IMG/VR virus record: IMGVR_UViG_3300014202_000564
Source: a virus
DNA length: 64,000 nucleotides
Reading direction: 5' to 3' (one strand)
Shown: one piece after another, positions 1 to 64,000 of the stretch
Layout of the letters: every line of letters begins with the position of its first letter
How positions within the stretch are numbered: the stretch's first letter is position 1
Position numbers and translations under genes: made by a program
Notes under the pieces: model-generated
Told to the model about the DNA's origin: nothing
Database searches by the model: none
What the model saw: the letters and a program-made list of their open reading frames with translations, nothing else

Positions 1-207
1 AAACCATCAACAATCAGTGATAGCGATATCTCGCGTCGTAACACCATTGCAAAGCTTCTAGAGGAATGGGGGTTGGTGAAGGTCATTAACACTGGGGTTA
101 TTGTTGAAACATGTCCCCTGCATCATATCAAGATTCTATCATTCAAGGAAAAACCAGATTGGAAACTTGTTGCAAAATATACCATCGGCAAAAAACTCCC
201 AAAATAA
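1..207 (+). CDS. hypothetical protein, 5' end outside window
   Basis: frame 1 open from base 1 to TAA 205-207 (KPSTISDSD...KKLPK*); no start in window. Confidence 0.4.
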   Translation, partial: KPSTISDSDISRRNTIAKLLEEWGLVKVINTGVIVETCPLHHIKILSFKEKPDWKLVAKYTIGKKLPK

Positions 208-210
208 GTC

Positions 211-239
211 TTGACATTGATTAGTTAATAATATACAAT
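211..239 (+). promoter_or_regulatory. sigma70-type promoter
   Basis: TTGACA 211-216, 17-nt spacer, TACAAT 234-239; 8 nt before ATG 248. Confidence 0.45.
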
Positions 240-247
240 ATTGGGCA

Positions 248-547
248 ATGAATACCATACACCATAGGTTGATCAAACCTCCATCAGAAAAACAAGTGAA
301 ATTCTATAAAGCATTGGTGTTTCAAATTATCCCCAAAAAAGACCAGAAGGTATGGTTTAGTTTTTTAAATGATTATAATCTCAACCAGAAAGACCTGACC
401 TATAAAATAACAGAGCTTCGTAACATACAAAGTCAAAATATATCAAAAGATATTAAAAAATATGAAAAACAAGCATTAAATAAAATAATAAAACAGAGAC
501 AAATAGAAGAGGATAAGGTATTAAATTCACCATTTCCTGATGAGTAA
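248..547 (+). CDS. hypothetical protein
   Basis: 99-aa track ORF behind promoter 211-239; PSEKQVKFYKALV resembles PTEKQINFYKSLV of the 57055-57669 product. Confidence 0.6.
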   Translation: MNTIHHRLIKPPSEKQVKFYKALVFQIIPKKDQKVWFSFLNDYNLNQKDLTYKITELRNIQSQNISKDIKKYEKQALNKIIKQRQIEEDKVLNSPFPDE

Positions 548-1010
548 ACAATACCACCCATACATTTCATATAATTTATATTATGAATAATAGTCATCCG
601 TTCTAAATTAAGTGACTCACTTGAAAAAGAGTGAAGGGGTTTAGTGGATAAGTCTTCATGAATCACTAAATTCTACCGTTCCGGTGGTTGGGTTTATGTT
701 TACAAGCAACCAGGATGAAACAGAGCAGTCAACCGACTGGGGTGATCGAGGAACCTACTCGCGGTAACACAACACCGTCTCTTCATGAAGTAACTACCTA
801 CAAATAAGTAGGAGTGTCCTTAATCAGTGGATAGAGACCACGGCTCGCACCCGGCATCAAATTCCACTTGATGATGTCACCAGATTTTCTGGTGGACTTG
901 ACCTGCAACAATAGTTGTCACTGGTCATGGATTCTAGGGAATCTTTCTACCCACAATAATTTAAAATAGAACATCGAAGACGCGAAGCGAATATAGGACT
1001 TAATAATATT

Positions 1011-1607
1011 ATGAATTTTAAAGAGATTCTACCATTCCTACATAACTACTTCATATGTCCATCTCATAAAGTTATTATAAAAAATAAGGATTATGGGTAC
1101 GGACTATATCATGATCCTGATGATCAACTTCTTCATGCAGCATTTCAGGTCCTTGTTGATTATGTTGAGATTGACTGCACCTATGCTGGACCCGATTACC
1201 TCAATACTCCACTACAGAATCTTTTTGAACTATTGGATGAAATTCCAACCCTCAGATGGTTAATTCCTCACACATATCGAAGAAATGCTCTCCAGGGTCT
1301 TCTTAAATTAAAATGGGAAATGTCATTAAAAGATGAACACCCCTCTCAATCGGAATCTGCAGAAGCATTTTATAAACTCTATAAGTTTTGGAAACATGAT
1401 CGTCCACAACGACAAGACCCTTGGGATTTTGCAGAAGATGAAAGTTTTGAGCGATATGAACCCACACCACATGGGAAGTCTCGTAAATTTACAAAGATCT
1501 ACAGTCAAAAATTGAAAGAAGCTGGTGAATTGGAAGATAAATATCATGAAGAAGATCAAACAATGCTCCAATTGCTCATTAAACATCGTCGTTCTATGTG
1601 GGTGTAA
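1011..1607 (+). CDS. hypothetical protein
   Basis: 198-aa track ORF in plus-strand tiling; no motif recognised. Confidence 0.65.
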   Translation: MNFKEILPFLHNYFICPSHKVIIKNKDYGYGLYHDPDDQLLHAAFQVLVDYVEIDCTYAGPDYLNTPLQNLFELLDEIPTLRWLIPHTYRRNALQGLLKLKWEMSLKDEHPSQSESAEAFYKLYKFWKHDRPQRQDPWDFAEDESFERYEPTPHGKSRKFTKIYSQKLKEAGELEDKYHEEDQTMLQLLIKHRRSMWV

Positions 1608-1609
1608 CT

Positions 1610-2092
1610 ATGAAACTATCTCCTCATTTTTCTCTCTATGAGTTCACTCGATCAGAAACCGCTACTCGTTTGGATATTGACAACACACCAGACGATACAG
1701 TTATTGCCAATTTGCGCACTATTTGTGAAAAGGTTCTTGAACCTGTCAGGGCTCATTTTAAAAGACCAGTTCGAATCAATTCCGGTTATCGTTCACTAGC
1801 ACTGAATAAGGTGCTGAATCCATTTACTTCTGTTGCATCAAATATCAGTAAACATTGCTATGGTCAGGCAGTTGATTTTGAGATTGATGGTGTCCCCAAT
1901 TATGAGGTTGCATTGTGGTGTGCTGAGAATATTCCAGAGTTCCATCAGGTCATATTGGAGTTCTACACCCCAGGACAACCTAATTCTGGTTGGGTACATG
2001 TTTCATATGTGCCAGGAAACCAGAAGATGGAAGTTAAAACCGCACATAAAGTGAATGGAAAAACCATTTACACCCCCAGACTACTTGCATAA
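1610..2092 (+). CDS. peptidase M15-family cell-wall hydrolase (likely endolysin)
   Basis: LSPHFSLYEFTRSETA, INSGYRS, SKHCYGQAVDFEIDG match the phage M15 (VanY-like) zinc peptidase pattern; ATG 1610 follows the upstream stop (track start is 1598). Confidence 0.75.
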   Translation: MKLSPHFSLYEFTRSETATRLDIDNTPDDTVIANLRTICEKVLEPVRAHFKRPVRINSGYRSLALNKVLNPFTSVASNISKHCYGQAVDFEIDGVPNYEVALWCAENIPEFHQVILEFYTPGQPNSGWVHVSYVPGNQKMEVKTAHKVNGKTIYTPRLLA

Positions 2093-2113
2093 CCTATGTG
2101 ATTGTGTTATACT
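2085..2113 (+). promoter_or_regulatory. sigma70-type promoter (extended -10)
   Basis: TTGCAT 2085-2090, N17, TGtTATACT with -10 at 2108-2113; upstream of ATG 2140. Confidence 0.4.
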
Positions 2114-2139
2114 CCCTCAACTTGTAACGGAGGTTTGTA

Positions 2140-2550
2140 ATGTTTAATTCTATGATTGATGATGTGTGGGAATTTCAAGTCAAGAGTGAACAGCTTTCTC
2201 TCTACGATCCTGCAGCTCCTTCAGATAAACCAGAACTCTATCTAAAACTCGTCAAAGAAGAATACAAAGAGTTGATTGCGGCAGTTGAGTCCGGTGTTGA
2301 GAAAGACATCCTCAATGAAGCAATGGATCTTATTTGGGTGACCATAGGTCTCTGTAACGTCAAGGGACATCGTTTAGATGCTGCATGGAAGGTGTTGGCA
2401 CGTTCAAATATGGCGAAGTTACAGAAAGATCCTACCACAGGTAAGTTGCTGAGAAATTCAGAAGGTAAGATCATGAAGCCATCAAACTGGGAAAAACCAG
2501 ATTATGCTCCGTTTGTCTCACATATTAACAATAAGGGAGGGTTGCGATGA
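2140..2550 (+). CDS. MazG-like all-alpha nucleoside triphosphate pyrophosphohydrolase
   Basis: 136 aa; acidic helix pair LVKEEYKELIAAVE and NEAMDLIWV is typical of small MazG/HisE-like NTP-PPases. Confidence 0.55.
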   Translation: MFNSMIDDVWEFQVKSEQLSLYDPAAPSDKPELYLKLVKEEYKELIAAVESGVEKDILNEAMDLIWVTIGLCNVKGHRLDAAWKVLARSNMAKLQKDPTTGKLLRNSEGKIMKPSNWEKPDYAPFVSHINNKGGLR

Positions 2551-2891
2551 GTGATGTGAAATTGGTTCTCTTCAATAATGGTCTACAGCTTGTTGGTGAA
2601 TTCACTGAGGTTGATGCTACCATCGGTAAAGTGACAATCAAGAAACCGGTTCAGTTGGTTATTGGTCCTCGCACAGAAGCAGAAGCAGCACAGGGTAAGG
2701 TGGGTATGGCATTCACCCCATTCATGCAGTATACAGTTGAGTGGGAAAGTGGAGTTGTGTTTTCTGCAAACGATATTCTTTCTGTCTTGACCCCGATGGC
2801 AGATCTAGTTAATAACTATAGCACCAATTTTGGTAGTGGATTGGTTCTTCCTGGTGGTGCGTCAGGGTTGGTGTTGCCGAGCGGTCGTTAA
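2547..2891 (+). CDS. hypothetical protein
   Basis: 114-aa track ORF; ATGA start/stop overlap with the upstream gene. Confidence 0.6.
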   Translation: MSDVKLVLFNNGLQLVGEFTEVDATIGKVTIKKPVQLVIGPRTEAEAAQGKVGMAFTPFMQYTVEWESGVVFSANDILSVLTPMADLVNNYSTNFGSGLVLPGGASGLVLPSGR

Positions 2892-2916
2892 TTCCATTTG
2901 TGAAAGCATTTCATTT

Positions 2917-5463
2917 ATGAAATTTTATACGCATGTTGCCTGCAGGGGCAACTACATTTATTATCGTGGTGTTGATAACGGTCGGCGAGTACGCTTGAAG
3001 AAAGAATACTCACCTACTCTTTTTGTCCCTTCCCATTCTCCCCTCTCCACTACTTGGAAAGATCTTCATGGCAATGCGGTGGATACCCTCAAATTTTCCT
3101 CGATTTATGAAGCGCGGGAATATCTAACAAAATACAAAGATGTCGATGGGTTCACTATCTACGGAAATACGAAATTCGAATACACTTTCATTTCTGACCA
3201 ACATCCAGAAGATACTATTGATTGGAACATTTCTGATGTTGTGGTTGCGTATATTGACATCGAAGTCGGCACCGAGCATGGTATGCCGAATATTGAGAAA
3301 TGTGAAAACCCAATTACCGCTATCACAGTGAAGCTGTCCAATCGTTCTTACTATGATGTGTTTGGTTGTGGGTCTTATAAAGAACATCGCGGGGACATCA
3401 AATATCATCGCTGCAGAGATGAACATGATTTGATTGAGCAGTTTTTGGAATTTTGGAAAGAGGAATACCCTGATGTGATTACTGGGTGGAATGTAAAGAC
3501 CTTCGATATTCCTTATATTGTGGGTCGTATTTGTGCTCTACCTCTTTTTGGTGAGGAGAAAGCTAAATGGTTATCTCCTTGGGGTAAGATTACCCTCAAC
3601 ACTGAACATTTCTATGGTAAAGAACAACGAGTGTTTGACATTCTGGGTATATCGACACTAGACTATTTACAGCTCTTTAGAAAGTATTCCCCCAAGAGTA
3701 ACCAAGAATCCTACAAGCTTGATCATATCGCTCATGTGGAGCTGAAAGAGAGAAAGCTGGACTATTCTGATTATGACAACCTTCATGATTTGTACAGGAG
3801 TAACTACCAGCGGTTTATTGAGTACAATATTCATGACGTTGAATTGGTGGAAAAGTTAAATGTGAAGGGTCGGTTGATCGACATGGCACTTACCCTCGCA
3901 TATGATAACAAGACCAATTATGAAGACATGTTTAGTCAGGTTCGCATGTGGGATACAATTTGCTACAACCATCTGCGAAAGAAGAATATCGTTATCCCAC
4001 CAAAAAAACAAAATCATAAGACTAAAGCATACGAGGGGGCTTATGTAAAGGACCCTCAAATGGGGTTGCATCGGTTAGTTGGTTCATTTGACTTAGATAG
4101 TCTTTATCCACATTTAATGATGCAGTATAATCTTTCACCTGAAACATTAATCGAACCGAAAGATTACACTGAACCGATGAAGGAACTTTTGAGACTGAAT
4201 ATCACAGTTGATTCCTTTTTAGATCAAAAGTTAGATTTGTCGGTGTTGGAAGGGTGCACCATCACACCAAATGGGCAGTTGTTTAGAACTGATAAGCAGG
4301 GGTTTCTTGCTGAGATTATGGAAACGATGTATAATGCCCGCGTCATCTATAAGAAAAAGCAAATAGAGGCTCAAAAAGAAAAAGAAAATTGCACAGATCC
4401 TACTCGAAAGAAAGAGTTGGAGAATCTTATTTCTAGGTATATGAACCTTCAGCTTGCCAAGAAGGTCAATCTTGTTTCCGCATACGGTGCAATGGGTAAT
4501 GAATATTTTAGATTCTTTGATGTGCGAATTGCCGAAGCAGTCACCCTTGCTGGTCAATTGAGTATTCGTTGGATAGAGAAAAAACTCAATGAGTTTATGA
4601 ATAAGATGTTAAAGACGAATAAAGATTATGTTCTAGCATCAGACACCGATTCCATCTATTTGAGCTTAGAAGGTCTAGCTCGTATGGTGTTTGGGGACAA
4701 TCTTCCAAGTACACCAGAGTTGATTGATTGGATGGACAAAGCCTGCCAGAAAATTAACCTATTCATAGAAAAGTCATACAAAGAACTTGCTGTGTATGTT
4801 CGAGCCTATAAGCAGAAGATGAGGATGAAGAGGGAGTGTCTTGCTGACACGGCAATATGGACTGCCAAGAAGAGATACATTCTGAATGTCTGGGATCAAG
4901 AAGGAGTTCGTTATAAAGAACCAGATTTAAAAATTAAGGGGTTGGAAGCTGTAAAGTCATCTACTCCTTCCGCATGCAGAGATAAAATTAAAGAAGCACT
5001 TAAGATTATTATGACGGGGACAGAAGAGAATGTTATAGACTTCATCTATCAGTTCAGAAAGGAGTTTAACACTCTACCACTATCTGAGATTGGGTTTCCC
5101 AGAACTGTCAATAAGTTAGAAGAATATACAGACATGAAGGATATATACATCAAAGGGTCGCCCATGCATGTGAAAGCTGCTTTGGTCTATAATAACTTCA
5201 TTAAAGAAAAAAACCTCGATGGGACATATGAGTTGATCAAGAGTGGCGAGAAGATCAAATTCATTTCCCTCAAGAGTCCAAATCCTCTTGGTGTTCCTGT
5301 TATCGCATTTCTTTCTCGTATTCCAAAGGAATTGAATTTAGAGTCTATGGTGGATTATCGATACCAATTTGAAAAGAGTTTTATTGAACCATTGCGAATT
5401 GTCCTAGATAAGATAAATTGGCACACAGAGAAAACCAGTACATTAGAGGGGTTCTTTAAGTGA
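2917..5463 (+). CDS. gp43: family B DNA polymerase (T4 gp43-like)
   Basis: ExoI YIDIEVG, ExoII YNIHDVELV, motif A DLDSLYPHLMMQYN, motif B KKVNLVSAYGAMG, motif C LASDTDSIY; start moved to ATG 2917 (MKFYTHV) because track start 2830 overlaps the upstream ORF. Confidence 0.93.
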   Translation: MKFYTHVACRGNYIYYRGVDNGRRVRLKKEYSPTLFVPSHSPLSTTWKDLHGNAVDTLKFSSIYEAREYLTKYKDVDGFTIYGNTKFEYTFISDQHPEDTIDWNISDVVVAYIDIEVGTEHGMPNIEKCENPITAITVKLSNRSYYDVFGCGSYKEHRGDIKYHRCRDEHDLIEQFLEFWKEEYPDVITGWNVKTFDIPYIVGRICALPLFGEEKAKWLSPWGKITLNTEHFYGKEQRVFDILGISTLDYLQLFRKYSPKSNQESYKLDHIAHVELKERKLDYSDYDNLHDLYRSNYQRFIEYNIHDVELVEKLNVKGRLIDMALTLAYDNKTNYEDMFSQVRMWDTICYNHLRKKNIVIPPKKQNHKTKAYEGAYVKDPQMGLHRLVGSFDLDSLYPHLMMQYNLSPETLIEPKDYTEPMKELLRLNITVDSFLDQKLDLSVLEGCTITPNGQLFRTDKQGFLAEIMETMYNARVIYKKKQIEAQKEKENCTDPTRKKELENLISRYMNLQLAKKVNLVSAYGAMGNEYFRFFDVRIAEAVTLAGQLSIRWIEKKLNEFMNKMLKTNKDYVLASDTDSIYLSLEGLARMVFGDNLPSTPELIDWMDKACQKINLFIEKSYKELAVYVRAYKQKMRMKRECLADTAIWTAKKRYILNVWDQEGVRYKEPDLKIKGLEAVKSSTPSACRDKIKEALKIIMTGTEENVIDFIYQFRKEFNTLPLSEIGFPRTVNKLEEYTDMKDIYIKGSPMHVKAALVYNNFIKEKNLDGTYELIKSGEKIKFISLKSPNPLGVPVIAFLSRIPKELNLESMVDYRYQFEKSFIEPLRIVLDKINWHTEKTSTLEGFFK

Positions 5464-5651
5464 CACCACATGAAATTTATGCTGAAACAAATTGGCGTCC
5501 GGTGTCGTTGGTTCATTGTATTCGTTGTGGGGGTGAGTATCACCCCACTGAGTTATTGTTGATTGATCTTGGTAATTGGATATGTCCGTCAGAAGGTTGC
5601 AGGGGAAGTTGGGGAGCATCCATATTCCCCATAGTTACATCAGAAGAATAG
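5460..5651 (+). CDS. small zinc-ribbon-like protein
   Basis: 63 aa; GTG start overlaps the pol stop (GTGA); Cys pairs CIRCGG ... CPSEGC. Confidence 0.5.
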   Translation: MTPHEIYAETNWRPVSLVHCIRCGGEYHPTELLLIDLGNWICPSEGCRGSWGASIFPIVTSEE

Positions 5652-5661
5652 GAGATTGATT

Positions 5662-6687
5662 ATGTCATTGATGGATCGTATGAAAAAACAGACAACAATT
5701 GATATTGCTAATGCACTAGATGATTCTGACATTTTTAGTGATCGTCAGGTTATCCCCACAGAAATTCCAATTTTAAACATTGCTCTACAGGGTAGTTTGC
5801 AAGGTGGACTCACTTCTGGTGTCACACAGATTGCAGGACCATCGAAGCATTTTAAGTCGTTAATTGCATTGTTCATGATGCGGTCATTCCAGAAGAAATA
5901 TCCTGATGGTGCGGTGTTGTTCTATGACTCTGAATTTGGTACCCCAAAGGGATACTTCAAATCTTTTGGAATTGATATGAGCAGGGTTTTGCATTGTCCA
6001 ATTGTCGATGTTGAGCAATTCAAGCATGACATCATGGTTCAGTTGAAGGAATTTAAGCGCGGTGAGAAAGTCCTTATTGTTATCGATTCATTGGGTCAAT
6101 TAGCATCTTCGAAGGAAGTTGATGATACGCTAGAGGGTAAAGCAGTTGCGGACATGACCCGCGCTAAATCAATCAAGTCCTTGTTCAGAATGATTACCCC
6201 ACACCTAAGAATCAAGGATATCCCTATGGTGGTCATTAACCACACCTATAAAGAGCTTGGGATGTATCCAAAGGATATTGTTGGTGGTGGCACTGGTAGT
6301 TATTTTGCAGCAGATACCATTTGGATTGTTGGAAGGCAGCAGAATAAGGTTGATGGTGAAGTTGCAGGTTATAATTTCGTGTTGAATGTTGAGAAATCTA
6401 GGTATGTCAAAGAGAAGTCTAAATTTGGACTAACTGTTACGTTTGAAAATGGTATCGAAATTTACTCTGGTCTTCTTGAGTTGGCTCTTGAGGGTGGGTT
6501 CGTCACAAAACCATCACCAGGTTGGTATGTGAAAAAAGGAACCGCTAACAAGGTTCGTGAGTCGGAGACAAAAACAGAGGCATTTTGGAAGGATCTTCTT
6601 AAAGATGGAGAATTTAATGAATTTATTAAGAAGCATTGTGAAGTGGCTTATGGGGATCTTGTCGATTCAAAAGAAAGCGACGAGTAA
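5662..6687 (+). CDS. uvsX: UvsX-like RecA-family recombinase
   Basis: collinear with T4 UvsX: Walker A GPSKHFKS, DSLGQLASSKE, MTRAKSIKSLFR, VINHTY, NVEKSRYVKEKSKF; ATG 5662 lies 7 nt after GGAG. Confidence 0.92.
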   Translation: MSLMDRMKKQTTIDIANALDDSDIFSDRQVIPTEIPILNIALQGSLQGGLTSGVTQIAGPSKHFKSLIALFMMRSFQKKYPDGAVLFYDSEFGTPKGYFKSFGIDMSRVLHCPIVDVEQFKHDIMVQLKEFKRGEKVLIVIDSLGQLASSKEVDDTLEGKAVADMTRAKSIKSLFRMITPHLRIKDIPMVVINHTYKELGMYPKDIVGGGTGSYFAADTIWIVGRQQNKVDGEVAGYNFVLNVEKSRYVKEKSKFGLTVTFENGIEIYSGLLELALEGGFVTKPSPGWYVKKGTANKVRESETKTEAFWKDLLKDGEFNEFIKKHCEVAYGDLVDSKESDE

Positions 6688-7024
6688 CCCACTCCCACAA
6701 GAAGAGGTTGATTACACTTTTACTGAATTGGTTATTGGTGAAGATGTACTGAGTGCCATAAAGATCATTGACGGTTCATATAGCGGTGTGGTATATTATT
6801 ATGGGCGAGTGAAGGTCATTCCACCAGAAATTCCTGAAACACCAGCAATCCTGTCATTTGATTACAGGGTTCATTCTCTACCAGATGGTATGGACCATCG
6901 TGCGGTGAAGGGGGATGATTTCAAACAACGTGCTGGTGATATATTGACTGCTATTCTTTTAGATAATGGGAAGGGAGAGTATGCTACGATTAGAGAGCAC
7001 GATTCTAAAGAACCTCATCTATAA
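6650..7024 (+). CDS. hypothetical protein (start uncertain)
   Basis: track ORF 6557-7024 overlaps the uvsX 3' end; ATG 6650 is the last in-frame ATG before the uvsX stop; no motif recognised. Confidence 0.4.
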   Translation: MGILSIQKKATSNPLPQEEVDYTFTELVIGEDVLSAIKIIDGSYSGVVYYYGRVKVIPPEIPETPAILSFDYRVHSLPDGMDHRAVKGDDFKQRAGDILTAILLDNGKGEYATIREHDSKEPHL

Positions 7025-8393
7025 TGAATCATATATGAGAAAGGTTATTCCCTTTCTCAAAGCAGAATACTTTAAAGAACAAACAGAACGGTTGCTGTTT
7101 ACACATATCTCTCGCTTTATCGAGAAGTTTAAATCTCTCCCCACATTTGAAGCATTAATTATTGAAATCACAGAGTCCACCAATACCAAAGAAGAGCAGA
7201 TTAAGGATGCGGTTGATCTACTAAAAGATATCAACCTGGATAAAGCTGAACCGACAGATATTCCTTGGCTTTTGGGACAAACGGAAAAGTTTTGTAAAGA
7301 TTCTGCATTGTATAATGCGGTCCTTGAAGCAGTGTCCATCATGGATGAGTCGGACAAGAAGAACAAGAAACCAAGGGAAGTCATTCCCTTCATTCTTCAG
7401 CAAGCACTCTCCGTTTCTTTTGATCCTCATGTGGGTCATGATTATATGCTGCAATCTGATGATCGGTTTGCTGCATACCATAAGAAAGAAAAAAAGATTC
7501 CATTTGATCTTGAATTTTTCAACAAGATAACTAAGGGTGGGTTTTCGGTTAAGACCCTTAATGTGTTCCTCGCCGGAACTGGTGTTGGAAAAACCTTGCT
7601 CATGTGTCATTTAGCTGGTGCTGCTCTTTCTGCAGGGTACAATGTTGTGTATATCACACTTGAAATGGCAGAAGAGAAGATAGCTGAGAGAATTGACGCC
7701 AACTTGCTAAATGTTAAATTGGATGATTTGGAGAAAATTTCAAAACAAGACTATGACCGTAGGTTTTCTATATTTAAAAATAAAACACAGGGTAAGTTGA
7801 TTGTTAAGGAATTCCCCACTGCATCAGCATCTTGTCACCACTTTAGGGGGTTGTTGAGTGAGCTTGCACTTAAGAAGTCGTTCAAACCAGATTTGATTTT
7901 TGTTGATTATATCAATATATGTGCATCAGCTAGAATTAAAATGGGCGGTGGTGCCAACAGTTATGAATATGTTAAGGCAATAGCAGAAGAATTGCGGGGT
8001 CTCGCAGTCGAGTACTGCGTACCTTTGGTTACCGCTACGCAGACAACAAGAAGTGGATTTGAAAGTACAGATCTTGAGTTGACTGATACTTCAGAGTCGT
8101 TTGGTTTACCTGCTACAGCAGACTTCTTTGCCGCCATCATAAGTACTGAAGATCTAGAAAAGATGGGTCAATACATGATCAAGCAGTTGAAGAACAGGTA
8201 TAACGACAAGGCGAACAATAAGAGGTTTGTTATTGGGGTGGATAAACCAAAGATGAGATTGCATGACGTTTCACAAACAGCACAACAAGGATTACAAGAT
8301 GCTGGGCAAACCACACCCAATGTAGCACAAGAAAGAAAACCATTTGAGAGAAAACCGATCAATAAAGACGATCTATCTAAATTTAAGTTCTAG
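6981..8393 (+). CDS. gp41: replicative DNA helicase (T4 gp41 / DnaB-like)
   Basis: collinear with T4 gp41: ALSVSFDPHVGHDY, Walker A GTGVGKT, LEMAEEKIAERIDAN, AIAEELRGLAVE, GLPATADF; ATG 6981 follows GGGAGAG. Confidence 0.93.
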   Translation: MLRLESTILKNLIYNESYMRKVIPFLKAEYFKEQTERLLFTHISRFIEKFKSLPTFEALIIEITESTNTKEEQIKDAVDLLKDINLDKAEPTDIPWLLGQTEKFCKDSALYNAVLEAVSIMDESDKKNKKPREVIPFILQQALSVSFDPHVGHDYMLQSDDRFAAYHKKEKKIPFDLEFFNKITKGGFSVKTLNVFLAGTGVGKTLLMCHLAGAALSAGYNVVYITLEMAEEKIAERIDANLLNVKLDDLEKISKQDYDRRFSIFKNKTQGKLIVKEFPTASASCHHFRGLLSELALKKSFKPDLIFVDYINICASARIKMGGGANSYEYVKAIAEELRGLAVEYCVPLVTATQTTRSGFESTDLELTDTSESFGLPATADFFAAIISTEDLEKMGQYMIKQLKNRYNDKANNKRFVIGVDKPKMRLHDVSQTAQQGLQDAGQTTPNVAQERKPFERKPINKDDLSKFKF

Positions 8394-8972
8394 GTGAAGA
8401 TGATGAAAAGCTACATTACAGTATTAGATGGTGCGCTTACCCATAGTTTTTGTGTTGGTATGATTGAGAAGTTTGAGAAGAATGAAGAGCATGAGCAGGA
8501 AGACACCGATTGGGGAAACCGACACTTCAAAGAAATCAATATCACTTCCCATACGAATTGGGAAAAAGAAAATGACACAATGGTTAGGTCTGTGAATCAG
8601 TTATGGCGCGCTTATGCGCAGGAACATAAAATACTTCTTGATTCGCAGTGGCCCAAGACATTTGGATTTGAACAGTTCAGGATGAAGAGATATTTACCAA
8701 ACAATAAAGATGAATTTTCATTTCATACTGATGTTGGGAGCTATGCCTCATCGAGAAGATTTTTGTCGTTTTTGTGGTATTTGAATACGGTGGATCGCGG
8801 TGGTATGACTAATTTTGGTTATGAGCCAGCTTGTCCGCAGCCGTTTGCGTCGGTCCCTGCAGTAGAGGGAAGGGTCCTCATGTTCCCCCCTCTATGGACC
8901 TATCCCCATTGGGGAGAAAAACCAATTAGTGGTCCTAAGTATATTGTTTCTGGTTACTTACATTACCTCTAA
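8394..8972 (+). CDS. 2OG-Fe(II) oxygenase (prolyl-4-hydroxylase-like)
   Basis: HxD...H pattern: FSFHTDVG ... YPHWGEKP; GTG 8394 or ATG 8400/8403 are possible starts. Confidence 0.65.
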   Translation: MKMMKSYITVLDGALTHSFCVGMIEKFEKNEEHEQEDTDWGNRHFKEINITSHTNWEKENDTMVRSVNQLWRAYAQEHKILLDSQWPKTFGFEQFRMKRYLPNNKDEFSFHTDVGSYASSRRFLSFLWYLNTVDRGGMTNFGYEPACPQPFASVPAVEGRVLMFPPLWTYPHWGEKPISGPKYIVSGYLHYL

Positions 8973-8992
8973 ATATTGACGAAATATTATGT

Positions 8993-9910
8993 ATGCCAAA
9001 TCTTACAGATTTATCTGATGTCAATGAACTTTTCATACTATTTCTCCTTTCCAGTGAAACTTGGTCTTCCCAGGAAGTCAAGGATATCTTTGATAAGAAA
9101 TATCAATCCATAGGGGAAGAAGAAGCTTCATTGCAATTAGAGAGAGCGCGGTTCATGGTCCAAGCATTCCTTTCCTGGGCAGAACAAGCTGGATATCTGA
9201 CACCTATAAAAAATGTCTGGTGGACTGGTAGACCCGGAACACTTCAAAGTATTTTCCAGATCAATATCGATCAGAGAAAGAACCCAACAGATATATTGGT
9301 TCAGTTTACTGACGGACCATCGGATGGGTATTTGGGGATGTCTGCAAAATCAACTCGCGGTCGTTCTGATATCAGTTTCAAAAACCTAGGAGTTGGTTCA
9401 GTCGAGACTGACTTACAAATAGATATCAGTTCAGCGACAAACCAAATGACTGATGATGTGATAAAACAGTTGGGGCTTCCGGTGCAGATGGAAGAGAGGA
9501 AGACCTTTATACGCAGCAATCCTGAAATTAGGTCGTTGACGAGACAAGCAGGTACCCAAATACTAGAAAAGGTTCGGGATATTCTATTTGATAAGCTAAA
9601 AGAGTTTGACGATGAGTATCTAAAGTGTTATATTCTTGATACCTGGTTAAATGCATCAGTCGATAAATATCCACCATACATTAAGGTTACTGGGATAGGT
9701 AAGAAATTAGGGTCCATTCGAGCAAGGGTTGAACATCCCCTGGATAATGATAAAGTTCGCTCGTTGTCTCAGGGGTTGATATATATTGAAAAGTATGGTT
9801 GGGCGAGTGTTGGGGTCAGTGGTTCGGATAAGAGAGTGATGAAGATTCGAGCAAAGTATAGTTCTGAAAAGTTAGCATCATCTTTAAAACTTATGGGTGA
9901 TCCGTGGTAA
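8993..9910 (+). CDS. hypothetical protein
   Basis: 305-aa track ORF; no motif recognised. Confidence 0.65.
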   Translation: MPNLTDLSDVNELFILFLLSSETWSSQEVKDIFDKKYQSIGEEEASLQLERARFMVQAFLSWAEQAGYLTPIKNVWWTGRPGTLQSIFQINIDQRKNPTDILVQFTDGPSDGYLGMSAKSTRGRSDISFKNLGVGSVETDLQIDISSATNQMTDDVIKQLGLPVQMEERKTFIRSNPEIRSLTRQAGTQILEKVRDILFDKLKEFDDEYLKCYILDTWLNASVDKYPPYIKVTGIGKKLGSIRARVEHPLDNDKVRSLSQGLIYIEKYGWASVGVSGSDKRVMKIRAKYSSEKLASSLKLMGDPW

Positions 9911-11136
9911 CAGATTTTAAGACATATCTAACAGAAGACAATGAGCCGAAAAACATACATCTTGAACATATTGAAGATCTGATGTTCAATGATGGGATTG
10001 ATGGTGTTGTAGGTGCTTTAAACTTCCTCACATCGCTTCGTGATATGCTTTCTGGTCATTCAAGGTTCAGTAAGATGAATGTCACCACCAAATGGGATGG
10101 TGCACCTTCTGTGGTTGCTGGGATTAACCCAGACAATGGTAAGTTTTTTGTTGGTACCAAGAGCGTCTTTTCCAAGAACCCAAAAATTAATTACACTGAG
10201 CAGGATATCATCACCAACCATGAATCCCCAGAACTCCAAGATAAATTAAAAATCTGTTTACGCTATCTTCCTAAGCTTGGCATCAAAGGTATTTTGCAGG
10301 GTGATATTTTGTTTACCGAGGATGAGCCAACGGTACAGGAAATTTCTGGTACCGATTATATAACTTTTACCCCCAATACCATCACCTATGCTATTCCAGT
10401 TCTTACAAAATTAGCGGATAGAATTGGTAAAGCAAAGCTTGGTATTGTTTTTCATACCGAGTACAGCGGAAAGACAATGGAGTCATTAAAAACCTCATTT
10501 AACGTTGATCTTGGTTATCTTCATAACACAAAGGATGTGTGGTTCAGGGATGCTAGTTTTATTGACGAGTCTGGCACAGCAACATTCACGGAGGTTGAGA
10601 CTGACTTGATGGATGCCAAGTTGGTAGAAGTCAACCGTAAATTTAAAAGCATTAACACTAGGGTCTTACAACAGATTTCCATGAACACTGTGTATCGAGA
10701 TCTTGTTAAGATGTACAACAATTCTGTTATACGAGAGGGTCAGTCGATAAAAGATACCATCGTCCATACTAATGGTCTGATCCGTTGGATAGACAAGAGA
10801 TTGTCGGCAAAGGTCCTTGAAGCTAAGAAGGTGGAGACACAAACGAAGCGGTTCAAAGAAAAGTCGAACATACTTGGTTTCTTTCAAGTTCATAGCAATG
10901 ATATTAGGATTCTTTTTGACTTGCAAAATGCTATTGTTTCTGCTAAACTATTGATCCTGGATAAATTATCAAAAGCGGAGAGTACGAAGAGTTTTATACG
11001 GGTGGAGTCTGGGTACAAAGTGACAAGACCCGAAGGATTTGTTGCAGTGGATATCCTTGGCAATGCGGTAAAGCTTGTTGATCGTCTTGAGTTCAGTCAT
11101 GAGAACTTTAAAGTGTCCAGGAGTTGGAAAAAATAA
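9904..11136 (+). CDS. putative covalent-nucleotidyltransferase (ligase-like) protein
   Basis: 410 aa; motif I-like TKWDGAPS, motif IV-like RPEGFVAVD, motif V-like AVKLVDR; GTG start overlaps the upstream stop. Confidence 0.45.
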   Translation: MVTDFKTYLTEDNEPKNIHLEHIEDLMFNDGIDGVVGALNFLTSLRDMLSGHSRFSKMNVTTKWDGAPSVVAGINPDNGKFFVGTKSVFSKNPKINYTEQDIITNHESPELQDKLKICLRYLPKLGIKGILQGDILFTEDEPTVQEISGTDYITFTPNTITYAIPVLTKLADRIGKAKLGIVFHTEYSGKTMESLKTSFNVDLGYLHNTKDVWFRDASFIDESGTATFTEVETDLMDAKLVEVNRKFKSINTRVLQQISMNTVYRDLVKMYNNSVIREGQSIKDTIVHTNGLIRWIDKRLSAKVLEAKKVETQTKRFKEKSNILGFFQVHSNDIRILFDLQNAIVSAKLLILDKLSKAESTKSFIRVESGYKVTRPEGFVAVDILGNAVKLVDRLEFSHENFKVSRSWKK

Positions 11137-11152
11137 TTGAACTGGAGATATA

Positions 11153-12046
11153 ATGGAACAACGGGATTTGGTGATTGGGTCTGTCACTGGATATAAATTT
11201 GAACAAATCTCTCCTTGGGTCAACTCGCTCGATGCATCCGGGTTCAAGGGAATGAAAGCTCTTGTGGTATACAATATGGATGCTGAGGGGGTCAAAGAAC
11301 TTTCAGATCGCGGGTACATCATTCTTGGATTTGAGAAGGACTCTGTAACAAATTCACTCCATTACCCCAAACCAAAATTCTCCATCGTCGTTGAGCGTTT
11401 CCTTCATTATTACCTCTTTCTCTATAGCAAAGAAAATCGCTACAATATAAGATACATCCTTTCCACTGATGTGAAGGATGTAATATTCCAAAAGAATCCA
11501 AGTCTCTTTTTTGATTCATGTGATTTGTTGGGGTCTGAGAAAGCTTGCTCCATCATTGCGTCTTCTGAAGAGTTGGAATACCAACATGAAGATTGGGGTA
11601 AGAATAATATGATTGAGTCGTATGGAACAATTTTCTATGAACGACACAAAACAAATACAATATACAATGCTGGAGTGATTGCCGGTAAGTTCCATACGTT
11701 TCTTGGTTTGTGCAAAACAATTTACCTCACTTCTGCAGGTGCCCCCCAATTTGTTCCTGGTGGCGGTGGTCCAGATCAAGCAGCCTATAATCTATTACTC
11801 GATACCGCTGCATACAAAAACATAACGCTACATACAGATCATGACACTGCTTGGGCGGCTCAATTGGGCACCACTGCAGACCCTTCTAAAATTAATAAGT
11901 ATCGTAGCTTTTTAAAAACCACTGGTCCATGTCTAGACACTGATAAGGGTCTTGTTGTTACACCAGTTGGTGAACCGTATGCTATCGTTCATCAATGGGA
12001 CCGAGTTCCTGAAGTTCGTAAATTTGTTGAGAGGAGATATGTATAA
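11153..12046 (+). CDS. hypothetical protein, possible GT-A-fold glycosyltransferase
   Basis: 297 aa; LSTDVKDVIF is a DxD-like segment; first gene of the sugar island. Confidence 0.4.
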   Translation: MEQRDLVIGSVTGYKFEQISPWVNSLDASGFKGMKALVVYNMDAEGVKELSDRGYIILGFEKDSVTNSLHYPKPKFSIVVERFLHYYLFLYSKENRYNIRYILSTDVKDVIFQKNPSLFFDSCDLLGSEKACSIIASSEELEYQHEDWGKNNMIESYGTIFYERHKTNTIYNAGVIAGKFHTFLGLCKTIYLTSAGAPQFVPGGGGPDQAAYNLLLDTAAYKNITLHTDHDTAWAAQLGTTADPSKINKYRSFLKTTGPCLDTDKGLVVTPVGEPYAIVHQWDRVPEVRKFVERRYV

Positions 12047-13071
12047 TGGCTTTTGAAGAACCCACTAAACCAGCACAACCAACACAAGCAGGTGTTCCGG
12101 TGAAGTTTGTTAAGCGTAAGTTGTTGTTTGTCGTTCATAGGTATGCTCCATTTCCAGGTGGGTCGGAAAATTACGTGAAAGATATGGCAGAAACGGCATA
12201 TTTCAGGGGTCATGATGTTGTAGTGCTTGCGGGTGAGCACAAGGGAAATCATAATGGTGTTCCTGTTACCTCTGATACTTCCATCCTCATGAACAGTTGG
12301 GATTTAATCGTTGTTCATGGTGGTGATGTGTCTATGCAAAATTATGTGTTGTCTAATGCGGATAAGTTTGGGGGTCCTGTTCTTTATCTTCTTATTCTTC
12401 CATCAAATTCCCCCACTTGCATTTCTGCATTGTATAAAGCTTCCTACCTGGGGTGCTCCACCTTAGCGGATTATCGTCATGTTAAGGGGTATAATGTCCA
12501 ACATAAGGCAGTTCGCGTTCGTCATGGAATCAATTGTAATCAGTCCATAGGTCCTCTTGGTTTTAGAGAAAAATATGGCATTACCACCAAGTATATGTTC
12601 CTCTCTTCTGGTGGGTTTTGGCCAAACAAGGGGTTTGATGAGTTGGTCGAAACATTTAACTCTATTGATCGAGATGATGTAACCCTTGTATTGACAGGGT
12701 ATGACAACCGAAATAACATCATGCCTCAGACCACAAAAAGGGTGAAGAGTCTCTTGCTCCACACCAGATCTATGATGCTCTCCGCATTGCGAGAAGCTGA
12801 TTTGTATGTATTGAATTCAACGTCTGAGGGGTTTGGGTTGGTGTTGTTAGAGGCGATGTTGAATGGCACTCCCTGGGTCGCAAGAAACATTGCTGGAGCT
12901 GAAACGCTACGTGAATATGGGGTCACCTATACAACCCAAGAAGAGTTGGTAAAATACATGACGGGGTTCATTGGCGTTCCCCATGAAGATCTAGTGACAG
13001 CACAGAATTATATTATTTCTTCACATCAGATATCACACACAGTTGCCGACATCTTGAGGATTATTCAGTAA
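12046..13071 (+). CDS. GT-B glycosyltransferase (GT1/GT4-like)
   Basis: C-terminal signature STSEGFGLVLLEAMLNGTPWVARN; N-terminal FPGGSENYV. Confidence 0.75.
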   Translation: MAFEEPTKPAQPTQAGVPVKFVKRKLLFVVHRYAPFPGGSENYVKDMAETAYFRGHDVVVLAGEHKGNHNGVPVTSDTSILMNSWDLIVVHGGDVSMQNYVLSNADKFGGPVLYLLILPSNSPTCISALYKASYLGCSTLADYRHVKGYNVQHKAVRVRHGINCNQSIGPLGFREKYGITTKYMFLSSGGFWPNKGFDELVETFNSIDRDDVTLVLTGYDNRNNIMPQTTKRVKSLLLHTRSMMLSALREADLYVLNSTSEGFGLVLLEAMLNGTPWVARNIAGAETLREYGVTYTTQEELVKYMTGFIGVPHEDLVTAQNYIISSHQISHTVADILRIIQ

Positions 13072-13748
13072 TGAAGATGACGTTTGGAATATGTACCAGT
13101 GGCAATGTGAGGCATAAGTCTCGCCCACCACACAATGATCTAAGTAGTTACTATACTACTATTGAGAGTATAAAGAGTCTTAACATCCCTGATGTTGAAA
13201 TTCTTACTGCAGACTGTTCGAGTGGTGTGTGGCTCACAGACAAGAAAAATGCCATCGCAAGGCAAGCTTCCCATGATGTCATTGTTCTCCTGCATGATTA
13301 TTTTACCTTTGATAAGCGATGGTATCAAGCTTACAAAGAATTTGGTGATAAGTGGGATGTGTGTTCAAACCCTCAGTTCCTTATGGATGGGAACCGACAT
13401 TTCACAGATTGGGTCATGTGGTACAATGAAAAGCCACCCGTTCAATATACTTCCATAGAGTACACCAATTGGAGTTACACCAAAAAACAATATATTAGTG
13501 GTGGGTTTTTCTTGGTCAAGAAGCAGTTTCTTCTTGATAATCCCCTGAACGAAGAATTGCCAGTTGGTTCTACAGAAGATGTGGAATGGTCCTTGCGAAT
13601 ACGCGATAAGGCAATGATTGCATGCAACCCCGCGGCACTTGTCATACATAATAAACAGCACAGAGACATGGGTAGAGTTGGGTTTCCATTTCAACAAACA
13701 ACCCATTTTCATATTGACTGGTATAAGAGGATGTTGAATTATGATTAA
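13071..13748 (+). CDS. hypothetical protein, possible glycosyltransferase
   Basis: 225 aa; start overlaps the upstream stop; weak GT-A-like VLLHDYF segment only. Confidence 0.35.
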   Translation: MKMTFGICTSGNVRHKSRPPHNDLSSYYTTIESIKSLNIPDVEILTADCSSGVWLTDKKNAIARQASHDVIVLLHDYFTFDKRWYQAYKEFGDKWDVCSNPQFLMDGNRHFTDWVMWYNEKPPVQYTSIEYTNWSYTKKQYISGGFFLVKKQFLLDNPLNEELPVGSTEDVEWSLRIRDKAMIACNPAALVIHNKQHRDMGRVGFPFQQTTHFHIDWYKRMLNYD

Positions 13749-15114
13749 TCGTCTAGTAATTTTTGATCTTGATGGGGTGTTAGTTGATTCTCGGAAGATC
13801 CATTTTGAGGCATTGAATCGCGCCCTATTAGACTGTAACCCAAAGTTTGTGATTTCCTGGGATGAACACCTTTCAAAGTATGATGGACTACCCACCACCA
13901 AGAAGTTACAGATGCTTACCAAGGAAAAAGGATTACCTACCGGTCTGTATGATTCCATTTGGAGAAGAAAACAAGACTATACCGTTGAGTTGTATGGTAA
14001 TATCGATGTAGATGAGAGCACACAATATTTGTGTGAAAAACTCAGAATGAATGCAATTAAGATTGCGGTTGCCTCAAATAGCATACGTGCTACTATGAAG
14101 ATTGCCCTTTTAAGAAAGGGAATTATGGAATATGTTGACTATATGGTTTCAAATGAAGATGTGAAAAGAGCTAAACCCTTTCCTGATATGTATTGGAAGG
14201 TTATGACTGCCCTCAATTCCATTCCAGAGAAAACCGTTATCATAGAGGATTCACATATTGGAAGACAAGCAGCTCTTGCGTCCAAAGCACACCTTCTCCC
14301 CATAGGTGGACCCGAAGATTTGACGGAAGCTGTTATTGATAATGCCATACATTATTTGGATGGTGGGAAGTTGGTTACCGTACCTTGGAGGAACAATAAG
14401 ATGAATGTGGTTATTCCTATGGCTGGGCATGGTTCGAGGTTCGCACAAGCGGGATATTCATTCCCCAAGCCTCTCATCGAAGTGAACGGTAAACCTATGA
14501 TTCAGGTAGTGGTAGAGAACCTGAATATTGAAGCTCACTATGTTTTCTTGGTACAAAGGGAACACTATGAGAAGTATCAGCTAAAATATATGTTGAATAT
14601 GATTGCTCCTGGATGCGACATCGTTCAAGTTGATGGTGTTACTGAAGGGGCTGCCTGCACAACTCTCCTTGCAGAAAAATTTATCAACAATGATGATCCG
14701 CTGTTGATTGCGAATTCTGACCAGTATGTAGAATGGGATTCGAATGAATGCTTGTACGCATTTACTGCAGATGGTATTGATGCGGGCATTTTGACATTTC
14801 ACTCCCTTCATCCCAAATGGTCCTATGCGAAGATTAATGAGAGGGGGTTTGTTGAAGAGGTAGCAGAAAAGAAACCGATTTCAGACCATGCTACAGTGGG
14901 TATTTACTATTGGAAGAAGGGCTCCGATTATGTCAAGTACGCAAAGCAGATGATCGAGAAGAATATTAGGACGAATAATGAATTTTATGTCTGCCCAGTG
15001 TTCAATGAAGCAATCGGGGATGGTAAAGTGGTTCGTGTCAAGGACATTCAGAAGATGTGGGGGATTGGTACACCAGAAGATTTAAAAACCTTTTTGGAGT
15101 CTCATAAGCAATGA
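13741..15114 (+). CDS. HAD phosphatase / sugar-phosphate nucleotidyltransferase fusion protein
   Basis: N-terminal HAD motif I FDLDGVLVDS, then ASNS and EDSHIG; C-terminal half has VVIPMAGHGSRF...FPKPLIEVNGKPMI (GxGxR nucleotidyltransferase loop). Confidence 0.75.
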   Translation: MINRLVIFDLDGVLVDSRKIHFEALNRALLDCNPKFVISWDEHLSKYDGLPTTKKLQMLTKEKGLPTGLYDSIWRRKQDYTVELYGNIDVDESTQYLCEKLRMNAIKIAVASNSIRATMKIALLRKGIMEYVDYMVSNEDVKRAKPFPDMYWKVMTALNSIPEKTVIIEDSHIGRQAALASKAHLLPIGGPEDLTEAVIDNAIHYLDGGKLVTVPWRNNKMNVVIPMAGHGSRFAQAGYSFPKPLIEVNGKPMIQVVVENLNIEAHYVFLVQREHYEKYQLKYMLNMIAPGCDIVQVDGVTEGAACTTLLAEKFINNDDPLLIANSDQYVEWDSNECLYAFTADGIDAGILTFHSLHPKWSYAKINERGFVEEVAEKKPISDHATVGIYYWKKGSDYVKYAKQMIEKNIRTNNEFYVCPVFNEAIGDGKVVRVKDIQKMWGIGTPEDLKTFLESHKQ

Positions 15115-15641
15115 GAACCATCATTGAAATTGGTGCGCATGCTGGTGTAGAAACTAAACACTTTTTGGCAAGTCCAGATGTAAAGGTGTATGCGTTCGAA
15201 CCGAATATCCGCAGATTTAAGGACCTATTCAAGTTATCCCAGGAAAATCCTCGTCTATATCCCCTTCCATTCGCTATTAACTGGGGGGACAATCAGGAAC
15301 CGTTATTCCATGATGAGAACGATGCACAGGATTCTCTTAACCCCTCTGGAGGAACATTCGGCAAACAGTTCACCATGTCTTGGACTATGCGATTGGATAC
15401 GTTTATTGAAATGTATGGCATATCCAGTATAGACTATTTGAGGATTGATGCTCCATTTTCAGAGGAAGCTTGTCTCGATAGTTTGGGGGATCATTATAGA
15501 ATAGTAAAAGAGGGTAGGGTTAGGGTGTATGACAAGCATTCTCAAGATGTATTGCAGTGGTTAATTGATCATGACTTCACCTTTCACACAGACATCATTT
15601 ATGTTGGTGTCGGTGTGGTTGATATTACTTTTCGGAGGTAG
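15111..15641 (+). CDS. FkbM-like methyltransferase
   Basis: IIEIGAHAGVET at the N-terminus resembles the FkbM-family SAM motif; ATGA overlap with the upstream gene. Confidence 0.5.
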   Translation: MRTIIEIGAHAGVETKHFLASPDVKVYAFEPNIRRFKDLFKLSQENPRLYPLPFAINWGDNQEPLFHDENDAQDSLNPSGGTFGKQFTMSWTMRLDTFIEMYGISSIDYLRIDAPFSEEACLDSLGDHYRIVKEGRVRVYDKHSQDVLQWLIDHDFTFHTDIIYVGVGVVDITFRR

Positions 15642-15644
15642 ATT

Positions 15645-16439
15645 ATGCAGACATGGATTTTGACATTCAACAGACCCACAGCACTGAATAGACAAATTGA
15701 TACATTTAAATCATGGACTGATGTTCATGTTTTTACCAACCATTCTGAAGTTGGGTTATCTGAAGAGAACTATAAGTTGGCAGGCGAACAGAAGATTAAA
15801 ATTATGAACAATACCCTGTCCGATAATGAATCAAATTCTTGGTGTGCTCGCAGTTGGAATAGCATTTTTATAAAGGCATTCAAGACAGAAGAAGAGATTA
15901 TTTGTGTACAGGATGATACACACATTATCGATCCGGTTGGATTCCAAAATTTAATTCTTGCGAACAAAGACCGATATGATTTGATATGGGGTCCTGCAGG
16001 AGATCAATTCTTTTATGTGAAGAAGAGACTTCTTGCTCAAGTGGGATATTTCGATGAGAGGTATCTTGGTTGTTACTGTGGGGATGCTGATTGGTTGAAG
16101 AGGATTTGGCAACAGTGGGATGCGAACCGGTTGTCTATCTCAGAAAGTCATGACTGGGGATTTCGTCATAATTCAATTGGGGTGGAACGATACATACCAA
16201 CACATATTCAATCGAAGGCTTGCGATAAGACCTATATAAATCAGCATGAGGAAATTGTTGCGAAGATGGGTGGGAGAAATAGCATACTTGAGCACTCGCA
16301 AGCCCACTACTGTGCAAAATGGGGTCATATGTTAAATGGCAGCGGTCCCATTTCTAGGGTTGATCTTGCATTTGGATCTATGATAACTGAAATAGATTGG
16401 TATCCTTGGTTCACAAAGAAATATTTAAAAGGGGTGTAG
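15645..16439 (+). CDS. glycosyltransferase family 2-like protein
   Basis: ILTFNRPTALNRQIDT and CVQDDTHI resemble the GT2 N-terminal and DxD segments. Confidence 0.45.
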   Translation: MQTWILTFNRPTALNRQIDTFKSWTDVHVFTNHSEVGLSEENYKLAGEQKIKIMNNTLSDNESNSWCARSWNSIFIKAFKTEEEIICVQDDTHIIDPVGFQNLILANKDRYDLIWGPAGDQFFYVKKRLLAQVGYFDERYLGCYCGDADWLKRIWQQWDANRLSISESHDWGFRHNSIGVERYIPTHIQSKACDKTYINQHEEIVAKMGGRNSILEHSQAHYCAKWGHMLNGSGPISRVDLAFGSMITEIDWYPWFTKKYLKGV

Positions 16440-16441
16440 TC

Positions 16442-16606
16442 ATGCCACATAGGATTTATGTTGATGTGAAGAATGAAGTTGATGCGTCCATCATTCAGCA
16501 GGTCATTCATGAATCTCTATGGAGACAGCGGGCAATGCGGCAAGGGAAAGAAGACCTAACTGTTCATCTAATCGATTTACCGGAGGATAATCATGAGTGT
16601 AAGTGA
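16442..16606 (+). CDS. hypothetical small protein
   Basis: 54 aa from ATG 16442 (track 16397 overlaps the upstream gene). Confidence 0.4.
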   Translation: MPHRIYVDVKNEVDASIIQQVIHESLWRQRAMRQGKEDLTVHLIDLPEDNHECK

Positions 16607-17330
16607 TAATGATTTTTTAAAGAGACAATCCAATTTCTGGAATGACATTGCGAAGACATGGAGTCTACAAAACAAGAATCCTATTGTCGGTTGGTATCAT
16701 GAGCACATGGCATTCCCGGAGTATGATAGTGTATTGTTCCGAGATCTTCCATTGACGGGTAATGAAGTTGTCTTGGAATATGGTTGCGGACCTGCAAGAA
16801 ACATTATCAAGTGGCATAAGAAATTTCAACGCATTGATGGTGTTGATATTGCTCCTGAGTGTATTGAAAAAGCGAAGTTGCATCTTGCAGCAGAGAGACT
16901 ACCTGAGCCTAATCTATGGGTTAATGATGGTCGGTCGTTGGATATGATTCCTTCAGCGGGTACCAATCCATATGATTCTAGCCAGTTCCCCGGTTACGAT
17001 TTGGTGTTCATGGTTATCAGTCACCAACATATCACTTCTCGTTCAGTCAGGTTGAATTTGTATAGTGAGTTTTTGCGCGTGTTGAAGCCTGGTGGATATC
17101 TCTGTTTCCAAACTGGGTTTGGTCCTGGGCATCCCCGTTCGGTGGACTATTTTACAGATTCCTTTAACACCGAATCAGAATTTGTGGACAAGGACGTTCG
17201 GGTTGAAGATGTTGAGCATCTTCGCAAGGATCTTGTTGATGTGGGGTTTGAGTGGGTGGGTCACAAACTTACTCGTACCTGCAAAGACGAGCATCCATTG
17301 TGGATTTGGGTCCAGTGTCGTAAACCATAA
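16593..17330 (+). CDS. class I SAM-dependent methyltransferase
   Basis: motif I VLEYGCGPARN, then GVDI, LKPGGYLCFQTGFGPGHP. Confidence 0.75.
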   Translation: MSVSDNDFLKRQSNFWNDIAKTWSLQNKNPIVGWYHEHMAFPEYDSVLFRDLPLTGNEVVLEYGCGPARNIIKWHKKFQRIDGVDIAPECIEKAKLHLAAERLPEPNLWVNDGRSLDMIPSAGTNPYDSSQFPGYDLVFMVISHQHITSRSVRLNLYSEFLRVLKPGGYLCFQTGFGPGHPRSVDYFTDSFNTESEFVDKDVRVEDVEHLRKDLVDVGFEWVGHKLTRTCKDEHPLWIWVQCRKP

Positions 17331-17361
17331 TATCATAATTTTAAATTAGAAAGAGAATATC

Positions 17362-18048
17362 ATGGCAGATGAAATGTTGCGTCAGTTTTGGGGTGAAGAA
17401 GCTTCTCGTTGGTCATTGCAAAATAAAAATCCATTAGTTGGATGGTACAATGAACATATGGCTGATGAGAAAGAGGGGAAGCTTTTGTTCCGAGGGGTTC
17501 AAACTCACATTGGGTCTCATGCTTTGGAATATGGGTGCGGTCCAGGTAGAAACATCATCAAGTTTAAAGATTGGTTTGGTCGCATTGATGGTGTAGATAT
17601 TTCAAGCGAAATTCTTGCTAAACTTCCAGCGAATCTAGCAGAATCACAGGTTCAAGTGCCCAATCTTTATCATACGAATGGTCATTCTCTGAGTATGATT
17701 AATTCTTCAATCTACAATGTGGTCTTCTCCATCATTTGTATGCAACATATTGGTTGCAGGGATTGGAGATTGGAACTCTATCGAGAGATCCATAGAGTTT
17801 TGGTGCCTGGTGGTTATTTCTGTTTTCAGATGGGGTTTGGTCCTGGACACCCCATATCGGTTGATTACTTTCACAATTATGATGAAACCGATACATCCCA
17901 TAGGGATACGAGGGTTGAGGATGTGGAAGTTCTTAAGAAAGATCTTGAAGATCAGGGGTTTGTGGGGTTTGATTATGTTTTGACGGAACCCTGTCATGAC
18001 GTTCATCCCCAATGGATTTGGGTTCGAGTACAGAAACCCACAGAATAG
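17362..18048 (+). CDS. class I SAM-dependent methyltransferase (tandem paralog)
   Basis: ALEYGCGPGRN, GVDIS, LVPGGYFCFQMGFGPGHP; collinear with the 16593-17330 product (WSLQNKNP.VGWY.EHMA). Confidence 0.75.
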   Translation: MADEMLRQFWGEEASRWSLQNKNPLVGWYNEHMADEKEGKLLFRGVQTHIGSHALEYGCGPGRNIIKFKDWFGRIDGVDISSEILAKLPANLAESQVQVPNLYHTNGHSLSMINSSIYNVVFSIICMQHIGCRDWRLELYREIHRVLVPGGYFCFQMGFGPGHPISVDYFHNYDETDTSHRDTRVEDVEVLKKDLEDQGFVGFDYVLTEPCHDVHPQWIWVRVQKPTE

Positions 18049-18144
18049 CTCCATAATGCAACAAAACGGGCGTTTGAGAGGGTTATAATAAAAACCTGAG
18101 TCCACCCACACACCAAACGCCCACAATTTCGTAAGTGGTTGATT

Positions 18145-18606
18145 ATGTTATATATTGCACACCGTGGTAATATTTCAGGTCCGTCGATAGAACTAGAGAA
18201 CTCCCCCAAACACATACAGGTTGCACTGGGATATGGGTTTCATGTTGAAATCGATCTTTGGGGTAAAGATGGAACCTTGTGGTTAGGTCATGATAAACCG
18301 GTCCATAAAATAGACCCACCCTACATAATCGAACACCAAGATAAATTCGTATGCCATTGTAAAAATGTAGAAGCTATTGACATACTTAATGAATTTGTTC
18401 CTGGTGCACATTATTTCTTCCATGATTCTGATGACTACACCTTAACGAGCAGGGGGTATCTTTGGTGCTACCCGGAGCGAACCCCAGCAAGAAAAAACTC
18501 CATTGTTGTTATGCCAGAAAGATTCACTGATGGTGTTTCTTATTATCTTGCAAAACATAATGTGTTTGGTGTATGCTCTGACTACGTAAACGATCTAATC
18601 TTATAA
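18145..18606 (+). CDS. GDPD-fold phosphodiesterase-like protein
   Basis: IAHRGN..ENS..HVEIDLW..DGTLWLGHD follows the HRG / E / ExD / HD catalytic pattern of glycerophosphodiester phosphodiesterases; short; track start is TTG 18139. Confidence 0.5.
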   Translation: MLYIAHRGNISGPSIELENSPKHIQVALGYGFHVEIDLWGKDGTLWLGHDKPVHKIDPPYIIEHQDKFVCHCKNVEAIDILNEFVPGAHYFFHDSDDYTLTSRGYLWCYPERTPARKNSIVVMPERFTDGVSYYLAKHNVFGVCSDYVNDLIL

Positions 18607-18609
18607 ATA
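18602..18609 (+). promoter_or_regulatory. T4 late-promoter-like TATAAATA box
   Basis: exact TATAAATA 33 nt upstream of ATG 18642; the only exact copy I found next to a gene start. Confidence 0.3.
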
Positions 18610-18641
18610 ATTCCATAACATAACATTCCTGTAGAGGGGAT

Positions 18642-20753
18642 ATGAAGCCGCTATACATTCCTAAGCATGGTCTCAATATACAACGTTCCCAACTTCCACA
18701 GATCAAGTCTACAGATGTGTCCGCTTTCATTCAGTGGCTCAAGACCAAAAAGAATATAAAAGTCACACATACCGAGTTCCCCGTTGCTTCTCTCTATCCT
18801 TCTCAGGGTGAGTTTAATGAAGTAAAAATCAGACAGTTGATGAAGGATAAGCGGGAGCACTTAAAAAAACCTATTATCATGTCTGGAGATCATTACCTCT
18901 TAGATGGGCATCATCGTTGGATTGCTCTGCTCAATATTGACAATAAAGAGACGATTCCTGCTATTGTGGTCCATGCAAAAATTCTGGATCTTCTCTCCGC
19001 TGCAAAAGAATTCCCCAAGTCGTTCACTAAAACTGTGGTTGAATCATTTACCTCTCATATTCAGGAACCACATTTAGTCATGACGTTTGGTCGTATGAAT
19101 CCTCCAACACTTGGTCATGAGAAATTGATTCAGAAGGTTCATGAGATTGCACATAAACACAATGCAGATCATAAAGTTATCCTATCCCATACCCAAGATA
19201 GAAACAAGAATCCTTTAGATCAAGAGTCTAAGATCCGGCACACCAGTGCGATGTTTCCGGGTACCAAGATAATGGGGTCAACAAAGGAACATCCATCGTT
19301 ACTTCACCATGCAACTTTAGCACATAAGTCTGGGGTTAAGCATTTACATGTTGTCATGGGGGATGACCGAGTTGATGAGTTTAATACTTTGTTAAATAAG
19401 TATAATGGTCATATTGATGATGCGGGCAATGGATTCCACTTCAAATCCATCACCGTCCATTCAGCAGGACATAGAGATGCGGATGGAGAGGGGATTGAGG
19501 GGGTTTCCTCTAGTAAAATGAGAGAGCATGCAAAGAATAATAACTTTCAGGAATTTAAGAAAGGTATTCCAAGCACCATGTCACTAGATAACGCAGAGCA
19601 ATTATTCTACGATGTTAGGAAGTCGATGGGTATGTTAGAAGAAGAGAGACAATTGCTATCCGAAGGTGTACATGATGCATCTATTTTTAAAGCTGTATTT
19701 TTAGCTGGTGGTCCTGGATCGGGAAAAGATTTTGTTCTTAAGAAAGCACTTGATGGGCATGGACTGGTAGAAATTAATTCAGATAAGGCTCTTGAGTATC
19801 TGATGGACAAACATAAGCTTGACATGAAGATGCCAGAGCATGAGACGAAGAGACGAGACGAAGTAAGAGCTAAGGCTAAGTCCGTCACTGAACTCAGACA
19901 TCGTTTCGCTCTTGAGGGTCGCAATGGGATTATTATCAACTCCACAGGTGCAGATGCAAAGAAAATAGGAAAGATTAAGAGTGTTCTTGATGAGTTGGGA
20001 TACGATTCTAAGATGTTGTTTGTTGATACAAGTGATGATGTGTCTCGTCAGAGGAATGTTGAAAGAGGACAACGCGGCGGACGTTTAGTTCCTGAAAAGC
20101 TTCGTTCCTCCAAGTGGAAGGAGGCACAGGATGCCCGCGTAGAATTCTCAAAGATCTTTGGAACTGAGCACTATCATGAGTTCAAAAATGATGAGGATTT
20201 GCGCACTAATTTAGATCCAGAGGTACATAAGGCAAAGAGTAAAGAGCTACTAGATCTATTCAAAACAGTTAAGAAGTTCAGCCAGTCGGAACCAAAACAT
20301 CCGAAAGCACAAGAATGGATTCAGAGCAATTTGGGCAAGCTTGCTAAAAAACCAATTGGCAATAAGAAGCAGCAAAGTTCGGTAACCCCACCAAATGACC
20401 AATCTGAAGCAGCAAAGCAAGCACAGCAGATGGGACTGCAGTATTATGGGTTTGGTCGCTATGGTAAGGGTGGTCGAATCACTCACTTCTCATTACATGA
20501 TAAGCTGGTTGAGAAGAAGAAGGTTATGGAGAAACCAAAAGAAGTTGCTAAGCAGCCAGTTAAAGAATCCCTTGATGATGCATTCGCTAATTTACTTACT
20601 GAGGGTGAACCTGTTCTTGATTTGGGTGGTGAGGGTGGACCCATACTTGGTATGGATAAGGGCGAAAAGGAAGTTATTTCTCCTTTAAGTGGAGGCAAAG
20701 CAACAACAGGACCCAAGAAAACATTCAGAGATTTGCGAACGGAGAAGAAGTAA
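18642..20753 (+). CDS. ParB-like nuclease domain / HIGH-motif nucleotidyltransferase / P-loop kinase fusion protein
   Basis: aa 80-100 GDHYLLDGHHRWIAL (ParB/Srx fold); aa 148-160 TFGRMNPPTLGHE plus SSSKMRE (cytidylyl/adenylyltransferase HxGH and ISSTxxR); aa 353-363 FLAGGPGSGKD (Walker A); Lys/Glu-rich tail. Confidence 0.65.
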   Translation: MKPLYIPKHGLNIQRSQLPQIKSTDVSAFIQWLKTKKNIKVTHTEFPVASLYPSQGEFNEVKIRQLMKDKREHLKKPIIMSGDHYLLDGHHRWIALLNIDNKETIPAIVVHAKILDLLSAAKEFPKSFTKTVVESFTSHIQEPHLVMTFGRMNPPTLGHEKLIQKVHEIAHKHNADHKVILSHTQDRNKNPLDQESKIRHTSAMFPGTKIMGSTKEHPSLLHHATLAHKSGVKHLHVVMGDDRVDEFNTLLNKYNGHIDDAGNGFHFKSITVHSAGHRDADGEGIEGVSSSKMREHAKNNNFQEFKKGIPSTMSLDNAEQLFYDVRKSMGMLEEERQLLSEGVHDASIFKAVFLAGGPGSGKDFVLKKALDGHGLVEINSDKALEYLMDKHKLDMKMPEHETKRRDEVRAKAKSVTELRHRFALEGRNGIIINSTGADAKKIGKIKSVLDELGYDSKMLFVDTSDDVSRQRNVERGQRGGRLVPEKLRSSKWKEAQDARVEFSKIFGTEHYHEFKNDEDLRTNLDPEVHKAKSKELLDLFKTVKKFSQSEPKHPKAQEWIQSNLGKLAKKPIGNKKQQSSVTPPNDQSEAAKQAQQMGLQYYGFGRYGKGGRITHFSLHDKLVEKKKVMEKPKEVAKQPVKESLDDAFANLLTEGEPVLDLGGEGGPILGMDKGEKEVISPLSGGKATTGPKKTFRDLRTEKK

Positions 20754-21862
20754 TGTCACATATCACCGATGCATTCAAAGGTTCACACCAGTATACTGGA
20801 AAAATTAATGGTAAAACGTTTGTTGTCCCTCATGGTAAGGTTGACATCTACGCAACAAACTACCATAAGGCTCACAGCGATGAGACCATCACATCTAGGG
20901 AGCATGTTGCTAAACACAATCCAGATTTCTCTAAGCAGGAAATTGATGCCGTTCATTCACATATAAAAAAGGTTCATGGTGGAAATATGCATGAAGAAAA
21001 CAAAAACTCTAGTTCACAAGACACCCTAGAAGAAGGTAGACCAATGGTTGGTGATGTGTTTCACCGTCACCAGACTCATGTTGCTAGACAGACTTTGCGC
21101 ATGCATGATGCTGCAGCAGCGGTTGCTGGTGGTATGAGCAAAGATGAAGCGAGAGCACACCTTGCAAAAATGGGGTGGACGAAAAAGCAGATACATGATC
21201 ATGAACACTCCTTAAATGAACATGGTTTTGTTGGGTTTGATCATAAGGGAACTCGGCATGAGGTTGAAGCCGATTCTCTTTATTCTGCAGTCACACAAAT
21301 TCGTAAAAAGGCAAACACACCAAAAAGCAAACATCATTTGGTTCATGCAAAAATAGCAGAGAAGGATACCCCAGATGGTAGAAAGCAGGTCACCCATACT
21401 GCAGTTGATGAGAGTGTGCAGATTGACGAGCTGAACAAGTCCACACTTCGCTCATACGTGGCAAAAGCTGGGGATGCTGCAGCAAAGCATGCAAAAACCT
21501 CACATGATTTGTCCATGACGGCATCGAAATCGTCAGATAGTGGTGTCCGTTTGGGGTCAAGTCTTTTAGCAAAATCACAAATGAAAAAGTCATTAAAGAG
21601 GGCAAAGGGGGTTAATATGGCAACAAAGAAACTAACAAATGAAGAGGGGTCAACTCTCTCAATTGTAAAAGAGCTAATTAAGGAAGCTGCATTCACTCGT
21701 CGCCATTTCAGACAGGTTGCAGATATCATTAAGTCACACCCAGATCCAAAGAAACGACATGAGTTAGCATCACATCACTCCGAGATTTTCACTAAAGCTA
21801 ACCCACGTTTCGATAAGAAGCGTTTCTTTGATGCTGCAGGAGTAAAAGAAGAGAAGTCATAA
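20753..21862 (+). CDS. hypothetical protein (His/Lys-rich)
   Basis: 369-aa track ORF; start overlaps the upstream stop. Confidence 0.65.
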   Translation: MSHITDAFKGSHQYTGKINGKTFVVPHGKVDIYATNYHKAHSDETITSREHVAKHNPDFSKQEIDAVHSHIKKVHGGNMHEENKNSSSQDTLEEGRPMVGDVFHRHQTHVARQTLRMHDAAAAVAGGMSKDEARAHLAKMGWTKKQIHDHEHSLNEHGFVGFDHKGTRHEVEADSLYSAVTQIRKKANTPKSKHHLVHAKIAEKDTPDGRKQVTHTAVDESVQIDELNKSTLRSYVAKAGDAAAKHAKTSHDLSMTASKSSDSGVRLGSSLLAKSQMKKSLKRAKGVNMATKKLTNEEGSTLSIVKELIKEAAFTRRHFRQVADIIKSHPDPKKRHELASHHSEIFTKANPRFDKKRFFDAAGVKEEKS

Positions 21863-21871
21863 GGGGACCAC

Positions 21872-22540
21872 ATGAAAAAGTATAAACAGATTAAGGAAGC
21901 TAGGTTGCACACTCCTCTAAAGGGACATGATTATCACTATAAGAGTGATGCGGAGTTGCATTACATCGCAAAGGATGCTCATGAGGCGATGACTGCTATT
22001 GGTACCCATGACCAGAAAGCTGCAGGTAAGTATGCGGATCAGGTCAATGATGCTGCGTCCATTATTGCGTTTCGAAAGAAAGGTGGAAAGCAGCTCATAA
22101 AAGCGTCCAATAAGAAGATTCAAGAAGCGTTTAATGTGGCATTCAATGAGGATGGTGGGTTCAAGGTGGGTGATGTGGTTGTCCCGGATAAGGGGCCCCA
22201 TGTTGGCGTACCACATGAGGTTGTCCACCTACATGGAAACGGTCAGATAAATATCCGTCCAAAGGGAATACCGACAACAGCAGTCAAGTATCGTTTGGGG
22301 TCTGCAGTTGTACATCCGAACGAGATACAACCCCACCTCCCACTATCGGAACGTAAGCATACTGGCATTAATAGAGAGGTAGTGCAGGAAGCGTTCAAGG
22401 AAGCAAAGAAGAAGAAAAGTCCTTCAAAGGATCAAAAGGGTAACGGTGAGAAAATTGAAGTTAAGGGTCCTGGACCAGAGGATAGGTTTCAGAAAGATCC
22501 TGTTGTGACACCACTTACTACAGCTTACACGAAAGGTTAA
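21872..22540 (+). CDS. hypothetical protein
   Basis: 222-aa track ORF. Confidence 0.65.
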   Translation: MKKYKQIKEARLHTPLKGHDYHYKSDAELHYIAKDAHEAMTAIGTHDQKAAGKYADQVNDAASIIAFRKKGGKQLIKASNKKIQEAFNVAFNEDGGFKVGDVVVPDKGPHVGVPHEVVHLHGNGQINIRPKGIPTTAVKYRLGSAVVHPNEIQPHLPLSERKHTGINREVVQEAFKEAKKKKSPSKDQKGNGEKIEVKGPGPEDRFQKDPVVTPLTTAYTKG

Positions 22541-22551
22541 AAACCATAAAT

Positions 22552-23055
22552 ATGCTAAGGGACCCTAAAGCTATAATTTATAGTGATTCTGATGGTGTTA
22601 TCTGTGATTTTTATGCTCAAGCAGAAAAGGTCCTAGGTAGGAAGTGGAGCCATGAGCTGAGTGAGCATGAGCAGGGGTTAATCCTCAATAGACATGAGGA
22701 ATTTTGGGAAACCATACCCCCTATGAGAGATTGGAAACTGTATTGGGGGCACATTGAGAAGTATTCCCCCCATATCTTGACAGCCGTTCCTGGATGGGAT
22801 CATAACTTTTCCGAAGTAGAACGGGGGAAACAAGAATGGTATCGAAGGCATATTCCTTCACTTCCAAAATCACGTATCCATGTCGTTCACAGAAGAGACA
22901 AACAGTTATTCGCAGTCAATGGAAATATAAGAAATATACTCATAGACGATCATCCACACAATATAGAAGAGTTTGAGTCAGCAGGCGGAATTGGTATTCA
23001 CCATGTAAGCGCCAAAGTGACTATTTTGAGATTGAAAGAATTAGGATACTATTAA
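22552..23055 (+). CDS. HAD-family 5'(3')-deoxyribonucleotidase-like protein
   Basis: IYSDSDGVICDF (DxDxV motif I), LIDDHPHN (motif IV-like); size fits the NT5C family. Confidence 0.5.
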   Translation: MLRDPKAIIYSDSDGVICDFYAQAEKVLGRKWSHELSEHEQGLILNRHEEFWETIPPMRDWKLYWGHIEKYSPHILTAVPGWDHNFSEVERGKQEWYRRHIPSLPKSRIHVVHRRDKQLFAVNGNIRNILIDDHPHNIEEFESAGGIGIHHVSAKVTILRLKELGYY

Positions 23056-23076
23056 CATCTAAAAGGAGAGACTGAA

Positions 23077-23646
23077 ATGTCATTGTGGAATACTACAGAC
23101 GCAAACACGAGTGCACCAAAGTACGCTGTGGCTGGTGGATTGGGAGTGTCGGCTAACGGCAGAGTTCTTTATAACAACACACAGGTTCATGCCTTCAAGA
23201 CTGGTGTTGCACTAGGAGTTTTCGGTATCTCTTCTGGTGAAGCACAGAATACAACAAGAGAAGGAGCGAACACAACACATGCAGGTTGGGTCTTGCGCAC
23301 ACAACACACCGGAGGCGTGCAGCGTATCGATGTTGTTAGTGGTGGTGCTGGGTATACCCCCTCAGAAGTTGGGTTCATTGAGTTTGGTAGTGTTGGCAGT
23401 GGAGTCGGCGCAAATGCAACATACTATGTGAACGACACAGGGAACGTTGCTAACGTTGTGCTCAATAACTCTGGTAACAGTTTCAACACAAGAGCAGTTA
23501 CGGCAAATGCGAATACCACATACGACGAAGCAGCAGTGTTTAGTGTTGTCATGGGTGGTCGCGCAGGTCGTATCACTTATGAAACCATTCTCGCAAGCGG
23601 AAACATTGCAGCCGATTCAGATGATGACTCAGTATTCGGTGCATAA
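23077..23646 (+). CDS. hypothetical protein (Gly/Asn/Thr-rich, possibly structural)
   Basis: 189-aa track ORF behind AAGGAGAG RBS. Confidence 0.6.
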   Translation: MSLWNTTDANTSAPKYAVAGGLGVSANGRVLYNNTQVHAFKTGVALGVFGISSGEAQNTTREGANTTHAGWVLRTQHTGGVQRIDVVSGGAGYTPSEVGFIEFGSVGSGVGANATYYVNDTGNVANVVLNNSGNSFNTRAVTANANTTYDEAAVFSVVMGGRAGRITYETILASGNIAADSDDDSVFGA

Positions 23647-24041
23647 TGGATAGCACATCACATGATATGAATGACGGGGAGGTTGTCGCCAATCTCCTCG
23701 TTGTTGGTTCATCACATGCGGTGAACTTCCATGATGCAGACGCCCGCGATGATTTTAATTCTCTACTCGATGATGTCACCATTGATGCTAACCATCCTGG
23801 TATGGCATACGCTGAGATACGCGGTCTCTTCTCTGAAGCTGGATACACACTACCTCACTTTGATGAATTGGGTATGATGTACCCTTCCGATGAACGTATC
23901 ATTTCTATTCTACTTCATGAGGGTGATGAGGGGGTCTATTTTTATTTTGGTCATGGTCCAACAGATCTAAGAGGTACCGAAATTCTTTCAGAGGTAATGA
24001 CAGAAGAGGAATTAGAAGAACTTTTTAATGAAGATGAATAA
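23646..24041 (+). CDS. hypothetical acidic protein
   Basis: 131-aa track ORF; TAATG overlap with the upstream gene. Confidence 0.6.
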   Translation: MDSTSHDMNDGEVVANLLVVGSSHAVNFHDADARDDFNSLLDDVTIDANHPGMAYAEIRGLFSEAGYTLPHFDELGMMYPSDERIISILLHEGDEGVYFYFGHGPTDLRGTEILSEVMTEEELEELFNEDE

Positions 24042-24466
24042 TGCAAACTTTGAATTTGACGCCTGAAACGGTTATGATATATGCCGTTAAGGCATATGAT
24101 AAACCAGCATATGTACGAAGTGAACTTGCCGATGACATGAAGCATTTTAGCTATCTTCGTCGGTTGTTTCGTCGCTACACACAATATGGTGAATTGAGGG
24201 AAAGACTCATCCTCAATCATTTGATTATCGTTTACAACCTATTTGGTGTACCGGCAGCCACTCGATTGTTGTTTTACCATATACGTCCAGATGATTATAG
24301 GATACTCAAAACATTTTTGTCTTTTCTGAACTATATGCCAGTTGCGGTGCATGGGATTCAGGGAAAGACGATACTCTCTAATGATATCGAACTTGATAAC
24401 ACCATCATAGAAGCACTAAAAAAGATCAAGGTTAATGGTACGGATAATGAAACCACTTCTGATTGA
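24041..24466 (+). CDS. hypothetical protein
   Basis: 141-aa track ORF; TAATG overlap. Confidence 0.6.
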   Translation: MQTLNLTPETVMIYAVKAYDKPAYVRSELADDMKHFSYLRRLFRRYTQYGELRERLILNHLIIVYNLFGVPAATRLLFYHIRPDDYRILKTFLSFLNYMPVAVHGIQGKTILSNDIELDNTIIEALKKIKVNGTDNETTSD

Positions 24467-25304
24467 ATCTAATGGACACATTCTTCAAGACTACATACAA
24501 CACTTCTCATACTTTGCCTGCCAAAAACTAGGAATCAACGATTGTCCACCAATTAAATTGGTGTCGAAGACTGGTAGCTCCTCATTCGGTAACTATCACA
24601 TCAGTACAAAAGTTATCACCATTGCAACAGATGGTAGACATATTGCGGATATTCTTAGGACTCTTGCTCATGAACTAGTCCATGAATCACAGCATCTTCA
24701 TGGTCAACCGGAGTGTTCATTGGAAGAGTTGGAGTATGAGGCGAATGCGATAGCTGGAATGATCATGAGGGAGTATAATAAATTACATCCAGAATTGTAT
24801 GATGCAACAGACATTGAATCTGATGACACCTTAGAAGATATGGGCAATCCTGGTGCGGCACAGGGATCATTAGAGAACTCTGGTGTCACTGTGGACAGAT
24901 TTCAAGCGCCCTCATATCAAGAGGGTGGATTGAGTAGCGATCCAATGAGACCCACTTCTCATGTTGAACTTGCTGAAGAGGGGGTAAAGAGTACCGATTC
25001 TGATTCTCTCAAGCTACTTAAATTGCAGAATATGGCACTGAGAGCATTCCCTTCATCACCCAAGCAAAAAGAAATTCAGCAACAGATTAATGTTTTACGG
25101 GAAAAGATGAAAAAGGAAAACACACCAGAATATCATCAAACCCTCAAAAATGAGGAAGCTCCAGTGAATTCTGTTGGGTCTGGTGCAGTCGAAGGAATGG
25201 GGTTTGGACCAAAGGGTGAACCTGGTATACATCCTAGTAAGAAGAATAAGCCACAGGTGTTAAAGAGAAAGACATTAGAACAATTAAGACAAGGGTTAAA
25301 GTAG
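24435..25304 (+). CDS. putative zinc metallopeptidase-like protein
   Basis: HExxH motif in LAHELVHESQH; alternative start ATG 24447. Confidence 0.4.
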   Translation: MVRIMKPLLIESNGHILQDYIQHFSYFACQKLGINDCPPIKLVSKTGSSSFGNYHISTKVITIATDGRHIADILRTLAHELVHESQHLHGQPECSLEELEYEANAIAGMIMREYNKLHPELYDATDIESDDTLEDMGNPGAAQGSLENSGVTVDRFQAPSYQEGGLSSDPMRPTSHVELAEEGVKSTDSDSLKLLKLQNMALRAFPSSPKQKEIQQQINVLREKMKKENTPEYHQTLKNEEAPVNSVGSGAVEGMGFGPKGEPGIHPSKKNKPQVLKRKTLEQLRQGLK

Positions 25305-25313
25305 GAGGCAGTC

Positions 25314-25853
25314 ATGGGCATGGGAGATTTTTTCAAAGAAGCAGGTGGGTTGCTCGCAACAGTTGCCCCAACAGTTGCATCCGCGTTTGGTGGTCCATTG
25401 GCAGGTCTTGCAACACAGAAACTTATTGGTGCGCTTGGTATGTCACCAGATGCATCAAAAGAGGAGTTGGAGCAGGCAATACTTGGTGCAACACCAGAAC
25501 AGCTATTAGCAATTAAGAAAGCAGAGCAAGAGTTTAAAGTTGAAATGAAGAAACTTGACATAGATATTGAGAAAATCTATGCCCAGGACCGGGATTCTGC
25601 TCGTCAACGAGAGATCCAAGTAAAAGACCACACTCCAAAGGTTCTAGCTGCATGTGTGGTTGGGTTGTATATCTTTGTTCAAGTCGATCTGCTCACTAGT
25701 ACCATTGATCCTACAATGAAAGACTTTGTGCTCCGTTCACTTGGTATGTTAGATGCCGCTTTGGGTCTTGTGCTTGGTTATTACTTTGGTTCTTCTGCAG
25801 GGTCCAGGGCGAAAGACGAGGTTAGGTATCCCCGCGATAAGGATAGGGGATAA
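25314..25853 (+). CDS. membrane protein, possibly 3-TM holin-like
   Basis: Gly-rich N-terminus, coiled segment, then hydrophobic spans VLAACVVGLYIFVQV and LGMLDAALGLVLGYYFG; resembles the DUF3154/3TM-holin layout (from memory). Confidence 0.35.
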   Translation: MGMGDFFKEAGGLLATVAPTVASAFGGPLAGLATQKLIGALGMSPDASKEELEQAILGATPEQLLAIKKAEQEFKVEMKKLDIDIEKIYAQDRDSARQREIQVKDHTPKVLAACVVGLYIFVQVDLLTSTIDPTMKDFVLRSLGMLDAALGLVLGYYFGSSAGSRAKDEVRYPRDKDRG

Positions 25854-25855
25854 TC

Positions 25856-26368
25856 ATGAGTGGCGAGGTTCTACCGGATTGCAAAGAAGGATTTCATGAT
25901 CTTAAGCTAGAGGTCCAAGTTGTCAAAACTGAGGTAAAGACTCAGGAGAAAGTTATTGACAAATTGACCGAAGGTATTGAAAAGATTCAGGAAGTTAATA
26001 CTAATCTCTTGAGAATGCTTGCGATTCATGAGGAAAAGCATGAGACGCATGACAAGATCGAAGAGGATATGGATGATGATATCAAGGATTTGCATTCTAG
26101 GATAACAACAGAAAGCAGAGCGACACAAGACAAACTTGATGGACTGAAGACTGAGTTGTATGGTAAAATGGAAACCCTCAGAAGGGATGCGTTCGGTACA
26201 TATTCCCATAAGATTGATGGGGAGTCAGTCAGGTCTAGGAAAGTTACAGATATACTGAAAGATTTGGATAGGTGGAAGTATTTTCTTATTACCCTTGCCG
26301 TTATCCTATCATGGATCATTGAACATATAAACGTAAAGGTTCTGTTGCAGTTGTTCAGTGCAAATTAA
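25856..26368 (+). CDS. coiled-coil protein with C-terminal membrane anchor
   Basis: 170 aa; heptad-rich; C-terminal YFLITLAVILSWIIEHI. Confidence 0.55.
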   Translation: MSGEVLPDCKEGFHDLKLEVQVVKTEVKTQEKVIDKLTEGIEKIQEVNTNLLRMLAIHEEKHETHDKIEEDMDDDIKDLHSRITTESRATQDKLDGLKTELYGKMETLRRDAFGTYSHKIDGESVRSRKVTDILKDLDRWKYFLITLAVILSWIIEHINVKVLLQLFSAN

Positions 26369-26371
26369 GTA

Positions 26372-26400
26372 TTGAGTTTTTGTTATGTCCTGTGTATAAT
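26372..26400 (+). promoter_or_regulatory. sigma70-type promoter (extended -10)
   Basis: TTGAGT 26372-26377, N17, TGtgTATAAT with -10 at 26395-26400; 8 nt before ATG 26409. Confidence 0.45.
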
Positions 26401-26408
26401 ATTCGTCT

Positions 26409-27449
26409 ATGCTATACCTAGATTTAAAATATGTAAACTTGTTATCGAATCATTTTGAAAGATTCGTTAGGAAATCTGATTACCTCTTCAATGTGAGATG
26501 CCCAATATGTGGTGACTCGCAGACGAAGAAAACCAGAATGAGAGGATACATTTATCGAGTTCAGGATAGCTTGGCATACAAATGTCATAACTGCAATTGT
26601 AGTATGGGGTTTGGTAATCTTCTCAAACAGATGAACACAGAACTCCACAGAGAATGGACACTTGAGCTGTTAAAGGAGAAGCGACCAGGATTATTTAAGG
26701 TAGCAGTCGGAAAACATGGGCAGTTTAACCAGACACCAGTTAGATTTGGAAAGGTTGATCAGGTTATCTATGAACATGCTGAAAAGATTATTGATCTACC
26801 AGAGCTTCATTTTTGCCGGTCGTATGTCAGAGAGAGGAAAATCCCACAGAAATACTGGAATAGGTTATACTTTGCGCCTTCGTTTAAGGATTTTGCTGAT
26901 GAGGTTGCTCCTCTTCATGGCAAGGAAGTAACCAAAGATCCGCGTTTAGTTATTCCTTATTATGACGCATATGGAGCAGTTGTTGCGATTAGTGGTCGAG
27001 ACCTTCAAGGTAAACAGAATGCTCTTAGATATATAACGATAAGGGTTGAGGTAAGTGAGAGAAAACTCATCTATGGATTAGATAGAGTTAACCAGGATGA
27101 GCCGGTTCTGGTTGTTGAGGGTCCTCTTGATTCCCTGTTTCTAGATAATGCGGTTGCATCGGGAGACTCCAATCTCATTCTTGTTGCCAAACAATTGTCG
27201 GCAAAAAATATCACACTGGTGTTTGATAATGAACCTCGAAACAAAGAAAATATAGATCAAATCACTAAAGCAATCCGTGAGGGTCACAAGGTTTGCATAT
27301 GGCCCGAGTGGATTGAACATAAAGATGTCAATAAGATGGTGACACATGGGTGTCATACCCCAGAGCAATTGCAAACTATTATTAGAGAGAATACTTATAG
27401 TGGGTTAGCTGCACTAACACATTTAACATTCTGGAAAAAAACAAAATAG
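26409..27449 (+). CDS. gp61: DNA primase (T4 gp61-like)
   Basis: collinear with T4 gp61: zinc ribbon RCPICGDS...CHNCNC, DPRLVIPYY, TOPRIM VVEGPLDSLF, FDNEPRN, KDVNKM. Confidence 0.9.
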   Translation: MLYLDLKYVNLLSNHFERFVRKSDYLFNVRCPICGDSQTKKTRMRGYIYRVQDSLAYKCHNCNCSMGFGNLLKQMNTELHREWTLELLKEKRPGLFKVAVGKHGQFNQTPVRFGKVDQVIYEHAEKIIDLPELHFCRSYVRERKIPQKYWNRLYFAPSFKDFADEVAPLHGKEVTKDPRLVIPYYDAYGAVVAISGRDLQGKQNALRYITIRVEVSERKLIYGLDRVNQDEPVLVVEGPLDSLFLDNAVASGDSNLILVAKQLSAKNITLVFDNEPRNKENIDQITKAIREGHKVCIWPEWIEHKDVNKMVTHGCHTPEQLQTIIRENTYSGLAALTHLTFWKKTK

Positions 27450-27459
27450 GAGGCTTGTT

Positions 27460-28149
27460 ATGAGTGATGGGATTAGGGTATTAGATTATGGGGTGGTCAG
27501 ATTGGTTGAGCATATGGGTAGCGATTTGTCTATTGTTCGGTCTGCTCGCGTCAGCTATAACGCAGAATGGAGAACTGGTGAAGACGCGGGTAAGGATGAA
27601 AAGCTCATCAATTATCTAATAAAAAACCGTCACACTTCCCCTCTCGAATGTGTTCAGTTCACATTTGAAATCAAAGCTCCCATATTTGTATTTCGGCAGT
27701 GGCATCGTCATAGAACATGGTCCTATAATGAAGTGTCTGCTCGTTATTCAGAACTCCCCGAAGAATTTTACATCCCCACCGTTGAACATGTTGGTGTCCA
27801 ATCATCCAGCAATAAACAGATGAGAGTGTTAGAAGAGAATGCAGGGTTGAATCAGAAAGATGTCGCATTCATCAATGATTTACAGATGCATTCCCAGCAA
27901 GGATTTGCTTTATATCGTAAGCATCTAGAAGCTGGCGTTCCTAGAGAACTTGCCCGCTGTCTTCTTGGTTTGAATACATACTCACATATGTTTGCATCAG
28001 TGGACTTGCATAACCTTCTTCATTTTCTTAAACTGAGGTTGCATAGTCATGCACAATATGAAATCCGCGTTTATGCTGAAGCTCTGTTGCAGCTCATTGA
28101 ACCGGTTGCCCCAGTAGCTATCAATGCATGGAAAGAACATAACAAGTAA
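27460..28149 (+). CDS. thyX: flavin-dependent thymidylate synthase
   Basis: ThyX signature RHRTWSYNEVSARY (RHRxxSxxxxSxR); 229 aa. Confidence 0.9.
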   Translation: MSDGIRVLDYGVVRLVEHMGSDLSIVRSARVSYNAEWRTGEDAGKDEKLINYLIKNRHTSPLECVQFTFEIKAPIFVFRQWHRHRTWSYNEVSARYSELPEEFYIPTVEHVGVQSSSNKQMRVLEENAGLNQKDVAFINDLQMHSQQGFALYRKHLEAGVPRELARCLLGLNTYSHMFASVDLHNLLHFLKLRLHSHAQYEIRVYAEALLQLIEPVAPVAINAWKEHNK

Positions 28150-28271
28150 TGAAAAAGAAAACAGATTCACCAATCTTCTGCAATCATGCCAATGAGAATC
28201 CGAATGTATGTCCATGCCCCAAAGGCTGTTGGTGCAACAGGAACTCGAAGCGCATTTGCGGTAAAAAATAA
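28149..28271 (+). CDS. small Cys-rich protein
   Basis: 40 aa, below the track cutoff; TAATG overlap with the thyX stop; 7 Cys (CNH..CPCPKGCWC..IC). Confidence 0.35.
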   Translation: MKKKTDSPIFCNHANENPNVCPCPKGCWCNRNSKRICGKK

Positions 28272-28289
28272 GGAAAGGGTAGCACCATC

Positions 28290-30071
28290 ATGCAAGAGCC
28301 GAAGTATCAACCCATAGGGTTTCCTTTGCAAATTTTCAAAGATCGATATGCATTTCTGCCTGATGAAACTTGGGGTGAAGCTTGTCAGAGGGTATCACAT
28401 CAGATGGTGATTGCAGAGTCACCAGAGAAACAGAAAGTTTATCATGAAAAATTTTATGACATCCTCTCGTCAAATTTGTTTGTGCCTGGTGGAAGGATTT
28501 GGGTCAACTCAGGTCGAACCAATCCTCAACTCTTGAACTGTTTTGTGCTGAATCCAGATAAGGATTCTAAAGAAGGGTGGGGTCGTTCTGCTTACGACAT
28601 GATTGTCACATCAATGACTGGTGGTGGTTGTGGTGATGATTTTTCGGATATTCGCCCTCGCGGTGCAACGATCAATGGTCAAAAGGGTGTTGCTCCTGGT
28701 GCGGTCGAGTTGATGCGTTTAATTGATGCATGTGCACAGCCAGTTCGAAATGGTGGGCAGCGACGGGTTGCTCTTATGTTCTCCCTTGATCTTGATCATC
28801 CAGATATCGAAGAGTTTCTTAATGCAAAACTAGTGAAGGGCGAGTTAACGCATGCCAATGTTTCTGTGAGATCTAGACACACTAAAGCATTTCTTAAGGC
28901 TATCAAAGATGATGGGGAAATTGAACTGCAATGGAAAGGTAAATATAAAAAGAACATCAAGGCAAGAAAGCTTTGGGAGACCATTGTAACAAATGCATAC
29001 AACTCCGCTGAACCTGGATTTTTAAATTGGGAGTTGGTTGAAAGTGAAAGCAACATTCATTATATTGAAAAGTTGGTCACAACTAATCCATGTGGTGAGT
29101 TGCCTCTAGCTGCAATGGAGCCATGTTGCTTGGGTCATTTGGTGCTGTCTCGTTTTGTTGATGTTAATGAGATGGATTGGGTGAAGTTGGGTGAAACTAT
29201 TAGGCTTGCAGTGAGGTTTTTAGATAATGCATTGTCGGTCAACCACTTTCCTTTACCTGAAATGAAAGTGAAGTCTAATAACCTGAGACGTATCGGACTA
29301 GGAACCACAGCATTAGCCGACACACTAGCATTGCTCGGTTATCGCTATGGGTCAGAGGATGGGAATAAGTTCATCAGTAAGTTGTACCGTTTTATTTCTA
29401 AAGCGGCATATGAAGCATCAGTATTTCTTGCAGTAGAGAAGGGTGCATTTCCTCTTTGTGATCCATCCAAGCATATTGAATCGGGGTATATGAAGAGAAT
29501 GACACCAAAGATTCGTTCATTAGTTGCGGAACATGGTATTCGTAATTGTACCCTATTGACACAAGCTCCCACCGGCACCGTATCTATTTTATCCGATAAC
29601 TGCAGCGCAGGCATAGAACCAATGTTTGCACCAGCATATGAGAGAAGGTACTGGGTTGGTGAAGAGAGAAAGACTGAATTGGTATTCCATCCCCTATTTG
29701 AACGGTTCATGCAGCAGGGTAGGTCTGTTGACCATTTCATAGGGTCGCATGATTTACAGGTTCGAGATCATCTTGAGGTTCAACGGGTGGTACAGGTTCA
29801 TATTGACTCAGCATGCTCCAAGACCATAAATATACCAGAAACCTATCCACTAGAAGAGATGGCAGCAGCATGGTTGGAGTATCTTCCCCACCTAAAGGGT
29901 ACTACATTCTATCGAGAATCGACTAGGGGGTACGTTAACGCGAAGGGTGAGGTTGAAGCTCCACCGTTGAGTCCAATCCCCCTTGATGAAGCTAAGAAGA
30001 GGTTCAAAGAAACCCATATCACTGGAACAGAGGGTGCTATGGAATGTCCAACGGGTATCTGCTCAATATAG
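28290..30071 (+). CDS. nrdJ: ribonucleotide reductase, class II-like (single chain)
   Basis: 593 aa; NPCGE thiyl-radical loop; LNCFV; C-terminal CPTGIC redox pair; no beta-subunit gene nearby. Confidence 0.8.
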   Translation: MQEPKYQPIGFPLQIFKDRYAFLPDETWGEACQRVSHQMVIAESPEKQKVYHEKFYDILSSNLFVPGGRIWVNSGRTNPQLLNCFVLNPDKDSKEGWGRSAYDMIVTSMTGGGCGDDFSDIRPRGATINGQKGVAPGAVELMRLIDACAQPVRNGGQRRVALMFSLDLDHPDIEEFLNAKLVKGELTHANVSVRSRHTKAFLKAIKDDGEIELQWKGKYKKNIKARKLWETIVTNAYNSAEPGFLNWELVESESNIHYIEKLVTTNPCGELPLAAMEPCCLGHLVLSRFVDVNEMDWVKLGETIRLAVRFLDNALSVNHFPLPEMKVKSNNLRRIGLGTTALADTLALLGYRYGSEDGNKFISKLYRFISKAAYEASVFLAVEKGAFPLCDPSKHIESGYMKRMTPKIRSLVAEHGIRNCTLLTQAPTGTVSILSDNCSAGIEPMFAPAYERRYWVGEERKTELVFHPLFERFMQQGRSVDHFIGSHDLQVRDHLEVQRVVQVHIDSACSKTINIPETYPLEEMAAAWLEYLPHLKGTTFYRESTRGYVNAKGEVEAPPLSPIPLDEAKKRFKETHITGTEGAMECPTGICSI

Positions 30072-30079
30072 GAGTGTTT

Positions 30080-30487
30080 ATGTTTAACTACCGCAGTCTT
30101 AAATCATATAAGTACCAATTGATGGATGATTATGTATTTGATATTGCTGTTTTGTTGGCAGATGAATCTGTTATTGTTCCCGATCCTGGGGTGCCTGCTA
30201 GCATTGATGGGTTTGTCCAACTAAGCTCTAGTGGTGTGTTGGTGTTTAAAAAAGGATATGCATGGAACGGAGCTAACGTTGTCATGGACACCAAAACAAT
30301 CATGAGAGCGTCCCTTGTTCATGACGGACTATATCAGTTGATCAAAGAAAAGAAGCTACCCAAAGATCCATATAGAAAGATTGCGGGCAATGCTCTTTAC
30401 CGCGTATCTAGGATCGATGAGATGGGATGGTTTAGGGCTAATTACATTTACCTAGGTGTGAGAATAGGTGGGAGATTTTTTGTATGA
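30080..30487 (+). CDS. hypothetical protein (DUF1353-like)
   Basis: ATG 30080 follows AGGAG; KKGYAWNGANV...ASLVHDGLYQL resembles the DUF1353 core (from memory). Confidence 0.4.
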   Translation: MFNYRSLKSYKYQLMDDYVFDIAVLLADESVIVPDPGVPASIDGFVQLSSSGVLVFKKGYAWNGANVVMDTKTIMRASLVHDGLYQLIKEKKLPKDPYRKIAGNALYRVSRIDEMGWFRANYIYLGVRIGGRFFV

Positions 30488-30867
30488 AACATATTCTTGT
30501 GGTTGCTCTTGCTCTTTCTTTGTCTGCATGTGGCATCATACTTCCCGCTCAATATAATGAGACAGAGTACAGGACCTTATCGGAGATTGCAACAACCGTA
30601 TCGTTGGGAACATGTGATAGGACTACATCAGAGAAGCTTGTTGCACAGACAACATTCCTCGGTCATTATACCAAGCATTCTGGTGGAATCACAAAGAACC
30701 ACCACACTCATGAGGCGGTCGTTCTTATACAGGAAATGGTTTCTGACCTACATAAGAGAGTGGAATCGGGGCAGACAATTTCCCCAACGTTTTGTAGCAT
30801 GAAACTTCAGATTATTGGTGAATCTATCGATAGTCTAAAAGAAGCTTCTGGAGGTAAAGTACGATGA
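30484..30867 (+). CDS. lipoprotein
   Basis: signal peptide with lipobox: MKHILVVALALSLSAC. Confidence 0.65.
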   Translation: MKHILVVALALSLSACGIILPAQYNETEYRTLSEIATTVSLGTCDRTTSEKLVAQTTFLGHYTKHSGGITKNHHTHEAVVLIQEMVSDLHKRVESGQTISPTFCSMKLQIIGESIDSLKEASGGKVR

Positions 30868-31121
30868 CACAGCTACGATCATTGGTTGATGATTTGCTTG
30901 GGCACAATGAGGGGAAGGTAAAATGGATTGCCGGTATGATTGGTTCAATGGAAACTTATCTCCAAGAAGGAACGTTAACCAAAGCAGAATATGATGGGAT
31001 GATGGAAGACATCGAGCGATACCGCAAGATCATTGAGTTGTCCAACGATATTCAATTGAATACTAAGATCAACCAGGCGTTATGTTTGTTAATGGAAGCT
31101 GCAAAATACGCAAAGTTTTAA
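30864..31121 (+). CDS. hypothetical protein
   Basis: 85-aa track ORF; ATGA overlap. Confidence 0.55.
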   Translation: MTQLRSLVDDLLGHNEGKVKWIAGMIGSMETYLQEGTLTKAEYDGMMEDIERYRKIIELSNDIQLNTKINQALCLLMEAAKYAKF

Positions 31122-31134
31122 CTATGAGGGATTT

Positions 31135-31578
31135 ATGACTATGACAGTAGATCAATTACGAGCAGTCCTTGCCGACACATTCCACTTATATTTTCGTGCA
31201 CATGCATTCCATTGGAATGTGACTGGTATACTGTTTCCACAGTTGCATGATTTTTTTGGAAAAATATACACAGCAACATGGGCAGAGTTGGACGGAATTG
31301 CAGAGCACATTAGAGCATGCGGTGAATTGGCGCCGGCGTCAGTTGAATCTCTCTTGCGGTTTCGTAATGTTGCACCTAATGATGCAACACCAGGAACATA
31401 TAAAGAGATGATTGAGCAGTTGGTCATGTTAAACAGAACACTTCTTGGTTCTTTGGCAGTCGCCCGCAATGCTGCAGAAGATGAAAAACAAATTGGTGTG
31501 GTCAATTATCTTGAGGGTTTGATTGATGCACATGAGAAATTAAATTGGATGCTGTCAGCTTCGCTACAGGAGATATAA
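31135..31578 (+). CDS. dps: Dps-family ferritin-like protein
   Basis: LADTFHLYFRAHAFHWNVTG..FPQLHDFF...LDGIAEHIRACGE matches the Dps ferroxidase-site helices. Confidence 0.8.
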   Translation: MTMTVDQLRAVLADTFHLYFRAHAFHWNVTGILFPQLHDFFGKIYTATWAELDGIAEHIRACGELAPASVESLLRFRNVAPNDATPGTYKEMIEQLVMLNRTLLGSLAVARNAAEDEKQIGVVNYLEGLIDAHEKLNWMLSASLQEI

Positions 31579-31748
31579 TGAAATTATCAACCACATGTGA
31601 TGTATGCGAGAATAAAGTAAAGATTGATTATGACGAGACGGTCTGTCATGTGCAGTACTGCCCGTTTTGTGGTGAAGAGATGGAGGATGAGGGTGATTAT
31701 GAAATCTTAGAAGATGGTATTGATGTACCATCAGAGGATTGGGGTTGA
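31578..31748 (+). CDS. small zinc-ribbon protein
   Basis: 56 aa from ATG 31578; CDVC...CPFC; acidic tail. Confidence 0.5.
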   Translation: MKLSTTCDVCENKVKIDYDETVCHVQYCPFCGEEMEDEGDYEILEDGIDVPSEDWG

Positions 31749-32173
31749 AGATTTTTTAGTGTCGCTTTGTGGAGCTTTAAGCTCACCCATTTATTATAGA
31801 ACTTGTCACTGAGCAGTGCTCCCCGAACTAATATTTCAAACGCTTCATAGTAGTTAGTTTCCCCCCTACTTACACATAATCTTAGAACTTCCCTTGAGAA
31901 GTTGTCTTTACCATATTTCGTTACGTCCTCTAACAGATCAGCACTCGAACCGTAATAGGTTTGCCAATCACTTTCCACCCGCATTTTCTTTTTGCGTTTT
32001 GTTTTTGTCTTCTGTTGTATTTTGGATTTGGTGAAGTATTTTCTTCCTATATATTGTTTTCCTGTTGCTCTATGGGTGATGAGGTAGACCATTCCATAAT
32101 AACCAGTCGAGTCAATGAACTCTTTTCCTTTGAAAATCCAGTGGTTAGGTGTGGTCATGATATCCCTTGACAT
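31697..32173 (-). mobile_element. free-standing GIY-YIG homing endonuclease gene (seg-like)
   Basis: minus-strand ORF of 158 aa; YYGMVYLITHRATGKQYIGRKYF is the GIY-(x10)-YIG motif; followed by a basic region. Confidence 0.75.
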
Positions 32174-32195
32174 TGAAATTGTGGTGTGTTACCCT
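32167..32195 (+). promoter_or_regulatory. sigma70-type promoter (extended -10)
   Basis: TTGACA 32167-32172, N17, TGtTACCCT with -10 at 32190-32195; overlaps the 5' end of the minus-strand GIY-YIG gene. Confidence 0.35.
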
Positions 32196-32215
32196 CTCAG
32201 TATATAGGAGAACTT

Positions 32216-32386
32216 ATGAAGACTTTGAGGTTTTTGTTTCAATGCGTTTCATTGCTGTTCGCTGCGATGATTGTTCTGATCATGTATGCCGTTGCGGTGT
32301 CGGTTGCAGTGGTCGTTTTTGTTTTTCTTGTTGCGTCCGTTCCCTTCCTTTACCTTAAAGATAAGATCAAAGGGGTATATTCATGA
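32216..32386 (+). CDS. small membrane protein
   Basis: ATG 32216 follows AGGAG; two hydrophobic spans; preferred over the alternative-frame track ORF 32167-32358. Confidence 0.5.
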   Translation: MKTLRFLFQCVSLLFAAMIVLIMYAVAVSVAVVVFVFLVASVPFLYLKDKIKGVYS

Positions 32387-32808
32387 CTAGACCTGTTGGA
32401 TATCCACCAAAAAAATGGGATGTGATTATGTTCTTTGTTGATGAACAGAACATCCAATGTGTTGAGACATTTGAGGTTGCTCCTGTTGGTGCGGTAGTGA
32501 ATGGTAACACTGTGATCGAGCAGGAGTCCACAGAGCCAATCAGTGATCGAGTTGCATGTAAGGTTGGGTTGGTTTCGGTTCGAAAAAATCTTCCATGTAT
32601 TGAGGAACCATTTACCTCACACTTCTTTGATCCATTTGTATATGCGGAACGGATGTTAAATAGCGGATTTACTGGAATCATGGTGAAGGCTGGCAGCGCA
32701 ACGTTGGATGCATTTTTCGATCTGACATATGGCATTTTGGCACACAATGTCAAACAGACTGCATCGATGGCTGTACAGAACCTATCAAAGGAATGTGAAA
32801 AGAAATAG
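32383..32808 (+). CDS. hypothetical protein
   Basis: 141-aa track ORF; ATGA overlap. Confidence 0.6.
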   Translation: MTRPVGYPPKKWDVIMFFVDEQNIQCVETFEVAPVGAVVNGNTVIEQESTEPISDRVACKVGLVSVRKNLPCIEEPFTSHFFDPFVYAERMLNSGFTGIMVKAGSATLDAFFDLTYGILAHNVKQTASMAVQNLSKECEKK

Positions 32809-32810
32809 TA

Positions 32811-32839
32811 TTGACAGATGCCCGGTGATATGTTAAAGT
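32811..32839 (+). promoter_or_regulatory. sigma70-type promoter (extended -10)
   Basis: TTGACA 32811-32816, N17, TGtTAAAGT with -10 at 32834-32839. Confidence 0.45.
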
Positions 32840-32854
32840 TTCGATACTTTAATA

Positions 32855-33208
32855 ATGGAGGGAACGATGGTCACACAAGATAAGTTGATTGAGCTATTGA
32901 AAGAGGGGGAAGTTGTTGTTTCCTTCACAAAGAAGGATGGAACTACCCGCGTCATGACGTGCACAAAGAATAAAGATCTTATGACGTTCAAGGTATCAGA
33001 ACCTACCGATAAAAAGACTACTCGAAAAGAAAACCCAAATCAAATCCGTGTATATGACCTTACCGAACAAGCATGGCGATCATTTAACTATGATACTGTG
33101 TTTGATGTCCAGATTCCAAATGCAACGGGAGTAGACCCTGTTACAAAGGCAATCGGCGGGGTGGTCGTTGCTGCAGCAATCTTATCTTTGTTGATAGGCG
33201 TATCATGA
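32855..33208 (+). CDS. hypothetical protein with C-terminal TM anchor
   Basis: 117 aa; VVSFTKKDGTTRVM...IRVYDL..AWRSFNYDTV is a small beta-rich phage domain (DUF2693-like, from memory). Confidence 0.5.
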   Translation: MEGTMVTQDKLIELLKEGEVVVSFTKKDGTTRVMTCTKNKDLMTFKVSEPTDKKTTRKENPNQIRVYDLTEQAWRSFNYDTVFDVQIPNATGVDPVTKAIGGVVVAAAILSLLIGVS

Positions 33209-33465
33209 ATACGCTCGGACTTTCTGTGATAGCATTTGTCATTTTTATCGTGGTGATAAATGTTGTTGCACTGCTACTAGTGTGCGCATGGGCTGATTCT
33301 TATGCGCGACGTTTGTATGATGCATTTATGTTCAAATCCTCAACCTCTCAGTTAAAGGAGACATATGACACAAGAAGGGTATCCTCGAACACTCAAGGGA
33401 AACCGAAATCGAAAAAGATCCGAGGCAGCGGTGCGTCAGCAAGAGTGGGCAAACCTAAGTCTTAA
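33205..33465 (+). CDS. membrane protein with basic tail
   Basis: 86-aa track ORF; N-terminal TM; overlaps the next ORF by ~100 nt. Confidence 0.45.
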   Translation: MNTLGLSVIAFVIFIVVINVVALLLVCAWADSYARRLYDAFMFKSSTSQLKETYDTRRVSSNTQGKPKSKKIRGSGASARVGKPKS

Positions 33466-33565
33466 GCAGCAGTTGGCTGAGTTGGACAAGCGCCCAGGTG
33501 AGTGTAAGAAGCAACGGGCAAAGATTGCTCGATTGATGGAGCAAGAGAAGACCAACAAGAATTAA
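33365..33565 (+). CDS. hypothetical basic protein
   Basis: 66-aa track ORF behind a strong AAGGAG RBS. Confidence 0.55.
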   Translation: MTQEGYPRTLKGNRNRKRSEAAVRQQEWANLSLKQQLAELDKRPGECKKQRAKIARLMEQEKTNKN

Positions 33566-33577
33566 TAGCAGGACATT

Positions 33578-33748
33578 ATGATACAATTGACCGGTTCATG
33601 CACAGTAAAAATACCCTCTGATTGTGTACTACAGATCGAACCTCGAACTGATGGAACCGGTCATGATCTGACAATTTTTAAAGAAGAGACTGGTGAAATA
33701 GCATTTAGTGGCACGTTCGGTATCAGTGAGTTATCATTTTTAATATGA
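33578..33748 (+). CDS. hypothetical small protein
   Basis: 56 aa, below the track cutoff; fills an otherwise empty gap. Confidence 0.35.
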   Translation: MIQLTGSCTVKIPSDCVLQIEPRTDGTGHDLTIFKEETGEIAFSGTFGISELSFLI

Positions 33749-33758
33749 TGAGGGGATT

Positions 33759-34199
33759 ATGAAATCTATTATCCTGGCATTCATTATCACACTCATTCCT
33801 CTGGTGGTCTCTGCAGAACCGATCTATTTTTGTACTGATGCAGCAGGACAAGTCACCTATACCAATAAGGAATTGGTTGGTCAATCCTGTGTATGGCATG
33901 TGCTCCCTGGTCTCTCAGTGGTCCCGAAGCGCACACTTCCCACTTCTCCCTCACATGTAGATGATGTCCATCAAGATTCATTTGATATCCAAGATCCACC
34001 CTTGGTCGAGGGTCCCAGAGAAACCCATACAATCAACCCTGTTGTGGGTCATAATGTCGCTGAACAGGTCTGTGATCTATATGGGAAGTGGCTTGATTTA
34101 AACCTTGCAACCAGAGGGGGATTGTACTATAATAAACTTACTGCACCATTGCTCACTCTTTTTGGTGGTGGGTTTATTCCGATGGAATGTAAGCGATGA
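33759..34199 (+). CDS. secreted protein (DUF4124-like N-terminus)
   Basis: signal peptide MKSIILAFIITLIPLVVSA; IYFCTDAAGQVTYTN resembles the DUF4124 motif (from memory). Confidence 0.5.
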   Translation: MKSIILAFIITLIPLVVSAEPIYFCTDAAGQVTYTNKELVGQSCVWHVLPGLSVVPKRTLPTSPSHVDDVHQDSFDIQDPPLVEGPRETHTINPVVGHNVAEQVCDLYGKWLDLNLATRGGLYYNKLTAPLLTLFGGGFIPMECKR

Positions 34200-34378
34200 A
34201 CACCAATCCCAATAACACAGTCTATCGTATAGACTCCTTGCCGTTCATTAAGCAGGTCGAGTGTCCACATACACAAACAGAACGGCGAGGTCAATCTTCC
34301 TATGGATCATATTACACATGGAATGTGTGCTTGGCTTGTGGGTATGAGTCCAACTATCATTGCCAGGAAGGTTGGTAA
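34196..34378 (+). CDS. small Cys-containing protein
   Basis: 60-aa track ORF; ATGA overlap. Confidence 0.5.
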   Translation: MNTNPNNTVYRIDSLPFIKQVECPHTQTERRGQSSYGSYYTWNVCLACGYESNYHCQEGW

Positions 34379-35058
34379 TGGCAAATCTTCCACCCAGCGG
34401 TACTATCATACATTGTCCACACTGTGGATCTGATGACCTTACTGAAAAACAAACAGACCCTCATGTTTTGTTGGGTATTCTATATCGGCATATGATGTGC
34501 CACAGATGCTTTGATGATTTCCCTGTTCCCATAGGTCCAGCGCATGTGTTTACATTCAATGAGCTTCTAACGAGGAACCATTTCAATTTTACTCACACAC
34601 CAACTAAAGCAGCAGATACCATTCGATGGAAGGGGTCGGATCGTAACATGATGTTTGATGCTCCTACTCGGCATGATATGGACAACATGATGAGTCTAAC
34701 TCATACCTTGATGGATGCGACACTGGAGGAGAATAGTGAAGTGGCAGAACAGGTGAGAAACCTCATTCGTAAGACGACTCCCTCATTTGCAGATGGCATC
34801 AAACCGGAAAGAATAGGTCGGAATTTATTGCTTACTGTGATTCTTCCCAAAGAAGTTACAGCATACCGAAGTCGGTTCATTCATGTTGAGCGACCTACTT
34901 TGCAGGATACTATTACGCTTGCGCTTTTGGGTCCACCCGCTAAGAAGATTGAAGACCCTCGGCTTGCATGGGATGATCATATCAAGGGGGATCAGGTGTT
35001 ACATAAGGAATATGTCTGTCACCGTGTGTATGGTACCGTCTATGAGGCACAACCATGA
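34378..35058 (+). CDS. hypothetical protein with N-terminal zinc ribbon
   Basis: ATG 34378 (TAATG overlap); CPHCGS...CHRC. Confidence 0.55.
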   Translation: MANLPPSGTIIHCPHCGSDDLTEKQTDPHVLLGILYRHMMCHRCFDDFPVPIGPAHVFTFNELLTRNHFNFTHTPTKAADTIRWKGSDRNMMFDAPTRHDMDNMMSLTHTLMDATLEENSEVAEQVRNLIRKTTPSFADGIKPERIGRNLLLTVILPKEVTAYRSRFIHVERPTLQDTITLALLGPPAKKIEDPRLAWDDHIKGDQVLHKEYVCHRVYGTVYEAQP

Positions 35059-35732
35059 GAGAGTTTTACACTGTGTTTCCTGTTCTTCTTGAGCAGGATA
35101 TTCGAGATGAGGATCATATTATTGATGAAGCGGGTCAGACATTCTATAATCTGACGCCGTACATTTCATCCAGTGATCTTGCGTCCTGGACCGCGTTTCT
35201 TGCTGATGTGCCGCCTTGTGATCCGATTGATGGTCCCTGGATCATGGGTGGCGCAGTCCGTCGATTCCTACAGGGACAGCCGCAAGATGCCGATATTGAT
35301 CTATTCTTTGATAGCAGCGCACAGTATGACCTGTATCATCGTCTTATGGTTCATATGGGTCATGGTCTGCTTGCACACACAGAGCATCATACGATGTTTG
35401 AGGTTCGTTCCGCACAGTCTATCAAGAAGGTTCAGCTTGTCACAACTCGCTATCGAGAGTCACTGATTGATCATATGAATGCATTTGATTATACGCTGTG
35501 TCAAACCGGATGGGATGGTGAACGAGTGATAGCATCCTACCATGCGCTGATTGATATTGTTGATCAGAAGCTTAATTTGGCATCGACTACCCTTCATGAC
35601 CTACCCTCGTCCTGGTTTCGAATCCTCAAGTATGCACAGCAGGGCTACCACCCTTCACAGAAAACGATCAATTATTTTATGCAGCATGCACATGAAGTCA
35701 CCAGCACCATTGATCAAGTCAAAACCTATTAG
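35055..35732 (+). CDS. Pol-beta-superfamily nucleotidyltransferase (CCA-adding / poly(A) polymerase head-like)
   Basis: IMGGAVRRFLQGQPQDADIDLFF matches the GGxVRDxLLGxxxxDxD head-domain motif. Confidence 0.45.
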   Translation: MREFYTVFPVLLEQDIRDEDHIIDEAGQTFYNLTPYISSSDLASWTAFLADVPPCDPIDGPWIMGGAVRRFLQGQPQDADIDLFFDSSAQYDLYHRLMVHMGHGLLAHTEHHTMFEVRSAQSIKKVQLVTTRYRESLIDHMNAFDYTLCQTGWDGERVIASYHALIDIVDQKLNLASTTLHDLPSSWFRILKYAQQGYHPSQKTINYFMQHAHEVTSTIDQVKTY

Positions 35733-35744
35733 AAAGGAACGAAC

Positions 35745-36008
35745 ATGGAAGGTAACAGCTATGAGTACCCTGCATTTGATCCAGACCTTATGAAGATCTT
35801 TATGGGATGTTTGCTCTATAAGCTTGGTGGTGAGATCAAGATTACCCCTGAAGAGATTGACGAGATCAAGAAGAGTATTGGAGGTTTCCAGGTTCTTCTC
35901 ACAGCGGATGATGCCATTGTGTTGAAGATTAAGACTCCCGAAGCGTATCAAGAGACACTAGAAGCATTGAGAAAGCTTGAGCTGGAGGGGAATGATGCGA
36001 CTCAGTAA
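35745..36008 (+). CDS. hypothetical protein
   Basis: 87-aa track ORF. Confidence 0.55.
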   Translation: MEGNSYEYPAFDPDLMKIFMGCLLYKLGGEIKITPEEIDEIKKSIGGFQVLLTADDAIVLKIKTPEAYQETLEALRKLELEGNDATQ

Positions 36009-36174
36009 GATCCTTGCATGGGGGTTTCTGATTACCCTTACTCTGTTTGTGTCGGGTGTCTTTCTTACTGCTATTGTCGTTTCGATGGGATGGATGCCAA
36101 TTTTGGGAGTATTAGGACTTCTTGGTATTGGTATCCTTACTAATTATTGTCTCCATGTGGTCTCAAGACCCTGA
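35992..36174 (+). CDS. small membrane protein
   Basis: ATG 35992; two TM spans; last gene before the repeat region. Confidence 0.5.
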   Translation: MMRLSKILAWGFLITLTLFVSGVFLTAIVVSMGWMPILGVLGLLGIGILTNYCLHVVSRP

Positions 36175-36357
36175 AAATGGGGTATCTGCCAGAATAGAAT
36201 GATAGGTGTGGTATCGAGTGGGGGATTGTGGTAGATGGTGGGAGAGTGTGTGCCAAAATAATCGATGAAACAGTGAATATGACACTTTTTGGTAACATGG
36301 GGGTAGAAGCGTAAAATAGGGGGGGTCGGTGTACATGATGGTTGGGCTTGAGGGTTT

Positions 36358-36487
36358 GTTCATTTTTGTACGCCATGTTAACGGTGTGTTCAATTTTGTC
36401 CATGTTCACTATTGTTCATAGTGTTCATTTTGGCACAGTTCGTTTTTGTACATGTTCAATTCTGTGCATTAGTGTTCATTTTTGTAC
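36358..36487 (+). repeat. iteron-like direct repeat array (GTTCAnTTTTGTAC)
   Basis: full units at 36358, 36388, 36423, 36438, 36454, 36474; partial units at 36404 and 36414; lies in a 430-nt ORF-free gap. Confidence 0.7.
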
Positions 36488-36553
36488 ATGATACCAGGTA
36501 CATGGCTTGCATGTTGAGTTTGTGTGATTTATGAGACCTTACGTAGTATCACC

Positions 36554-36573
36554 ATGTATCCAATCAGATACAT
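36554..36573 (+). repeat. palindromic hairpin, variant of the cassette hairpin
   Basis: ATGTATC-CAATCA-GATACAT. Confidence 0.5.
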
Positions 36574-36610
36574 GAGTATTTTCACCATGTTATAGAAAGG
36601 AACTGTGAAC

Positions 36611-36871
36611 ATGGAAGCAACAGAATTGTTTGTCATACCTGGCATCTATGGTGTACCTGGTGTCAAGCGTATGTGGTATGACATAGGAGAGCGCACTTTT
36701 CATTTTATATTTGACAACACTGCAAGTGAATATGTAGCGACCGCAGAATACCTGTTACTCATGTCGGATGATGATCCACATTTTGACGGTGTTGGGGTTG
36801 GGGGTCGAGAAAAAATAAAAGAGTTTGTCAAGAGAATTCATACTTCCAGTAGCCTTGACACCATGCACTGA
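36611..36871 (+). CDS. hypothetical protein
   Basis: track ORF 36605 (GTG); ATG 36611. Confidence 0.5.
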   Translation: MEATELFVIPGIYGVPGVKRMWYDIGERTFHFIFDNTASEYVATAEYLLLMSDDDPHFDGVGVGGREKIKEFVKRIHTSSSLDTMH

Positions 36872-37049
36872 GATATGGTATCATGATATTGTAGAAAGAT
36901 ATTCTGTCATAGGCGGTGTGGATGGACACACTTGCATAGTGATGGGAAGCCGTAAAACTCGGCGGGTAACGGTCATGCAGAGACACCATCGAACCAGAAT
37001 CAAGCCTGGTCCTATGACATCATGGAGGACCCATGACACCAGATATTGA
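36825..37049 (+). CDS. hypothetical protein (weak)
   Basis: 74-aa track ORF overlapping both neighbours; no RBS seen. Confidence 0.3.
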   Translation: MSREFILPVALTPCTEIWYHDIVERYSVIGGVDGHTCIVMGSRKTRRVTVMQRHHRTRIKPGPMTSWRTHDTRY

Positions 37050-37212
37050 GTATATTGAATCCTTGCGCGAGCAAGCAAAAGACTTTACGATGGTGGCATT
37101 CTATGATAATATGTTACTGCGAATGAGGTATTCGCATATTAAGATGCTCGATGTATTCATGAGTACCATGCAACGGGGTCAATGGGTTTCTATTGAGGAG
37201 TACCATCCATGA
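37033..37212 (+). CDS. hypothetical small protein
   Basis: 59 aa, just below the track cutoff; stop overlaps the next ATG (ATGA). Confidence 0.45.
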   Translation: MTPDIEYIESLREQAKDFTMVAFYDNMLLRMRYSHIKMLDVFMSTMQRGQWVSIEEYHP

Positions 37213-37292
37213 GTGAAATTGATGGCACAGTGTGGATTGTGGTTGCTGGGTTGGTCTTATACTTCTTACTATGGGTGTATGACGAATGTTAA
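37209..37292 (+). CDS. very small membrane protein
   Basis: 27 aa, single TM; coupled overlaps on both sides. Confidence 0.3.
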   Translation: MSEIDGTVWIVVAGLVLYFLLWVYDEC

Positions 37293-37471
37293 CAATATTG
37301 GCATGGATACCAGTTGGTGCAGTCGGACTTGCTTGCTTGGTGGTGATCGGGATGCTTGCATGGGATCATCCCTATACTGCAGCATGGGTATTTGGTGCAC
37401 TCTGGTTCTTTTGGGGTGCGATTCACCTTGTGAATCACTATGACACCAATCCAAACAAAGATAATTGGTGA
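37286..37471 (+). CDS. small membrane protein (2 TM)
   Basis: 61-aa track ORF; preferred over alternative-frame 37213-37443. Confidence 0.5.
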   Translation: MLTILAWIPVGAVGLACLVVIGMLAWDHPYTAAWVFGALWFFWGAIHLVNHYDTNPNKDNW

Positions 37472-37659
37472 TGGACTCGCAGCTTTGCATTGTTGAGAAA
37501 GAAAAAATTCTTGAGTATATCCGTGCGGCCCACCTGTTGGAGCTACCCTATCGGATGTCATTGCATCTTATATTGAAGTTGACAAAGGGTCACTGTAACC
37601 CTATTGAAGTCGTTGCGCTCATGGATCAGGTGAATCCTCATTGGAAGAATCATGATTGA
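37471..37659 (+). CDS. hypothetical small protein
   Basis: ATG 37471 overlaps the upstream TGA. Confidence 0.5.
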   Translation: MDSQLCIVEKEKILEYIRAAHLLELPYRMSLHLILKLTKGHCNPIEVVALMDQVNPHWKNHD

Positions 37660-37924
37660 ATATATCTGCCGGGATTGGTATTGCCATAAAATTAGATTTG
37701 TGGTTGAGTTCTGTGGTCTGGTGATTGGCATTGCTATGTCCATCTTGTTGGCACTCACAACCCCTACGCCTCCAATGGTCTATGCGTATATTGGTTGGTT
37801 AATCTCCGCATGCTTGCTTGGTGGGGGTGCGTGGCATCGTGGGTCGTTTGGACTTACTGCTCTCTATGTTGCGTACTTTATCATTGATGGTATCGGACTT
37901 CTTCGAACCTTGGGGGTGCTATGA
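37652..37924 (+). CDS. membrane protein (3 TM)
   Basis: 90-aa track ORF. Confidence 0.55.
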   Translation: MIEYICRDWYCHKIRFVVEFCGLVIGIAMSILLALTTPTPPMVYAYIGWLISACLLGGGAWHRGSFGLTALYVAYFIIDGIGLLRTLGVL

Positions 37925-38163
37925 TGAACATACGCCAACAACGTAGCTTGCTGAACATGATGGAAGTGATTGAGGACATCCTCAAAGACTCATACCCAAG
38001 TTGTCATGTTTGCTATGATCGAGAGTGGATACCGGTGGACGCGCAAACCTTTATTCGGTGCTATGGTGCTCGCATGGGGCAGGGTCTTGCCATTAATATC
38101 GATGAAAAGATTGATGAGTGTTCGGTGCGCCGCGGATGGTGCACATGCCAAAGAGAGGAATAA
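37921..38163 (+). CDS. hypothetical Cys-rich protein
   Basis: 80-aa track ORF; ATGA overlap. Confidence 0.55.
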   Translation: MMNIRQQRSLLNMMEVIEDILKDSYPSCHVCYDREWIPVDAQTFIRCYGARMGQGLAINIDEKIDECSVRRGWCTCQREE

Positions 38164-38164
38164 C

Positions 38165-38242
38165 ATGGATACATTTGACTACCTGGTCATTGCGTTTCTC
38201 TCCATCATGGTTGGGTACTTCTTTCGAGTATGGACTCTATAA
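38165..38242 (+). CDS. very small membrane protein
   Basis: 25 aa, single TM; ATG 2 nt after the upstream stop. Confidence 0.3.
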   Translation: MDTFDYLVIAFLSIMVGYFFRVWTL

Positions 38243-38599
38243 CCCTGCTCTCTTTGCATTCGAAAAGATGAGCTTGGTGAGATCCGCGTACAACGTCACC
38301 CCTGCTTCCCTTCCACAATAGACCGCATAGGTTGCCAGGACCACATGAGTGGGCAACTCCCTCAGTTTGCTTGGTTGATTCGCTTCGAACATCGGGTGGT
38401 TGCTATGAACATGTAACACTTCCTGTGTGTCCAGGTTATAGAACGCATAATACGTTCTGCTCCCCTCATCCCAATAGCTCCTCAGATCCTTGGGTGCCCG
38501 TTCCTTGGGTTGCAAGAAGAACTTACGTCCTTTGTAATCAGGGAACGTGGCTTGAATGATGTGCTTTACGGACTTGAGATCTTTTCCTATGAGCTTCAT
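38237..38599 (-). CDS. hypothetical protein
   Basis: minus strand; ATG 38599 follows AAGGAGG; the in-frame upstream ATG 38629 sits 7 nt after the -10 of its own cassette promoter. Confidence 0.65.
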   Translation of the reverse strand: MKLIGKDLKSVKHIIQATFPDYKGRKFFLQPKERAPKDLRSYWDEGSRTYYAFYNLDTQEVLHVHSNHPMFEANQPSKLRELPTHVVLATYAVYCGREAGVTLYADLTKLIFSNAKRAGL

Positions 38600-38663
38600 G
38601 GTTGCCTCCTTGTTTTCTCCCCTGTCCATGATCTAAGCATACCATATTGGCAGATAGTGTCAA
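38600..38663 (-). promoter_or_regulatory. early-promoter cassette, minus strand
   Basis: read on minus: TTGACA (38663-38658), N16, TGgTATGCT (-10 at 38641-38636), TAGATC, ATG 38629, AAGGAGG. Confidence 0.6.
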
Positions 38664-38683
38664 GTCAACCAAATATTAAAAAT

Positions 38684-38743
38684 TTGACATTTTACGGAGT
38701 TATGGTAATCTGGTAACATGGGGAGTGTATCTAAAAGGATACA
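38684..38743 (+). promoter_or_regulatory. promoter plus cassette hairpin, no ORF downstream
   Basis: TTGACA 38684-38689, N16, TGgTAATCT (-10 at 38706-38711); hairpin TGTATC-TAAAAG-GATACA 38726-38743. Confidence 0.5.
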
Positions 38744-38800
38744 ATGAGTATACTTCTCCACAATACCAGATTACCAAATATATGGAAGCCTGTCAACTGT

Positions 38801-38814
38801 GTTCATTTTTGTAC
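38801..38814 (+). repeat. isolated copy of the iteron GTTCATTTTTGTAC
   Basis: exact 14-mer identical to the units at 36358 and 36474. Confidence 0.6.
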
Positions 38815-39013
38815 ACTGAGAGAACATTAAAAATAATTAATATTGGCTTCTGTGAGGCTTTGTGAGCATGGAACTTGCAAGCCTATGATTTTTGCAATTG
38901 CAAGAGTCGATGGTGTCATTTATACCACTCTATACACACACCCGCCCCTAGGGGGTTTCACCCTCAAAAATCAATTATAGTTTATCATAATAAAAAATCT
39001 TGTCAAGGGGGTC

Positions 39014-39093
39014 TTGACATCACATGCCAGTATGGTATTCTTGGATCATGATGATGACGCAAAAAGTAGATGATCTGAACTAGGAGGCACACA
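39014..39093 (+). promoter_or_regulatory. early-promoter cassette
   Basis: TTGACA 39014, N16, TGgTATTCT (-10 at 39036-39041), ATCATGATGA box with ATG 39048 (+7), 11-codon mini-ORF to 39083, AGGAGG. Confidence 0.65.
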
Positions 39094-39705
39094 ATGTCTA
39101 TTCGTATGATGGTAGACAAAGCTGAGTATGACAAGAACCCTGGTGAGGTTGAGTGCATTGAGAATTACCCAGGTCATGAGATTACGCGAATTCATCACAC
39201 CTATGCTTGTGGTAAGGGGTCGCATGAGGGCCGCGGTGAATCGTGCAGTCAATGTGTCAACTATTCGCCACTGTATATGAAAACGTCTTATGTGGGGTGT
39301 GTGGTCGATACCGGTGAGATCAATGGATATGATGACTCGGACTTTTACGCGGTTGTGTGGGATGATGCCAAACAGGAATTTAAACGAGTGGTCTATGCTT
39401 CAACTCGCGGCTGGTCCTATCCAAATGGTGCTTCGATTGATGCGACTCCCGAAATTGCTGCCAAGTATGCTGAGATGCAAGAAGCAAAATATAGAGCGAT
39501 ACAGGAACGTAAGCGGATGGACCGGTTGATGCGAGTGGAGCGCGGGAAGCAGGTTAAAATTGTTCGGGGTCGCAAGCTTCCAAAGGGATTAATCGGGATC
39601 TGTTTCTGGGTAGGTCAGACACGGTTTGGTTGGTCGGTTGGGATCGAGTCGGAACGGGGTCGAGAGTTCACAGCGTTAGGGAATGTGGAAGTGATTCTTG
39701 CTTGA
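39094..39705 (+). CDS. hypothetical protein
   Basis: 203-aa track ORF behind AGGAGG. Confidence 0.7.
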   Translation: MSIRMMVDKAEYDKNPGEVECIENYPGHEITRIHHTYACGKGSHEGRGESCSQCVNYSPLYMKTSYVGCVVDTGEINGYDDSDFYAVVWDDAKQEFKRVVYASTRGWSYPNGASIDATPEIAAKYAEMQEAKYRAIQERKRMDRLMRVERGKQVKIVRGRKLPKGLIGICFWVGQTRFGWSVGIESERGREFTALGNVEVILA

Positions 39706-39730
39706 CAATAACGGCAGACATGGAGGCACC

Positions 39731-39976
39731 ATGATTCCAGAACCATGCACACAAAAAGAAGGGGTCTATACACAGGACGATATTGTGAAGTGGTATGTGG
39801 TGAGCAACTACAGGCGAGCGCATGTGTTGCAAGAGGGTGATGGGTTTGTGTATCGAGTGTTCGAAATGGTTGACCATCCAAGCGGGTCCAAGGTACATGG
39901 ACGAGTGATCTATATGGGTCGCCGCAAAACCCTGGAGGGTGCGAGGGGACGCGCATTATCGTACATATGGAGATAG
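39731..39976 (+). CDS. hypothetical protein
   Basis: ATG 39731 follows GGAGG (track start 39698). Confidence 0.6.
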   Translation: MIPEPCTQKEGVYTQDDIVKWYVVSNYRRAHVLQEGDGFVYRVFEMVDHPSGSKVHGRVIYMGRRKTLEGARGRALSYIWR

Positions 39977-40070
39977 TGTATCCTTTTAGATACACCAGAA
40001 AACCTGACACTTGACTATTCTGGCACCTATGGTATTCTTGGATCATGATGATCAAGACACCAAAGGAGAC
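39976..40070 (+). promoter_or_regulatory. hairpin + early-promoter cassette
   Basis: GTGTATC-CTTTTA-GATACAC 39976-39995; TTGACT 40011, N16, TGgTATTCT (-10 at 40033-40038); ATG 40045 (+7); mini-ORF stop overlaps ATG 40071. Confidence 0.65.
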
Positions 40071-40553
40071 ATGATGATTCAACCTCTCAAACAACGTAAG
40101 AATGAATGTTGGGTCACTTCGTTAGCAATGGTCACTGGAAAAGCGGTTGATGAGTTGTTGAAAGAATTCGAGACCCTGGCAGGTATGGAATACCATGCCT
40201 CGATTGCAGCACGGAGACCGGATGGGACACAAGATTTTACTTGGTTTCAGACAGCGAACACAATGATGAAACAGTATGGATTTCAGGGTCAACCCGGATC
40301 TACCTTTGCGACTGGACTATTCGATACCCCATTTCTGGGGTTGAAGCGAGTGAACCTCACTGAATCCTTGTTACATGGGAAGGGTATTTTGGGGGTCGCA
40401 TTGGGGAAGCGCACGGCACATGCGGTTGCGTTTGAAGATGGAAAGATCTATGAGCCGAACTGTGGAACCGGTGGCCTGCCATTCAAGGAGTGGAAAAAAT
40501 TATATCGAGTTCGAGTCTATCGGTGGCGCATTGATCGATGCCAGAAAGGATAA
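40071..40553 (+). CDS. hypothetical protein, possible papain-like cysteine peptidase
   Basis: ATG 40071 follows AGGAG; NECWVTSLAMV (Cys) and RTAHAVAF (His) suggest a Cys-His dyad. Confidence 0.35.
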   Translation: MMIQPLKQRKNECWVTSLAMVTGKAVDELLKEFETLAGMEYHASIAARRPDGTQDFTWFQTANTMMKQYGFQGQPGSTFATGLFDTPFLGLKRVNLTESLLHGKGILGVALGKRTAHAVAFEDGKIYEPNCGTGGLPFKEWKKLYRVRVYRWRIDRCQKG

Positions 40554-40555
40554 CG

Positions 40556-40771
40556 ATGAAGATTTTTATCTGGGAATATGTTGAAGAGCTGACGGACCAA
40601 TATCATTCTGATGGAGGGTTGGTGATCATTGCACAAGATGAGGAGCGAGCGAGACAGCTAGCAGCAGAGCGTGATGTGAAGTTCAGAGATGATGAAGTGC
40701 CGGTATCCTATGACATCACAGCAGAGAAGGAAAAGGTCTACATTTTCCCCGATAACGGGTGCTGTTCATAA
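40556..40771 (+). CDS. hypothetical protein
   Basis: ATG 40556, 2 nt after the upstream stop. Confidence 0.55.
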   Translation: MKIFIWEYVEELTDQYHSDGGLVIIAQDEERARQLAAERDVKFRDDEVPVSYDITAEKEKVYIFPDNGCCS

Positions 40772-40786
40772 GGAAGGATTGGAGAC

Positions 40787-41185
40787 ATGGAACAGGATGA
40801 AATGGACGCGATGTTTAAACGGATCAGGTTAGATATCGCTCAGTATGACCTACGCCCAGGCACCGTTGTGGATCTGGGTGCAGAGCATGGAACATACATT
40901 GTGGCACTGACGATTCTTGGTAAGAGAATGGAGAGTCAACTACGAGATCGGAGAATTTGGAAGCTGTTCACACTGGTCAACTTGAGCTGCGGGATTACCT
41001 GGGCAGCACCAATTCCAGTCATGAGTGAGGGGACCATTGACATCAGGAAGCTGTTGAGGGGTGGGGATGACGAGAGAGCGCGGGTAACCAAGGTCACCTA
41101 TCAGGGGGGACTGGAGGAGAAGAAAAGGAAGTATCTGGTAGAGTGGGAAGGGAAGCGGACGTTCGAAGCGACTGTATCCAATTAG
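40787..41185 (+). CDS. hypothetical protein (paralog of 44534-44911)
   Basis: RIWKLFTLVNLSCGITWAAPIPVMSEGTIDIRKLLRG vs KIWALFCLVDISNGSIYEEPVPIMSEGYIDLRRLMG. Confidence 0.65.
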   Translation: MEQDEMDAMFKRIRLDIAQYDLRPGTVVDLGAEHGTYIVALTILGKRMESQLRDRRIWKLFTLVNLSCGITWAAPIPVMSEGTIDIRKLLRGGDDERARVTKVTYQGGLEEKKRKYLVEWEGKRTFEATVSN

Positions 41186-41225
41186 ATACACTTGACACTA
41201 TCTGCCAGTATGATAGACTTTGATC
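41173..41225 (+). promoter_or_regulatory. hairpin + early-promoter cassette
   Basis: TGTATC-CAATTA-GATACA 41173-41190; TTGACA 41192, N16, TGaTAGACT (-10 at 41214-41219); ATG 41226 at +7. Confidence 0.65.
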
Positions 41226-41336
41226 ATGATGAAGGTGATCAAAAGGGTAGCGAAGGAAATCAGGATTCTGGTGGAAGCATGGAAGCGGACTCAGCGCATG
41301 CCGTGCCCACAGTATACTGAGATCTTTGAACACTAG
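41226..41336 (+). CDS. 36-codon leader ORF starting at the predicted transcript 5' end
   Basis: MMKVIKRVAKEIRILVEAWKRTQRMPCPQYTEIFEH*; stops 9 nt before ATG 41346. Confidence 0.3.
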   Translation: MMKVIKRVAKEIRILVEAWKRTQRMPCPQYTEIFEH

Positions 41337-41345
41337 GAGGCAATC

Positions 41346-41552
41346 ATGATTGGGTATGTGATTACAGATGGAGCAGGTCGAAAGCTGGATGGCGGTCAGA
41401 CGCGGGCGCAAGTGGTCGCTGCGGTTCAGCGATTGCTCAGCGACATGAACGTGGTCATACCGAAGCTTCCAAAAGCAGGGTACACAGTGGTCCTAGCACT
41501 CCCAATTGGTAAGTATCTTGGTGTTGATCAGTTGCGGATACAGAAGGTCTGA
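41346..41552 (+). CDS. hypothetical protein
   Basis: 68-aa track ORF behind AGGAGG. Confidence 0.6.
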   Translation: MIGYVITDGAGRKLDGGQTRAQVVAAVQRLLSDMNVVIPKLPKAGYTVVLALPIGKYLGVDQLRIQKV

Positions 41553-41584
41553 GAGATCCTTGAACACATGGAGGAAGGCGTCTC

Positions 41585-41779
41585 ATGATCATTGAAGAAT
41601 TCACACATAATAAGAGATATAGTGGGTTTACTATTCGTTTTCAGAACCGTCCAAGCATGATCTACACCTATGATTACCTGTTGACTCGTATGAACGTGGA
41701 CCCCTTACTCAAGACCCTTTCGCGGGAAGTCAAAGAGAACATACAGTTGTCGGTGTTTCGAGAGAAGAATGCATCATAG
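41585..41779 (+). CDS. hypothetical protein
   Basis: 64-aa track ORF behind GGAGG. Confidence 0.55.
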   Translation: MIIEEFTHNKRYSGFTIRFQNRPSMIYTYDYLLTRMNVDPLLKTLSREVKENIQLSVFREKNAS

Positions 41780-41783
41780 TGGC

Positions 41784-41810
41784 GAAACAATCAAAAAGAA
41801 TAGGAGCAAT
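41784..41810 (+). repeat. 27-nt direct repeat, copy 1
   Basis: GAAACAATCAAAAAGAATAGGAGCAAT, identical to 42038-42064. Confidence 0.8.
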
Positions 41811-41817
41811 AGGAGAG

Positions 41818-42033
41818 ATGATGAAGCAGAAAGATCATAGGTTGTCTAAGGGTGTGTTGGACCTATATGAGAGAGAAATCGACGGACTTGAGCGGCAGGT
41901 CCAGTGCATGGCTCTAGAGATTTATAGACAACAAGTTTCATTAAAACGTATGATAGAGGAACAAAAAGACAGGAAGAAGCAGGTTGAGAAGTTGATGCGC
42001 GTGGTGATTCAACATCACAAGTGTACATCCTAA
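41818..42033 (+). CDS. hypothetical coiled-coil protein
   Basis: ATG 41818 follows GGAG (track GTG 41779). Confidence 0.5.
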   Translation: MMKQKDHRLSKGVLDLYEREIDGLERQVQCMALEIYRQQVSLKRMIEEQKDRKKQVEKLMRVVIQHHKCTS

Positions 42034-42037
42034 TGGT

Positions 42038-42064
42038 GAAACAATCAAAAAGAATAGGAGCAAT
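42038..42064 (+). repeat. 27-nt direct repeat, copy 2
   Basis: GAAACAATCAAAAAGAATAGGAGCAAT; supplies the RBS of ATG 42068. Confidence 0.8.
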
Positions 42065-42067
42065 CAC

Positions 42068-42289
42068 ATGAAAGATGCACTAGGAAAAACGATTACAAAG
42101 GGATGCAAGATAGCAGGACTTGCACTCAGTTCATGGACTACGCCGTGGTTCTATGTCGGAAAGATTTCGGGAATGTCAAAACGGACTGACTCAGTGTATG
42201 TGAAGGTTGCAGGTGAGGAATTTCTTGTTCCTGCAGGGGAATGTGTCGTTGTGAAATCGGCACGGCGTGTATCCAAAAAGATACAGTGA
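42068..42289 (+). CDS. hypothetical protein
   Basis: 73-aa track ORF. Confidence 0.55.
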   Translation: MKDALGKTITKGCKIAGLALSSWTTPWFYVGKISGMSKRTDSVYVKVAGEEFLVPAGECVVVKSARRVSKKIQ

Positions 42290-42323
42290 CAATAATTGTC
42301 ATATTTTTAATGTTTCTGGTGAC

Positions 42324-42387
42324 TTGACAAGATTGGCATATATGCTAGACTCAGAATGTAAGGGAAATAAACAAGGGAGGTAGAAAG
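42324..42387 (+). promoter_or_regulatory. early-promoter cassette (no ATCATGATGA box)
   Basis: TTGACA 42324, N16, TGcTAGACT (-10 at 42346-42351), GGGAGG RBS; same layout as 57743-57808. Confidence 0.6.
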
Positions 42388-42948
42388 ATGGCATATATGA
42401 GTCAAGAGAAAAAGAAGAAGATTGCTGAGGAGCTGAAGAAGGCACTCAAGGGAACCGGACTCAAGTATACCTTGGGGGTACACAATCACAGCACATTGGT
42501 GATGAACATCAAGAGCGGTCCAATTGATTTCATCGGTAACCATGTCAAGACCATGTTGGATAAAGCGTATACGTTGCAAGATTACCAGAAAGAAGCAATC
42601 GAAGCTTTGCCCAAACAAGGGTACATGGATATCAATCATTATTGGTATCATGAGCATTTCACTGGGGTTGCGCTGGAAGTCATGAAGAAGATCATCGATA
42701 CCATGCACATTGGAAACCATGATAACAGTGATCCGATGACGGACTACTTCGATGTGGGATGGTATGTTGATGTCAACGTAGGGAAATGGGAGAAGCCCTA
42801 TGTATGCACTGCTCATGATCCGGCGATTGAGGATGCAATACAGAACGCGAAGGATGCCAAGAAGGTGGAATTGGAAAAGAAGATTGTGGAGTTGAAGGAT
42901 CAATTGAATCAAGCGGTGGTCCAGTATCAGGAGTTGGTAGCAGCATAG
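42388..42948 (+). CDS. hypothetical protein (paralog of 57809-58222)
   Basis: MAYMSQEKKKKIAEELKKALKGTGLKYTLGVHNHSTL vs MAYMSQERKKEIAEQLKKVLAGTGIKYTLGVDNHSTL; adds a C-terminal coiled extension. Confidence 0.7.
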   Translation: MAYMSQEKKKKIAEELKKALKGTGLKYTLGVHNHSTLVMNIKSGPIDFIGNHVKTMLDKAYTLQDYQKEAIEALPKQGYMDINHYWYHEHFTGVALEVMKKIIDTMHIGNHDNSDPMTDYFDVGWYVDVNVGKWEKPYVCTAHDPAIEDAIQNAKDAKKVELEKKIVELKDQLNQAVVQYQELVAA

Positions 42949-42980
42949 GGGGACATGCGGATAGAGAGAAAGGAACCAGG

Positions 42981-43193
42981 ATGATCAAGGTGCACAAACC
43001 AAACAACATCTATGCCGTATTGAGTGATCATGATTTTTTGATCTGCAAGGAGATCGGTGAAGGACAACTTCGTGCAGTGCATAGTTCTATAACACATGCT
43101 CGCGCTCAGGAAACCATCATGGAGTGGGGTGAATTGAGGAGCATTGTGTATGCGATTGTACCGAGAAAAGATGTTGAATGGGTGGAGTGGTGA
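42981..43193 (+). CDS. hypothetical protein
   Basis: 70-aa track ORF. Confidence 0.55.
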   Translation: MIKVHKPNNIYAVLSDHDFLICKEIGEGQLRAVHSSITHARAQETIMEWGELRSIVYAIVPRKDVEWVEW

Positions 43194-43396
43194 GAAAACA
43201 CAAAAAGACCATGCAGGGGCGCTGGCTTCTAGAGTGGTGGGACGAAACCAGCATGTATGATCCAGAGGGGGTTTGGCAAGGTGGATCTGAGTGCTACATG
43301 AGATTCTATCGAGCATGGATTCCAAACAGCATTAAGCGTCATGATGTCGATGAACAGATGAACTATTTGGAGACACACCCTCAAGCGTATGTATGA
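43178..43396 (+). CDS. hypothetical protein
   Basis: 72-aa track ORF; 16-nt overlap with the upstream ORF. Confidence 0.5.
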   Translation: MGGVVRKHKKTMQGRWLLEWWDETSMYDPEGVWQGGSECYMRFYRAWIPNSIKRHDVDEQMNYLETHPQAYV

Positions 43397-43397
43397 C

Positions 43398-43498
43398 TGT
43401 ATCCTTTTAGATACACCCGAAAATTTGATACTTGACTTTCCTGGCACCTATGGTATTCTTAGATCATGATGATGAACAAGAAAACCAAGGGGGAAACG
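43398..43498 (+). promoter_or_regulatory. hairpin + early-promoter cassette
   Basis: TGTATC-CTTTTA-GATACA 43398-43415; TTGACT 43432, N16, TGgTATTCT (-10 at 43454-43459); ATG 43466 (+7, in frame); AACAAGAAAACCAAGGGGGA. Confidence 0.7.
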
Positions 43499-43966
43499 AT
43501 GAAGACACCAACACTCGCTGCGTTTAAATTGTGGGCGAAGGTCAACAAGGAACTTGCGTTGATGGTCTGTAAAGCTCAAGCACAGGCAGAGCTGGTGCGG
43601 GAACATGTTGACTCGTATACACAACCAATCTTCGAAACCTACGGGTTCAAGGTTGATGCCGACATCACAAAGGGGATGACGGATTACGGACGGCCCCTCG
43701 ATAAACCTTCTGACCTGTACTTGACGGATGACCCCAGGGTGACAGAGTACTATGCAGCATGTGACAAAGCACACAAAGAGCAGGGGTACGATGTGCAAGC
43801 GGGGTATTGCCCAGCACTTGTTGCAGAGCATGAGCTGATTAAGATCCAGAATCAGCTCTTAGAGAGTGGTGCTAAATTGATGGGGATCGAGGACATCCCA
43901 GTATATGGAAAAAATCGAGTGGACATGTTGAAGCTCTTGATCGGTGCATGTACCGCAAAGCAATAG
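43499..43966 (+). CDS. hypothetical protein
   Basis: ATG 43499 follows AAGGGGGA; track start 43466 is the in-frame +7 ATG. Confidence 0.65.
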   Translation: MKTPTLAAFKLWAKVNKELALMVCKAQAQAELVREHVDSYTQPIFETYGFKVDADITKGMTDYGRPLDKPSDLYLTDDPRVTEYYAACDKAHKEQGYDVQAGYCPALVAEHELIKIQNQLLESGAKLMGIEDIPVYGKNRVDMLKLLIGACTAKQ

Positions 43967-43978
43967 GAGAAGAGGAAC

Positions 43979-44173
43979 ATGGGAATCTGGTTTCAAAAGA
44001 CCACAGATAAAAGCGCAGTGATCTATCGAGTCAATGACCGGTATCTCTATGATGTCTATGCACTTTGGATGGGTCGCTATGGTAAACTTGTCAATGGTCC
44101 GTTGTTGCAGACCGGCAGCATGGATACACTTGAACAAGCAAAGAGGATGTGTTTGTCTTATTTGTACGCATAA
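43979..44173 (+). CDS. hypothetical protein
   Basis: 64-aa track ORF behind AGGAG. Confidence 0.55.
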   Translation: MGIWFQKTTDKSAVIYRVNDRYLYDVYALWMGRYGKLVNGPLLQTGSMDTLEQAKRMCLSYLYA

Positions 44174-44248
44174 TGGCAAATAAACCACTAGCCCAAGGTG
44201 ATACCATGTAACCGATATCTGGCATTTAACTTTTAACATGGAGACATT

Positions 44249-44485
44249 ATGAAAACCGAGATCGAGACAGTGACAGTGACATACTGCAGAGATTTTACTT
44301 GTTCAGTCTGCCGAAAAAGTGAAATGGGTCCAAAGGTGACGATGGTTTATCATGGTGGTGGGTTGCCGGGCACAAGTATGCTGCGGTTCAATGCGAGATA
44401 TTCGTATCCAAAGGGATGGAACTGTGTGACAGCTAGAGAAGATGGGTTGATTCTCTATACCTGTGTCTCATGTATCAAACAATAA
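44249..44485 (+). CDS. hypothetical Cys-rich protein
   Basis: 78 aa; CSVC...CVSC pairs; GGAG RBS. Confidence 0.55.
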   Translation: MKTEIETVTVTYCRDFTCSVCRKSEMGPKVTMVYHGGGLPGTSMLRFNARYSYPKGWNCVTAREDGLILYTCVSCIKQ

Positions 44486-44487
44486 GC

Positions 44488-44533
44488 TTGACAAGCTCTC
44501 TACCACTTGATAGACTCTGAATCGGAGGCGGTG
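44488..44533 (+). promoter_or_regulatory. early-promoter cassette (no ATCATGATGA box)
   Basis: TTGACA 44488, N17, TGaTAGACT (-10 at 44511-44516), GGAGG. Confidence 0.55.
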
Positions 44534-44911
44534 ATGACAGACGAAAATCTACAAGAAATTATAGAAGATGTGGATAGAGAGATGGAGCGGTATTGGGTGA
44601 GATCGGGTGAACAGGTCACAATGAGGCGCGTCTTGACTGATGGTGAGTTTGTCGTCAGTCGAATCCTCATGCAGGGTGAGATCGCGCAAGCGTTGAATGA
44701 TAAGAAGATCTGGGCACTCTTTTGCTTGGTCGATATCTCAAACGGGTCGATCTATGAAGAACCGGTGCCGATCATGAGTGAGGGGTATATCGATCTGCGG
44801 CGGTTGATGGGATCTACCAAGATTGTGTACATGAATACGAGGGGGTTTGTGAGGACCTATAAAGCAACAGCACATGATGGGTACGAATTCATTATGAAGG
44901 TGAAACGATGA
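44534..44911 (+). CDS. hypothetical protein (paralog of 40787-41185)
   Basis: ATG 44534 follows GGAGG; shared PVPIMSEGYIDLRRL core. Confidence 0.65.
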   Translation: MTDENLQEIIEDVDREMERYWVRSGEQVTMRRVLTDGEFVVSRILMQGEIAQALNDKKIWALFCLVDISNGSIYEEPVPIMSEGYIDLRRLMGSTKIVYMNTRGFVRTYKATAHDGYEFIMKVKR

Positions 44912-45087
44912 TAGCACTCTATGTTCGAACGGTGGGGATGGAAGTTGGAAAACGCTACCGGTCTCTGGAAGTGGTTGGTGAGTTTTCCTATGATGGTGCA
45001 CAATACTGGCATCATACGGTCCTTGGTGAAACGGTGCACATTCACCCGGATCTTAGATCTATCTGGATTCCGAAGGACCCAGCATGA
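44908..45087 (+). CDS. hypothetical small protein
   Basis: 59 aa; ATGA overlaps at both ends; preferred over track ORF 44921-45127 in another frame. Confidence 0.45.
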   Translation: MIALYVRTVGMEVGKRYRSLEVVGEFSYDGAQYWHHTVLGETVHIHPDLRSIWIPKDPA

Positions 45088-45335
45088 AGAAGATGACGCG
45101 ACAGGATGCTATCTCTCTATTGAATAGAACACTTGAAGATGTAGCATTTTATCGTTTTGAAACTAAAGTCTTACTGAACCGTGATCATGCAAATTCACAT
45201 GAAATATTGATACTCCTTCTTTCGAAACTGAAGGAAGTCGAGGAGAAGTTAGATCGGGTGTTAGATGAAGCGGGGGTCAATGAAGCGTCCAATAAAGCAA
45301 TTGAGGAATTGATGAAACGGGGGATACAACCATGA
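45084..45335 (+). CDS. hypothetical protein
   Basis: 83-aa track ORF. Confidence 0.55.
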   Translation: MKKMTRQDAISLLNRTLEDVAFYRFETKVLLNRDHANSHEILILLLSKLKEVEEKLDRVLDEAGVNEASNKAIEELMKRGIQP

Positions 45336-45508
45336 GTAAGGATACACTATGGGAATTTCGCGCCGTGTTGTGGTTGATGTTTGCGTTTATATTGTCACAT
45401 GATGATCGAGGGGGTTGGATGCAACTCATTGCGCTTGCCTTAGCGGGGGTGTCAATATTCATGTCCCTACTCCATCTGGTAGTCGATTACTATATTAACC
45501 GGAAGTAG
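45332..45508 (+). CDS. small membrane protein
   Basis: 58 aa, two TM; ATGA overlap with the upstream gene. Confidence 0.45.
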   Translation: MSKDTLWEFRAVLWLMFAFILSHDDRGGWMQLIALALAGVSIFMSLLHLVVDYYINRK

Positions 45509-45510
45509 CG

Positions 45511-45626
45511 GTGTATCTAAAAGGATACACTTTAAACATGAGTGTTTGGAGACCCCTTGACAAGATTGGCAGCTATGGTATGATTAGACCATGATGATGA
45601 TGAACAACAAAACCAAGGGGGAAATC
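45511..45626 (+). promoter_or_regulatory. hairpin + early-promoter cassette
   Basis: GTGTATC-TAAAAG-GATACAC 45511-45530; TTGACA 45557, N16, TGgTATGAT (-10 at 45579-45584); ATG 45591 (+7, in frame); AACAACAAAACCAAGGGGGA. Confidence 0.7.
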
Positions 45627-45938
45627 ATGGAACATCTGACAACCAAGATCGAGGCGCTTGCGGTTGAGTTGAACAAGCTGGAAGCTGAGGATTTTGCTCG
45701 AAGGGGTTTCACACATCCCCATGATAGATGGCACTTGAAGAAGGTGGGGAAAAAGTTCGCATACCTGGATTGTGGTGGGTCTGGTGCATTTCTGGTTGAA
45801 AGTGCAACAGGGGAATTGTACAATATTAAAGGATATGGAGTGCCGGATTACAACAAGAAAAAGAAAGCGGATATCGGGAACATTGCAACAGTGAATCCGA
45901 GGGAGTTGCATGCAAGACGGTGGAACTACCTTCGATAG
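45627..45938 (+). CDS. hypothetical protein
   Basis: ATG 45627 follows AAGGGGGA (track start 45591). Confidence 0.65.
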   Translation: MEHLTTKIEALAVELNKLEAEDFARRGFTHPHDRWHLKKVGKKFAYLDCGGSGAFLVESATGELYNIKGYGVPDYNKKKKADIGNIATVNPRELHARRWNYLR

Positions 45939-45950
45939 GAGTATTCAACA

Positions 45951-46115
45951 ATGAGAATGCAAAAAGCAAACTACCGCACAGTCTACCGAGTCATTGTGAA
46001 CGGACTCATGCAAGAGGAATACGAGTCCAAGTCACTTGCGGAACGTGATGTGAAACAAGCGCAAGCACAGGGGAAGGATGCGTATGTGTATACAGCATCC
46101 GTTGTGGAGTACTGA
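45951..46115 (+). CDS. hypothetical small protein
   Basis: 54 aa, below the track cutoff; AGGAG-like RBS; fills a gap. Confidence 0.4.
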   Translation: MRMQKANYRTVYRVIVNGLMQEEYESKSLAERDVKQAQAQGKDAYVYTASVVEY

Positions 46116-46118
46116 GTC

Positions 46119-46283
46119 ATGAGGAAAGAAAAGAAGTGTCCAGGTCTGCATGCCAGGGATTGTGATAATCCCCGTTCGAAGACGCTACACACTTGTCCAT
46201 ACAAAGAAGATCTGTATGCCGATCTGGGCACAATGTGTGCATGTTGTGATGACTGTAGGAAACGATGTCAAGATGAGACCTAA
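46119..46283 (+). CDS. small Cys-rich protein
   Basis: 54 aa with 8 Cys (CACCDDCRKRC); its 3' end overlaps ATG 46273. Confidence 0.4.
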   Translation: MRKEKKCPGLHARDCDNPRSKTLHTCPYKEDLYADLGTMCACCDDCRKRCQDET

Positions 46284-46797
46284 CTGGCACGGTCCTATGT
46301 ATCGCGTGGTGTCTGGTGTGCAGAGTCCTGCCGCAATGCGGTTGCGCTACAAAGTTTTCGCTGAAGAATTGCACTGGATACCGGAGACCCCAGACCGACA
46401 GGACCAGGATGAATATGATGCACAGTGTATGCCCTACGCGGTGTATATGGATGATGCACCAATCGCGTATGCTCGCGTGATTCATGAAGAACACCAATAT
46501 ATGATCGAAAAAGATTTTCTTGATGTGCTGCCCACCCCATTCAATAAAAAGAGCAGCGCGGAAGTTTCGCGTCTCTGTGTTGATCCATTTGTGCGTCATG
46601 ATGGGTTTCCTATCGTCTCGATGCTGTTGAAGAGTATCCATAGGGATCTGAAATCGCTGGGTGTGGAGTATGCGTATTTTGTGACGATTGCGCCAGTGGT
46701 TCGAGTGCTACGGAGGATTGGGGTGCCGGTGCATGTGTTGGTGAAGACGGAGAGTAAGTTATCTGCAGTTGTGAATATTTCCGAATGGATCTATTAG
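46273..46797 (+). CDS. GNAT-fold N-acyltransferase of the autoinducer-synthase (LuxI) / N-acyl-amino-acid synthase type
   Basis: RLRYKVFAEELHWIPETPDRQDQDEYD ... AEVSRLCVDP follows the R..vF..elgW......E.DeyD and S-R-l-x-V pattern; start ATG 46273 (track 46150). Confidence 0.5.
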   Translation: MRPNWHGPMYRVVSGVQSPAAMRLRYKVFAEELHWIPETPDRQDQDEYDAQCMPYAVYMDDAPIAYARVIHEEHQYMIEKDFLDVLPTPFNKKSSAEVSRLCVDPFVRHDGFPIVSMLLKSIHRDLKSLGVEYAYFVTIAPVVRVLRRIGVPVHVLVKTESKLSAVVNISEWIY

Positions 46798-46805
46798 GGG
46801 GACGT

Positions 46806-47270
46806 ATGGAACTTGTGACACAAATCTACGGTGTGATGTGGATGATAGTGATTGCTATGTTGGTTGTGGTGTTCTGCTCTATCGCGGTGCTCAGTGTGCG
46901 CGATTCTCGTAGAAAAGCAGCAGATCTAGACCGACGCTCTAAATTACATGGTCGGTATGACGTGTCCGGTATTTCTGTATCGGTCAATGGGTATCATGGC
47001 ATCATTACAAACATGAGTCTCATGGGAGCAGGAATTACTCTCGATGAACCCATTTCACCATTGCATCAGGGTCCGTATGTGAGGATCAAACTGAAATCTG
47101 ATGATGAAGTCACGATTATCAGCATGAATGCTTGGCTCACCAAAACACAAACCTACAGTATGAGACAGATCCATGTGGTATTCGATACACATGACGCACT
47201 GTCTTACCGTGAGGAACTATCTGCTCTTATCACCCACTACTGGATGCGAAAACATAGTGTATCCTTTTAG
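46806..47270 (+). CDS. membrane-anchored PilZ-like protein
   Basis: N-terminal TM; DRRSKLHGR ... ITNMSLMGAGITL gives a good (D/N)xSxxG motif but a non-canonical RxxxR. Confidence 0.5.
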   Translation: MELVTQIYGVMWMIVIAMLVVVFCSIAVLSVRDSRRKAADLDRRSKLHGRYDVSGISVSVNGYHGIITNMSLMGAGITLDEPISPLHQGPYVRIKLKSDDEVTIISMNAWLTKTQTYSMRQIHVVFDTHDALSYREELSALITHYWMRKHSVSF

Positions 47271-47348
47271 ATACACCCCCCTTGACACTATCCGTTGATA
47301 TGGTATTCTTAGATCATGATGATGAACAAGAAAACCAAGGGGGAGAAC
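47257..47348 (+). promoter_or_regulatory. hairpin + early-promoter cassette
   Basis: GTGTATC-CTTTTA-GATACAC 47257-47276 (contains stop 47268-47270); TTGACA 47282, N16, TGgTATTCT (-10 at 47304-47309); ATG 47316 (+7, in frame). Confidence 0.7.
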
Positions 47349-47492
47349 ATGAAAAAAATCGCTGGGAAGACTGCGAAGTGGGTATTGTGCGTTGAAGAGA
47401 AGATTGTCGAGTGTGTAACCTACCAAGAAGCGAAACTACGAATGATTGAGTACGAAGCAGCAGGAAGACCCTGTTACATCGAACCCAAGTAA
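47349..47492 (+). CDS. hypothetical small protein
   Basis: 47 aa behind AAGGGGGAG; extends to 47316 if the +7 ATG is used. Confidence 0.45.
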   Translation: MKKIAGKTAKWVLCVEEKIVECVTYQEAKLRMIEYEAAGRPCYIEPK

Positions 47493-47526
47493 ATCGGCAA
47501 CCATTAGGAAATCTTAGAAAGGGTTA

Positions 47527-49485
47527 GTGAAAATGATGACGAGTTTGGTAGTTACGGGTATTTGGTTGATGGTAATTTTTGCCGCAGTGGTATCAAAACA
47601 ACGAAAAGTCGCATTGATGTTGAGCGGTCTGCTCTATGTGCGCTACATGGTCTGGCGTGTCACTGAAACAATCCCCACTGATGAAACGTGGTCATTGGTT
47701 GCAGGTATTGTTTTGTGGGGTGCAGAGTTATATGGGACCATTCAGTTTGGATTTTTTGCGTTTCAAACTTGGCATGGGTTTCATACAACCCCCAAACCGG
47801 ACAAGGTTGAACCTCTTAGTGTGGATATGTTTGTCTGTGTGGTCCAAGAACCCATTGAACTCCTGAGACAAACTGTTTATGGTTGTTTGATGCAGCGGGG
47901 TCGGTACTCCATCACTGTTCACATTTTGGATGATGGAAAGCGCGAATCAGTGCGACTGTTGGCAGAGGAATTGGGGTGTCGCTATCACACCCGGACCAAT
48001 ACTCCCCAACATGCGAAAGCTGGGAATATTAATGCGGCATTACCTCGAACATCTGGGGATGTGATTGCAATATTTGACGTGGATCATGTACCCACAGAAA
48101 ACTTTGTGCAGGAGACACTACCTCATTTTAGTGATCCTAAAGTGGCGATGGTGCAAACTTCACAACACTTCTATAATCCTGACATCTTTCAATCTGGGCT
48201 ATCGCGGAAGATTCAGAACGAACAGGAACTCTTTTTCTCTGTCCTGCAACCTGGGAGAAATGCACACAATAGCGCATTCTTCGCGGGGTCTGGTGGGTTG
48301 GTGCGCCGATCGGCTCTATTGGAAATTGGTGGCTTCATGACTCAGACGATTACCGAGGATATCCATACAAGCATGGAACTCCATTCGCGGGGATGGAAAT
48401 CGGTCCATGTGAATCAACCCTTATCAGCAGGACTCATGCCGGAAACGTTTCATGGGTATGTGAAGCAGCGGAAGCGGTGGGCGATTGGATGTATGCAAGT
48501 GTTCTTTGGTGACAATCCGTTATTGAAGCGCGGGTTGACGTGGCAACAGCGGATCGATTATCTTGGATCAATGTTCTACTTCATGTTTGGGTTTCCTCGT
48601 ATGATCGGGTTGGTTGCACCACTAACAATGCTTTTGTTTGGAATCACCCCAGTTGCAACCGATCTGTGGCACCTAGTGATACAATTTGGTGCAGTGTACC
48701 TGGCACTCATTGCCACCATGCATCTTTCTGTTGCTAGGATGCGCAATCCGTTTGCTTCTGATATCTATGAAGTAGCGATGGCACCAAGTCTGTGTCGAGC
48801 AGCATTGTCGATTTGTTTTCCTCGAAAAGAACGAGTGTTTGAAGTTACCCCAAAGGGTGAGCAGCAGGATCATGGGGCGAGCATGTGGGCACCCACGTAT
48901 CCTTTGATGGTGCTTGCTTGTTTGTTGGGGTTGGGTATAATCCTGGGTGCATTTGAATTGCAGAGTGGGGATTATCATCTTGGAGTTCCATATGCGATGG
49001 TCTGGGCAACTATCAATCTGGGGATGGTACTTGCAGCTCTTTGGACAGCTCAACCAACAGAGCATCGCCGCGGTGCATTCCGTCATGTGCGGCAGGGGTT
49101 GCATAACATTCCCGCTCTGATAGGTGCAGAATATGGAAAGGTGTATGATTTGAGCATGACCGGTGCAGCAATAACCCTGACATCAATGTCACCAAAATTC
49201 TTGGTGGGGAAGCGGGTTCCGGTTGCATTTAATGATGAAGATGTGGGTATAGTATTTGTGCTCATGGCAACCATTGTTCGTCTAGATGGTATGCGGGTGT
49301 CGGTGAAATTTGATTCGGAGGATATGAAACATGTGGAAGGTCAACTTATCACTCTACTGTTTGGTCATAGTGGAGTGTGGGAAGATGAACGCGGGTTGAA
49401 AGTTTACCCAGAGTTAGAAACCTCTGCAGTGCAGCAAATTGAAACGCATGTGGCACAGGACCAACAACGAAGGGAGTTGTTATGA
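47527..49485 (+). CDS. bcsA: cellulose-synthase-like processive GT2 with C-terminal PilZ domain (BcsA-like)
   Basis: LDDG, HAKAGNIN, FDVDH, QTSQHF, FFAGSG, TEDIHTS, QRKRWAIG (QxxRW); multiple TM spans; PilZ RRGAFR + DLSMTGAAI. Confidence 0.85.
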   Translation: MKMMTSLVVTGIWLMVIFAAVVSKQRKVALMLSGLLYVRYMVWRVTETIPTDETWSLVAGIVLWGAELYGTIQFGFFAFQTWHGFHTTPKPDKVEPLSVDMFVCVVQEPIELLRQTVYGCLMQRGRYSITVHILDDGKRESVRLLAEELGCRYHTRTNTPQHAKAGNINAALPRTSGDVIAIFDVDHVPTENFVQETLPHFSDPKVAMVQTSQHFYNPDIFQSGLSRKIQNEQELFFSVLQPGRNAHNSAFFAGSGGLVRRSALLEIGGFMTQTITEDIHTSMELHSRGWKSVHVNQPLSAGLMPETFHGYVKQRKRWAIGCMQVFFGDNPLLKRGLTWQQRIDYLGSMFYFMFGFPRMIGLVAPLTMLLFGITPVATDLWHLVIQFGAVYLALIATMHLSVARMRNPFASDIYEVAMAPSLCRAALSICFPRKERVFEVTPKGEQQDHGASMWAPTYPLMVLACLLGLGIILGAFELQSGDYHLGVPYAMVWATINLGMVLAALWTAQPTEHRRGAFRHVRQGLHNIPALIGAEYGKVYDLSMTGAAITLTSMSPKFLVGKRVPVAFNDEDVGIVFVLMATIVRLDGMRVSVKFDSEDMKHVEGQLITLLFGHSGVWEDERGLKVYPELETSAVQQIETHVAQDQQRRELL

Positions 49486-49901
49486 AATATGTGGTGGTGA
49501 AGACTGAGTTTGATGATCTGGTGCCGATTATATTTCCTGAGACCATTCCACATAGGACGATTCCAAAAGAGAGTTACAACCATACTGCAGTGAGTGCTGG
49601 GTTTTGTGCTCTCAAGCAAGGCAAATGGGTTGCGTATGGGGAAAGTATAGGTCTTAAATTGAAATCTAGACCGGAGGATACCGATTTACTAAATCGCCAT
49701 TTTAGTGACACTGATACAAAACATGAGGTTGAACATTTGAAGGCTCATGTGTTCGGGATGCTGCAGATTATTGAGTTGATGAATAATAATGCACTACCGA
49801 AAGACTACGCGACTCTGAACAACTTGCAACACTGGATTGATAGTGCTCGAAAGGCAGCAAATGGTAACTGTATCCAAAAAGATACACCCACCAAAACATG
49901 A
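49482..49901 (+). CDS. hypothetical protein
   Basis: 139-aa track ORF; ATGA overlap with the bcsA-like stop. Confidence 0.6.
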   Translation: MKYVVVKTEFDDLVPIIFPETIPHRTIPKESYNHTAVSAGFCALKQGKWVAYGESIGLKLKSRPEDTDLLNRHFSDTDTKHEVEHLKAHVFGMLQIIELMNNNALPKDYATLNNLQHWIDSARKAANGNCIQKDTPTKT

Positions 49902-49938
49902 CGCTTGACAGACCGGTGGGATGTGGTAGACTTAAATC
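49869..49938 (+). promoter_or_regulatory. hairpin + early-promoter cassette
   Basis: TGTATC-CAAAAA-GATACA 49869-49886 (inside the upstream ORF 3' end); TTGACA 49905, N16, TGgTAGACT (-10 at 49927-49932). Confidence 0.65.
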
Positions 49939-50103
49939 ATGATGAATATGACGAAAATAAAAGAATTGGTTCTAGACTGTGAACGGTTGGTCAAGCGGGT
50001 AGAGCGTTTGGTTGAAGCGGATGCAGCAGATGATGTGTTCTTTGCAGCACTGAGGGTACCAAAAGAGTTGGTGGGGATAAGCCTAAAGAATGCCCAAAAG
50101 TGA
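49939..50103 (+). CDS. hypothetical small protein (candidate leaderless start)
   Basis: 54 aa; ATG 49939 lies exactly 7 nt after the -10; no RBS. Confidence 0.4.
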   Translation: MMNMTKIKELVLDCERLVKRVERLVEADAADDVFFAALRVPKELVGISLKNAQK

Positions 50104-50109
50104 GGGCCA

Positions 50110-50256
50110 ATGGAACCCTGTGAATGTGAACAATTACGAACACTTGTGGATAAGCTGATTGATGTTGCCGATAACGCGACTCCAATCCATTTCATGAGGG
50201 AACTTGACAAGGTGGTGACGGAAGCGAAAGAGATCCGTCGAAGGGGGAATCAATGA
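50110..50256 (+). CDS. hypothetical small protein
   Basis: 48 aa, below the track cutoff; stop overlaps the next ATG. Confidence 0.35.
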   Translation: MEPCECEQLRTLVDKLIDVADNATPIHFMRELDKVVTEAKEIRRRGNQ

Positions 50257-50405
50257 AGCTCGTATGCGCATGGTGTCTACAAGAGGGGAAACCTGCGGAT
50301 ATGGGGGACAAGGAACCCCTAGACGATACGCGGGTGAGTCATACGATCTGTGATGATCATTTTAAGCAGTTTGATGCTCAATATGGGGACCCACATAAGA
50401 CTTGA
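50253..50405 (+). CDS. small Cys-containing protein
   Basis: 50 aa; CAWC...CDDH; stop lies inside the next -35. Confidence 0.35.
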   Translation: MKLVCAWCLQEGKPADMGDKEPLDDTRVSHTICDDHFKQFDAQYGDPHKT

Positions 50406-50470
50406 CAATTTGGACGGGTGTGGTAGACTTAAATCATGATGAATGACCAACAAAACAAAGGGGTGAAATC
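50402..50470 (+). promoter_or_regulatory. early-promoter cassette
   Basis: TTGACA 50402, N16, TGgTAGACT (-10 at 50424-50429); ATG 50436 (+7); mini-ORF stop overlaps ATG 50471. Confidence 0.65.
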
Positions 50471-50620
50471 ATGAGGATGATTATTACGGGGGTGGTGCTT
50501 GGTATAGTGATGTTCATCATGTATACGACAGCAAGTATGACGAAGGATGCAGCAGAGGGGGCGAAGAAGCTGGTTGAAAGTCGGAATGCAATGATCGAGG
50601 AGATCTTAAAGGAGCAATAA
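50471..50620 (+). CDS. small membrane protein
   Basis: 49 aa; N-terminal TM; AAAGGGGTGA RBS. Confidence 0.45.
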   Translation: MRMIITGVVLGIVMFIMYTTASMTKDAAEGAKKLVESRNAMIEEILKEQ

Positions 50621-50622
50621 CA

Positions 50623-50817
50623 GTGGCAACGATTAAAATCAAAACCACATACCAACCATACTTTGGGTGGAATGCGATTGACGAGAACACCTATGATGGT
50701 GCACCAGACAGCATTAATAAGGAATGCGGAACCGGTGAGACCGAAGAAGAAGCGATCAATGACTTACTAGAGCAATTGACGGAACGAGATACCCTGGAGG
50801 ATGAAGATTATGGATAA
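50623..50817 (+). CDS. hypothetical acidic protein
   Basis: 64-aa track ORF; GTG start 8 nt after AAAGGAG. Confidence 0.5.
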   Translation: MATIKIKTTYQPYFGWNAIDENTYDGAPDSINKECGTGETEEEAINDLLEQLTERDTLEDEDYG

Positions 50818-50965
50818 GATGACGAGGACGGAAGTGCATAGTCTTCTTGTTCAGGTGACCGAGGCAAAAGCGGTCCTGGCTGCGGCACAATCGCATTATG
50901 ACAAGCTTTATCATCGGTTGTGGAACGAGATCCAGCAGCATTATCCAATCGAACCTAGGAACTAG
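50810..50965 (+). CDS. hypothetical small protein
   Basis: 51 aa; overlaps the upstream stop. Confidence 0.4.
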   Translation: MDKMTRTEVHSLLVQVTEAKAVLAAAQSHYDKLYHRLWNEIQQHYPIEPRN

Positions 50966-51076
50966 TGTATCTAAAATGATACACCCAGAAAGTATATATT
51001 TGAGGACTTGACATTCTGGCAGACTTTGTTATACTCAGATCATGATGAATGACAAACATAACAAAGGGGTGAACTG
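50965..51076 (+). promoter_or_regulatory. hairpin + early-promoter cassette
   Basis: GTGTATC-TAAAAT-GATACAC 50965-50984; TTGACA 51008, N16, TGtTATACT (-10 at 51030-51035); ATG 51042 (+7); mini-ORF stop overlaps ATG 51077. Confidence 0.7.
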
Positions 51077-51346
51077 ATGGGACGCTCTATTACTCCAAAA
51101 TACCGAATGGAATTTGTTGATAGCCAGGGTGTGAAGGTTCAGATGTGCTGGAAGGGGAAAGCAACGGAAAAATCTTTGGGGGAGTGGGTTTTCGCCTATC
51201 ATGAGTCGATGAAGTCTGGTGGTTGCAATGCGCACATTCCTCAATCTCTTGGGGTGTTTCCTGCGGTAAACAAAGCCAAGGTGATTCGACAGGTTGACAA
51301 TGCGGTTGTTGCAACCTGGAATGCACCAATGTTCATGGTGATTTGA
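51077..51346 (+). CDS. hypothetical protein
   Basis: 89-aa track ORF. Confidence 0.6.
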   Translation: MGRSITPKYRMEFVDSQGVKVQMCWKGKATEKSLGEWVFAYHESMKSGGCNAHIPQSLGVFPAVNKAKVIRQVDNAVVATWNAPMFMVI

Positions 51347-51555
51347 TGACAACATACTACACTGCAGAGCAAGCGCAGAGGATTCTTAAACAAATAGCAG
51401 GGCACAAAGTTCTCCCAGAGAAGGGTGAGCGAGTGACTGTTGAGTGTTCGAAGACCTGGAAGGGGAAATGTACAGTAACCCTTCATGACATGAAGTCTAC
51501 ACATGGTAGACCACTGTACAAGTTCGTTTTTAATGGAGTCCCGTTGCCATCATGA
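51346..51555 (+). CDS. hypothetical protein
   Basis: ATG 51346 overlaps the upstream TGA (track 51343). Confidence 0.55.
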   Translation: MTTYYTAEQAQRILKQIAGHKVLPEKGERVTVECSKTWKGKCTVTLHDMKSTHGRPLYKFVFNGVPLPS

Positions 51556-51644
51556 AGGAACTACTGGTCGATTTCATATGTCTTCCGTATGTGTGGAAGT
51601 TTATGCCCATGAGGGTGAAGGTGTGGGCATTTTTAAATGGTTGA
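51552..51644 (+). CDS. very small ORF
   Basis: 30 aa; ATGA overlap; alternative to track ORF 51503-51748. Confidence 0.25.
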   Translation: MKELLVDFICLPYVWKFMPMRVKVWAFLNG

Positions 51645-51653
51645 GGGGGTGTT

Positions 51654-51764
51654 ATGTTTGCAACAGCACTGATCGAGTTTATGGTTGCTCTTGGGTTCTT
51701 GTATGTTCTGGTGCATGGGTTTGTTGGTGGTGTGGTCATTTTACGTAACCGGTTGGGACTGTAA
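51654..51764 (+). CDS. very small membrane protein
   Basis: 36 aa, single TM; GAGGGGG RBS. Confidence 0.3.
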   Translation: MFATALIEFMVALGFLYVLVHGFVGGVVILRNRLGL

Positions 51765-51994
51765 GGAAAAGTGAGGGGGACGGTTCTGAAGTTGTTTTGG
51801 AATGGAGGCAACACCTAAAAGACTCTCAGGACACTTCATCCAAGACTTGATGCTTCCTTCTGATGTGGTGGAGTGGAGGGCAATCTCATGCATCATAACA
51901 TGACTAAGCCCGTAGAAGCGTTGAAACCATATCGGATGAAAAAATTGAATCGTAACATGACGGCAGTTTCCCCCTCACCCATTTGGAGGATGTT

Positions 51995-52357
51995 ATGGAC
52001 ATCGATGCAAAAGAATACAGCGACACAAATAAGAAAATAAAGAGCATTCAGGATAAGGTTGATGCTTTGCAGAAGAAGCAGACTGTTTTGGTGTTGGAGT
52101 ATATCAAACAAGAAGCGAAGAATATCCTATTGAAATATCCAGAGTTGGTGTGTTATACCCAAGGAATGGGGTCGTGGTCGTTTTATGATTCTTTTAATAC
52201 TCCTGTATCGTGGGTTGATGGGGTTGATTTAGAAGAGGATAGTGGTATCGCACATATTCTCTATGAATATGACAATGATCTGCATGTGACTGGTGTACCC
52301 CTAAAAATTATGAAGGATTTGGTTACTGGGGAGTTTGAAACCTTAACTGACTGGTAG
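51995..52357 (+). CDS. hypothetical protein
   Basis: ATG 51995 follows GGAGG (track 51983). Confidence 0.6.
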   Translation: MDIDAKEYSDTNKKIKSIQDKVDALQKKQTVLVLEYIKQEAKNILLKYPELVCYTQGMGSWSFYDSFNTPVSWVDGVDLEEDSGIAHILYEYDNDLHVTGVPLKIMKDLVTGEFETLTDW

Positions 52358-52364
52358 GAGCACT

Positions 52365-52514
52365 ATGAAAAAATGTTGCGGGTGTACGATACGCGGTGAA
52401 CATTTTACAACCTGCCGAGTGAATGTTTTTGATAAGAGTTTTGAGGAGCCCAGTGTAATGGATGTGTTGGAATTTAGGATTATTCGATGGTTGCAGAAGT
52501 GGGGGATTCTGTGA
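52365..52514 (+). CDS. small Cys-rich protein
   Basis: 49 aa; KKCCGCT..C; AGGAG RBS. Confidence 0.4.
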   Translation: MKKCCGCTIRGEHFTTCRVNVFDKSFEEPSVMDVLEFRIIRWLQKWGIL

Positions 52515-52765
52515 GGATCAATAGAAAAAAGCTTCTTGTCCGATGGAGCAAAAAGGAGAATGATTTTTTCATTAGCTATCCATCCAGACCGGATGGGCAT
52601 CTAGCATCCAATGTGCTCTTCTCTAAGAGAATGTACCCAAAGTTTGGTGATAGGAAACCTGGTGAATTTCCTTGGGATTTTGACCCTTCGTTTATTGAGG
52701 AACTTGAGAAGAGGGGATACGACACCAAGACTCTAAGATTATCTGTGGAATTGAAGAAGACTTGA
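52487..52765 (+). CDS. hypothetical protein
   Basis: 92-aa track ORF. Confidence 0.55.
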   Translation: MVAEVGDSVRINRKKLLVRWSKKENDFFISYPSRPDGHLASNVLFSKRMYPKFGDRKPGEFPWDFDPSFIEELEKRGYDTKTLRLSVELKKT

Positions 52766-52799
52766 CAGGCGCCAGGGAGTTTGGTATCATGGAGATATT
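52762..52799 (+). promoter_or_regulatory. early-promoter cassette (short)
   Basis: TTGACA 52762 (overlaps the upstream stop), N17, TGgTATCAT (-10 at 52785-52790), GGAG. Confidence 0.5.
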
Positions 52800-52964
52800 A
52801 TGAAACCCACATTACACCTAGATTCAAGAATTTCAGATGCTCTGCAGGATATTGAAGCCCTTAAGAGGAAAGTTGGAGAGCTAGAAGCTCGTCTTGATGG
52901 TGTAACTGACGCACTTTTAAAATATGCAGAAGGTGCCAAGAACGTATTGGAGGAGAGATCATGA
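52800..52964 (+). CDS. hypothetical coiled-coil protein
   Basis: 54 aa, below the track cutoff. Confidence 0.4.
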   Translation: MKPTLHLDSRISDALQDIEALKRKVGELEARLDGVTDALLKYAEGAKNVLEERS

Positions 52965-53128
52965 TTGAGACATTTGCTCTTGGTTATGCCGCAGTGTTTA
53001 TGACTGGGTTGGCATTTGTGATAACCACACCAAGAAATTTCGGGTCTGTTGCCCTGTTTAAGATACTGCCGTTTTTCGGTGGATTGTTGTGTTTTGCATT
53101 AACTTTAAAGCGGTTGGGTGTGATCTAG
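52961..53128 (+). CDS. small membrane protein
   Basis: 55 aa, two TM; ATGA overlap. Confidence 0.4.
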   Translation: MIETFALGYAAVFMTGLAFVITTPRNFGSVALFKILPFFGGLLCFALTLKRLGVI

Positions 53129-53292
53129 TGAAGGAAACCTGGCATGTAGTATTCCAGGGGACCGTTGATGTTGACAAGACATCGATGGATCATCCGTATA
53201 AACAGATCTATGATGCTGTGCGAGATAATAAATTAAGTTGTATGAGGATTGTGTCGGCTGATCCACTGAACACATACCATGAGGATGATTAG
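53128..53292 (+). CDS. hypothetical small protein
   Basis: GTG 53128 overlaps the upstream TAG; same frame as track ORF 53089. Confidence 0.4.
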   Translation: MKETWHVVFQGTVDVDKTSMDHPYKQIYDAVRDNKLSCMRIVSADPLNTYHEDD

Positions 53293-53294
53293 CG

Positions 53295-53534
53295 ATGGAG
53301 GTACCTATTGTGTATAGCCGAGACGAGATAGCAGCAGAATTTCCTGGTGTTCCCAACCTCAGTGATCGGGAACTTCTGAAGACCGATTTTACGAGGAGAA
53401 AGATTAGTCGGGTATATGATTGGAGGAACTACGCTTCCGGGCATGCAGAAAAATGGAAAACCTACACCCCACTAAAAAGGTTAATTATTTACATACGTTC
53501 ATATGAGGAAGCTATGAGAGAAGAGTGGGATTAA
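53295..53534 (+). CDS. hypothetical protein
   Basis: 79-aa track ORF. Confidence 0.55.
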   Translation: MEVPIVYSRDEIAAEFPGVPNLSDRELLKTDFTRRKISRVYDWRNYASGHAEKWKTYTPLKRLIIYIRSYEEAMREEWD

Positions 53535-53734
53535 GACTTATTCTATTCATTTGGTGGTTCGCTGTAGTCACACCACAGGGTGGAGTCATGTATTATGACT
53601 ATGGAAGCAAAGAGACCTGCGAAATGATGCAGCGGGCGAAGAGTCGAGAAATAGCGGAAAATAAGATTACACAGTGCCAACAGACCCTTTTAAAAAGGGA
53701 GAGGAAAAGTCTTCATGGTGACTCTGCGGCATAA
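53525..53734 (+). CDS. small secreted/membrane protein
   Basis: 69-aa track ORF; hydrophobic N-terminus. Confidence 0.45.
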   Translation: MGLRLILFIWWFAVVTPQGGVMYYDYGSKETCEMMQRAKSREIAENKITQCQQTLLKRERKSLHGDSAA

Positions 53735-53787
53735 TAACAGGAATCCAGAGGTTCTGTTACCAGGTGAGCATTCTATTTTAGAGATGG

Positions 53788-54471
53788 ATGAAACGAAATC
53801 TAATGAAGAAGGACACAGCACCCATGAATATCATCCTAAGTGTGATATTATTGATTCTTCTTCAACCTAGTGTTGTTCTTGCCGGGGATGTGTTCACTGG
53901 GTTTCAGAGTGACATGTATAAGCAGTATTTTGGTTACCTAGGCGCTCGAACACATCTATCAGAGCAAGTGTTTATTCAAGGATTGACTGGTGGATTTGGA
54001 TATGGTGAGCATGACAAAGGTGGACAAACACTCCATACAGATGTCCAGTTCATGAACCTAGGAATAGGATTGGAAAAGAAAATACAATCGTATGCATTTG
54101 CGGCAATGATTGGTGCATCGGGTCGTAGGGTCGATTCCAACAATTCGGACCATAATCGAGCTGGGGCATTTGTGCAGCTAGAAGCTGGTCATTGGGGGGA
54201 ACGAATTAGTGTACAGGGAATGCTGAACTATGTGACAATGGACAATTTTTTCTGGGGACGCATTCGGAGTATGTACCGAACTGGTGAATATATATCTGCG
54301 GGTATGGATGTTGTGGCAATGGGTAATGCAGGATATTATGCAGTTCAAACTGGACCGGTCGTTGGTGTTCCTGTGGGTCCAGTGAATGTAAATCTTAAGG
54401 GTGGATATCAGAGAGACAGCACGTTCAGAGACGGAGCATATAGTGGCATTGAGTTGGGACTTCATTTTTAA
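53788..54471 (+). CDS. outer-membrane beta-barrel-like protein
   Basis: Sec signal peptide ending VVLA-GD; alternating Gly/aromatic strands; C-terminal GIELGLHF ends in Phe. Confidence 0.5.
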   Translation: MKRNLMKKDTAPMNIILSVILLILLQPSVVLAGDVFTGFQSDMYKQYFGYLGARTHLSEQVFIQGLTGGFGYGEHDKGGQTLHTDVQFMNLGIGLEKKIQSYAFAAMIGASGRRVDSNNSDHNRAGAFVQLEAGHWGERISVQGMLNYVTMDNFFWGRIRSMYRTGEYISAGMDVVAMGNAGYYAVQTGPVVGVPVGPVNVNLKGGYQRDSTFRDGAYSGIELGLHF

Positions 54472-54482
54472 TCGGGGGGAAT

Positions 54483-54641
54483 ATGTCAAGCTTTACAACT
54501 ACCTACTACGTAAATTCATATGATGGGAACGACAATAATCCGGGAACAAAGGAACAACCCTTCAAGACCCTGGAGCGCGCCGCGCAATTGGAACTCGATG
54601 ATAATGTGCATATATCTGCAACGATAGTTGTTCCGAACTAA
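54483..54641 (+). pseudogene. short ORF resembling only the N-terminus of right-handed beta-helix proteins (possible remnant)
   Basis: 52 aa; YYVNSYDGNDNNPGTKEQPFKTLERAA resembles YVS..G.D.N.G....PfkTi..A leader segments; no helix body follows. Confidence 0.3.
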
Positions 54642-54662
54642 TCATCTAATTTAGGAGGCACC

Positions 54663-54890
54663 ATGCAAGTTGATGTCCCGCAAACGAAAGATTCTTGGGC
54701 ATTTCGCGCTATCGTTCCTGTTAACGTGGTCACTGTAATTTTGGTGCTCTTAAAGGGATTTGGAGTTCTTGATATCAGTTGGCTGCAATCACTGACCCCA
54801 GGACTCGCGTTAGCAGTTATGTTGGGGTTGATGGCAGAATATGGGTTGTATATCTGCCACCAAGAAGAGAAGGAGAGGATGCAACGATGA
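54663..54890 (+). CDS. membrane protein (2-3 TM)
   Basis: 75-aa track ORF behind AGGAGG. Confidence 0.55.
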   Translation: MQVDVPQTKDSWAFRAIVPVNVVTVILVLLKGFGVLDISWLQSLTPGLALAVMLGLMAEYGLYICHQEEKERMQR

Positions 54891-55141
54891 TTAGTTTTAT
54901 GCAAGAAGGAACCAAAGTAAAGATCCAAGCGAACCCCAAAATGCACAACGGTAATGTGATGTATTTTTATTGGGAATGTGGAACAGAATGGTACGCTGAG
55001 TTGTTGACCAAGCAGTTGCAAGATTGCCTCGCAGAATCTATTCGTGGCATTCGTTCAGATGAATATAATGAGGGATGGAAAGCGGCGAAGGCGAAAACTT
55101 TCAAGAAGCTATATTTTATGAGTTCCTTTTTCAGAAAGTGA
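54887..55141 (+). CDS. hypothetical protein
   Basis: ATG 54887 (ATGA overlap); track start 54779 overlaps the upstream ORF. Confidence 0.5.
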   Translation: MISFMQEGTKVKIQANPKMHNGNVMYFYWECGTEWYAELLTKQLQDCLAESIRGIRSDEYNEGWKAAKAKTFKKLYFMSSFFRK

Positions 55142-55147
55142 GAAGCT

Positions 55148-55426
55148 ATGGACGAGTATTTTATTCGCTGTGAATGTTTTGCTGAAATGATTCACGTTTG
55201 CCGGGATCGTGACGATGGAGAAGTGTATATGTCAGTCTACGTACCTCGCGGTAGGGGTAAACTGGCATGGAAATACCGGTTGCAACACATTTGGAGAATA
55301 CTTACTAAGGGATATCCTTGGCAGGATGAAATCATTTTAGGCAAGGCAGAAGCAGCGAGATTTGGTGTATGGTTGTTAGAGTCGGAAGAAAAGAAATTCG
55401 TGGACCCAGAAAATTTGGGTGGATAG
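55148..55426 (+). CDS. hypothetical protein
   Basis: 92-aa track ORF. Confidence 0.6.
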   Translation: MDEYFIRCECFAEMIHVCRDRDDGEVYMSVYVPRGRGKLAWKYRLQHIWRILTKGYPWQDEIILGKAEAARFGVWLLESEEKKFVDPENLGG

Positions 55427-55525
55427 TGGTCAACTATAGTTCACTGGAATCGATTTCCCCACCATTTGGTAAACTCACCTTTACCACATACCATAACTCA
55501 TTGATTTACATAGAGTATTTTCCAT

Positions 55526-55591
55526 TTGACAAACCAATTCCCCTTTGATAAGGTTATATCGTAATGATTGAACAACAAAGGGGGAATCGAG
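55526..55591 (+). promoter_or_regulatory. early-promoter cassette (degenerate box)
   Basis: TTGACA 55526, N17, TGaTAAGGT (-10 at 55549-55554); ATGATTGAACAACAAAGGGGGA. Confidence 0.45.
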
Positions 55592-55756
55592 ATGTTTAGA
55601 GTCACATTCAACAGTGATCGAGAGGGGAATGAGCAGAAGGATTTTGCCGATAAGTCATGGGGGAAGTCCATCGGTCACATTGTCACTAAGCTGATTTCTC
55701 ATGGTGAGGAATGCGGGCATAACGACAAATTGACCATCACAATAGAATGGATTTAA
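55592..55756 (+). CDS. hypothetical small protein
   Basis: ATG 55592 follows AAGGGGGA (track 55568). Confidence 0.5.
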   Translation: MFRVTFNSDREGNEQKDFADKSWGKSIGHIVTKLISHGEECGHNDKLTITIEWI

Positions 55757-55983
55757 CAATGCGACATGATCAACTTGTGATGCAAGCGATGAACCATTTA
55801 TCTGAAGCAAGAGAGCTGTTAGATAAACTGGTTGATGAGCAGTTTCAACCAAACTTCGAAAAGTTCTCACAGGTGGTCGATGCAAGGGAAAATGTACGGG
55901 TGGCACTGACTGGGGTATCCATCTATTTTACTGAGTTAGTCCTCGAAAACCTCAAAAAGGAGCAGAACAATGGAACTGTGTAA
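55747..55983 (+). CDS. hypothetical protein (possible frameshift donor)
   Basis: 78-aa track ORF; contains C-AAA-AAG at 55953-55959. Confidence 0.55.
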   Translation: MDLTMRHDQLVMQAMNHLSEARELLDKLVDEQFQPNFEKFSQVVDARENVRVALTGVSIYFTELVLENLKKEQNNGTV

Positions 55984-56048
55984 TCGGTTGTCGTTTTCAC
56001 AATTTTGTTGGTTGCGCAAGATCATGCGAACGTTGCGAGCGGAAAAGA

Positions 56049-56207
56049 ATGGTTAAAACGGACGCGGTGAGAATACGAAAAACTCTTATCGAGTATCTAT
56101 ACGCGAAGGCACAAATGAGAGATTGGCATGGTGTGAGTGACGCAGCAAACGATCTGAGGGAACTGGAAGCTCGGTACCCATTCCTCAAGGAGAAAGATAC
56201 ATTATGA
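56049..56207 (+). CDS. hypothetical small protein (frame open upstream to 55935 with no start codon)
   Basis: 52 aa from ATG 56049; ATGA overlap with the next gene; the upstream in-frame stretch is Cys-rich. Confidence 0.4.
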   Translation: MVKTDAVRIRKTLIEYLYAKAQMRDWHGVSDAANDLRELEARYPFLKEKDTL

Positions 56208-56413
56208 TTACGACGAACCAGACCGGTCGAGAGGTAGAGTTTGAAGTGGCGGGTGAAGAGGATGATGTGCATATTTCTTGGATGGTGTTTACTGACACCC
56301 AAGAAGAAGCGGATGATGAGACAGTTGAATGGGTCGAAGAGAATAAACCAGAGCTGTTATTTGAAGCATGGTTTGGTAGTCAGGTGGAACGAACTGAATA
56401 TCTATATGGGTGA
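56204..56413 (+). CDS. hypothetical acidic protein
   Basis: 69-aa track ORF. Confidence 0.55.
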   Translation: MITTNQTGREVEFEVAGEEDDVHISWMVFTDTQEEADDETVEWVEENKPELLFEAWFGSQVERTEYLYG

Positions 56414-56418
56414 ATAAC

Positions 56419-56730
56419 ATGGAACAAGAACGAACCAAAGAACAGATTTACGACGAAGAAATTGCACCAGTTCTCCTTGCACTCGGTGAGAAAATAAAGA
56501 AGCTCGATATGAGCATGGTGGCAGTTGTGGAATATGCACCAAGTGAGCGCGGAGCGACCAAGGTAATCGGCAAGGACTCTGGGTTAGAAATGAAAATGTT
56601 GAGTATCTGTGATCAAACAGCACCGAATGTTGATGGATTTATGCTTGCATTAAAGAGATACTGTTATCAAAACAATATTGATGTGAGTTCATCTATGTAC
56701 TTGTCGGATTGGGGGAATAAGAGTCGATGA
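56419..56730 (+). CDS. hypothetical protein
   Basis: ATG 56419 (track GTG 56410). Confidence 0.55.
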   Translation: MEQERTKEQIYDEEIAPVLLALGEKIKKLDMSMVAVVEYAPSERGATKVIGKDSGLEMKMLSICDQTAPNVDGFMLALKRYCYQNNIDVSSSMYLSDWGNKSR

Positions 56731-56969
56731 GTAAAAAAGGATTCGTGAAGCACACCATTGAAATTGATATTCCAGCGGGGAGAGATCCGCTGTCATACTT
56801 GAAAGATGCTCTAGAGGATGCGATTCAACATAACTATGAAATGGTGATGTTGGATCTGACGAAAAGACCACACATTAACGAGAACCTGATGAGGGTGGCT
56901 GCAGAGATATATCGAAAGAACATTGAGGAATATAAGCAAACCAAAGGAACGTTGAGCGTGATTGTGTAG
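56727..56969 (+). CDS. hypothetical protein
   Basis: 80-aa track ORF; ATGA overlap. Confidence 0.55.
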   Translation: MSKKGFVKHTIEIDIPAGRDPLSYLKDALEDAIQHNYEMVMLDLTKRPHINENLMRVAAEIYRKNIEEYKQTKGTLSVIV

Positions 56970-56992
56970 TAATAACAATAAGTTACGATTAC

Positions 56993-57054
56993 TTGACAAA
57001 CATGAGACCCCGTATTATACTTTGTGCATAACACAGGATAACAAAGGGGGAGCT
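56993..57054 (+). promoter_or_regulatory. early-promoter cassette (no ATCATGATGA box)
   Basis: TTGACA 56993, N17, TATACT 57016-57021; AACAAAGGGGGAG RBS. Confidence 0.5.
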
Positions 57055-57669
57055 ATGGACTTATTGACACCATATCTTGAAAAGACCAAGCAGGAGATTT
57101 CCGGTATCGTAACTGAGTTTGGACCCCCAATCACAGGAACTCCAGATGCACCAACCGAAAAACAAATCAATTTCTACAAAAGTTTAGTGATGGGTAAGGA
57201 TCTGATTGATACGCAACGGTACCAGCTTATGACCAACCTTTCCAAATTGACTCGCAAAACCATATCAGACACCATTTCATGGTTAGTGGGTATTCCCTGG
57301 AAAAAGAAAGAAGTCGTTGTAAACACACCAGTTGCACCACAAATTAGAACGGTCACCTTGAACCCAGGACGGTATGCAATAAATCACCCCTCTGGTGAAC
57401 TCAGGTTTTATCAGATTGATAGACCGGTTCAGGGTCGATGGGCTGGTGTGGTATTTTTGTCACAGTTGAGTGGTGAAAATCACATCGCAATACGTGATCG
57501 AACCGAAAAGGATTTTATATTTTCACTGATAGCAATGAATCCAACAGAGTCATTGAAGCTGTATGGTCAAAAGATAGGTCGTTGTGGTCACTGCAAAAAG
57601 ACCCTAACAGATCAAGTTTCTAGGGATTTTGGCATTGGACCGGTTTGCAGGAAGGTGTTGGGAATTTGA
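57055..57669 (+). CDS. hypothetical protein with C-terminal CxxC domain (DUF6011-like)
   Basis: ATG 57055; C-terminal GRCGHCKKTLTDQVSRDFGIGPVCRKVLG; N-terminal PTEKQINFYKSLV shared with the 248-547 product. Confidence 0.55.
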   Translation: MDLLTPYLEKTKQEISGIVTEFGPPITGTPDAPTEKQINFYKSLVMGKDLIDTQRYQLMTNLSKLTRKTISDTISWLVGIPWKKKEVVVNTPVAPQIRTVTLNPGRYAINHPSGELRFYQIDRPVQGRWAGVVFLSQLSGENHIAIRDRTEKDFIFSLIAMNPTESLKLYGQKIGRCGHCKKTLTDQVSRDFGIGPVCRKVLGI

Positions 57670-57701
57670 CACATTTTTGTCAAGTGTCCTAAGTCGTTGA
57701 G

Positions 57702-57808
57702 TGTATCTAAAAGGATACAGTAGAATTGACGGTTTAGGAGACTTGACAACTTATATATGCCATGATAGTCTTAGAACGTAAGAGATAAACAAATAAACGG
57801 AGGATGAA
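57702..57808 (+). promoter_or_regulatory. hairpin + early-promoter cassette
   Basis: TGTATC-TAAAAG-GATACA 57702-57719; TTGACA 57743, N17, TGaTAGTCT (-10 at 57766-57771); ACGGAGG RBS. Confidence 0.6.
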
Positions 57809-58222
57809 ATGGCATACATGAGTCAAGAGAGAAAAAAGGAAATCGCGGAACAGTTGAAGAAGGTGCTTGCTGGGACTGGTATCAAGTACACACTCGGTGT
57901 TGATAACCATTCCACATTACAGATGAAGATTAAAAGTGGTCCGGTGGATTTCATTGGTAACTACAATGAAGTGAAGATTGCGGATCATGTTGAGTTGAGA
58001 AATCCACACTGGAAACCTGCAGAGGGAAATATCGATGTTAATGTGTACTGGTACAAGGATCATTTCAGTGGGGTTGCAAAGGACATTTTGGAAAAGATCA
58101 TCAAGACCATGAACGCAGGAAATCATGATAACAGTGACTCGCAGAGTGATTATTTCGATGTGGGTTGGTATGTGAGTGTGTCGGTTGGGTTGTGGAATAA
58201 ACCTTATAATTTGGTGAAATAA
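57809..58222 (+). CDS. hypothetical protein (paralog of 42388-42948)
   Basis: 137 aa; collinear with the 42388 product through DYFDVGWYV. Confidence 0.7.
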   Translation: MAYMSQERKKEIAEQLKKVLAGTGIKYTLGVDNHSTLQMKIKSGPVDFIGNYNEVKIADHVELRNPHWKPAEGNIDVNVYWYKDHFSGVAKDILEKIIKTMNAGNHDNSDSQSDYFDVGWYVSVSVGLWNKPYNLVK

Positions 58223-58413
58223 TGGCTGGTAAATGGTTATCAAAGGAAGCGGTATTGCGAGCAATTGATGAGGAGCCAGTTCTTCCGGGTGAGATGCCGG
58301 AGGAAATGTACAAGGTTATAGTTACCGGTGATAAGGATCTTGTTACTGCAGCGTTTAGGATTGTGGTCGAGCAAGCGAAGAAGGGAATACGAAACCGCAT
58401 TCTTGAAGGTTGA
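58222..58413 (+). CDS. hypothetical protein
   Basis: 63-aa track ORF; TAATG overlap. Confidence 0.55.
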   Translation: MAGKWLSKEAVLRAIDEEPVLPGEMPEEMYKVIVTGDKDLVTAAFRIVVEQAKKGIRNRILEG

Positions 58414-58450
58414 TTGAAGTCTACCGGCCTATGACGCGCAAGAGGGATTT

Positions 58451-58540
58451 ATGTACATGATGACAACGGAAGCAATCATATCGATTCTGGTGTTCTCTCT
58501 TGCTTTGATTTTCTACACATGGAAGAAGGAAGGGTTCTGA
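58451..58540 (+). CDS. very small membrane protein
   Basis: 29 aa, single TM; stop overlaps ATG 58540. Confidence 0.3.
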   Translation: MYMMTTEAIISILVFSLALIFYTWKKEGF

Positions 58541-58785
58541 TGGATTCCGTCAAGTTTCCCGATAACCAGCCCGGTGTCCTTTGCGCAGATGAAAAGCGGT
58601 ATCATGCTAATGCGTCGGTGCTGGGGTTGTCGTTTCCATTCCCGGTTATGGTCTCATTCAGGGGGAAGACATACATAGCCTGTTCAACCATTTCAGATGA
58701 TAAGGGGGATTTTCTGAGGGTTACCTATAAGTGTGGGGAAGACCATTTCTTTATTGTCCACAATGAAACAGTAAAAAAGGATTGA
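58540..58785 (+). CDS. hypothetical protein
   Basis: ATG 58540 (track 58519). Confidence 0.5.
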   Translation: MDSVKFPDNQPGVLCADEKRYHANASVLGLSFPFPVMVSFRGKTYIACSTISDDKGDFLRVTYKCGEDHFFIVHNETVKKD

Positions 58786-58790
58786 GCACA

Positions 58791-58985
58791 ATGAAGCGTA
58801 AAAAGAAGCAGCCCATTGATAGCTGGGTGGTGTTGCATAACATGGTGAAGTTTTTGGTCCTCTTTCTGTTGGTCGCTAATGTGGTGTCGCTGTTCACCCA
58901 TACCCTCTTCTTCATCATTCTTTTTACTGGAATCTTTTCACATTTGCTTTCTGTGTGGTACCATATTTGGTGGAGGCCAGAATGA
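58791..58985 (+). CDS. small membrane protein
   Basis: ATG 58791 (track TTG 58782); two TM. Confidence 0.5.
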   Translation: MKRKKKQPIDSWVVLHNMVKFLVLFLLVANVVSLFTHTLFFIILFTGIFSHLLSVWYHIWWRPE

Positions 58986-59305
58986 AAAACACTACTGTGG
59001 TCACAAATAAAGATATCGATGCAGTCTTAGGTGGAGTCCTCAAGAAGGGGGAAGAAGAGCTGAAGAATCTGAAGCAAGAAGACCTTGATAAGTTCTGGTA
59101 CTTCCGATATAATAAAGAGGCATCCAAGGAACAGAATTTATATGAGTTTCATGGCATGTTGGATCTTTACCGCAGACAATGCAGACGGTGGGAAGAGATT
59201 CATAGGGGATCATGTTGTGTGGTTGAGCGAGTCCGAGATACGTACCTGTGGCCCAAGATTAAACAATTTCTTCTTGATCTTGAGGGAGATAATCAACATG
59301 AATGA
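58982..59305 (+). CDS. hypothetical protein
   Basis: ATG 58982 overlaps the upstream TGA (track 58955). Confidence 0.55.
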   Translation: MKNTTVVTNKDIDAVLGGVLKKGEEELKNLKQEDLDKFWYFRYNKEASKEQNLYEFHGMLDLYRRQCRRWEEIHRGSCCVVERVRDTYLWPKIKQFLLDLEGDNQHE

Positions 59306-59498
59306 GGAAATATTGGATGCGGTAGAGAAGTTTGTCTGTGAGTGTGAATTTGAAGCGACTCATGAAGCAGTTGAAGCTGGGTTTGGTATTGTGGGATGGG
59401 AGATCATGATTGTATTCCACCCCCTCTATGAACAATATGTCCTTTCGAAAGAATTTCTCACTCATTATGCTAACAAAGTTTCCTTGGTGTCCCAATGA
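59298..59498 (+). CDS. hypothetical acidic protein
   Basis: ATG 59298 within track ORF 59085-59498; avoids a 220-nt overlap. Confidence 0.45.
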   Translation: MNEEILDAVEKFVCECEFEATHEAVEAGFGIVGWEIMIVFHPLYEQYVLSKEFLTHYANKVSLVSQ

Positions 59499-60070
59499 AC
59501 GATACCTATAAGTCCATGTTAATAGATCTGTTTTATAAAACTGATTCATACAAAGAAGACCACATTCATCCTTTTCTGTTGTCTTCTGGTGAGGAGAGCC
59601 CATATTACGTTGACTGCAGGAGGCTACTATCATACCCATATGCAAGAAAATTGGTTGGGGAAATGGGGGCATGGCTTCTGAGGGACCTTTCGGTTGATTG
59701 TGTTGGTGGGTTAGAGTCTGGGGCGATATCGGTTGCACAATCCATTTCCGATCAAACCAACACCCGTTTGTTCTATGTTAGAAAAAATCAACGGACACAT
59801 GGTGCAAAGGGAATAATCGGGGCGATTGAGGGGGCGGTACGTGCCCAGGATCGAGCGGTGATTGTCGATGATGTGTTCACAACGGGGGAGTCGGTAATTA
59901 AAGCTGCTACTGCAGTGCGGGAAGCGGGGTTACTGGTGAGCAATGCGTTGGTTATTGTGAATAGATCTGAAGATTTTATAGCAGCACAGACCCTCTTACA
60001 GAAACATGGGATTAGGACCCATAGCATTTTAAAAATGAGAGACATTTCGGAGTTTAAAAGTTTAAAATGA
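59495..60070 (+). CDS. pyrE: type I phosphoribosyltransferase, orotate PRTase-like
   Basis: FLLSSGEESPYYVDCR (like FxLxSGxxSPYYxD) and PRPP loop RAVIVDDVFTTGESV. Confidence 0.6.
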   Translation: MNDTYKSMLIDLFYKTDSYKEDHIHPFLLSSGEESPYYVDCRRLLSYPYARKLVGEMGAWLLRDLSVDCVGGLESGAISVAQSISDQTNTRLFYVRKNQRTHGAKGIIGAIEGAVRAQDRAVIVDDVFTTGESVIKAATAVREAGLLVSNALVIVNRSEDFIAAQTLLQKHGIRTHSILKMRDISEFKSLK

Positions 60071-60405
60071 AGCAGCCGAAACATCTATATGTTATCACAA
60101 GAAAGGATCTTTCCCCTGGGTACCAAGGAGTCCAGGGCATGCATGCATTGGTTGAGTTCTCTGCAAAATTTCCTGAGTTATATCTTAAGTGGTATAAGAC
60201 TTCCAACTACCTCTGTTTCCTTTCTGTGTGGGACGAAAAGGAGCTGAAAGCTCTTGCAAGAAAAGCAATGAAGTTGGGGGTTATGGTGTCCACGTTTCAT
60301 GAACCGGATGTCAATTTTGAAATGACTGCAATTGTGTTGGAAGTTGGCTCGAAGTCTATGAAAATAACCAAGAAACTAACATTAGCACTGAAGGAGTGGC
60401 CATAA
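60067..60405 (+). CDS. peptidyl-tRNA hydrolase 2 (Pth2)-fold protein
   Basis: 112 aa; LYVITRKDLSPGYQGVQGMHA and KELKALARKAMKLGVMVSTFHEPD are collinear with archaeal/eukaryotic Pth2 (VVRNDLKMGKGKxAAQxxHA ...). Confidence 0.6.
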   Translation: MKQPKHLYVITRKDLSPGYQGVQGMHALVEFSAKFPELYLKWYKTSNYLCFLSVWDEKELKALARKAMKLGVMVSTFHEPDVNFEMTAIVLEVGSKSMKITKKLTLALKEWP

Positions 60406-60947
60406 TGAGTACGAAGATTTACAATGGATTCCAGACTTCATTTGGTGATCTTGAAACGTTTTTGGATCTTGTTCATACGTTTCGTGATGGGTATTGGAAG
60501 AAGGGAGCAATAGAGCTGAGGGAGAAGTTTGTCGCCGCAGCTTTTGCTGGGTTTCCTGTTCAGGATGCAGAGGCAAAGAGGAAAGCGTATAGCCTTTGGT
60601 GGGATCTTTCTAGTAAAGCGCGAACCTCGACCACCAGGCAACCAGCATTAGACACAGATTTTAAAGTAACCATTTTTCCTGATTCGGGTCGGTTTATTGG
60701 TATCGCATATACAGAGCATGATAAGTGGTTTGAAGCATGGTTAAAGTTGCCAGGAATTCGAGAGTATGGATATTGGAATAACGTTGATCCTCCAGACCAT
60801 GTAACTGACGAGGAGTGGGAAGCTCGAAGGGAAGTATGGGACCGCGTTTTGCCTGGATGTGGTATTCCAGCTATGGAGGGATTTTCCATCGATGTGAGTG
60901 ATACTTTTGGTGCACCCATTGCAACCCTTGAGGAGATGGGGTTATGA
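60405..60947 (+). CDS. hypothetical protein
   Basis: ATG 60405 (TAATG overlap; track GTG 60396). Confidence 0.6.
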   Translation: MSTKIYNGFQTSFGDLETFLDLVHTFRDGYWKKGAIELREKFVAAAFAGFPVQDAEAKRKAYSLWWDLSSKARTSTTRQPALDTDFKVTIFPDSGRFIGIAYTEHDKWFEAWLKLPGIREYGYWNNVDPPDHVTDEEWEARREVWDRVLPGCGIPAMEGFSIDVSDTFGAPIATLEEMGL

Positions 60948-61213
60948 TGAAATATGATCCTGAGCTTCCCTACGCAAAACAGCTTTTTGCTTCTCTTTTC
61001 TTAATTGCAGCGTTGTATGCCGGTTCGATGTTTCTCAGTGCTCTGATAGCTGTATGCGTCTCTTTGGCATCAGGGTTTTCGATGGGCTATGGTTGGTTGT
61101 TCGAGGAACTTGGCACGATGGTTGCAACAGTTTTGGTAATTGGGTTCTGGTGGGTTATATTCACCCTGTCTATGAAATATTATGTTAACTGTGATAGAAA
61201 GGAGAAGAAGTGA
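60944..61213 (+). CDS. membrane protein (3 TM)
   Basis: 89-aa track ORF; ATGA overlap. Confidence 0.55.
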   Translation: MMKYDPELPYAKQLFASLFLIAALYAGSMFLSALIAVCVSLASGFSMGYGWLFEELGTMVATVLVIGFWWVIFTLSMKYYVNCDRKEKK

Positions 61214-61289
61214 GAACCATACATTACTTTTTCTATTTCATGATCGGTATTGGGTTGGGGATGTCCCTTGCAACTCTCTGGGGAGTATC

Positions 61290-61598
61290 ATGACAACATC
61301 ACAAGAGCTGCAAGATCTAAAAGAAGAGACTATCCTTTCAACACTCAAAAAGTTAAAAGAAGAGAATAAGGCTCTGAAAGACGAGATTGAGTATTATAAG
61401 AAAATGAAGCAGGGTATTGTGATGTTCTTGTCTGGTAGACAGATTTGTGCATCTACATTCATTGATGATGAAACAATTACATACGGATATGGTGATCTTG
61501 ACAGGATCGGGTGTTGGGAATATTCTGTCCCCTCTATCATAGTGAAGTACGTTCAAGAATTGCGAGAGAAAATTAAATTACTCGAAAATAAGAGTTGA
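61290..61598 (+). CDS. hypothetical coiled-coil protein
   Basis: ATG 61290 follows GGGGAG (track 61182). Confidence 0.5.
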   Translation: MTTSQELQDLKEETILSTLKKLKEENKALKDEIEYYKKMKQGIVMFLSGRQICASTFIDDETITYGYGDLDRIGCWEYSVPSIIVKYVQELREKIKLLENKS

Positions 61599-61623
61599 CG
61601 AGGGTAAGTGACTGTGGTAGTAT
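61595..61623 (+). promoter_or_regulatory. sigma70-type promoter of the ncRNA
   Basis: TTGACG 61595-61600 (overlaps the upstream stop), N17, TGgTAGTAT (-10 at 61618-61623). Confidence 0.55.
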
Positions 61624-61631
61624 GTTGAATT

Positions 61632-61918
61632 GTGGGGTGTGGCTGATAGACTCATTCTACAGGGTCAAGGCGTAGTACCTGAAAGGACCAGGGAAAGCAC
61701 AAGTAGAATGGTGGAGGTAAGGCTGAAGGATACCAGAAGATCCTAATCTGGTAGAGCGCAAGGCATTCGGTAGCTCCCTATACACCAGTAGACGAATGCT
61801 TGGGAGTAGACACTCTCCCCAGAACGCAGAGATCCGTAACCGGAACGGGTTGAGTTCTGTAGCCAAATAACCGAACACCAAACGAACGTTGGGGGGCCTG
61901 GAAATCCCCCCACCCCAC
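61632..61918 (+). ncRNA. candidate ~287-nt structured RNA of unknown class
   Basis: no ORF; own promoter; 5' GTGGGGT (61632-61638) pairs with 3' ACCCCAC (61912-61918); many internal helices; GC hairpin and T-run at the 3' end. Confidence 0.55.
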
Positions 61919-61925
61919 TTTTTAT
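61891..61925 (+). terminator. terminator-like GC hairpin and T-tract
   Basis: GGGGGG-CCTGGAAAT-CCCCCC then ACCCCAC then TTTTTATT; the T-run is 7 nt from the hairpin, so atypical. Confidence 0.45.
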
Positions 61926-61926
61926 T

Positions 61927-62142
61927 ATGGAGCCTATGATGGAAACATACTGCAACGAACTAGCACAGAGACATATAGCAAATGCGGAAAATCTTCTGAG
62001 AGAAGCATTTAAAAGCTTACACTATGCAAAAGAATACATTGCATTGATGAATAGAATTCGTACTACCGGCGAAGTAAAATGTGTGCTTGATTGTATCTCC
62101 CCACCACCCGATGCCATTGTTCTGGAGAAGCAGAATGTATAA
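61927..62142 (+). CDS. hypothetical protein
   Basis: 71-aa track ORF; ATG 61939 has better GGAG spacing. Confidence 0.5.
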   Translation: MEPMMETYCNELAQRHIANAENLLREAFKSLHYAKEYIALMNRIRTTGEVKCVLDCISPPPDAIVLEKQNV

Positions 62143-62503
62143 GATCCAACAAAACAAAAAGACACCCCTATTCAGCGTGACTATAAAAGATTGCGAGATC
62201 CAGACATTTCGTGCTGGTGGGAAGGGTGGGCAAAATCAAAATAAGGTTGAGTCTGGTGTGCGTATCATTCACCATCCATCCGGGTCTCGCGGAGAATCTA
62301 GGGAATTCAGAACCCAGTTAGAAAACAAAAAAGCAGCATTTGCGCGAATGGGGAAGACTGAGACATTTCAGAGATGGGCTCGTAGTATGGCAGCTAAACT
62401 TCGCGGTGAGAAGTCTTTGGAGGATCGAGTAGAAGAATCAATGATACCACAAAATTTACTTATCGAAGAGCAATCCGCTGATGGATGGAAGGTGACATCA
62501 TGA
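62135..62503 (+). CDS. GGQ-domain release-factor-like protein (ArfB/PrfH-like peptidyl-tRNA hydrolase)
   Basis: FRAGGKGGQNQNKVESGVRIIHHPSG...RTQLENKKAA matches the class I RF GGQ domain; 122 aa from ATG 62135 (track 62081). Confidence 0.75.
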   Translation: MYKIQQNKKTPLFSVTIKDCEIQTFRAGGKGGQNQNKVESGVRIIHHPSGSRGESREFRTQLENKKAAFARMGKTETFQRWARSMAAKLRGEKSLEDRVEESMIPQNLLIEEQSADGWKVTS

Positions 62504-63120
62504 ACACAGACGATCCGATTAGGGATGAAATTGATACAATGATTCTCCGCAAAATAGCTGAGACAGAATTTCAAACATTCAATAAAATTCCACGGCTTTC
62601 TCGTCGTTGTGTGGTTACTGAAAAGATTGATGGGACCAATGCTCAACTCCTTATCACAGAGGATGGTAAATTGTTTGCGGGCAGTCGCTCTCGATGGCTT
62701 GTCGAGAATGATGTGTTGAAATGTGATAATTTTGGGTTTGGTGCTTGGGCACTCCAACATAAGGATGAGTTGGTTACAGGTCTTGGGATAGGAAGACATT
62801 TCGGAGAGTGGTGGGGCGCAGGTATTCAGCGTAAGTATGGGTTGAAGGAAAAGAGGTTTTCTCTATTCAATACAGATCGTTGGAAGGAAGATAATAAACC
62901 TGCCTGTTGTCATGTGGTACCAGTATTGTACGATGGAATGTTCACAACCAACGAGATTAACGTAACCCTTGCTCATTTGGCATTTAATGGGAGCGTTGCT
63001 GCTCCTGGGTTCATGAAGCCAGAGGGTATCGTTATCTATCATGTTGCTGCAAATTCGTTCTTTAAGAAGACCATTGAGGGGGATGAAAGTCCAAAGGGAT
63101 TAGTTGACAATAATGGATAA
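62500..63120 (+). CDS. ATP-dependent RNA ligase, Rnl2-like adenylyltransferase domain
   Basis: motif I EKIDGTN, III HFGEWWG, IV PEGIVIYH, V FFKKT; ATG 62500 overlaps the RF-like stop (ATGA). Confidence 0.7.
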   Translation: MNTDDPIRDEIDTMILRKIAETEFQTFNKIPRLSRRCVVTEKIDGTNAQLLITEDGKLFAGSRSRWLVENDVLKCDNFGFGAWALQHKDELVTGLGIGRHFGEWWGAGIQRKYGLKEKRFSLFNTDRWKEDNKPACCHVVPVLYDGMFTTNEINVTLAHLAFNGSVAAPGFMKPEGIVIYHVAANSFFKKTIEGDESPKGLVDNNG

Positions 63121-63394
63121 GGGTGTTAGACTCAGGGCAGTGCTAGATGAGGATGATTGGTGGTTGGGATGGACCACTGATAGAGGTATCCCAACATGGG
63201 TGCCAATGCAGGTTCAAGAGTGGATCGTTACGAAGTGGAACTTGGTTGTATGTTGGTTCAAGGGGCATCGGATAGTAGGAGAGATCCGAGGAACACTTTG
63301 TAGTCACTGTATGCACTGTATGACTGAAACCCTAGGTACTGGTTGTCGATGGTGTGAACTTGATGATAAAGACCTGGAGGAATTAGATGATTAA
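63113..63394 (+). CDS. small Cys-rich protein
   Basis: ATG 63113 within track ORF 63104; CSHCMHC...GCRWC. Confidence 0.5.
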   Translation: MDKGVRLRAVLDEDDWWLGWTTDRGIPTWVPMQVQEWIVTKWNLVVCWFKGHRIVGEIRGTLCSHCMHCMTETLGTGCRWCELDDKDLEELDD

Positions 63395-64000
63395 GTCATT
63401 TGTGAAATATAAGAAAATCAAATTTCCTGCCGGCGAAATGCATGTTCAACTCCTTCTTGAGGACGATGTGACATATCCTGATAAGGGGAATGTTGAGTGG
63501 TTATTTGAATCCACTGAGGAGATCATGGAGATACTACTTTTGAGTAGTGCTCTAAAACAACATGGGTATAAAATAGATAAATTGATCATTCCCTATTTTC
63601 CATTTTCTCGCCAGGATCGTGTAGCCAATTATGGGGATTGTTTTTCGCTCAAGGTGATGTGTGGGTTAATTAATCAGTTGGGAGCAGAGGAAGTCGTAAC
63701 ACATGACCCCCATTCCGATGTTCTTCCTGCATTGTTAGATAATGTGTATGTCGTTCACCAATCGACAATTTTCTATCCTATGTTGAATTCATGGTTTTCC
63801 CATGATGATAATGTGATTCTCATTTCCCCTGATGCAGGGGCGCTTAAGAAAATCTATCGTCTCTCTAAGGAATCCTTTAAAGTTAAGGGGGTTGTGGAGT
63901 GCAGTAAGCTTCGAAATACACAAACCGGAGACATTACCGGAGTCAAGGTTAATGCGCCCGCACATGAATTAGACGGTAAAACCTGTGTGATGGTAGATGA
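63387..64000 (+). CDS. prs: ribose-phosphate pyrophosphokinase (Prs)-like protein, 3' end outside window
   Basis: KFPAGEMHVQL, IPYFPFSRQDR (like PYxxYxRQDR), ISPDAGALKK; open to the window end. Confidence 0.75.
   Translation, partial: MIKSFVKYKKIKFPAGEMHVQLLLEDDVTYPDKGNVEWLFESTEEIMEILLLSSALKQHGYKIDKLIIPYFPFSRQDRVANYGDCFSLKVMCGLINQLGAEEVVTHDPHSDVLPALLDNVYVVHQSTIFYPMLNSWFSHDDNVILISPDAGALKKIYRLSKESFKVKGVVECSKLRNTQTGDITGVKVNAPAHELDGKTCVMVD

Follow-up and report, generated by a model that had tools for sequence, protein, structure and literature searches.

Positions 11153 to 18606 of a DNA window from an uncultured T4-like aquatic phage (the window being the whole stretch analyzed, 64 kb of a ~169-kb genome) probably hold a phage-encoded, wholly cytoplasmic glycan-assembly operon, unlike a DNA-modification system. 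The analysis establishes the gene order, the domain and fold identities, the predicted solubility of the products, the conservation of the block within its lineage and the linkage of its nucleotidyltransferase (NTase) to a miniature GDPD-fold protein.

Layout and conservation of the block

The ORF list and tblastn place ten genes here (Table 1), abutting or overlapping with intergenic gaps of -1, -1, -8, -4, 3, 2, -14, 31, 96 and 35 nt, and a GGAG-like ribosome-binding site precedes most of the starts; the short gaps, the shared orientation and this layout of ribosome-binding sites indicate, at the level of sequence, that the block is one operon. The original prediction of nine co-oriented, abutting genes was right about orientation and abutment, but it overlooked a tenth, the conserved 54-aa ORF, which has the ribosome-binding site AAAGGGG, overlaps g7 by 14 nt and is found by tblastn in the same place, flanked by g6 and g7, in the relatives L006-8 (80 % identity), L013 (69 %), L010 (67 %) and L014 (38 %). 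The motifs quoted in that prediction (STSEGFGLVLLEAMLNGTPW, FDLDGVLVDS and IPMAGHGSRF..PKPLI) all occur in the ORF translations, and the position assigned to the block, between helicase and primase, agrees with gp41 at 6966-8393 and gp61 at 26409-27449.

Table 1. Genes of the block, in their order along the window
Gene	Coordinates	Strand	Length	Assignment
g1	11153..12046	+	297 aa	probable GT-A-type (GT8/GT77-like) glycosyltransferase, family without a Pfam model
g2	12046..13071	+	341 aa	GT4 (GT-B fold) glycosyltransferase
g3	13071..13748	+	225 aa	GT-A fold glycosyltransferase, H-D-Y at the expected DxD place
g4	13741..15114	+	457 aa	HAD-IA sugar-phosphate phosphatase / sugar-1-phosphate nucleotidyltransferase fusion
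g5	15111..15641	+	176 aa	putative FkbM-family SAM methyltransferase
g6	15645..16439	+	264 aa	probable GT2-like (GT-A) glycosyltransferase
small conserved ORF	16442..16606	+	54 aa	
g7	16593..17330	+	245 aa	class I SAM methyltransferase, core to the lineage
g8	17362..18048	+	228 aa	class I SAM methyltransferase, g7 paralogue
g9	18139/18145..18606	+	155/153 aa	miniature GDPD-fold phosphodiesterase-like protein

The block had also been called an inserted island, which is correct only in part: its GC content (0.40-0.435) is like that of its flanks (0.38-0.42), and the gene set recurs with its order kept and at the matching site in six metagenomic relatives, with conservation equal to that of the flanking core genes. 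Flank-like GC, shared order and site and core-like conservation thus point to a stable lineage module, and by these comparisons the block is conserved lineage-wide and is no recent insertion. The relatives have 3 to 5 methyltransferases each: g7 is found in all six at 73-83 % identity, g8 has a true orthologue in L010 only (65 %), and the copy number of g5 differs, with a second FkbM gene in L006/L007 and L014, no orthologue in L010 and only a 28 % FkbM paralogue in L013.

Counting against a glycan operon are this core-like conservation, rather than the hypervariability expected of a receptor arms race, and the location among replication and nucleotide-metabolism genes, a region that in T-even phages houses the DNA glycosyltransferases.

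Domain and fold assignments

Almost all of the assignments are backed by profile and fold searches. The profile searches reject neither the glycosyltransferase (GT) nor the NTase assignments, and g2, g4, g7 and g8 pass curated Pfam thresholds. In g4, the predicted fusion of a HAD phosphatase (residues ~1-205; HAD_2, 7e-27) to a sugar-1-phosphate NTase (~220-452; NTP_transferase, 2.9e-11) is borne out, the latter also matching 4evw at 4e-14, and a homologue search returned at least 8000 candidates, each at E <= 1e-10. The HAD domain scores 43.8 against HAD-SF-IA-v3 (cutoff 29.4) and looks, from its sequence, more like a phosphatase than a beta-phosphoglucomutase, the bPGM equivalog score being 74 against a cutoff of 189, and alignment with beta-PGM showing the catalytic residues kept but K45/R49/K117/N118 missing. 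At the far end of the operon, g9 is, on strong model-based grounds, a miniature GDPD-fold phosphodiesterase-like protein, as had been proposed: its AlphaFold model (pLDDT 94.7) has the GDPD structures 1v8e (4.7e-5) and 1vd6 as best Foldseek matches, its family profile matches GDPD at 1e-3, and it retains the complete catalytic motif H-R...E-N...E-x-D...H, with H6, R7, N19, E35, D37 and H49 invariant and E18 nearly so among its homologues (n=48). A g4-type NTase is present in all 17 of the 17 cultured-phage records with g9, 0-6 kb apart where inspected, and S-SM2 and SynMITS9220M01 pair g9 with an NTase-only variant.

Among the GTs, g2 matches Glycos_transf_1 (2.1e-16), Glyco_trans_1_4 (1.1e-15) and phrog_2170 (3.6e-16), has the EX7E motif SEGFGLVLLEA and finds its closest PDB sequence matches in BshA and WaaG, in line with its placement as a GT-B enzyme of GT1/GT4. 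What had been only a possible GT, g3, has strong model support as a GT-A fold protein (pLDDT 91.1; Foldseek probability 1.0 and E ~1e-7 to B4GALNT1, Listeria monocytogenes RmlT, Mimivirus R699 and ppGalNAc-T); its family profile matches RmlT at 8e-4, and the H-D-Y residues (H75, D76, Y77) are invariant in the family. The GT-A-like and GT2-like labels of g1 and g6 stand on weaker evidence, and both proteins are probable GTs by sequence. Searches of Pfam and NCBIfam gave no match for g1, which matches phrog_1579 'glycosyltransferase' at 6.6e-5, as do 14 of 40 members of its family (best 9e-9); the family comprises 970 cluster representatives with D106, D109, D208, Q209 and H280 invariant, some members being fused to GT2 or SAM-methyltransferase domains, and identity to g1 is 54-73 % in the six relatives. 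The search of Pfam likewise gave no match for g6, which carries invariant QDDT and GDADWLKR motifs and matches phrog_29879 'galactosyl transferase' (5.7e-5; six of six lineage members do) and phrog_2456 (5.6e-4; five of six, best 5e-6). In relative L015, the g6 GT2-like protein and a g7-type methyltransferase form a single 518-aa protein, and because of this fusion and those of the g1 family, the methyltransferases appear functionally tied to the GTs.

The two class I methyltransferases were correctly taken for paralogues: g7 (Methyltransf_25, 2.4e-11; Methyltransf_11, 2.3e-9) and g8 (Methyltransf_25, 2.4e-13) are 50 % identical (E = 2e-76). The FkbM label of g5 is marginal, with 24.7 bits against the Pfam cutoff of 22.7 for Methyltransf_21 and 34.8 for TIGR01444, just under the NCBIfam cutoff of 37.7.

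Proposed pathway and related clusters

I infer the substrates, the order of steps, the O-methylation of sugars and the acceptor as follows. The HAD-IA domain of g4 would dephosphorylate a host sugar phosphate at a non-anomeric position, and the NTase domain would turn the resulting sugar-1-phosphate and an NTP into an NDP-sugar; four soluble GTs, namely g2 (probably retaining), g3 and the probable g1 and g6, would then build a short oligosaccharide, whose sugars g5, g7 and g8 may O-methylate, on an acceptor produced in the infected cell. As for g9, it may act on a phosphodiester tied to donor supply, for example freeing glycerol or sugar phosphate or removing a substituent attached through a phosphodiester. 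The block contains no anomeric sugar kinase or isomerase, which leaves the HAD substrate unexplained and counts against a glycan operon. No 19-residue window with Kyte-Doolittle hydropathy >= 1.6 occurs in the nine annotated proteins, and the pathway is therefore taken to be soluble and self-contained. The earlier reading of NDP-sugar synthesis, several sugar transfers and O-methylation stands on these assignments, as does the caution that sequence does not reveal the target.

Comparable sugar-gene clusters have been described before from cyanophages and from SAR11 phages (pelagimyophages). In T4-like cyano- and pelagimyophages they go by the name 'LPS / cell-wall synthesis and modification' clusters, with host O-antigen change or DNA protection as the guessed role (PMC12801897, PMC7029224). 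Like those of P-SSM2, S-SCSM1, S-SCSM2R, S-CAM9 and B3, the block combines GTs and nucleotide-sugar enzymes in an aquatic T4-like myovirus; unlike them, it is rich in methyltransferases and lacks both epimerase and dehydratase, occupies the replication module and not the nrd-psbA or tail-fibre hypervariable regions, and is syntenic and conserved like core genes within its lineage. Only the HAD-NTase fusion (61-65 % identity to Synechococcus phages B3, S-CAM9, S-PRM1 and DSL-LC03) and the mini-GDPD (36-39 %) are common to cultured Synechococcus phages, inside otherwise different GT clusters, and g1, g2 and g6 have no cultured-phage homologue, the one exception being a 26 % g1 match in the uncultured enrichment-culture virus Rctr41k. 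The pair sits within GT/epimerase clusters in B3, S-CAM9, S-PRM1, S-8S56 and DSL-LC03, and in L011 inside a giant GT10/GT11/GT25/epimerase/aminotransferase island. The donor pathways for GDP-heptose and UDP-arabinofuranose (isomerase, anomeric kinase, HAD phosphatase, NTase) likewise pair a HAD phosphatase with an NTP_transferase-family NTase, and Synechococcus phage SynMITS9220M01 carries a fusion of the homologous NTase with an RpiB isomerase, beside a GHMP kinase and phosphatases; the block has neither isomerase nor kinase, and its HAD domain belongs to type IA (capped, beta-PGM-like) and not to the GmhB type.

Candidate acceptors and products

Were the acceptor DNA, which I consider improbable and rank third, the NDP-sugar and GTs would glycosylate a hydroxylated base against restriction, with a longer, methylated chain than in the models, glucosyl-hmC of T4 and arabinosyl-5hoC (Ara-5hoC) of RB69 and DLP3. 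The setting between gp41 and gp61, with NT5C, ThyX, RNR and MazG nearby, fits such a role, as does a 2OG-Fe(II) oxygenase three genes upstream, but this oxygenase is of the P4H type, not TET/JBP, and cyanophages, P-RSM1 and S-SSM4 among them, have it next to gp41. The Ara-5hoC clusters of RB69, DLP3 and HY126, also T4-like and near replication genes, share with the block, at superfamily level only, a HAD phosphatase, a sugar-1-phosphate NTase fusion and GT4-like GT-B transferases that structurally best match BshA, also the best PDB sequence match of g2; they lack methyltransferases, however, and add a thymidylate-synthase homologue that yields 5hodCMP, a nucleotide kinase, a dCTPase, an arabinose-5-P isomerase and an anomeric kinase domain (PMC13326640), none of which profile scans found in or adjoining the block. 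Although g2 exceeds the Pfam GT4-conflict threshold (29.9 vs 26), the match spans only a generic 62-residue donor-binding stretch, and no similarity to cultured-phage GTs, RB69 and DLP3 included, was detected. No ThyA-like hydroxylase/hydroxymethylase or dNMP kinase was found among plus-strand ORFs of >= 225 aa in the window (other than 53788-54471 and 56962-57669, of 227 and 235 aa), though the window holds a nucleotide-metabolism module and such genes adjoin the GTs in T4, RB69 and DLP3; this lack of a thymidylate-synthase-like base hydroxylase among the scanned ORFs makes DNA glycosylation less likely. Four GTs and at least three methyltransferases are also more than any known DNA modification uses, and O-methylated DNA sugars are not known. 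A soluble product, for instance a glyceryl glycoside or, as with the mycobacterial MGLP/MMP, a polymethylated polysaccharide, is very improbable: g9 would give glycerol phosphate, a GT would join this to the NDP-sugar, and the product would be dephosphorylated by the HAD domain and methylated by the methyltransferases. This gives the NTase, HAD and GDPD roles without lipid-carrier or export genes, sucrose-phosphate synthase and the MMP mannosyltransferase do belong to GT4, and mycobacteria make cytoplasmic methylated glycans with GT4 enzymes and SAM methyltransferases; against it, there is no phage precedent or clear gain for a lytic phage, and g4 and g9 accompany widely differing sets of GTs, with GT10/GT11 fucosyltransferase-like and GT25 enzymes among them, a variety that general donor supply fits better than fixed acceptor priming.

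For cytoplasmic glycan assembly, the reading I prefer, the acceptor ranked first, if tentatively, is the precursor of a host envelope glycan, at the cytoplasmic face. A gene for a membrane BcsA-like synthase that has a PilZ domain also lies in the window, and the phage thus invests in host polysaccharides; the block has no priming phosphoglycosyltransferase, flippase, polymerase or ligase, so decoration of the host surface would depend on host machinery. Ranked second, and rather unlikely, is a sub-case of this glycan assembly, in which the soluble GTs and methyltransferases act in the cytoplasm and put a methylated oligosaccharide on capsid or tail proteins. A wholly soluble, self-contained pathway is in its favour, conservation at core rate suits a conserved phage-encoded acceptor, and protein O-GalNAc transferases and Mimivirus R699 are among the fold neighbours of g3, but those GT-A fold matches are generic and no sequence feature indicates a protein acceptor. 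Chloroviruses, mimiviruses and some mycobacteriophages glycosylate their virions, and the similar capsid-glycan genes of PBCV-1 (A064R, A061L, A075L, A111/114R), a comparison made here as general background, comprise an NDP-sugar enzyme, several GT-A/GT-B enzymes and SAM methyltransferases. Together with the Megavirinae fibril clusters (PMC10117803), they share with the block soluble cytoplasmic GT-A/GT-B enzymes, SAM methyltransferases and nucleotide-sugar enzymes, which in those viruses make methylated oligosaccharides; those are eukaryotic giant viruses with a proven protein acceptor, against a candidate one for the block, and no orthology between the two was detected. As cited in PMC12801897, Freeman et al. 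(2023) describe mycobacteriophage virions glycosylated by phage GTs. Against this sub-case, the operon is part of the replication module, whereas the mycobacteriophage genes adjoin structural genes, and no T4-like virion protein is known to be glycosylated. If virion proteins were nevertheless the acceptor, the surface properties of the phage particle would be altered.

Layout and inheritance of the island

The nine co-oriented ORFs proposed for the + strand at 11153-18606 all appear at their predicted positions in the ORF listing, together with a tenth ORF of 54 aa that is kept at the same position in relatives (identities of 80, 69, 67 and 38%). The intergene gaps are, in order, -1, -1, -8, -4, 3, 2, -14, 31, 96 and 35 nt, and a GGAG-like ribosome-binding site precedes most of the starts; with neighbours either overlapping or nearly abutting, the island is predicted to be a single operon; scans for promoters, terminators and the T4 late promoter (TATAAATA) returned matches at or below chance. 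Judged by its gene content, the surrounding backbone is that of a T4-like myovirus (see table), with a gp41 helicase 55-59% identical to those of Synechococcus, Prochlorococcus and Pelagibacter myophages, and the island has no Megablast match in 50,697 phage records, meaning that no cultured phage there is alike at the DNA level. The window gave no match to psbA, psbD, hli, talC or plastocyanin queries, and a tRNA gene search of it was likewise negative. The oxygenase that directly follows gp41 is of the P4H type (phrog_61, 2e-34), and the same adjacency is annotated in phages P-RSM1 and S-SSM4.

Coordinates of the island genes, the surrounding backbone and other features of the window (single numbers are gene starts)
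Feature	Position	Strand	Remark
gp43 polymerase	2830-5463		
UvsX	5656-6687		
gp41 helicase	6966-8393		
2OG-Fe(II) oxygenase	8394-8972	+	
305-aa protein of unknown function			between the 2OG-Fe(II) oxygenase and DUF6267
DUF6267 protein	9904-11136	+	immediately before the island
g1, putative glycosyltransferase	11153	+	
g2, GT4 glycosyltransferase	12046	+	
g3, predicted GT-A glycosyltransferase	13071	+	
g4, HAD-NTase fusion	13741	+	457 aa
g5, marginal FkbM-family methyltransferase	15111	+	
g6, putative glycosyltransferase	15645	+	
Small ORF	16442-16606	+	54 aa, between g6 and g7
g7, class I SAM methyltransferase	16593	+	
g8, class I SAM methyltransferase	17362	+	
g9, mini-GDPD (predicted)	18145	+	153 aa
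703-aa cytidylyltransferase/P-loop kinase protein	18642-20753	+	immediately after the island
NT5C			between the 703-aa protein and gp61
gp61 primase	26409-27449		
ThyX (Thy1)	27460-28149		
RNR			listed with ThyX after gp61
Stretch of about 3.3 kb	35700-39000		no + strand ORF of at least 100 aa; non-coding features or numerous small genes are possible
LuxI-like protein	46150-46797	+	215 aa
BcsA-like synthase	47527-49485	+	652 aa

The island had been described as inserted between the helicase and primase blocks and it does lie between gp41 and gp61, but a recent horizontal insertion is rejected by both GC content, which does not differ from that of the flanks, and synteny within the lineage. Six metagenomic relatives from freshwater or groundwater assemblies were compared (L006/L007, L008, L010, L013, L014 and L015), and in every one with both flanks, which is all but the truncated L008, the block occupies the same site between DUF6267 and a kinase protein of about 700 aa, with a common core order of g1-g2-g3-g4-(methyltransferases)-g6-(small ORF)-g7-g9. 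Since the island proteins (44-85% identical) are as conserved across these relatives as the flanking genes (52-77%), the block is inherited with the backbone and shows core-like conservation. Among the things that vary is the number of methyltransferases, with an extra FkbM gene, an extra class I methyltransferase gene and an SNase gene among the relatives. Homing-endonuclease-like genes (HNH_3, with a faint NUMOD3 match) sit exactly at the junction of DUF6267 and g1 in L013 (6909-7442) and L014 (6724-7293) and are absent from the window.

The two flanking proteins match different halves of phrog_455 (764 positions), DUF6267 at 19-342 and the 703-aa protein, through its N-terminal part, at 386-643; the block may accordingly be an old arrival between two halves of a conserved unit. 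DUF6267 carries KWDG, a ligase-like motif, and the 703-aa protein combines an HxGH cytidylyltransferase domain with a zeta/AAA_33/polynucleotide-kinase-like P-loop; this pair, which flanks the island in every relative, is possibly one RNA-repair-like unit that the island has split.

Transferases and methyltransferases

The best defined of the four glycosyltransferase (GT) candidates by family model is g2, whose GT4 assignment holds on both its C-terminal Rossmann domain (Glycos_transf_1, 60.3 bits against a cutoff of 26.4, E = 2.1e-16) and its EX7E donor-binding motif (SEGFGLVLLEA in translation), the N-terminal acceptor domain Glyco_transf_4 reaching 16 bits against a cutoff of 28.5 over residues 37-70 only. 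A Pfam GT4-conflict match in this protein was considered as a pointer to a DNA target and rejected, as it covers only 62 residues of generic donor-binding motif. The product of g3, put forward as a possible GT, matches nothing in the Pfam and NCBIfam libraries; its AlphaFold model (pLDDT 91) has a GT-A fold, for which Foldseek returns many GT-A enzymes at probability 1.0 and E = 9e-8 to 1e-6, with B4GALNT1, RmlT, Mimivirus R699 and ppGalNAc-T (E about 1e-7) among the neighbours.

The remaining two, g1 and g6, are putative GTs and the weakest of the island assignments, based on weak PHROG matches and motifs. The g1 family comprises 970 cluster representatives and has no Pfam model, fusions to GT2 or methyltransferase domains occur in some of its members, and 14 of 40 members match a glycosyltransferase PHROG (best 9e-9). 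A galactosyltransferase PHROG is matched by g6 and by each of its five orthologues in the lineage, and g6 has invariant QDDT and GDAD motifs. As to the DxD motif, g3 has an invariant H75-D76-Y77 in its place; g6 has an invariant Q89-D90-D91-T92 and g1 an invariant D106 and D109. These matches and motifs favor the transferase half of the earlier labels, "GT-A-like" for g1 and "GT2-like" for g6; on the fold, hhalign of both families against the g3 family gave no signal and speaks neither for nor against GT-A. A profile of the g1 family found nothing among PDB sequences, and single-sequence PDB searches with g1, g3, g6 and g9 returned only chance-level matches (neuraminidase, haemoglobin, CAT), which were disregarded. 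No cultured-phage homologues of g1, g2 or g6 were found, and the one exception outside culture is a 26%-identical match to g1 in Rctr41k, an uncultured virus from an enrichment culture.

Among the methyltransferases, g7 and g8 are the paralogous class I SAM enzymes that they were taken for, being 50% identical to each other, above the Methyltransf_25 cutoff of 27 (44.6 and 51 bits) and sharing the glycine-rich SAM motif LEYGCGPxRN, and sugar O-methylation is the activity that I infer for both. The FkbM label of g5 fared less well, narrowly passing the Pfam cutoff (Methyltransf_21, 24.7 vs 22.7) and falling just under that of NCBIfam (TIGR01444, 34.8 vs 37.7), so it is at most marginally a predicted member of that family. 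In L015 (12539-14095), the GT2-like g6 and a g7-type SAM methyltransferase form one ORF of 518 aa, with the 54-aa ORF and the mini-GDPD gene g9 absent there, and this natural fusion would tie transferase and methyltransferase into one pathway.

g4, g9 and a proposed supply of sugar donors

Both halves of the fusion proposed for g4 score above their family cutoffs. The HAD domain (HAD_2, 7e-27; TIGR01509, HAD subfamily IA, 43.8 vs a cutoff of 29.4) has motifs I-IV (FDLDGV, S112, K154, E178-D179) that align with D8/D10, S114, K145 and E169-D170 of Lactococcus lactis beta-phosphoglucomutase, thus retaining the catalytic Asp-x-Asp, Ser, Lys and Glu-Asp. In that mutase K45, R49, K117 and N118 hold the second (distal) phosphate, and in the g4 alignment they are replaced by S, G, I and R; since the equivalog model TIGR01990 also scores far below its cutoff (74.1 vs 189.4), a beta-phosphoglucomutase is rejected and the domain reads as a predicted sugar-phosphate phosphatase. 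The sugar-1-phosphate nucleotidyltransferase (NTase) domain spans residues 224-448 (NTP_transferase, 43.9 bits vs 21.2, E = 3e-11), contains AGHGSRF as the GxG(T/S)R N-terminal loop and matches PDB 4evw at 4e-14, and none of the equivalog models RmlA, GlmU, MurU and AglF reached cutoff.

The product of g9 has no Pfam or NCBIfam match, and of the GDPD fold attributed to it the catalytic residues and top fold matches are present, but a complete (beta/alpha)8 barrel, which takes about 220-250 residues, and a hit to the Pfam GDPD model are lacking. Across 48 homologues, H6, R7, N19, E35, D37 and H49 never vary and E18 is conserved in at least 90%; these residues make up the GDPD catalytic constellation HR...EN...ExD...H and align to the GDPD N-terminal motif. 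The first Foldseek matches of its AlphaFold model (pLDDT 94.7) are GDPDs (1v8e, 4.7e-5), with a TM of 0.58 when normalized to the query and 0.44 when normalized to the target, and the model thus depicts a truncated variant of the GDPD fold with a cut-down barrel, not a canonical GDPD.

These two genes travel widely, although exact-protein searches with the g4 and g9 products of this window returned no entry. Full-length g4 is 61-65% identical in 12 cultured Synechococcus phage records, better conserved than gp41, and the fusion has thousands of close homologues, metagenomes being rich in such clusters; g9 homologues occur in 17 cultured Synechococcus phage records, all 17 of which also have an NTase of the g4 type, no more than a few kb away in those records that were inspected. 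Since the genes around the pair elsewhere differ completely (GT11, GT6, GT25, GT10 and GT61 enzymes, epimerases, an aminotransferase), g4 and g9 read as a candidate portable donor-supply module, with the GTs and methyltransferases of the island as the lineage-specific part. In Synechococcus phage SynMITS9220M01 (locus L017, 4781-5938), a gene annotated "phosphatase" is an NTP_transferase fused to an RpiB/LacAB isomerase (4e-33), adjoining a GHMP kinase, phosphatases and a DUF7796 protein annotated "capsular polysaccharide biosynthesis protein". Isomerase, anomeric kinase, phosphatase and NTase is the classical order, and the SynMITS9220M01 set matches it.

Candidate acceptors and known systems

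Taken together, the gene content fits the pathway originally predicted, which would begin with NDP-sugar supply, proceed through four sugar transfers by the four GTs and finish with O-methylation, and at this level the island is probably a glycan-assembly operon, not a DNA-modification system. Glycan gene clusters in aquatic T4-like phages are a kind already described, and the LPS-like clusters of cyano- and pelagimyophages share with the island the grouping of GTs with nucleotide-sugar genes in a T4-like aquatic myovirus, including g4 and g9 homologues; however, theirs lie in hypervariable, non-syntenic regions, whereas the island keeps site and order in L006/L007, L010, L013, L014 and L015. 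What is new here is the unrepresented GT set, the many methyltransferases, the location inside the replication module, the core-like conservation and the HAD-NTase/mini-GDPD pairing.

As for what the glycan is attached to, a host envelope glycan is a tentative choice that I rank slightly above the virion: it is the reading offered for such clusters in the literature (PMC7029224, PMC12801897) and agrees with the LPS/EPS-type family matches and with the BcsA-like synthase elsewhere in the window, but priming and export genes are missing from the block, which is also not a hypervariable one. The block differs as well from the seroconversion modules of temperate phages (GtrABC, Oac) in having no membrane flippase, bactoprenol GT or acyltransferase-type hydrophobic proteins, and none of the nine annotated island proteins has a 19-residue hydrophobic window of at least 1.6 (transmembrane grade) in a Kyte-Doolittle-type scan. 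A soluble, self-contained and conserved block would suit virion proteins as acceptor, with giant viruses as the precedent for methylated capsid glycans, and this I regard as somewhat unlikely on its own.

DNA as the acceptor is improbable. In its favor are the position of the island within the replication module and the parallel with the arabinosyl-5-hydroxycytosine pathway of RB69 and DLP3, where a HAD phosphatase, an NTase fusion and GT4-like transferases are likewise at work, but there the transferases are adjoined by a dCTPase, a nucleotide kinase and a thymidylate-synthase homologue on which the pathway relies (PMC13326640). The base-glycosylation systems (T4 glc-hmC; RB69/DLP3 Ara-5hoC) have a ThyA-like hydroxylase or hydroxymethylase, whereas a scan of + strand ORFs of at least 225 aa in this 64-kb window of a genome of about 169 kb (53788-54471 and 56962-57669, of 227 and 235 aa, lay outside the scan) gave no ThyA-like match, ThyX being the only thymidylate-synthase-type gene among those scanned. 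The nearby 2OG oxygenase is, moreover, of the P4H type and found beside gp41 also in cyanophages such as P-RSM1 and S-SSM4. The fuller version, a methylated oligosaccharide on phage DNA in which the base would be hydroxylated by the 2OG-Fe(II) oxygenase or by a hydroxylase encoded outside the window, and the chain extended and capped by the four GTs and three methyltransferases, is less probable still; if true, it would surpass every known DNA hypermodification in elaborateness and give the cyano-/pelagimyophage-like group its first example of one.

By its matches (Glyco_trans_2_3, 1e-26; Cellulose_synt, 2e-11) the BcsA-like protein is a processive GT2 synthase. It has TED and Q-R-K-R-W motifs, six hydrophobic segments and, at the C terminus, a c-di-GMP-binding PilZ domain (1.5e-7); its gene lies within a 39-51 kb stretch of higher GC (0.45-0.485). 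The LuxI-like protein encoded immediately upstream matches GNAT models of N-acyl amino acid synthases as well as LuxI-type autoinducer synthase (3e-10), and could be a synthase of signal molecules or acyl amides that the phage encodes.

Ever since the first cyanophage genomes, aquatic T4-like phages have been seen to carry clusters of sugar genes, none of which is known to have an experimentally assigned target. This lineage offers an unusually clean case, being compact, self-contained, all-soluble and conserved like core genes, with natural GT-methyltransferase gene fusions, and the phage-specific HAD-NTase/mini-GDPD pairing suggests that nucleotide sugars or phospho-sugars are supplied by a route not yet characterised. 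Whether the target is envelope, virion or DNA matters in different ways for the host range of phages, for superinfection and for the evasion of defences.

Follow-up and report, generated by a model that had tools for sequence, protein, structure and literature searches.

Small-gene groups and their upstream cassettes

The window, a 64-kb stretch of viral DNA, belongs to an uncultured, divergent T4-type phage, in line with the comparison to T4-type phages in a preliminary description: genes for a gp43-like polymerase, UvsX, a gp41-like helicase, primase and NrdA are all present. In one region, about a dozen copies of a promoter precede groups of one to five small genes, and most of these promoters are themselves preceded by a fixed palindrome.

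The palindrome TGTATC-N6-GATACA, in its full form (G)TGTATC-N(A4 or T4)N-GATACA(C), is found in 11 exact copies (0.21 expected), all within 36555-57719. It lies on, or a few bases from, the stop codon that ends the gene group before it. Nine of the 11 copies end 1-38 nt 5' of a -35 element (chance probability about 1e-16), and nine form a composite with a promoter of the family. The family promoter consists of ACTTGACA, a 16-nt spacer with a conserved TGGCA, then TRTGn and TAnnCT. The general extended -10 pattern TTGACW-N13-14-TGnTAnnnT has 21 matches (0.22 expected), 18 of them in 38.6-57.8 kb. A 41-nt pattern joining the promoter to the ATCATGATGA box that follows it has eight matches against none expected, and a ninth copy at 45588 carries the variant ACCATGATGA. 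An unbiased repeat search agrees, recovering a 45-nt family in nine copies. Nothing comparable to the palindrome or the family promoter was found in 1-36 kb of the window. The preliminary description had given nine to ten copies of the box and no full form in the first 36 kb, and both claims are borne out.

Family membership was defined by a profile (HMM) built from promoters of related contigs only, with E<1e-6 counted as strong. Eleven matches in the window are strong (38665(-), 39013, 40009, 41189, 42322, 43430, 45555, 47280, 49904, 50400 and 51005) and three are marginal (57741, 39009(-) and 44487). The preliminary description had counted about 17 copies of one composite cassette; each of its 17 -35 positions does carry TTGAC(A/T), but the number is too high, and the palindrome joins a family promoter nine times, not 17. 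The sites at 38684, 52762, 55526 and 56993 were rejected as family promoters, being generic sigma-70-like (E>=0.4 or no match). Judged from its sequence, the family promoter would be very strong and of host type; the cassettes show no clear AT-rich UP region. The features are as follows.

36555-36572 (+): lone palindrome TGTATCCAATCAGATACA; no family promoter downstream; next ORF starts at 36611
38600-38665 (-): leftward family promoter, -35 at 38663-38658, -10 at 38641-38636 (E=8.6e-9); partial box with ATG at 38629; predicted to drive gene 38237-38599(-)
38627-39050 (no strand): promoter hub, a 430-bp non-coding region
39013-39093 (+): family promoter without palindrome, strong profile match; -35 at 39014, box at 39045; box ATG 39048 opens an 11-codon uORF; main start 39094
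39977-40073 (+): full cassette; palindrome 39977-39994 abutting the upstream TAG; -35 at 40011, box at 40042; 9-codon uORF whose stop overlaps the main start at 40071/40074
41173-41345 (+): full cassette; palindrome 41173-41190 with the upstream TAG in its loop; -35 at 41192, box at 41223; box ATG 41226 starts a 36-codon SD-less ORF; next SD-led start 41346
42268-42387 (+): second-type cassette; palindrome 42268-42285; -35 at 42324; ATGTAAGGG after the -10 in place of the box; main start 42388
43398-43498 (+): full cassette; palindrome 43398-43415; -35 at 43432, box at 43463; box ATG 43466 in frame with main start 43499
44488-44533 (+): marginal family promoter (E=0.06), 17-nt spacer, no box or palindrome; main start 44534
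45512-45626 (+): full cassette; palindrome 45512-45529; -35 at 45557, box variant at 45588; box ATG 45591 in frame with main start 45627
47258-47348 (+): full cassette; palindrome 47258-47275 with the upstream TAG in its loop; -35 at 47282, box at 47313; box ATG 47316 in frame with main start 47349
49869-49938 (+): full cassette; palindrome 49869-49886; -35 at 49905, box at 49936
50402-50470 (+): family promoter without palindrome, strong profile match; box at 50433; 12-codon uORF whose TGA overlaps main start 50471
50966-51076 (+): full cassette; palindrome 50966-50983 abutting the upstream TAG; -35 at 51008, box at 51039; 11-codon uORF whose TGA abuts main start 51077
52762-52790 (+): generic sigma-70-like promoter with extended -10, non-member; position conserved in L030 and L036
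55526-55554 (+): generic sigma-70-like promoter, non-member; position conserved in L030
56993-57021 (+): generic sigma-70-like promoter without TGn, non-member
57702-57808 (+): second-type cassette; palindrome 57702-57719; -35 at 57743 (E=0.011); ACGTAAGAG after the -10; main start 57809

A hairpin stands at the place of the lone palindrome in the related contig L036. The hub has two outward promoters, 38663(-) and 39014(+), which together make up a 38-nt inverted repeat, two convergent ones, 38684(+) and 38796(-), which are directed towards a palindrome at 38726-38743, and an additional leftward site at 39006(-); this architecture is also found in L017, OFRM, L019 and L020. Homologues of the leftward gene 38237-38599(-) place its true start at M11, with an SD. 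A second copy of the cassette at 42268-42387, along with its gene, lies at 57702-58222, and the cassette at 57702 has an orthologous counterpart in L030r at 18931-19023.

Plasticity of the region among related phages

The same palindrome, promoter and box are present in at least six related metagenomic contigs; the cassette is therefore specific to a clade and not, as had been supposed, to a single genome. Relative to L030, the window is collinear at 28.98-38.6 kb and 52-59.3 kb, and the 13.3 kb at 38.7-52 kb correspond to 3.4 kb with shuffled gene order. The cassette-dense stretch is the hyperplastic stretch in comparisons with relatives: family cassettes lie in the shuffled zone, and the generic promoters at 52762 and 55526 lie, positionally stable, in the collinear flank. 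In L017 and OFRM, the leftward hub gene 38237-38599(-) is found across the hub and on the other strand. In an alignment of six genomes 5' of the orthologous gene 45627-45938, homology begins at the palindrome or the promoter. The 5' edge of the palindrome is the exact point from which OFRM is homologous to WBZQ/L017, and the homology of L017 with WBZQ (95.4% identity over 2669 bp) begins inside the promoter.

Near-identical strains of relatives differ structurally in four places where an end falls within a cassette (a deletion, a duplication and two insertions); the junctions are those of relatives and not of the window, and the contigs behind them are short or low-coverage metagenomic ones. 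L033, 99.5-99.9% identical to L030, is missing about 498 bp comprising two ORFs, a palindrome and a promoter, and the junction, 35-104 nt from the contig end, is a 19-nt stretch common to two direct cassettes. L017, L019 and L020 (89-99% identical) show three alternative states immediately downstream of one shared promoter box. The crossovers resolved in relatives map to the promoter, box or leader and lie outside the palindrome. Cassettes are also more like other cassettes of their own genome than like their positional counterparts elsewhere (for 22 of 52 the nearest neighbour belongs to their own genome, where 7.7 would be expected; p about 2e-6), and such homogenisation within genomes requires exchange between cassettes.

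This relatives-level shuffling, the likeness of cassettes within genomes and the strain-level end points in cassettes support the reading that the region is probably an array of promoter-early stem-loop (PeSL)-type early expression cassettes in a hyperplastic region of a T4-type phage. Alternatively, the cassettes would be only strong early promoters with punctuation, and plasticity would stem from relaxed selection on accessory genes and from recombination, illegitimate or by micro-homology, at gene boundaries of every kind; the coincidence of cassettes and indels would merely reflect that early regions typically have both. Such an explanation gains from the comparison with the available relatives, so diverged that 81 of the 90 gene junctions of the window are broken, cassette or no cassette (24/24 with a cassette, 57/66 without; Fisher p=0.11); for the window itself, this comparison does not discriminate between breakpoints at cassettes and breakpoints elsewhere. 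Some rearrangements also lie between genes that have no cassette (46.1 next to 50.6 in L017, WBZQ and OFRM, for example), some fall within promoterless modules, and a 99-bp tandem duplication of a whole cassette in L033 used the 8-nt micro-homology ATGAAACT, not cassette homology. It is nevertheless unlikely in view of the 19-nt cassette identity at the L033 deletion, the L017/WBZQ and OFRM/WBZQ homology borders in or at cassettes, the homogenisation, and the stability of the generic promoters against the family cassettes.

Roles of the palindrome and the box

The arms of the palindrome are invariant: 26 exact and four one-mismatch copies were found in 148 kb of the window and relatives, with no compensatory changes, and a search of the window for one-mismatch copies found none. 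The stem is weak (-5 to -10.5 kcal/mol) and no U-tract follows it, and for these reasons the palindrome, invariant as it is, does not look like a terminator. These features would suit a sequence-specific protein site, on duplex DNA or an RNA stem, in place of a terminator or attenuator, the promoter part being unchanged; the protein, of phage or host, might regulate or insulate early units, or might act on cassette borders as a recombinase or nuclease. The centre of the palindrome can be A4 or T4, and both orientations occur even where positions are orthologous, as a symmetric site on duplex DNA predicts. The same palindrome is retained in L038/L041 though the transcribed box differs, and the hub palindrome lies downstream of two convergent promoters. 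However, the distance to the -35 varies over 1-38 nt and helical phasing is not robust (de-duplicated p=0.21), no recombinase or obvious regulator was found among window ORFs of >=150 aa, and the resolved crossovers lie outside the palindrome. The asymmetric flanks (AG 5', CCC 3') and the tie to the upstream stop codon fit with a role at the transcript level. On balance, a protein site is a serious possibility but falls somewhat short of being probable.

In the ATCATGATGA box, the first ATG falls on the seventh base after the -10, where transcription is predicted to start; the preliminary description did not mention an ATG at this position. The leader that follows is T-poor and purine-rich with a strong SD, and the long AACAAGAAAACCAAGGGGGA form, an AACAA-type leader that had been ascribed to nine or ten copies, occurs in only three in the window. 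In cassettes of the window and relatives, exactly 6 nt separate the -10 from the box ATG in 31 of 32 cases, whereas the distance to the gene start varies from 20 to 46 nt. This fixed position would also be expected if the box were not a translation start and acted at the DNA or polymerase level, a reading that is possible but less than probable. The box might be an operator shutting off early transcription (ATCATGAT is a self-complementary 8-bp palindrome), a -10-like element (CATGAT and GATGAT score as such hexamers) causing sigma-dependent promoter-proximal pausing for factor loading, or an optimal initial transcribed sequence that simply travels with the promoter. The conserved spacer TGGCA and the consensus beyond sigma-70 elements in T4 early promoters (PMC2988021) point the same way. 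Reading frames argue for translation: the box ATG reads in frame into the gene in 23 of the 32 cassettes, and in the other nine it opens a uORF that ends between 13 nt before and 4 nt past the main start. The in-frame excess (d mod 3 = 0 in 16/24, p=9e-4; by family 9/13, p=9e-3) is confounded by common descent of cassettes and by ATG-triplet slippage, and only 5 of 11 distinct leader lengths are multiples of three.

At least three real ORFs have neither an SD nor an alternative start (window 49939, L030r 12512, L019 690), and the conserved 'LVxDCERLV' gene of the window and L030 lacks an SD and has no start except box ATGs. ORF 49939-50103 begins at the box ATG without an SD, and in the alignment of its family the conserved protein begins <=10 residues from this ATG. 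Because some conserved genes possess no other possible start, this suggests that some early mRNAs are leaderless. Leaderless mRNAs include lambda cI from PRM and those of many actinobacterial and Deinococcus genes. As in these, the -10 lies 6-7 nt before ATG, so that the transcript would begin with AUG, and some genes have no SD; unlike in these, most cassettes have a further start, 20-46 nt on, which follows a strong SD and is either in frame or coupled, and a dual start is therefore predicted, not a plain leaderless gene.

Known systems and a model for the cassettes

PeSL cassettes have been described in the T4-type phages RB49/phi1, T4/PST and KVP40/nt-1 (Arbiol et al. 2010, PMC2839356; Comeau et al. 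2014, PMC4122927), with the layout stem-loop, near-consensus sigma-70 promoter, SD and start (PMC2839356, PMC4122927). Shared here are the T4-type genome, an intergenic stem-loop directly 5' of a near-consensus sigma-70 promoter followed by SD and start, clustering among small accessory ORFs in a hyperplastic region, a lineage-specific consensus, and indels or replacements between close relatives that end in cassettes. The PeSL assignment of the preliminary description thus stands for layout, hyperplastic stretch and strain-level indels, but not for the stem, which is invariant and lacks terminator features. Described stems are variable and G/C-rich (GGGG...CCCC or A3-4G3...C3T3-4), whereas here the stem is a fixed AT-rich TGTATC/GATACA with an A4/T4 centre in either orientation. 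A clear AT-rich UP region is lacking, a conserved +1 box with start codons is added, and the crossover sites are the promoter, box or leader, in contrast to RB49/phi1, where they lie in or beside the stem-loop.

T4 early promoters form an 'uber' UP/-35/TGn/-10 class (Hinton 2010, PMC2988021). The family promoters resemble them in their excellent -35, TGn and -10 with extra conserved positions, in their many copies before small prereplicative genes, and presumably in being used by the host RNA polymerase, still unmodified, as soon as infection begins. They differ in a TTGACA, not GTTTAC-like, -35, a 16-nt spacer with TGGCA, a TAnnCT -10, no evident UP element, and a conserved transcribed box with ATG at +1. 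Recombination core sites and integron attC sites offer another comparison: here too, 6-7 bp inverted arms flank a 6-bp asymmetric centre at cassette borders in both orientations, and gene cassettes are gained, lost and inverted. However, a cognate recombinase was not found among window ORFs of >=150 aa, observed junctions lie in the promoter or leader and not in the palindrome, and these cassettes bring their own promoters.

Overall, the cassettes appear to fit the PeSL concept, though with novel features of their own. If they behave like T4 early promoters, host sigma-70 RNA polymerase would fire at every cassette immediately after infection, and every small gene group would thereby be an autonomous unit. 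The transcript would probably start with AUGAUG, and the reading-frame pattern and SD-less genes suggest that ribosomes probably read its 5'-terminal AUG. The palindrome would mark the 3' end of the upstream unit, and may act either as an RNA hairpin, attenuating transcription or stabilising the message, or as a site bound by a protein. The 45-75-nt cassettes, repeated directly and inverted, would be exchanged by the general recombination of the phage, possibly through the UvsX that it encodes. Such exchange would delete, duplicate, insert or invert the intervening modules, and would homogenise cassettes within a genome.

Cassette family and genome context

All copies of the cassette lie within 36.5-57.8 kb of the window. 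In the full form, a palindrome (TGTATC-N6-GATACA) is followed by a family promoter with sigma-70-like -35, TGn and -10 elements, an ATG-bearing box, a purine-rich leader with a Shine-Dalgarno (SD) sequence and one or more small genes. The palindrome occurs in 11 exact copies versus 0.21 expected, all within 36555-57719, and no one-mismatch copies were found in the window. The pattern TTGACW-N13-14-TGnTAnnnT has 21 matches in the window (0.22 expected), of which 18 lie within 38.6-57.8 kb, and plus-strand sites scoring at least 10/12 with TG number 14 in 36-56 kb versus one in 16-36 kb. An unbiased repeat search of the window yields a 45-nt family with nine copies. For nine of the 11 palindromes, the distance from the palindrome end to the -35 is 1-38 nt, with a chance probability of ~1e-16.

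A promoter profile was constructed from 38 promoters of related contigs only, and the window is thus an independent test of it.

Matches to the relatives-only promoter profile in the window (minus-strand sites marked)
Strong matches (n=11): 38665(-), 39013, 40009, 41189, 42322, 43430, 45555, 47280, 49904, 50400, 51005
Marginal matches (n=3): 57741, 39009(-), 44487

Five of these 14 family members have no palindrome. The preliminary description counted about 17 copies of one cassette; all 17 coordinates do carry TTGAC(A/T), but the cassette elements amount to 11 palindromes, 11-14 family promoters and nine palindrome-plus-promoter units, and, by the profile, the sites at 38684, 52762, 55526 and 56993 fall outside the family as generic promoters of the sigma-70 type. 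Its statement that the full form is absent from the first 36 kb holds, as the best profile match there has E=0.13, and enrichment is borne out by the 41-nt promoter-plus-box unit (8 observed versus 0 expected). A ninth promoter-plus-box copy has a box variant at 45588.

Judged from its sequence, the genome in which the cassettes reside is that of a T4-type myovirus. The polymerase encoded at 2830-5463 is of the gp43 type (phrog_262 match, 5.5e-303; best identity 49%, to a T4-like cyanophage gp43), and other core genes in the window encode UvsX (5656-6687), a DnaB-like replicative helicase, primase, NrdA and ThyX. Just two genes in the window are on the minus strand. A SegE-like GIY-YIG homing endonuclease gene at 31697-32173(-) lies amid the plus-strand core, and its homologues in the related contigs L030 and L038 occupy the same site. 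Adjacent paralogous SAM-methyltransferase genes (16593-17330 and 17362-18048; repeat D5, 70% identical) lie in one block with genes of the glycosyltransferase, cytidylyltransferase and HAD-hydrolase types, and this block may function in modification of DNA or surface sugars.

Among GenBank phages, megablast with 42-52 kb or 5-25 kb of the window gave no match, and there was no blastn match to the whole cassette and no tblastn match to the protein encoded at 45627-45938. In IMG/VR, no relative of a 650-aa protein of the cassette region was found, the promoter-plus-box pattern was unmatched, and the matches listed in a palindrome scan were all single and at chance level. No Rfam family reached its gathering score. 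Scanning of metagenome contigs for the promoter-plus-box pattern yielded relatives with 70-80% DNA identity, each with several copies.

Relatives and how each was found
ERZ761584 NODE-650 (L017), pattern scan
OFRM01000009.1 (L024+L021), pattern scan
WBZQ01000032.1 (L015+L028), pattern scan
L030, a 163-kb contig, protein look-up
L036, protein look-up
L038/L041, more distant, protein look-up

The consensus, previously thought to be specific to this genome, is therefore that of a cassette present across an uncultured clade. Two other leads were set aside: the P0092 contigs (L163-L170) belong to another T4-like phage in which the cassette is absent, and the sole GTDB match, a contig assigned to the bin of a Nitrospirales MAG (62% GC), also has no cassette.

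Promoter, box ATG and predicted leaderless start

In the relatives, the family promoter has the consensus ACTTGACA, followed by a 16-nt spacer containing TGGCA and then by ATGrTAkACT. Like T4 early promoters, it combines -35, TGn and -10 elements with extra conserved positions (PMC2988021). No clear AT-rich UP region is evident upstream of the family promoters: A+T averages 60% across the 22 nt that precede the -35 versus 55% regionally, and the sequence just after the palindrome is C-rich.

Among 32 box-type cassettes from the window and five relatives, 31 have the first ATG of the box, ATCATGATGA, at exactly the 7th base past the -10, preceded by C. We take this position to be the expected start site of sigma-70 promoters. 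The leader that follows is purine-rich and T-poor, with a strong SD 20-46 nt 3' of the box ATG; the SD is of the AAGGGGGA or GGAGG type and lies 5-10 nt ahead of the main ATG in most cassettes. From the box ATG, 23 of the 32 cassettes read without a stop into the SD-led gene. In the remaining nine, the frame is a 7-13-codon uORF that terminates at the main start, by overlap or directly adjacent (ATGA, TGATG), or within its SD.

Of 24 clear cases, 16 have a distance from the box ATG to the SD-led start that is divisible by three (p=9e-4), as do 9/13 when cassettes are collapsed to ~13 families (p=9e-3) and, by distinct lengths, just 5/11; common descent of cassettes and ATG-triplet slippage weaken this in-frame excess. 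A stronger argument for translation from the box ATG than these frame statistics is the conserved 'LVxDCERLV' protein (49939-50103 in the window, and in L030), which has no SD and for which the box ATGs are the sole possible starts; family members in L017, WBZQ, OFRM and L005 have an in-frame SD-led start. Similarly, a different, SD-less 85-codon ORF runs from the box in the related contig L019, and the box ATG at 41226 of the window opens an SD-less 36-codon ORF. The JGI annotation already has two genes starting at the box ATG, and an SD-led start is also present in most cassettes. From the frame pattern and the SD-less ORFs, we predict that early transcripts begin with AUGAUG and that the AUG is used, which would make each such unit a dual-start cassette. 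The 130-aa ORF at 38237-38629(-) was considered as a leaderless gene and rejected, as its homologues begin at M11 with an SD ahead.

In a second cassette type, the box is replaced by NTG-TAR located four bases past the -10. It may represent a mini-ORF of start and stop codon only, placed at the transcript's 5' end.

NTG-TAA/TAG sequences of the second cassette type (ATGTAA, ACGTAA, TTGTAG, GTGTAG)
Window 42352-42361, promoter at 42324
Window 57772-57781, promoter at 57743
L030 reverse complement, ~19012
L038, six sites

Gene order and junctions between strains

Comparison with the relatives indicates that the cassettes are tied to gene shuffling at the level of the region. L030 is collinear with the window at 28.98-38.6 kb and 52-59.3 kb, and these flanks are also collinear with L036 and L017. 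The intervening 38.7-52 kb (13.3 kb), which holds every box-type cassette, is matched in L030 by 3.4 kb in which the genes are reordered. Maps of six relatives contain the same modules in differing orders; the gene at 38237-38599(-) lies across the hub, on the opposite strand, in L017 and OFRM. The generic promoters at 52762 and 55526, in the collinear flank, are stable in position.

The hub is a 430-bp non-coding region (window 38627-39050; L017 4040-4330; OFRM 3090-3370). Its outward pair of family promoters forms an inverted repeat, and its inner pair consists of two convergent promoters facing a palindrome across a 22-nt inverted repeat. The motif CATTWTTGTACAC is conserved there, and the flanking genes switch side and strand among relatives.

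The preliminary description raised the question of whether ORF gain and loss breakpoints fall at the cassettes. Between closer pairs among the relatives, end points do fall in cassettes, in L033/L030, L017/WBZQ and L017/L019/L020. For the window itself the comparison does not discriminate: set against strongly diverged relatives, junctions are broken in 24/24 cases with a cassette and in 57/66 without (p=0.11). Some rearrangements fall between genes with no intervening cassette. The strain-level junctions come from relatives' contigs that are short or low in coverage. In L033, which is 99.5-99.9% identical to L030, ~498 bp is missing (two small ORFs together with one palindrome and one promoter), and the deletion junction, close to the contig end, is a 19-nt sequence (CACATGGAGGACATCATGA) common to two direct cassettes; a whole cassette (99 bp) is also tandemly duplicated in L033. 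L017 and WBZQ share 95.4% identity over 2669 bp beginning inside a promoter, and homology of OFRM with WBZQ/L017 begins precisely at a palindrome's 5' edge. Immediately past one hub promoter, L017, L019 and L020 (89-99% identical) have nothing, an 85-codon ORF or a 58-codon ORF. Upstream of the 45627-45938 orthologue, six genomes have no shared sequence until the palindrome or promoter.

Cassettes also resemble each other within a genome. For 22 of 52 cassettes, the nearest neighbour belongs to the cassette's own genome, versus 7.7 expected (p ~2e-6); these include the cassettes ahead of one shared orthologous gene in L030, L036 and the window. This within-genome similarity requires exchange between cassettes. 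Two other observations were discarded: a segment with 95% protein identity in the L030 homologue of the gene at 45.6 kb is just 77% identical in DNA and was rejected as a recent transfer, and apparent gene-content differences among L030, L031 and L032 are differences in gene calling, the DNA being 99.9% identical.

Several genes of the region were noted in their own right. Paralogous small-gene pairs are found at 42388-42948/57809-58222 and 40787-41185/44534-44911; the former is ~72% identical in DNA, and its palindrome and promoter are duplicated along with the gene. A 46-nt direct repeat (41765-41810/42019-42064, 87% identical) spans the ends of consecutive small ORFs within 41585-42289 together with their ribosome-binding sites, which suggests tandem gene duplicates within one module. 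In L030 (reverse complement 11855-12329), ~470 bp splits the 45627-45938 homologue between conserved N-terminal and C-terminal parts, and could be an insertion or intervening element. The ORF at 46150-46797 matches LuxI-type autoinducer synthases (Pfam Autoind_synth, E=3e-10), with a homologue called in L036 (6339-6899); it is apparently a quorum-sensing signal synthase carried by the phage, which points tentatively to a host among the proteobacteria. The 650-aa protein at 47533-49485 is BcsA-like, with a family-2 glycosyltransferase/cellulose-synthase-like domain and a C-terminal PilZ domain, and may be responsive to c-di-GMP; the preceding ORF (46806-47270) also matches PilZ, weakly (E=4e-4). 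Such cargo is unusual for a lytic T4-type phage.

The palindrome and the role of the cassettes

In 148 kb of the window and relatives, the palindrome arms are invariant (26 exact and four one-mismatch copies) and show no compensatory change, and the central six bases read N-A4-N or N-T4-N, with both orientations seen even at orthologous positions. This invariance and the orientation-free A/T centre favour recognition of the palindrome by a protein, and the fixed palindrome GTGTATCTAAAAGGATACAC is a concrete bait for seeking one. In seven of the nine promoter-linked copies, the palindrome is also tied to where the upstream ORF ends.

Upstream stop codons at promoter-linked palindromes
Stop abutting the palindrome: 39974, 50963
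Stop inside the palindrome loop: 41183, 47268
Stop at most 3 nt from the palindrome: 42287, 43394, 45506

The tie to stop codons and the asymmetric flanks favour a role at the transcript level. Folded as RNA, the palindrome forms a 6-9 bp stem (-4.9 to -10.5 kcal/mol). The sequence 3' of it is C-rich, not U-rich, and the U-tract of an intrinsic (Rho-independent) terminator is absent. The region has no excess of terminator-like sites (10 versus 13.1 expected), and on the plus strand a single palindrome is flagged; in silico, the palindrome is thus unlike an intrinsic terminator. An ~11-bp helical period in the palindrome to -35 distance (p=0.026) was lost on de-duplication (p=0.21).

Promoter-early stem-loops (PeSLs) are known from three pairs of T4-type phages in culture, for which a role in accessory-gene swapping has been proposed, and terminator activity and mini-circles have been shown for those of RB49 (PMC2839356, PMC4122927). 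The preliminary assignment to PeSLs is sustained in part: layout and hyperplastic context match those in RB49/phi1, T4/PST and KVP40/nt-1 (PMC2839356, PMC4122927), but the stem is a fixed AT-rich sequence without terminator features. Unlike described PeSLs, the present cassettes have no evident UP region and carry a conserved ATG box at the predicted +1. On the reading we favour, they are PeSL-type early cassettes. They would be autonomous promoter units with the palindrome as punctuation, and their repeated 45-75 nt would be substrates for general recombination of the phage (UvsX); exchange between direct or inverted copies would result in deletions, insertions, duplications and inversions.

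Alternatively, the palindrome might be the site at which a dedicated recombinase or nuclease cuts or pairs cassette borders, making the array an actively shuffled, integron-like platform in a lytic T4-type phage. Its 6-7/6/6-7 architecture, with inverted arms around an asymmetric spacer, is as in recombination core or attC-like sites. Resolved crossovers lie in the promoter, box or leader and none in the palindrome, and no integrase or resolvase domain was found among the scanned ORFs of at least 150 aa in the window, which is ~38% of the genome. We consider this alternative improbable. If true, a captured ORF would be expressed at once, as each cassette would supply its own promoter and leaderless 5'-AUG.

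Returning to general recombination between PeSL-type cassettes, the concept is already known; the novelty lies in the strain variants found in nature, in a palindrome whose arms do not vary and in the prediction of a leaderless or dual start. If early mRNAs of such phages do prove to be leaderless or dual-start, the annotation of their early genes would change. In a separate, uncultured lineage that has a cassette sequence of its own, the end points of deletion, duplication and insertion in cassettes, together with cassette homogenisation, widen the evidence for a recombination-substrate role.
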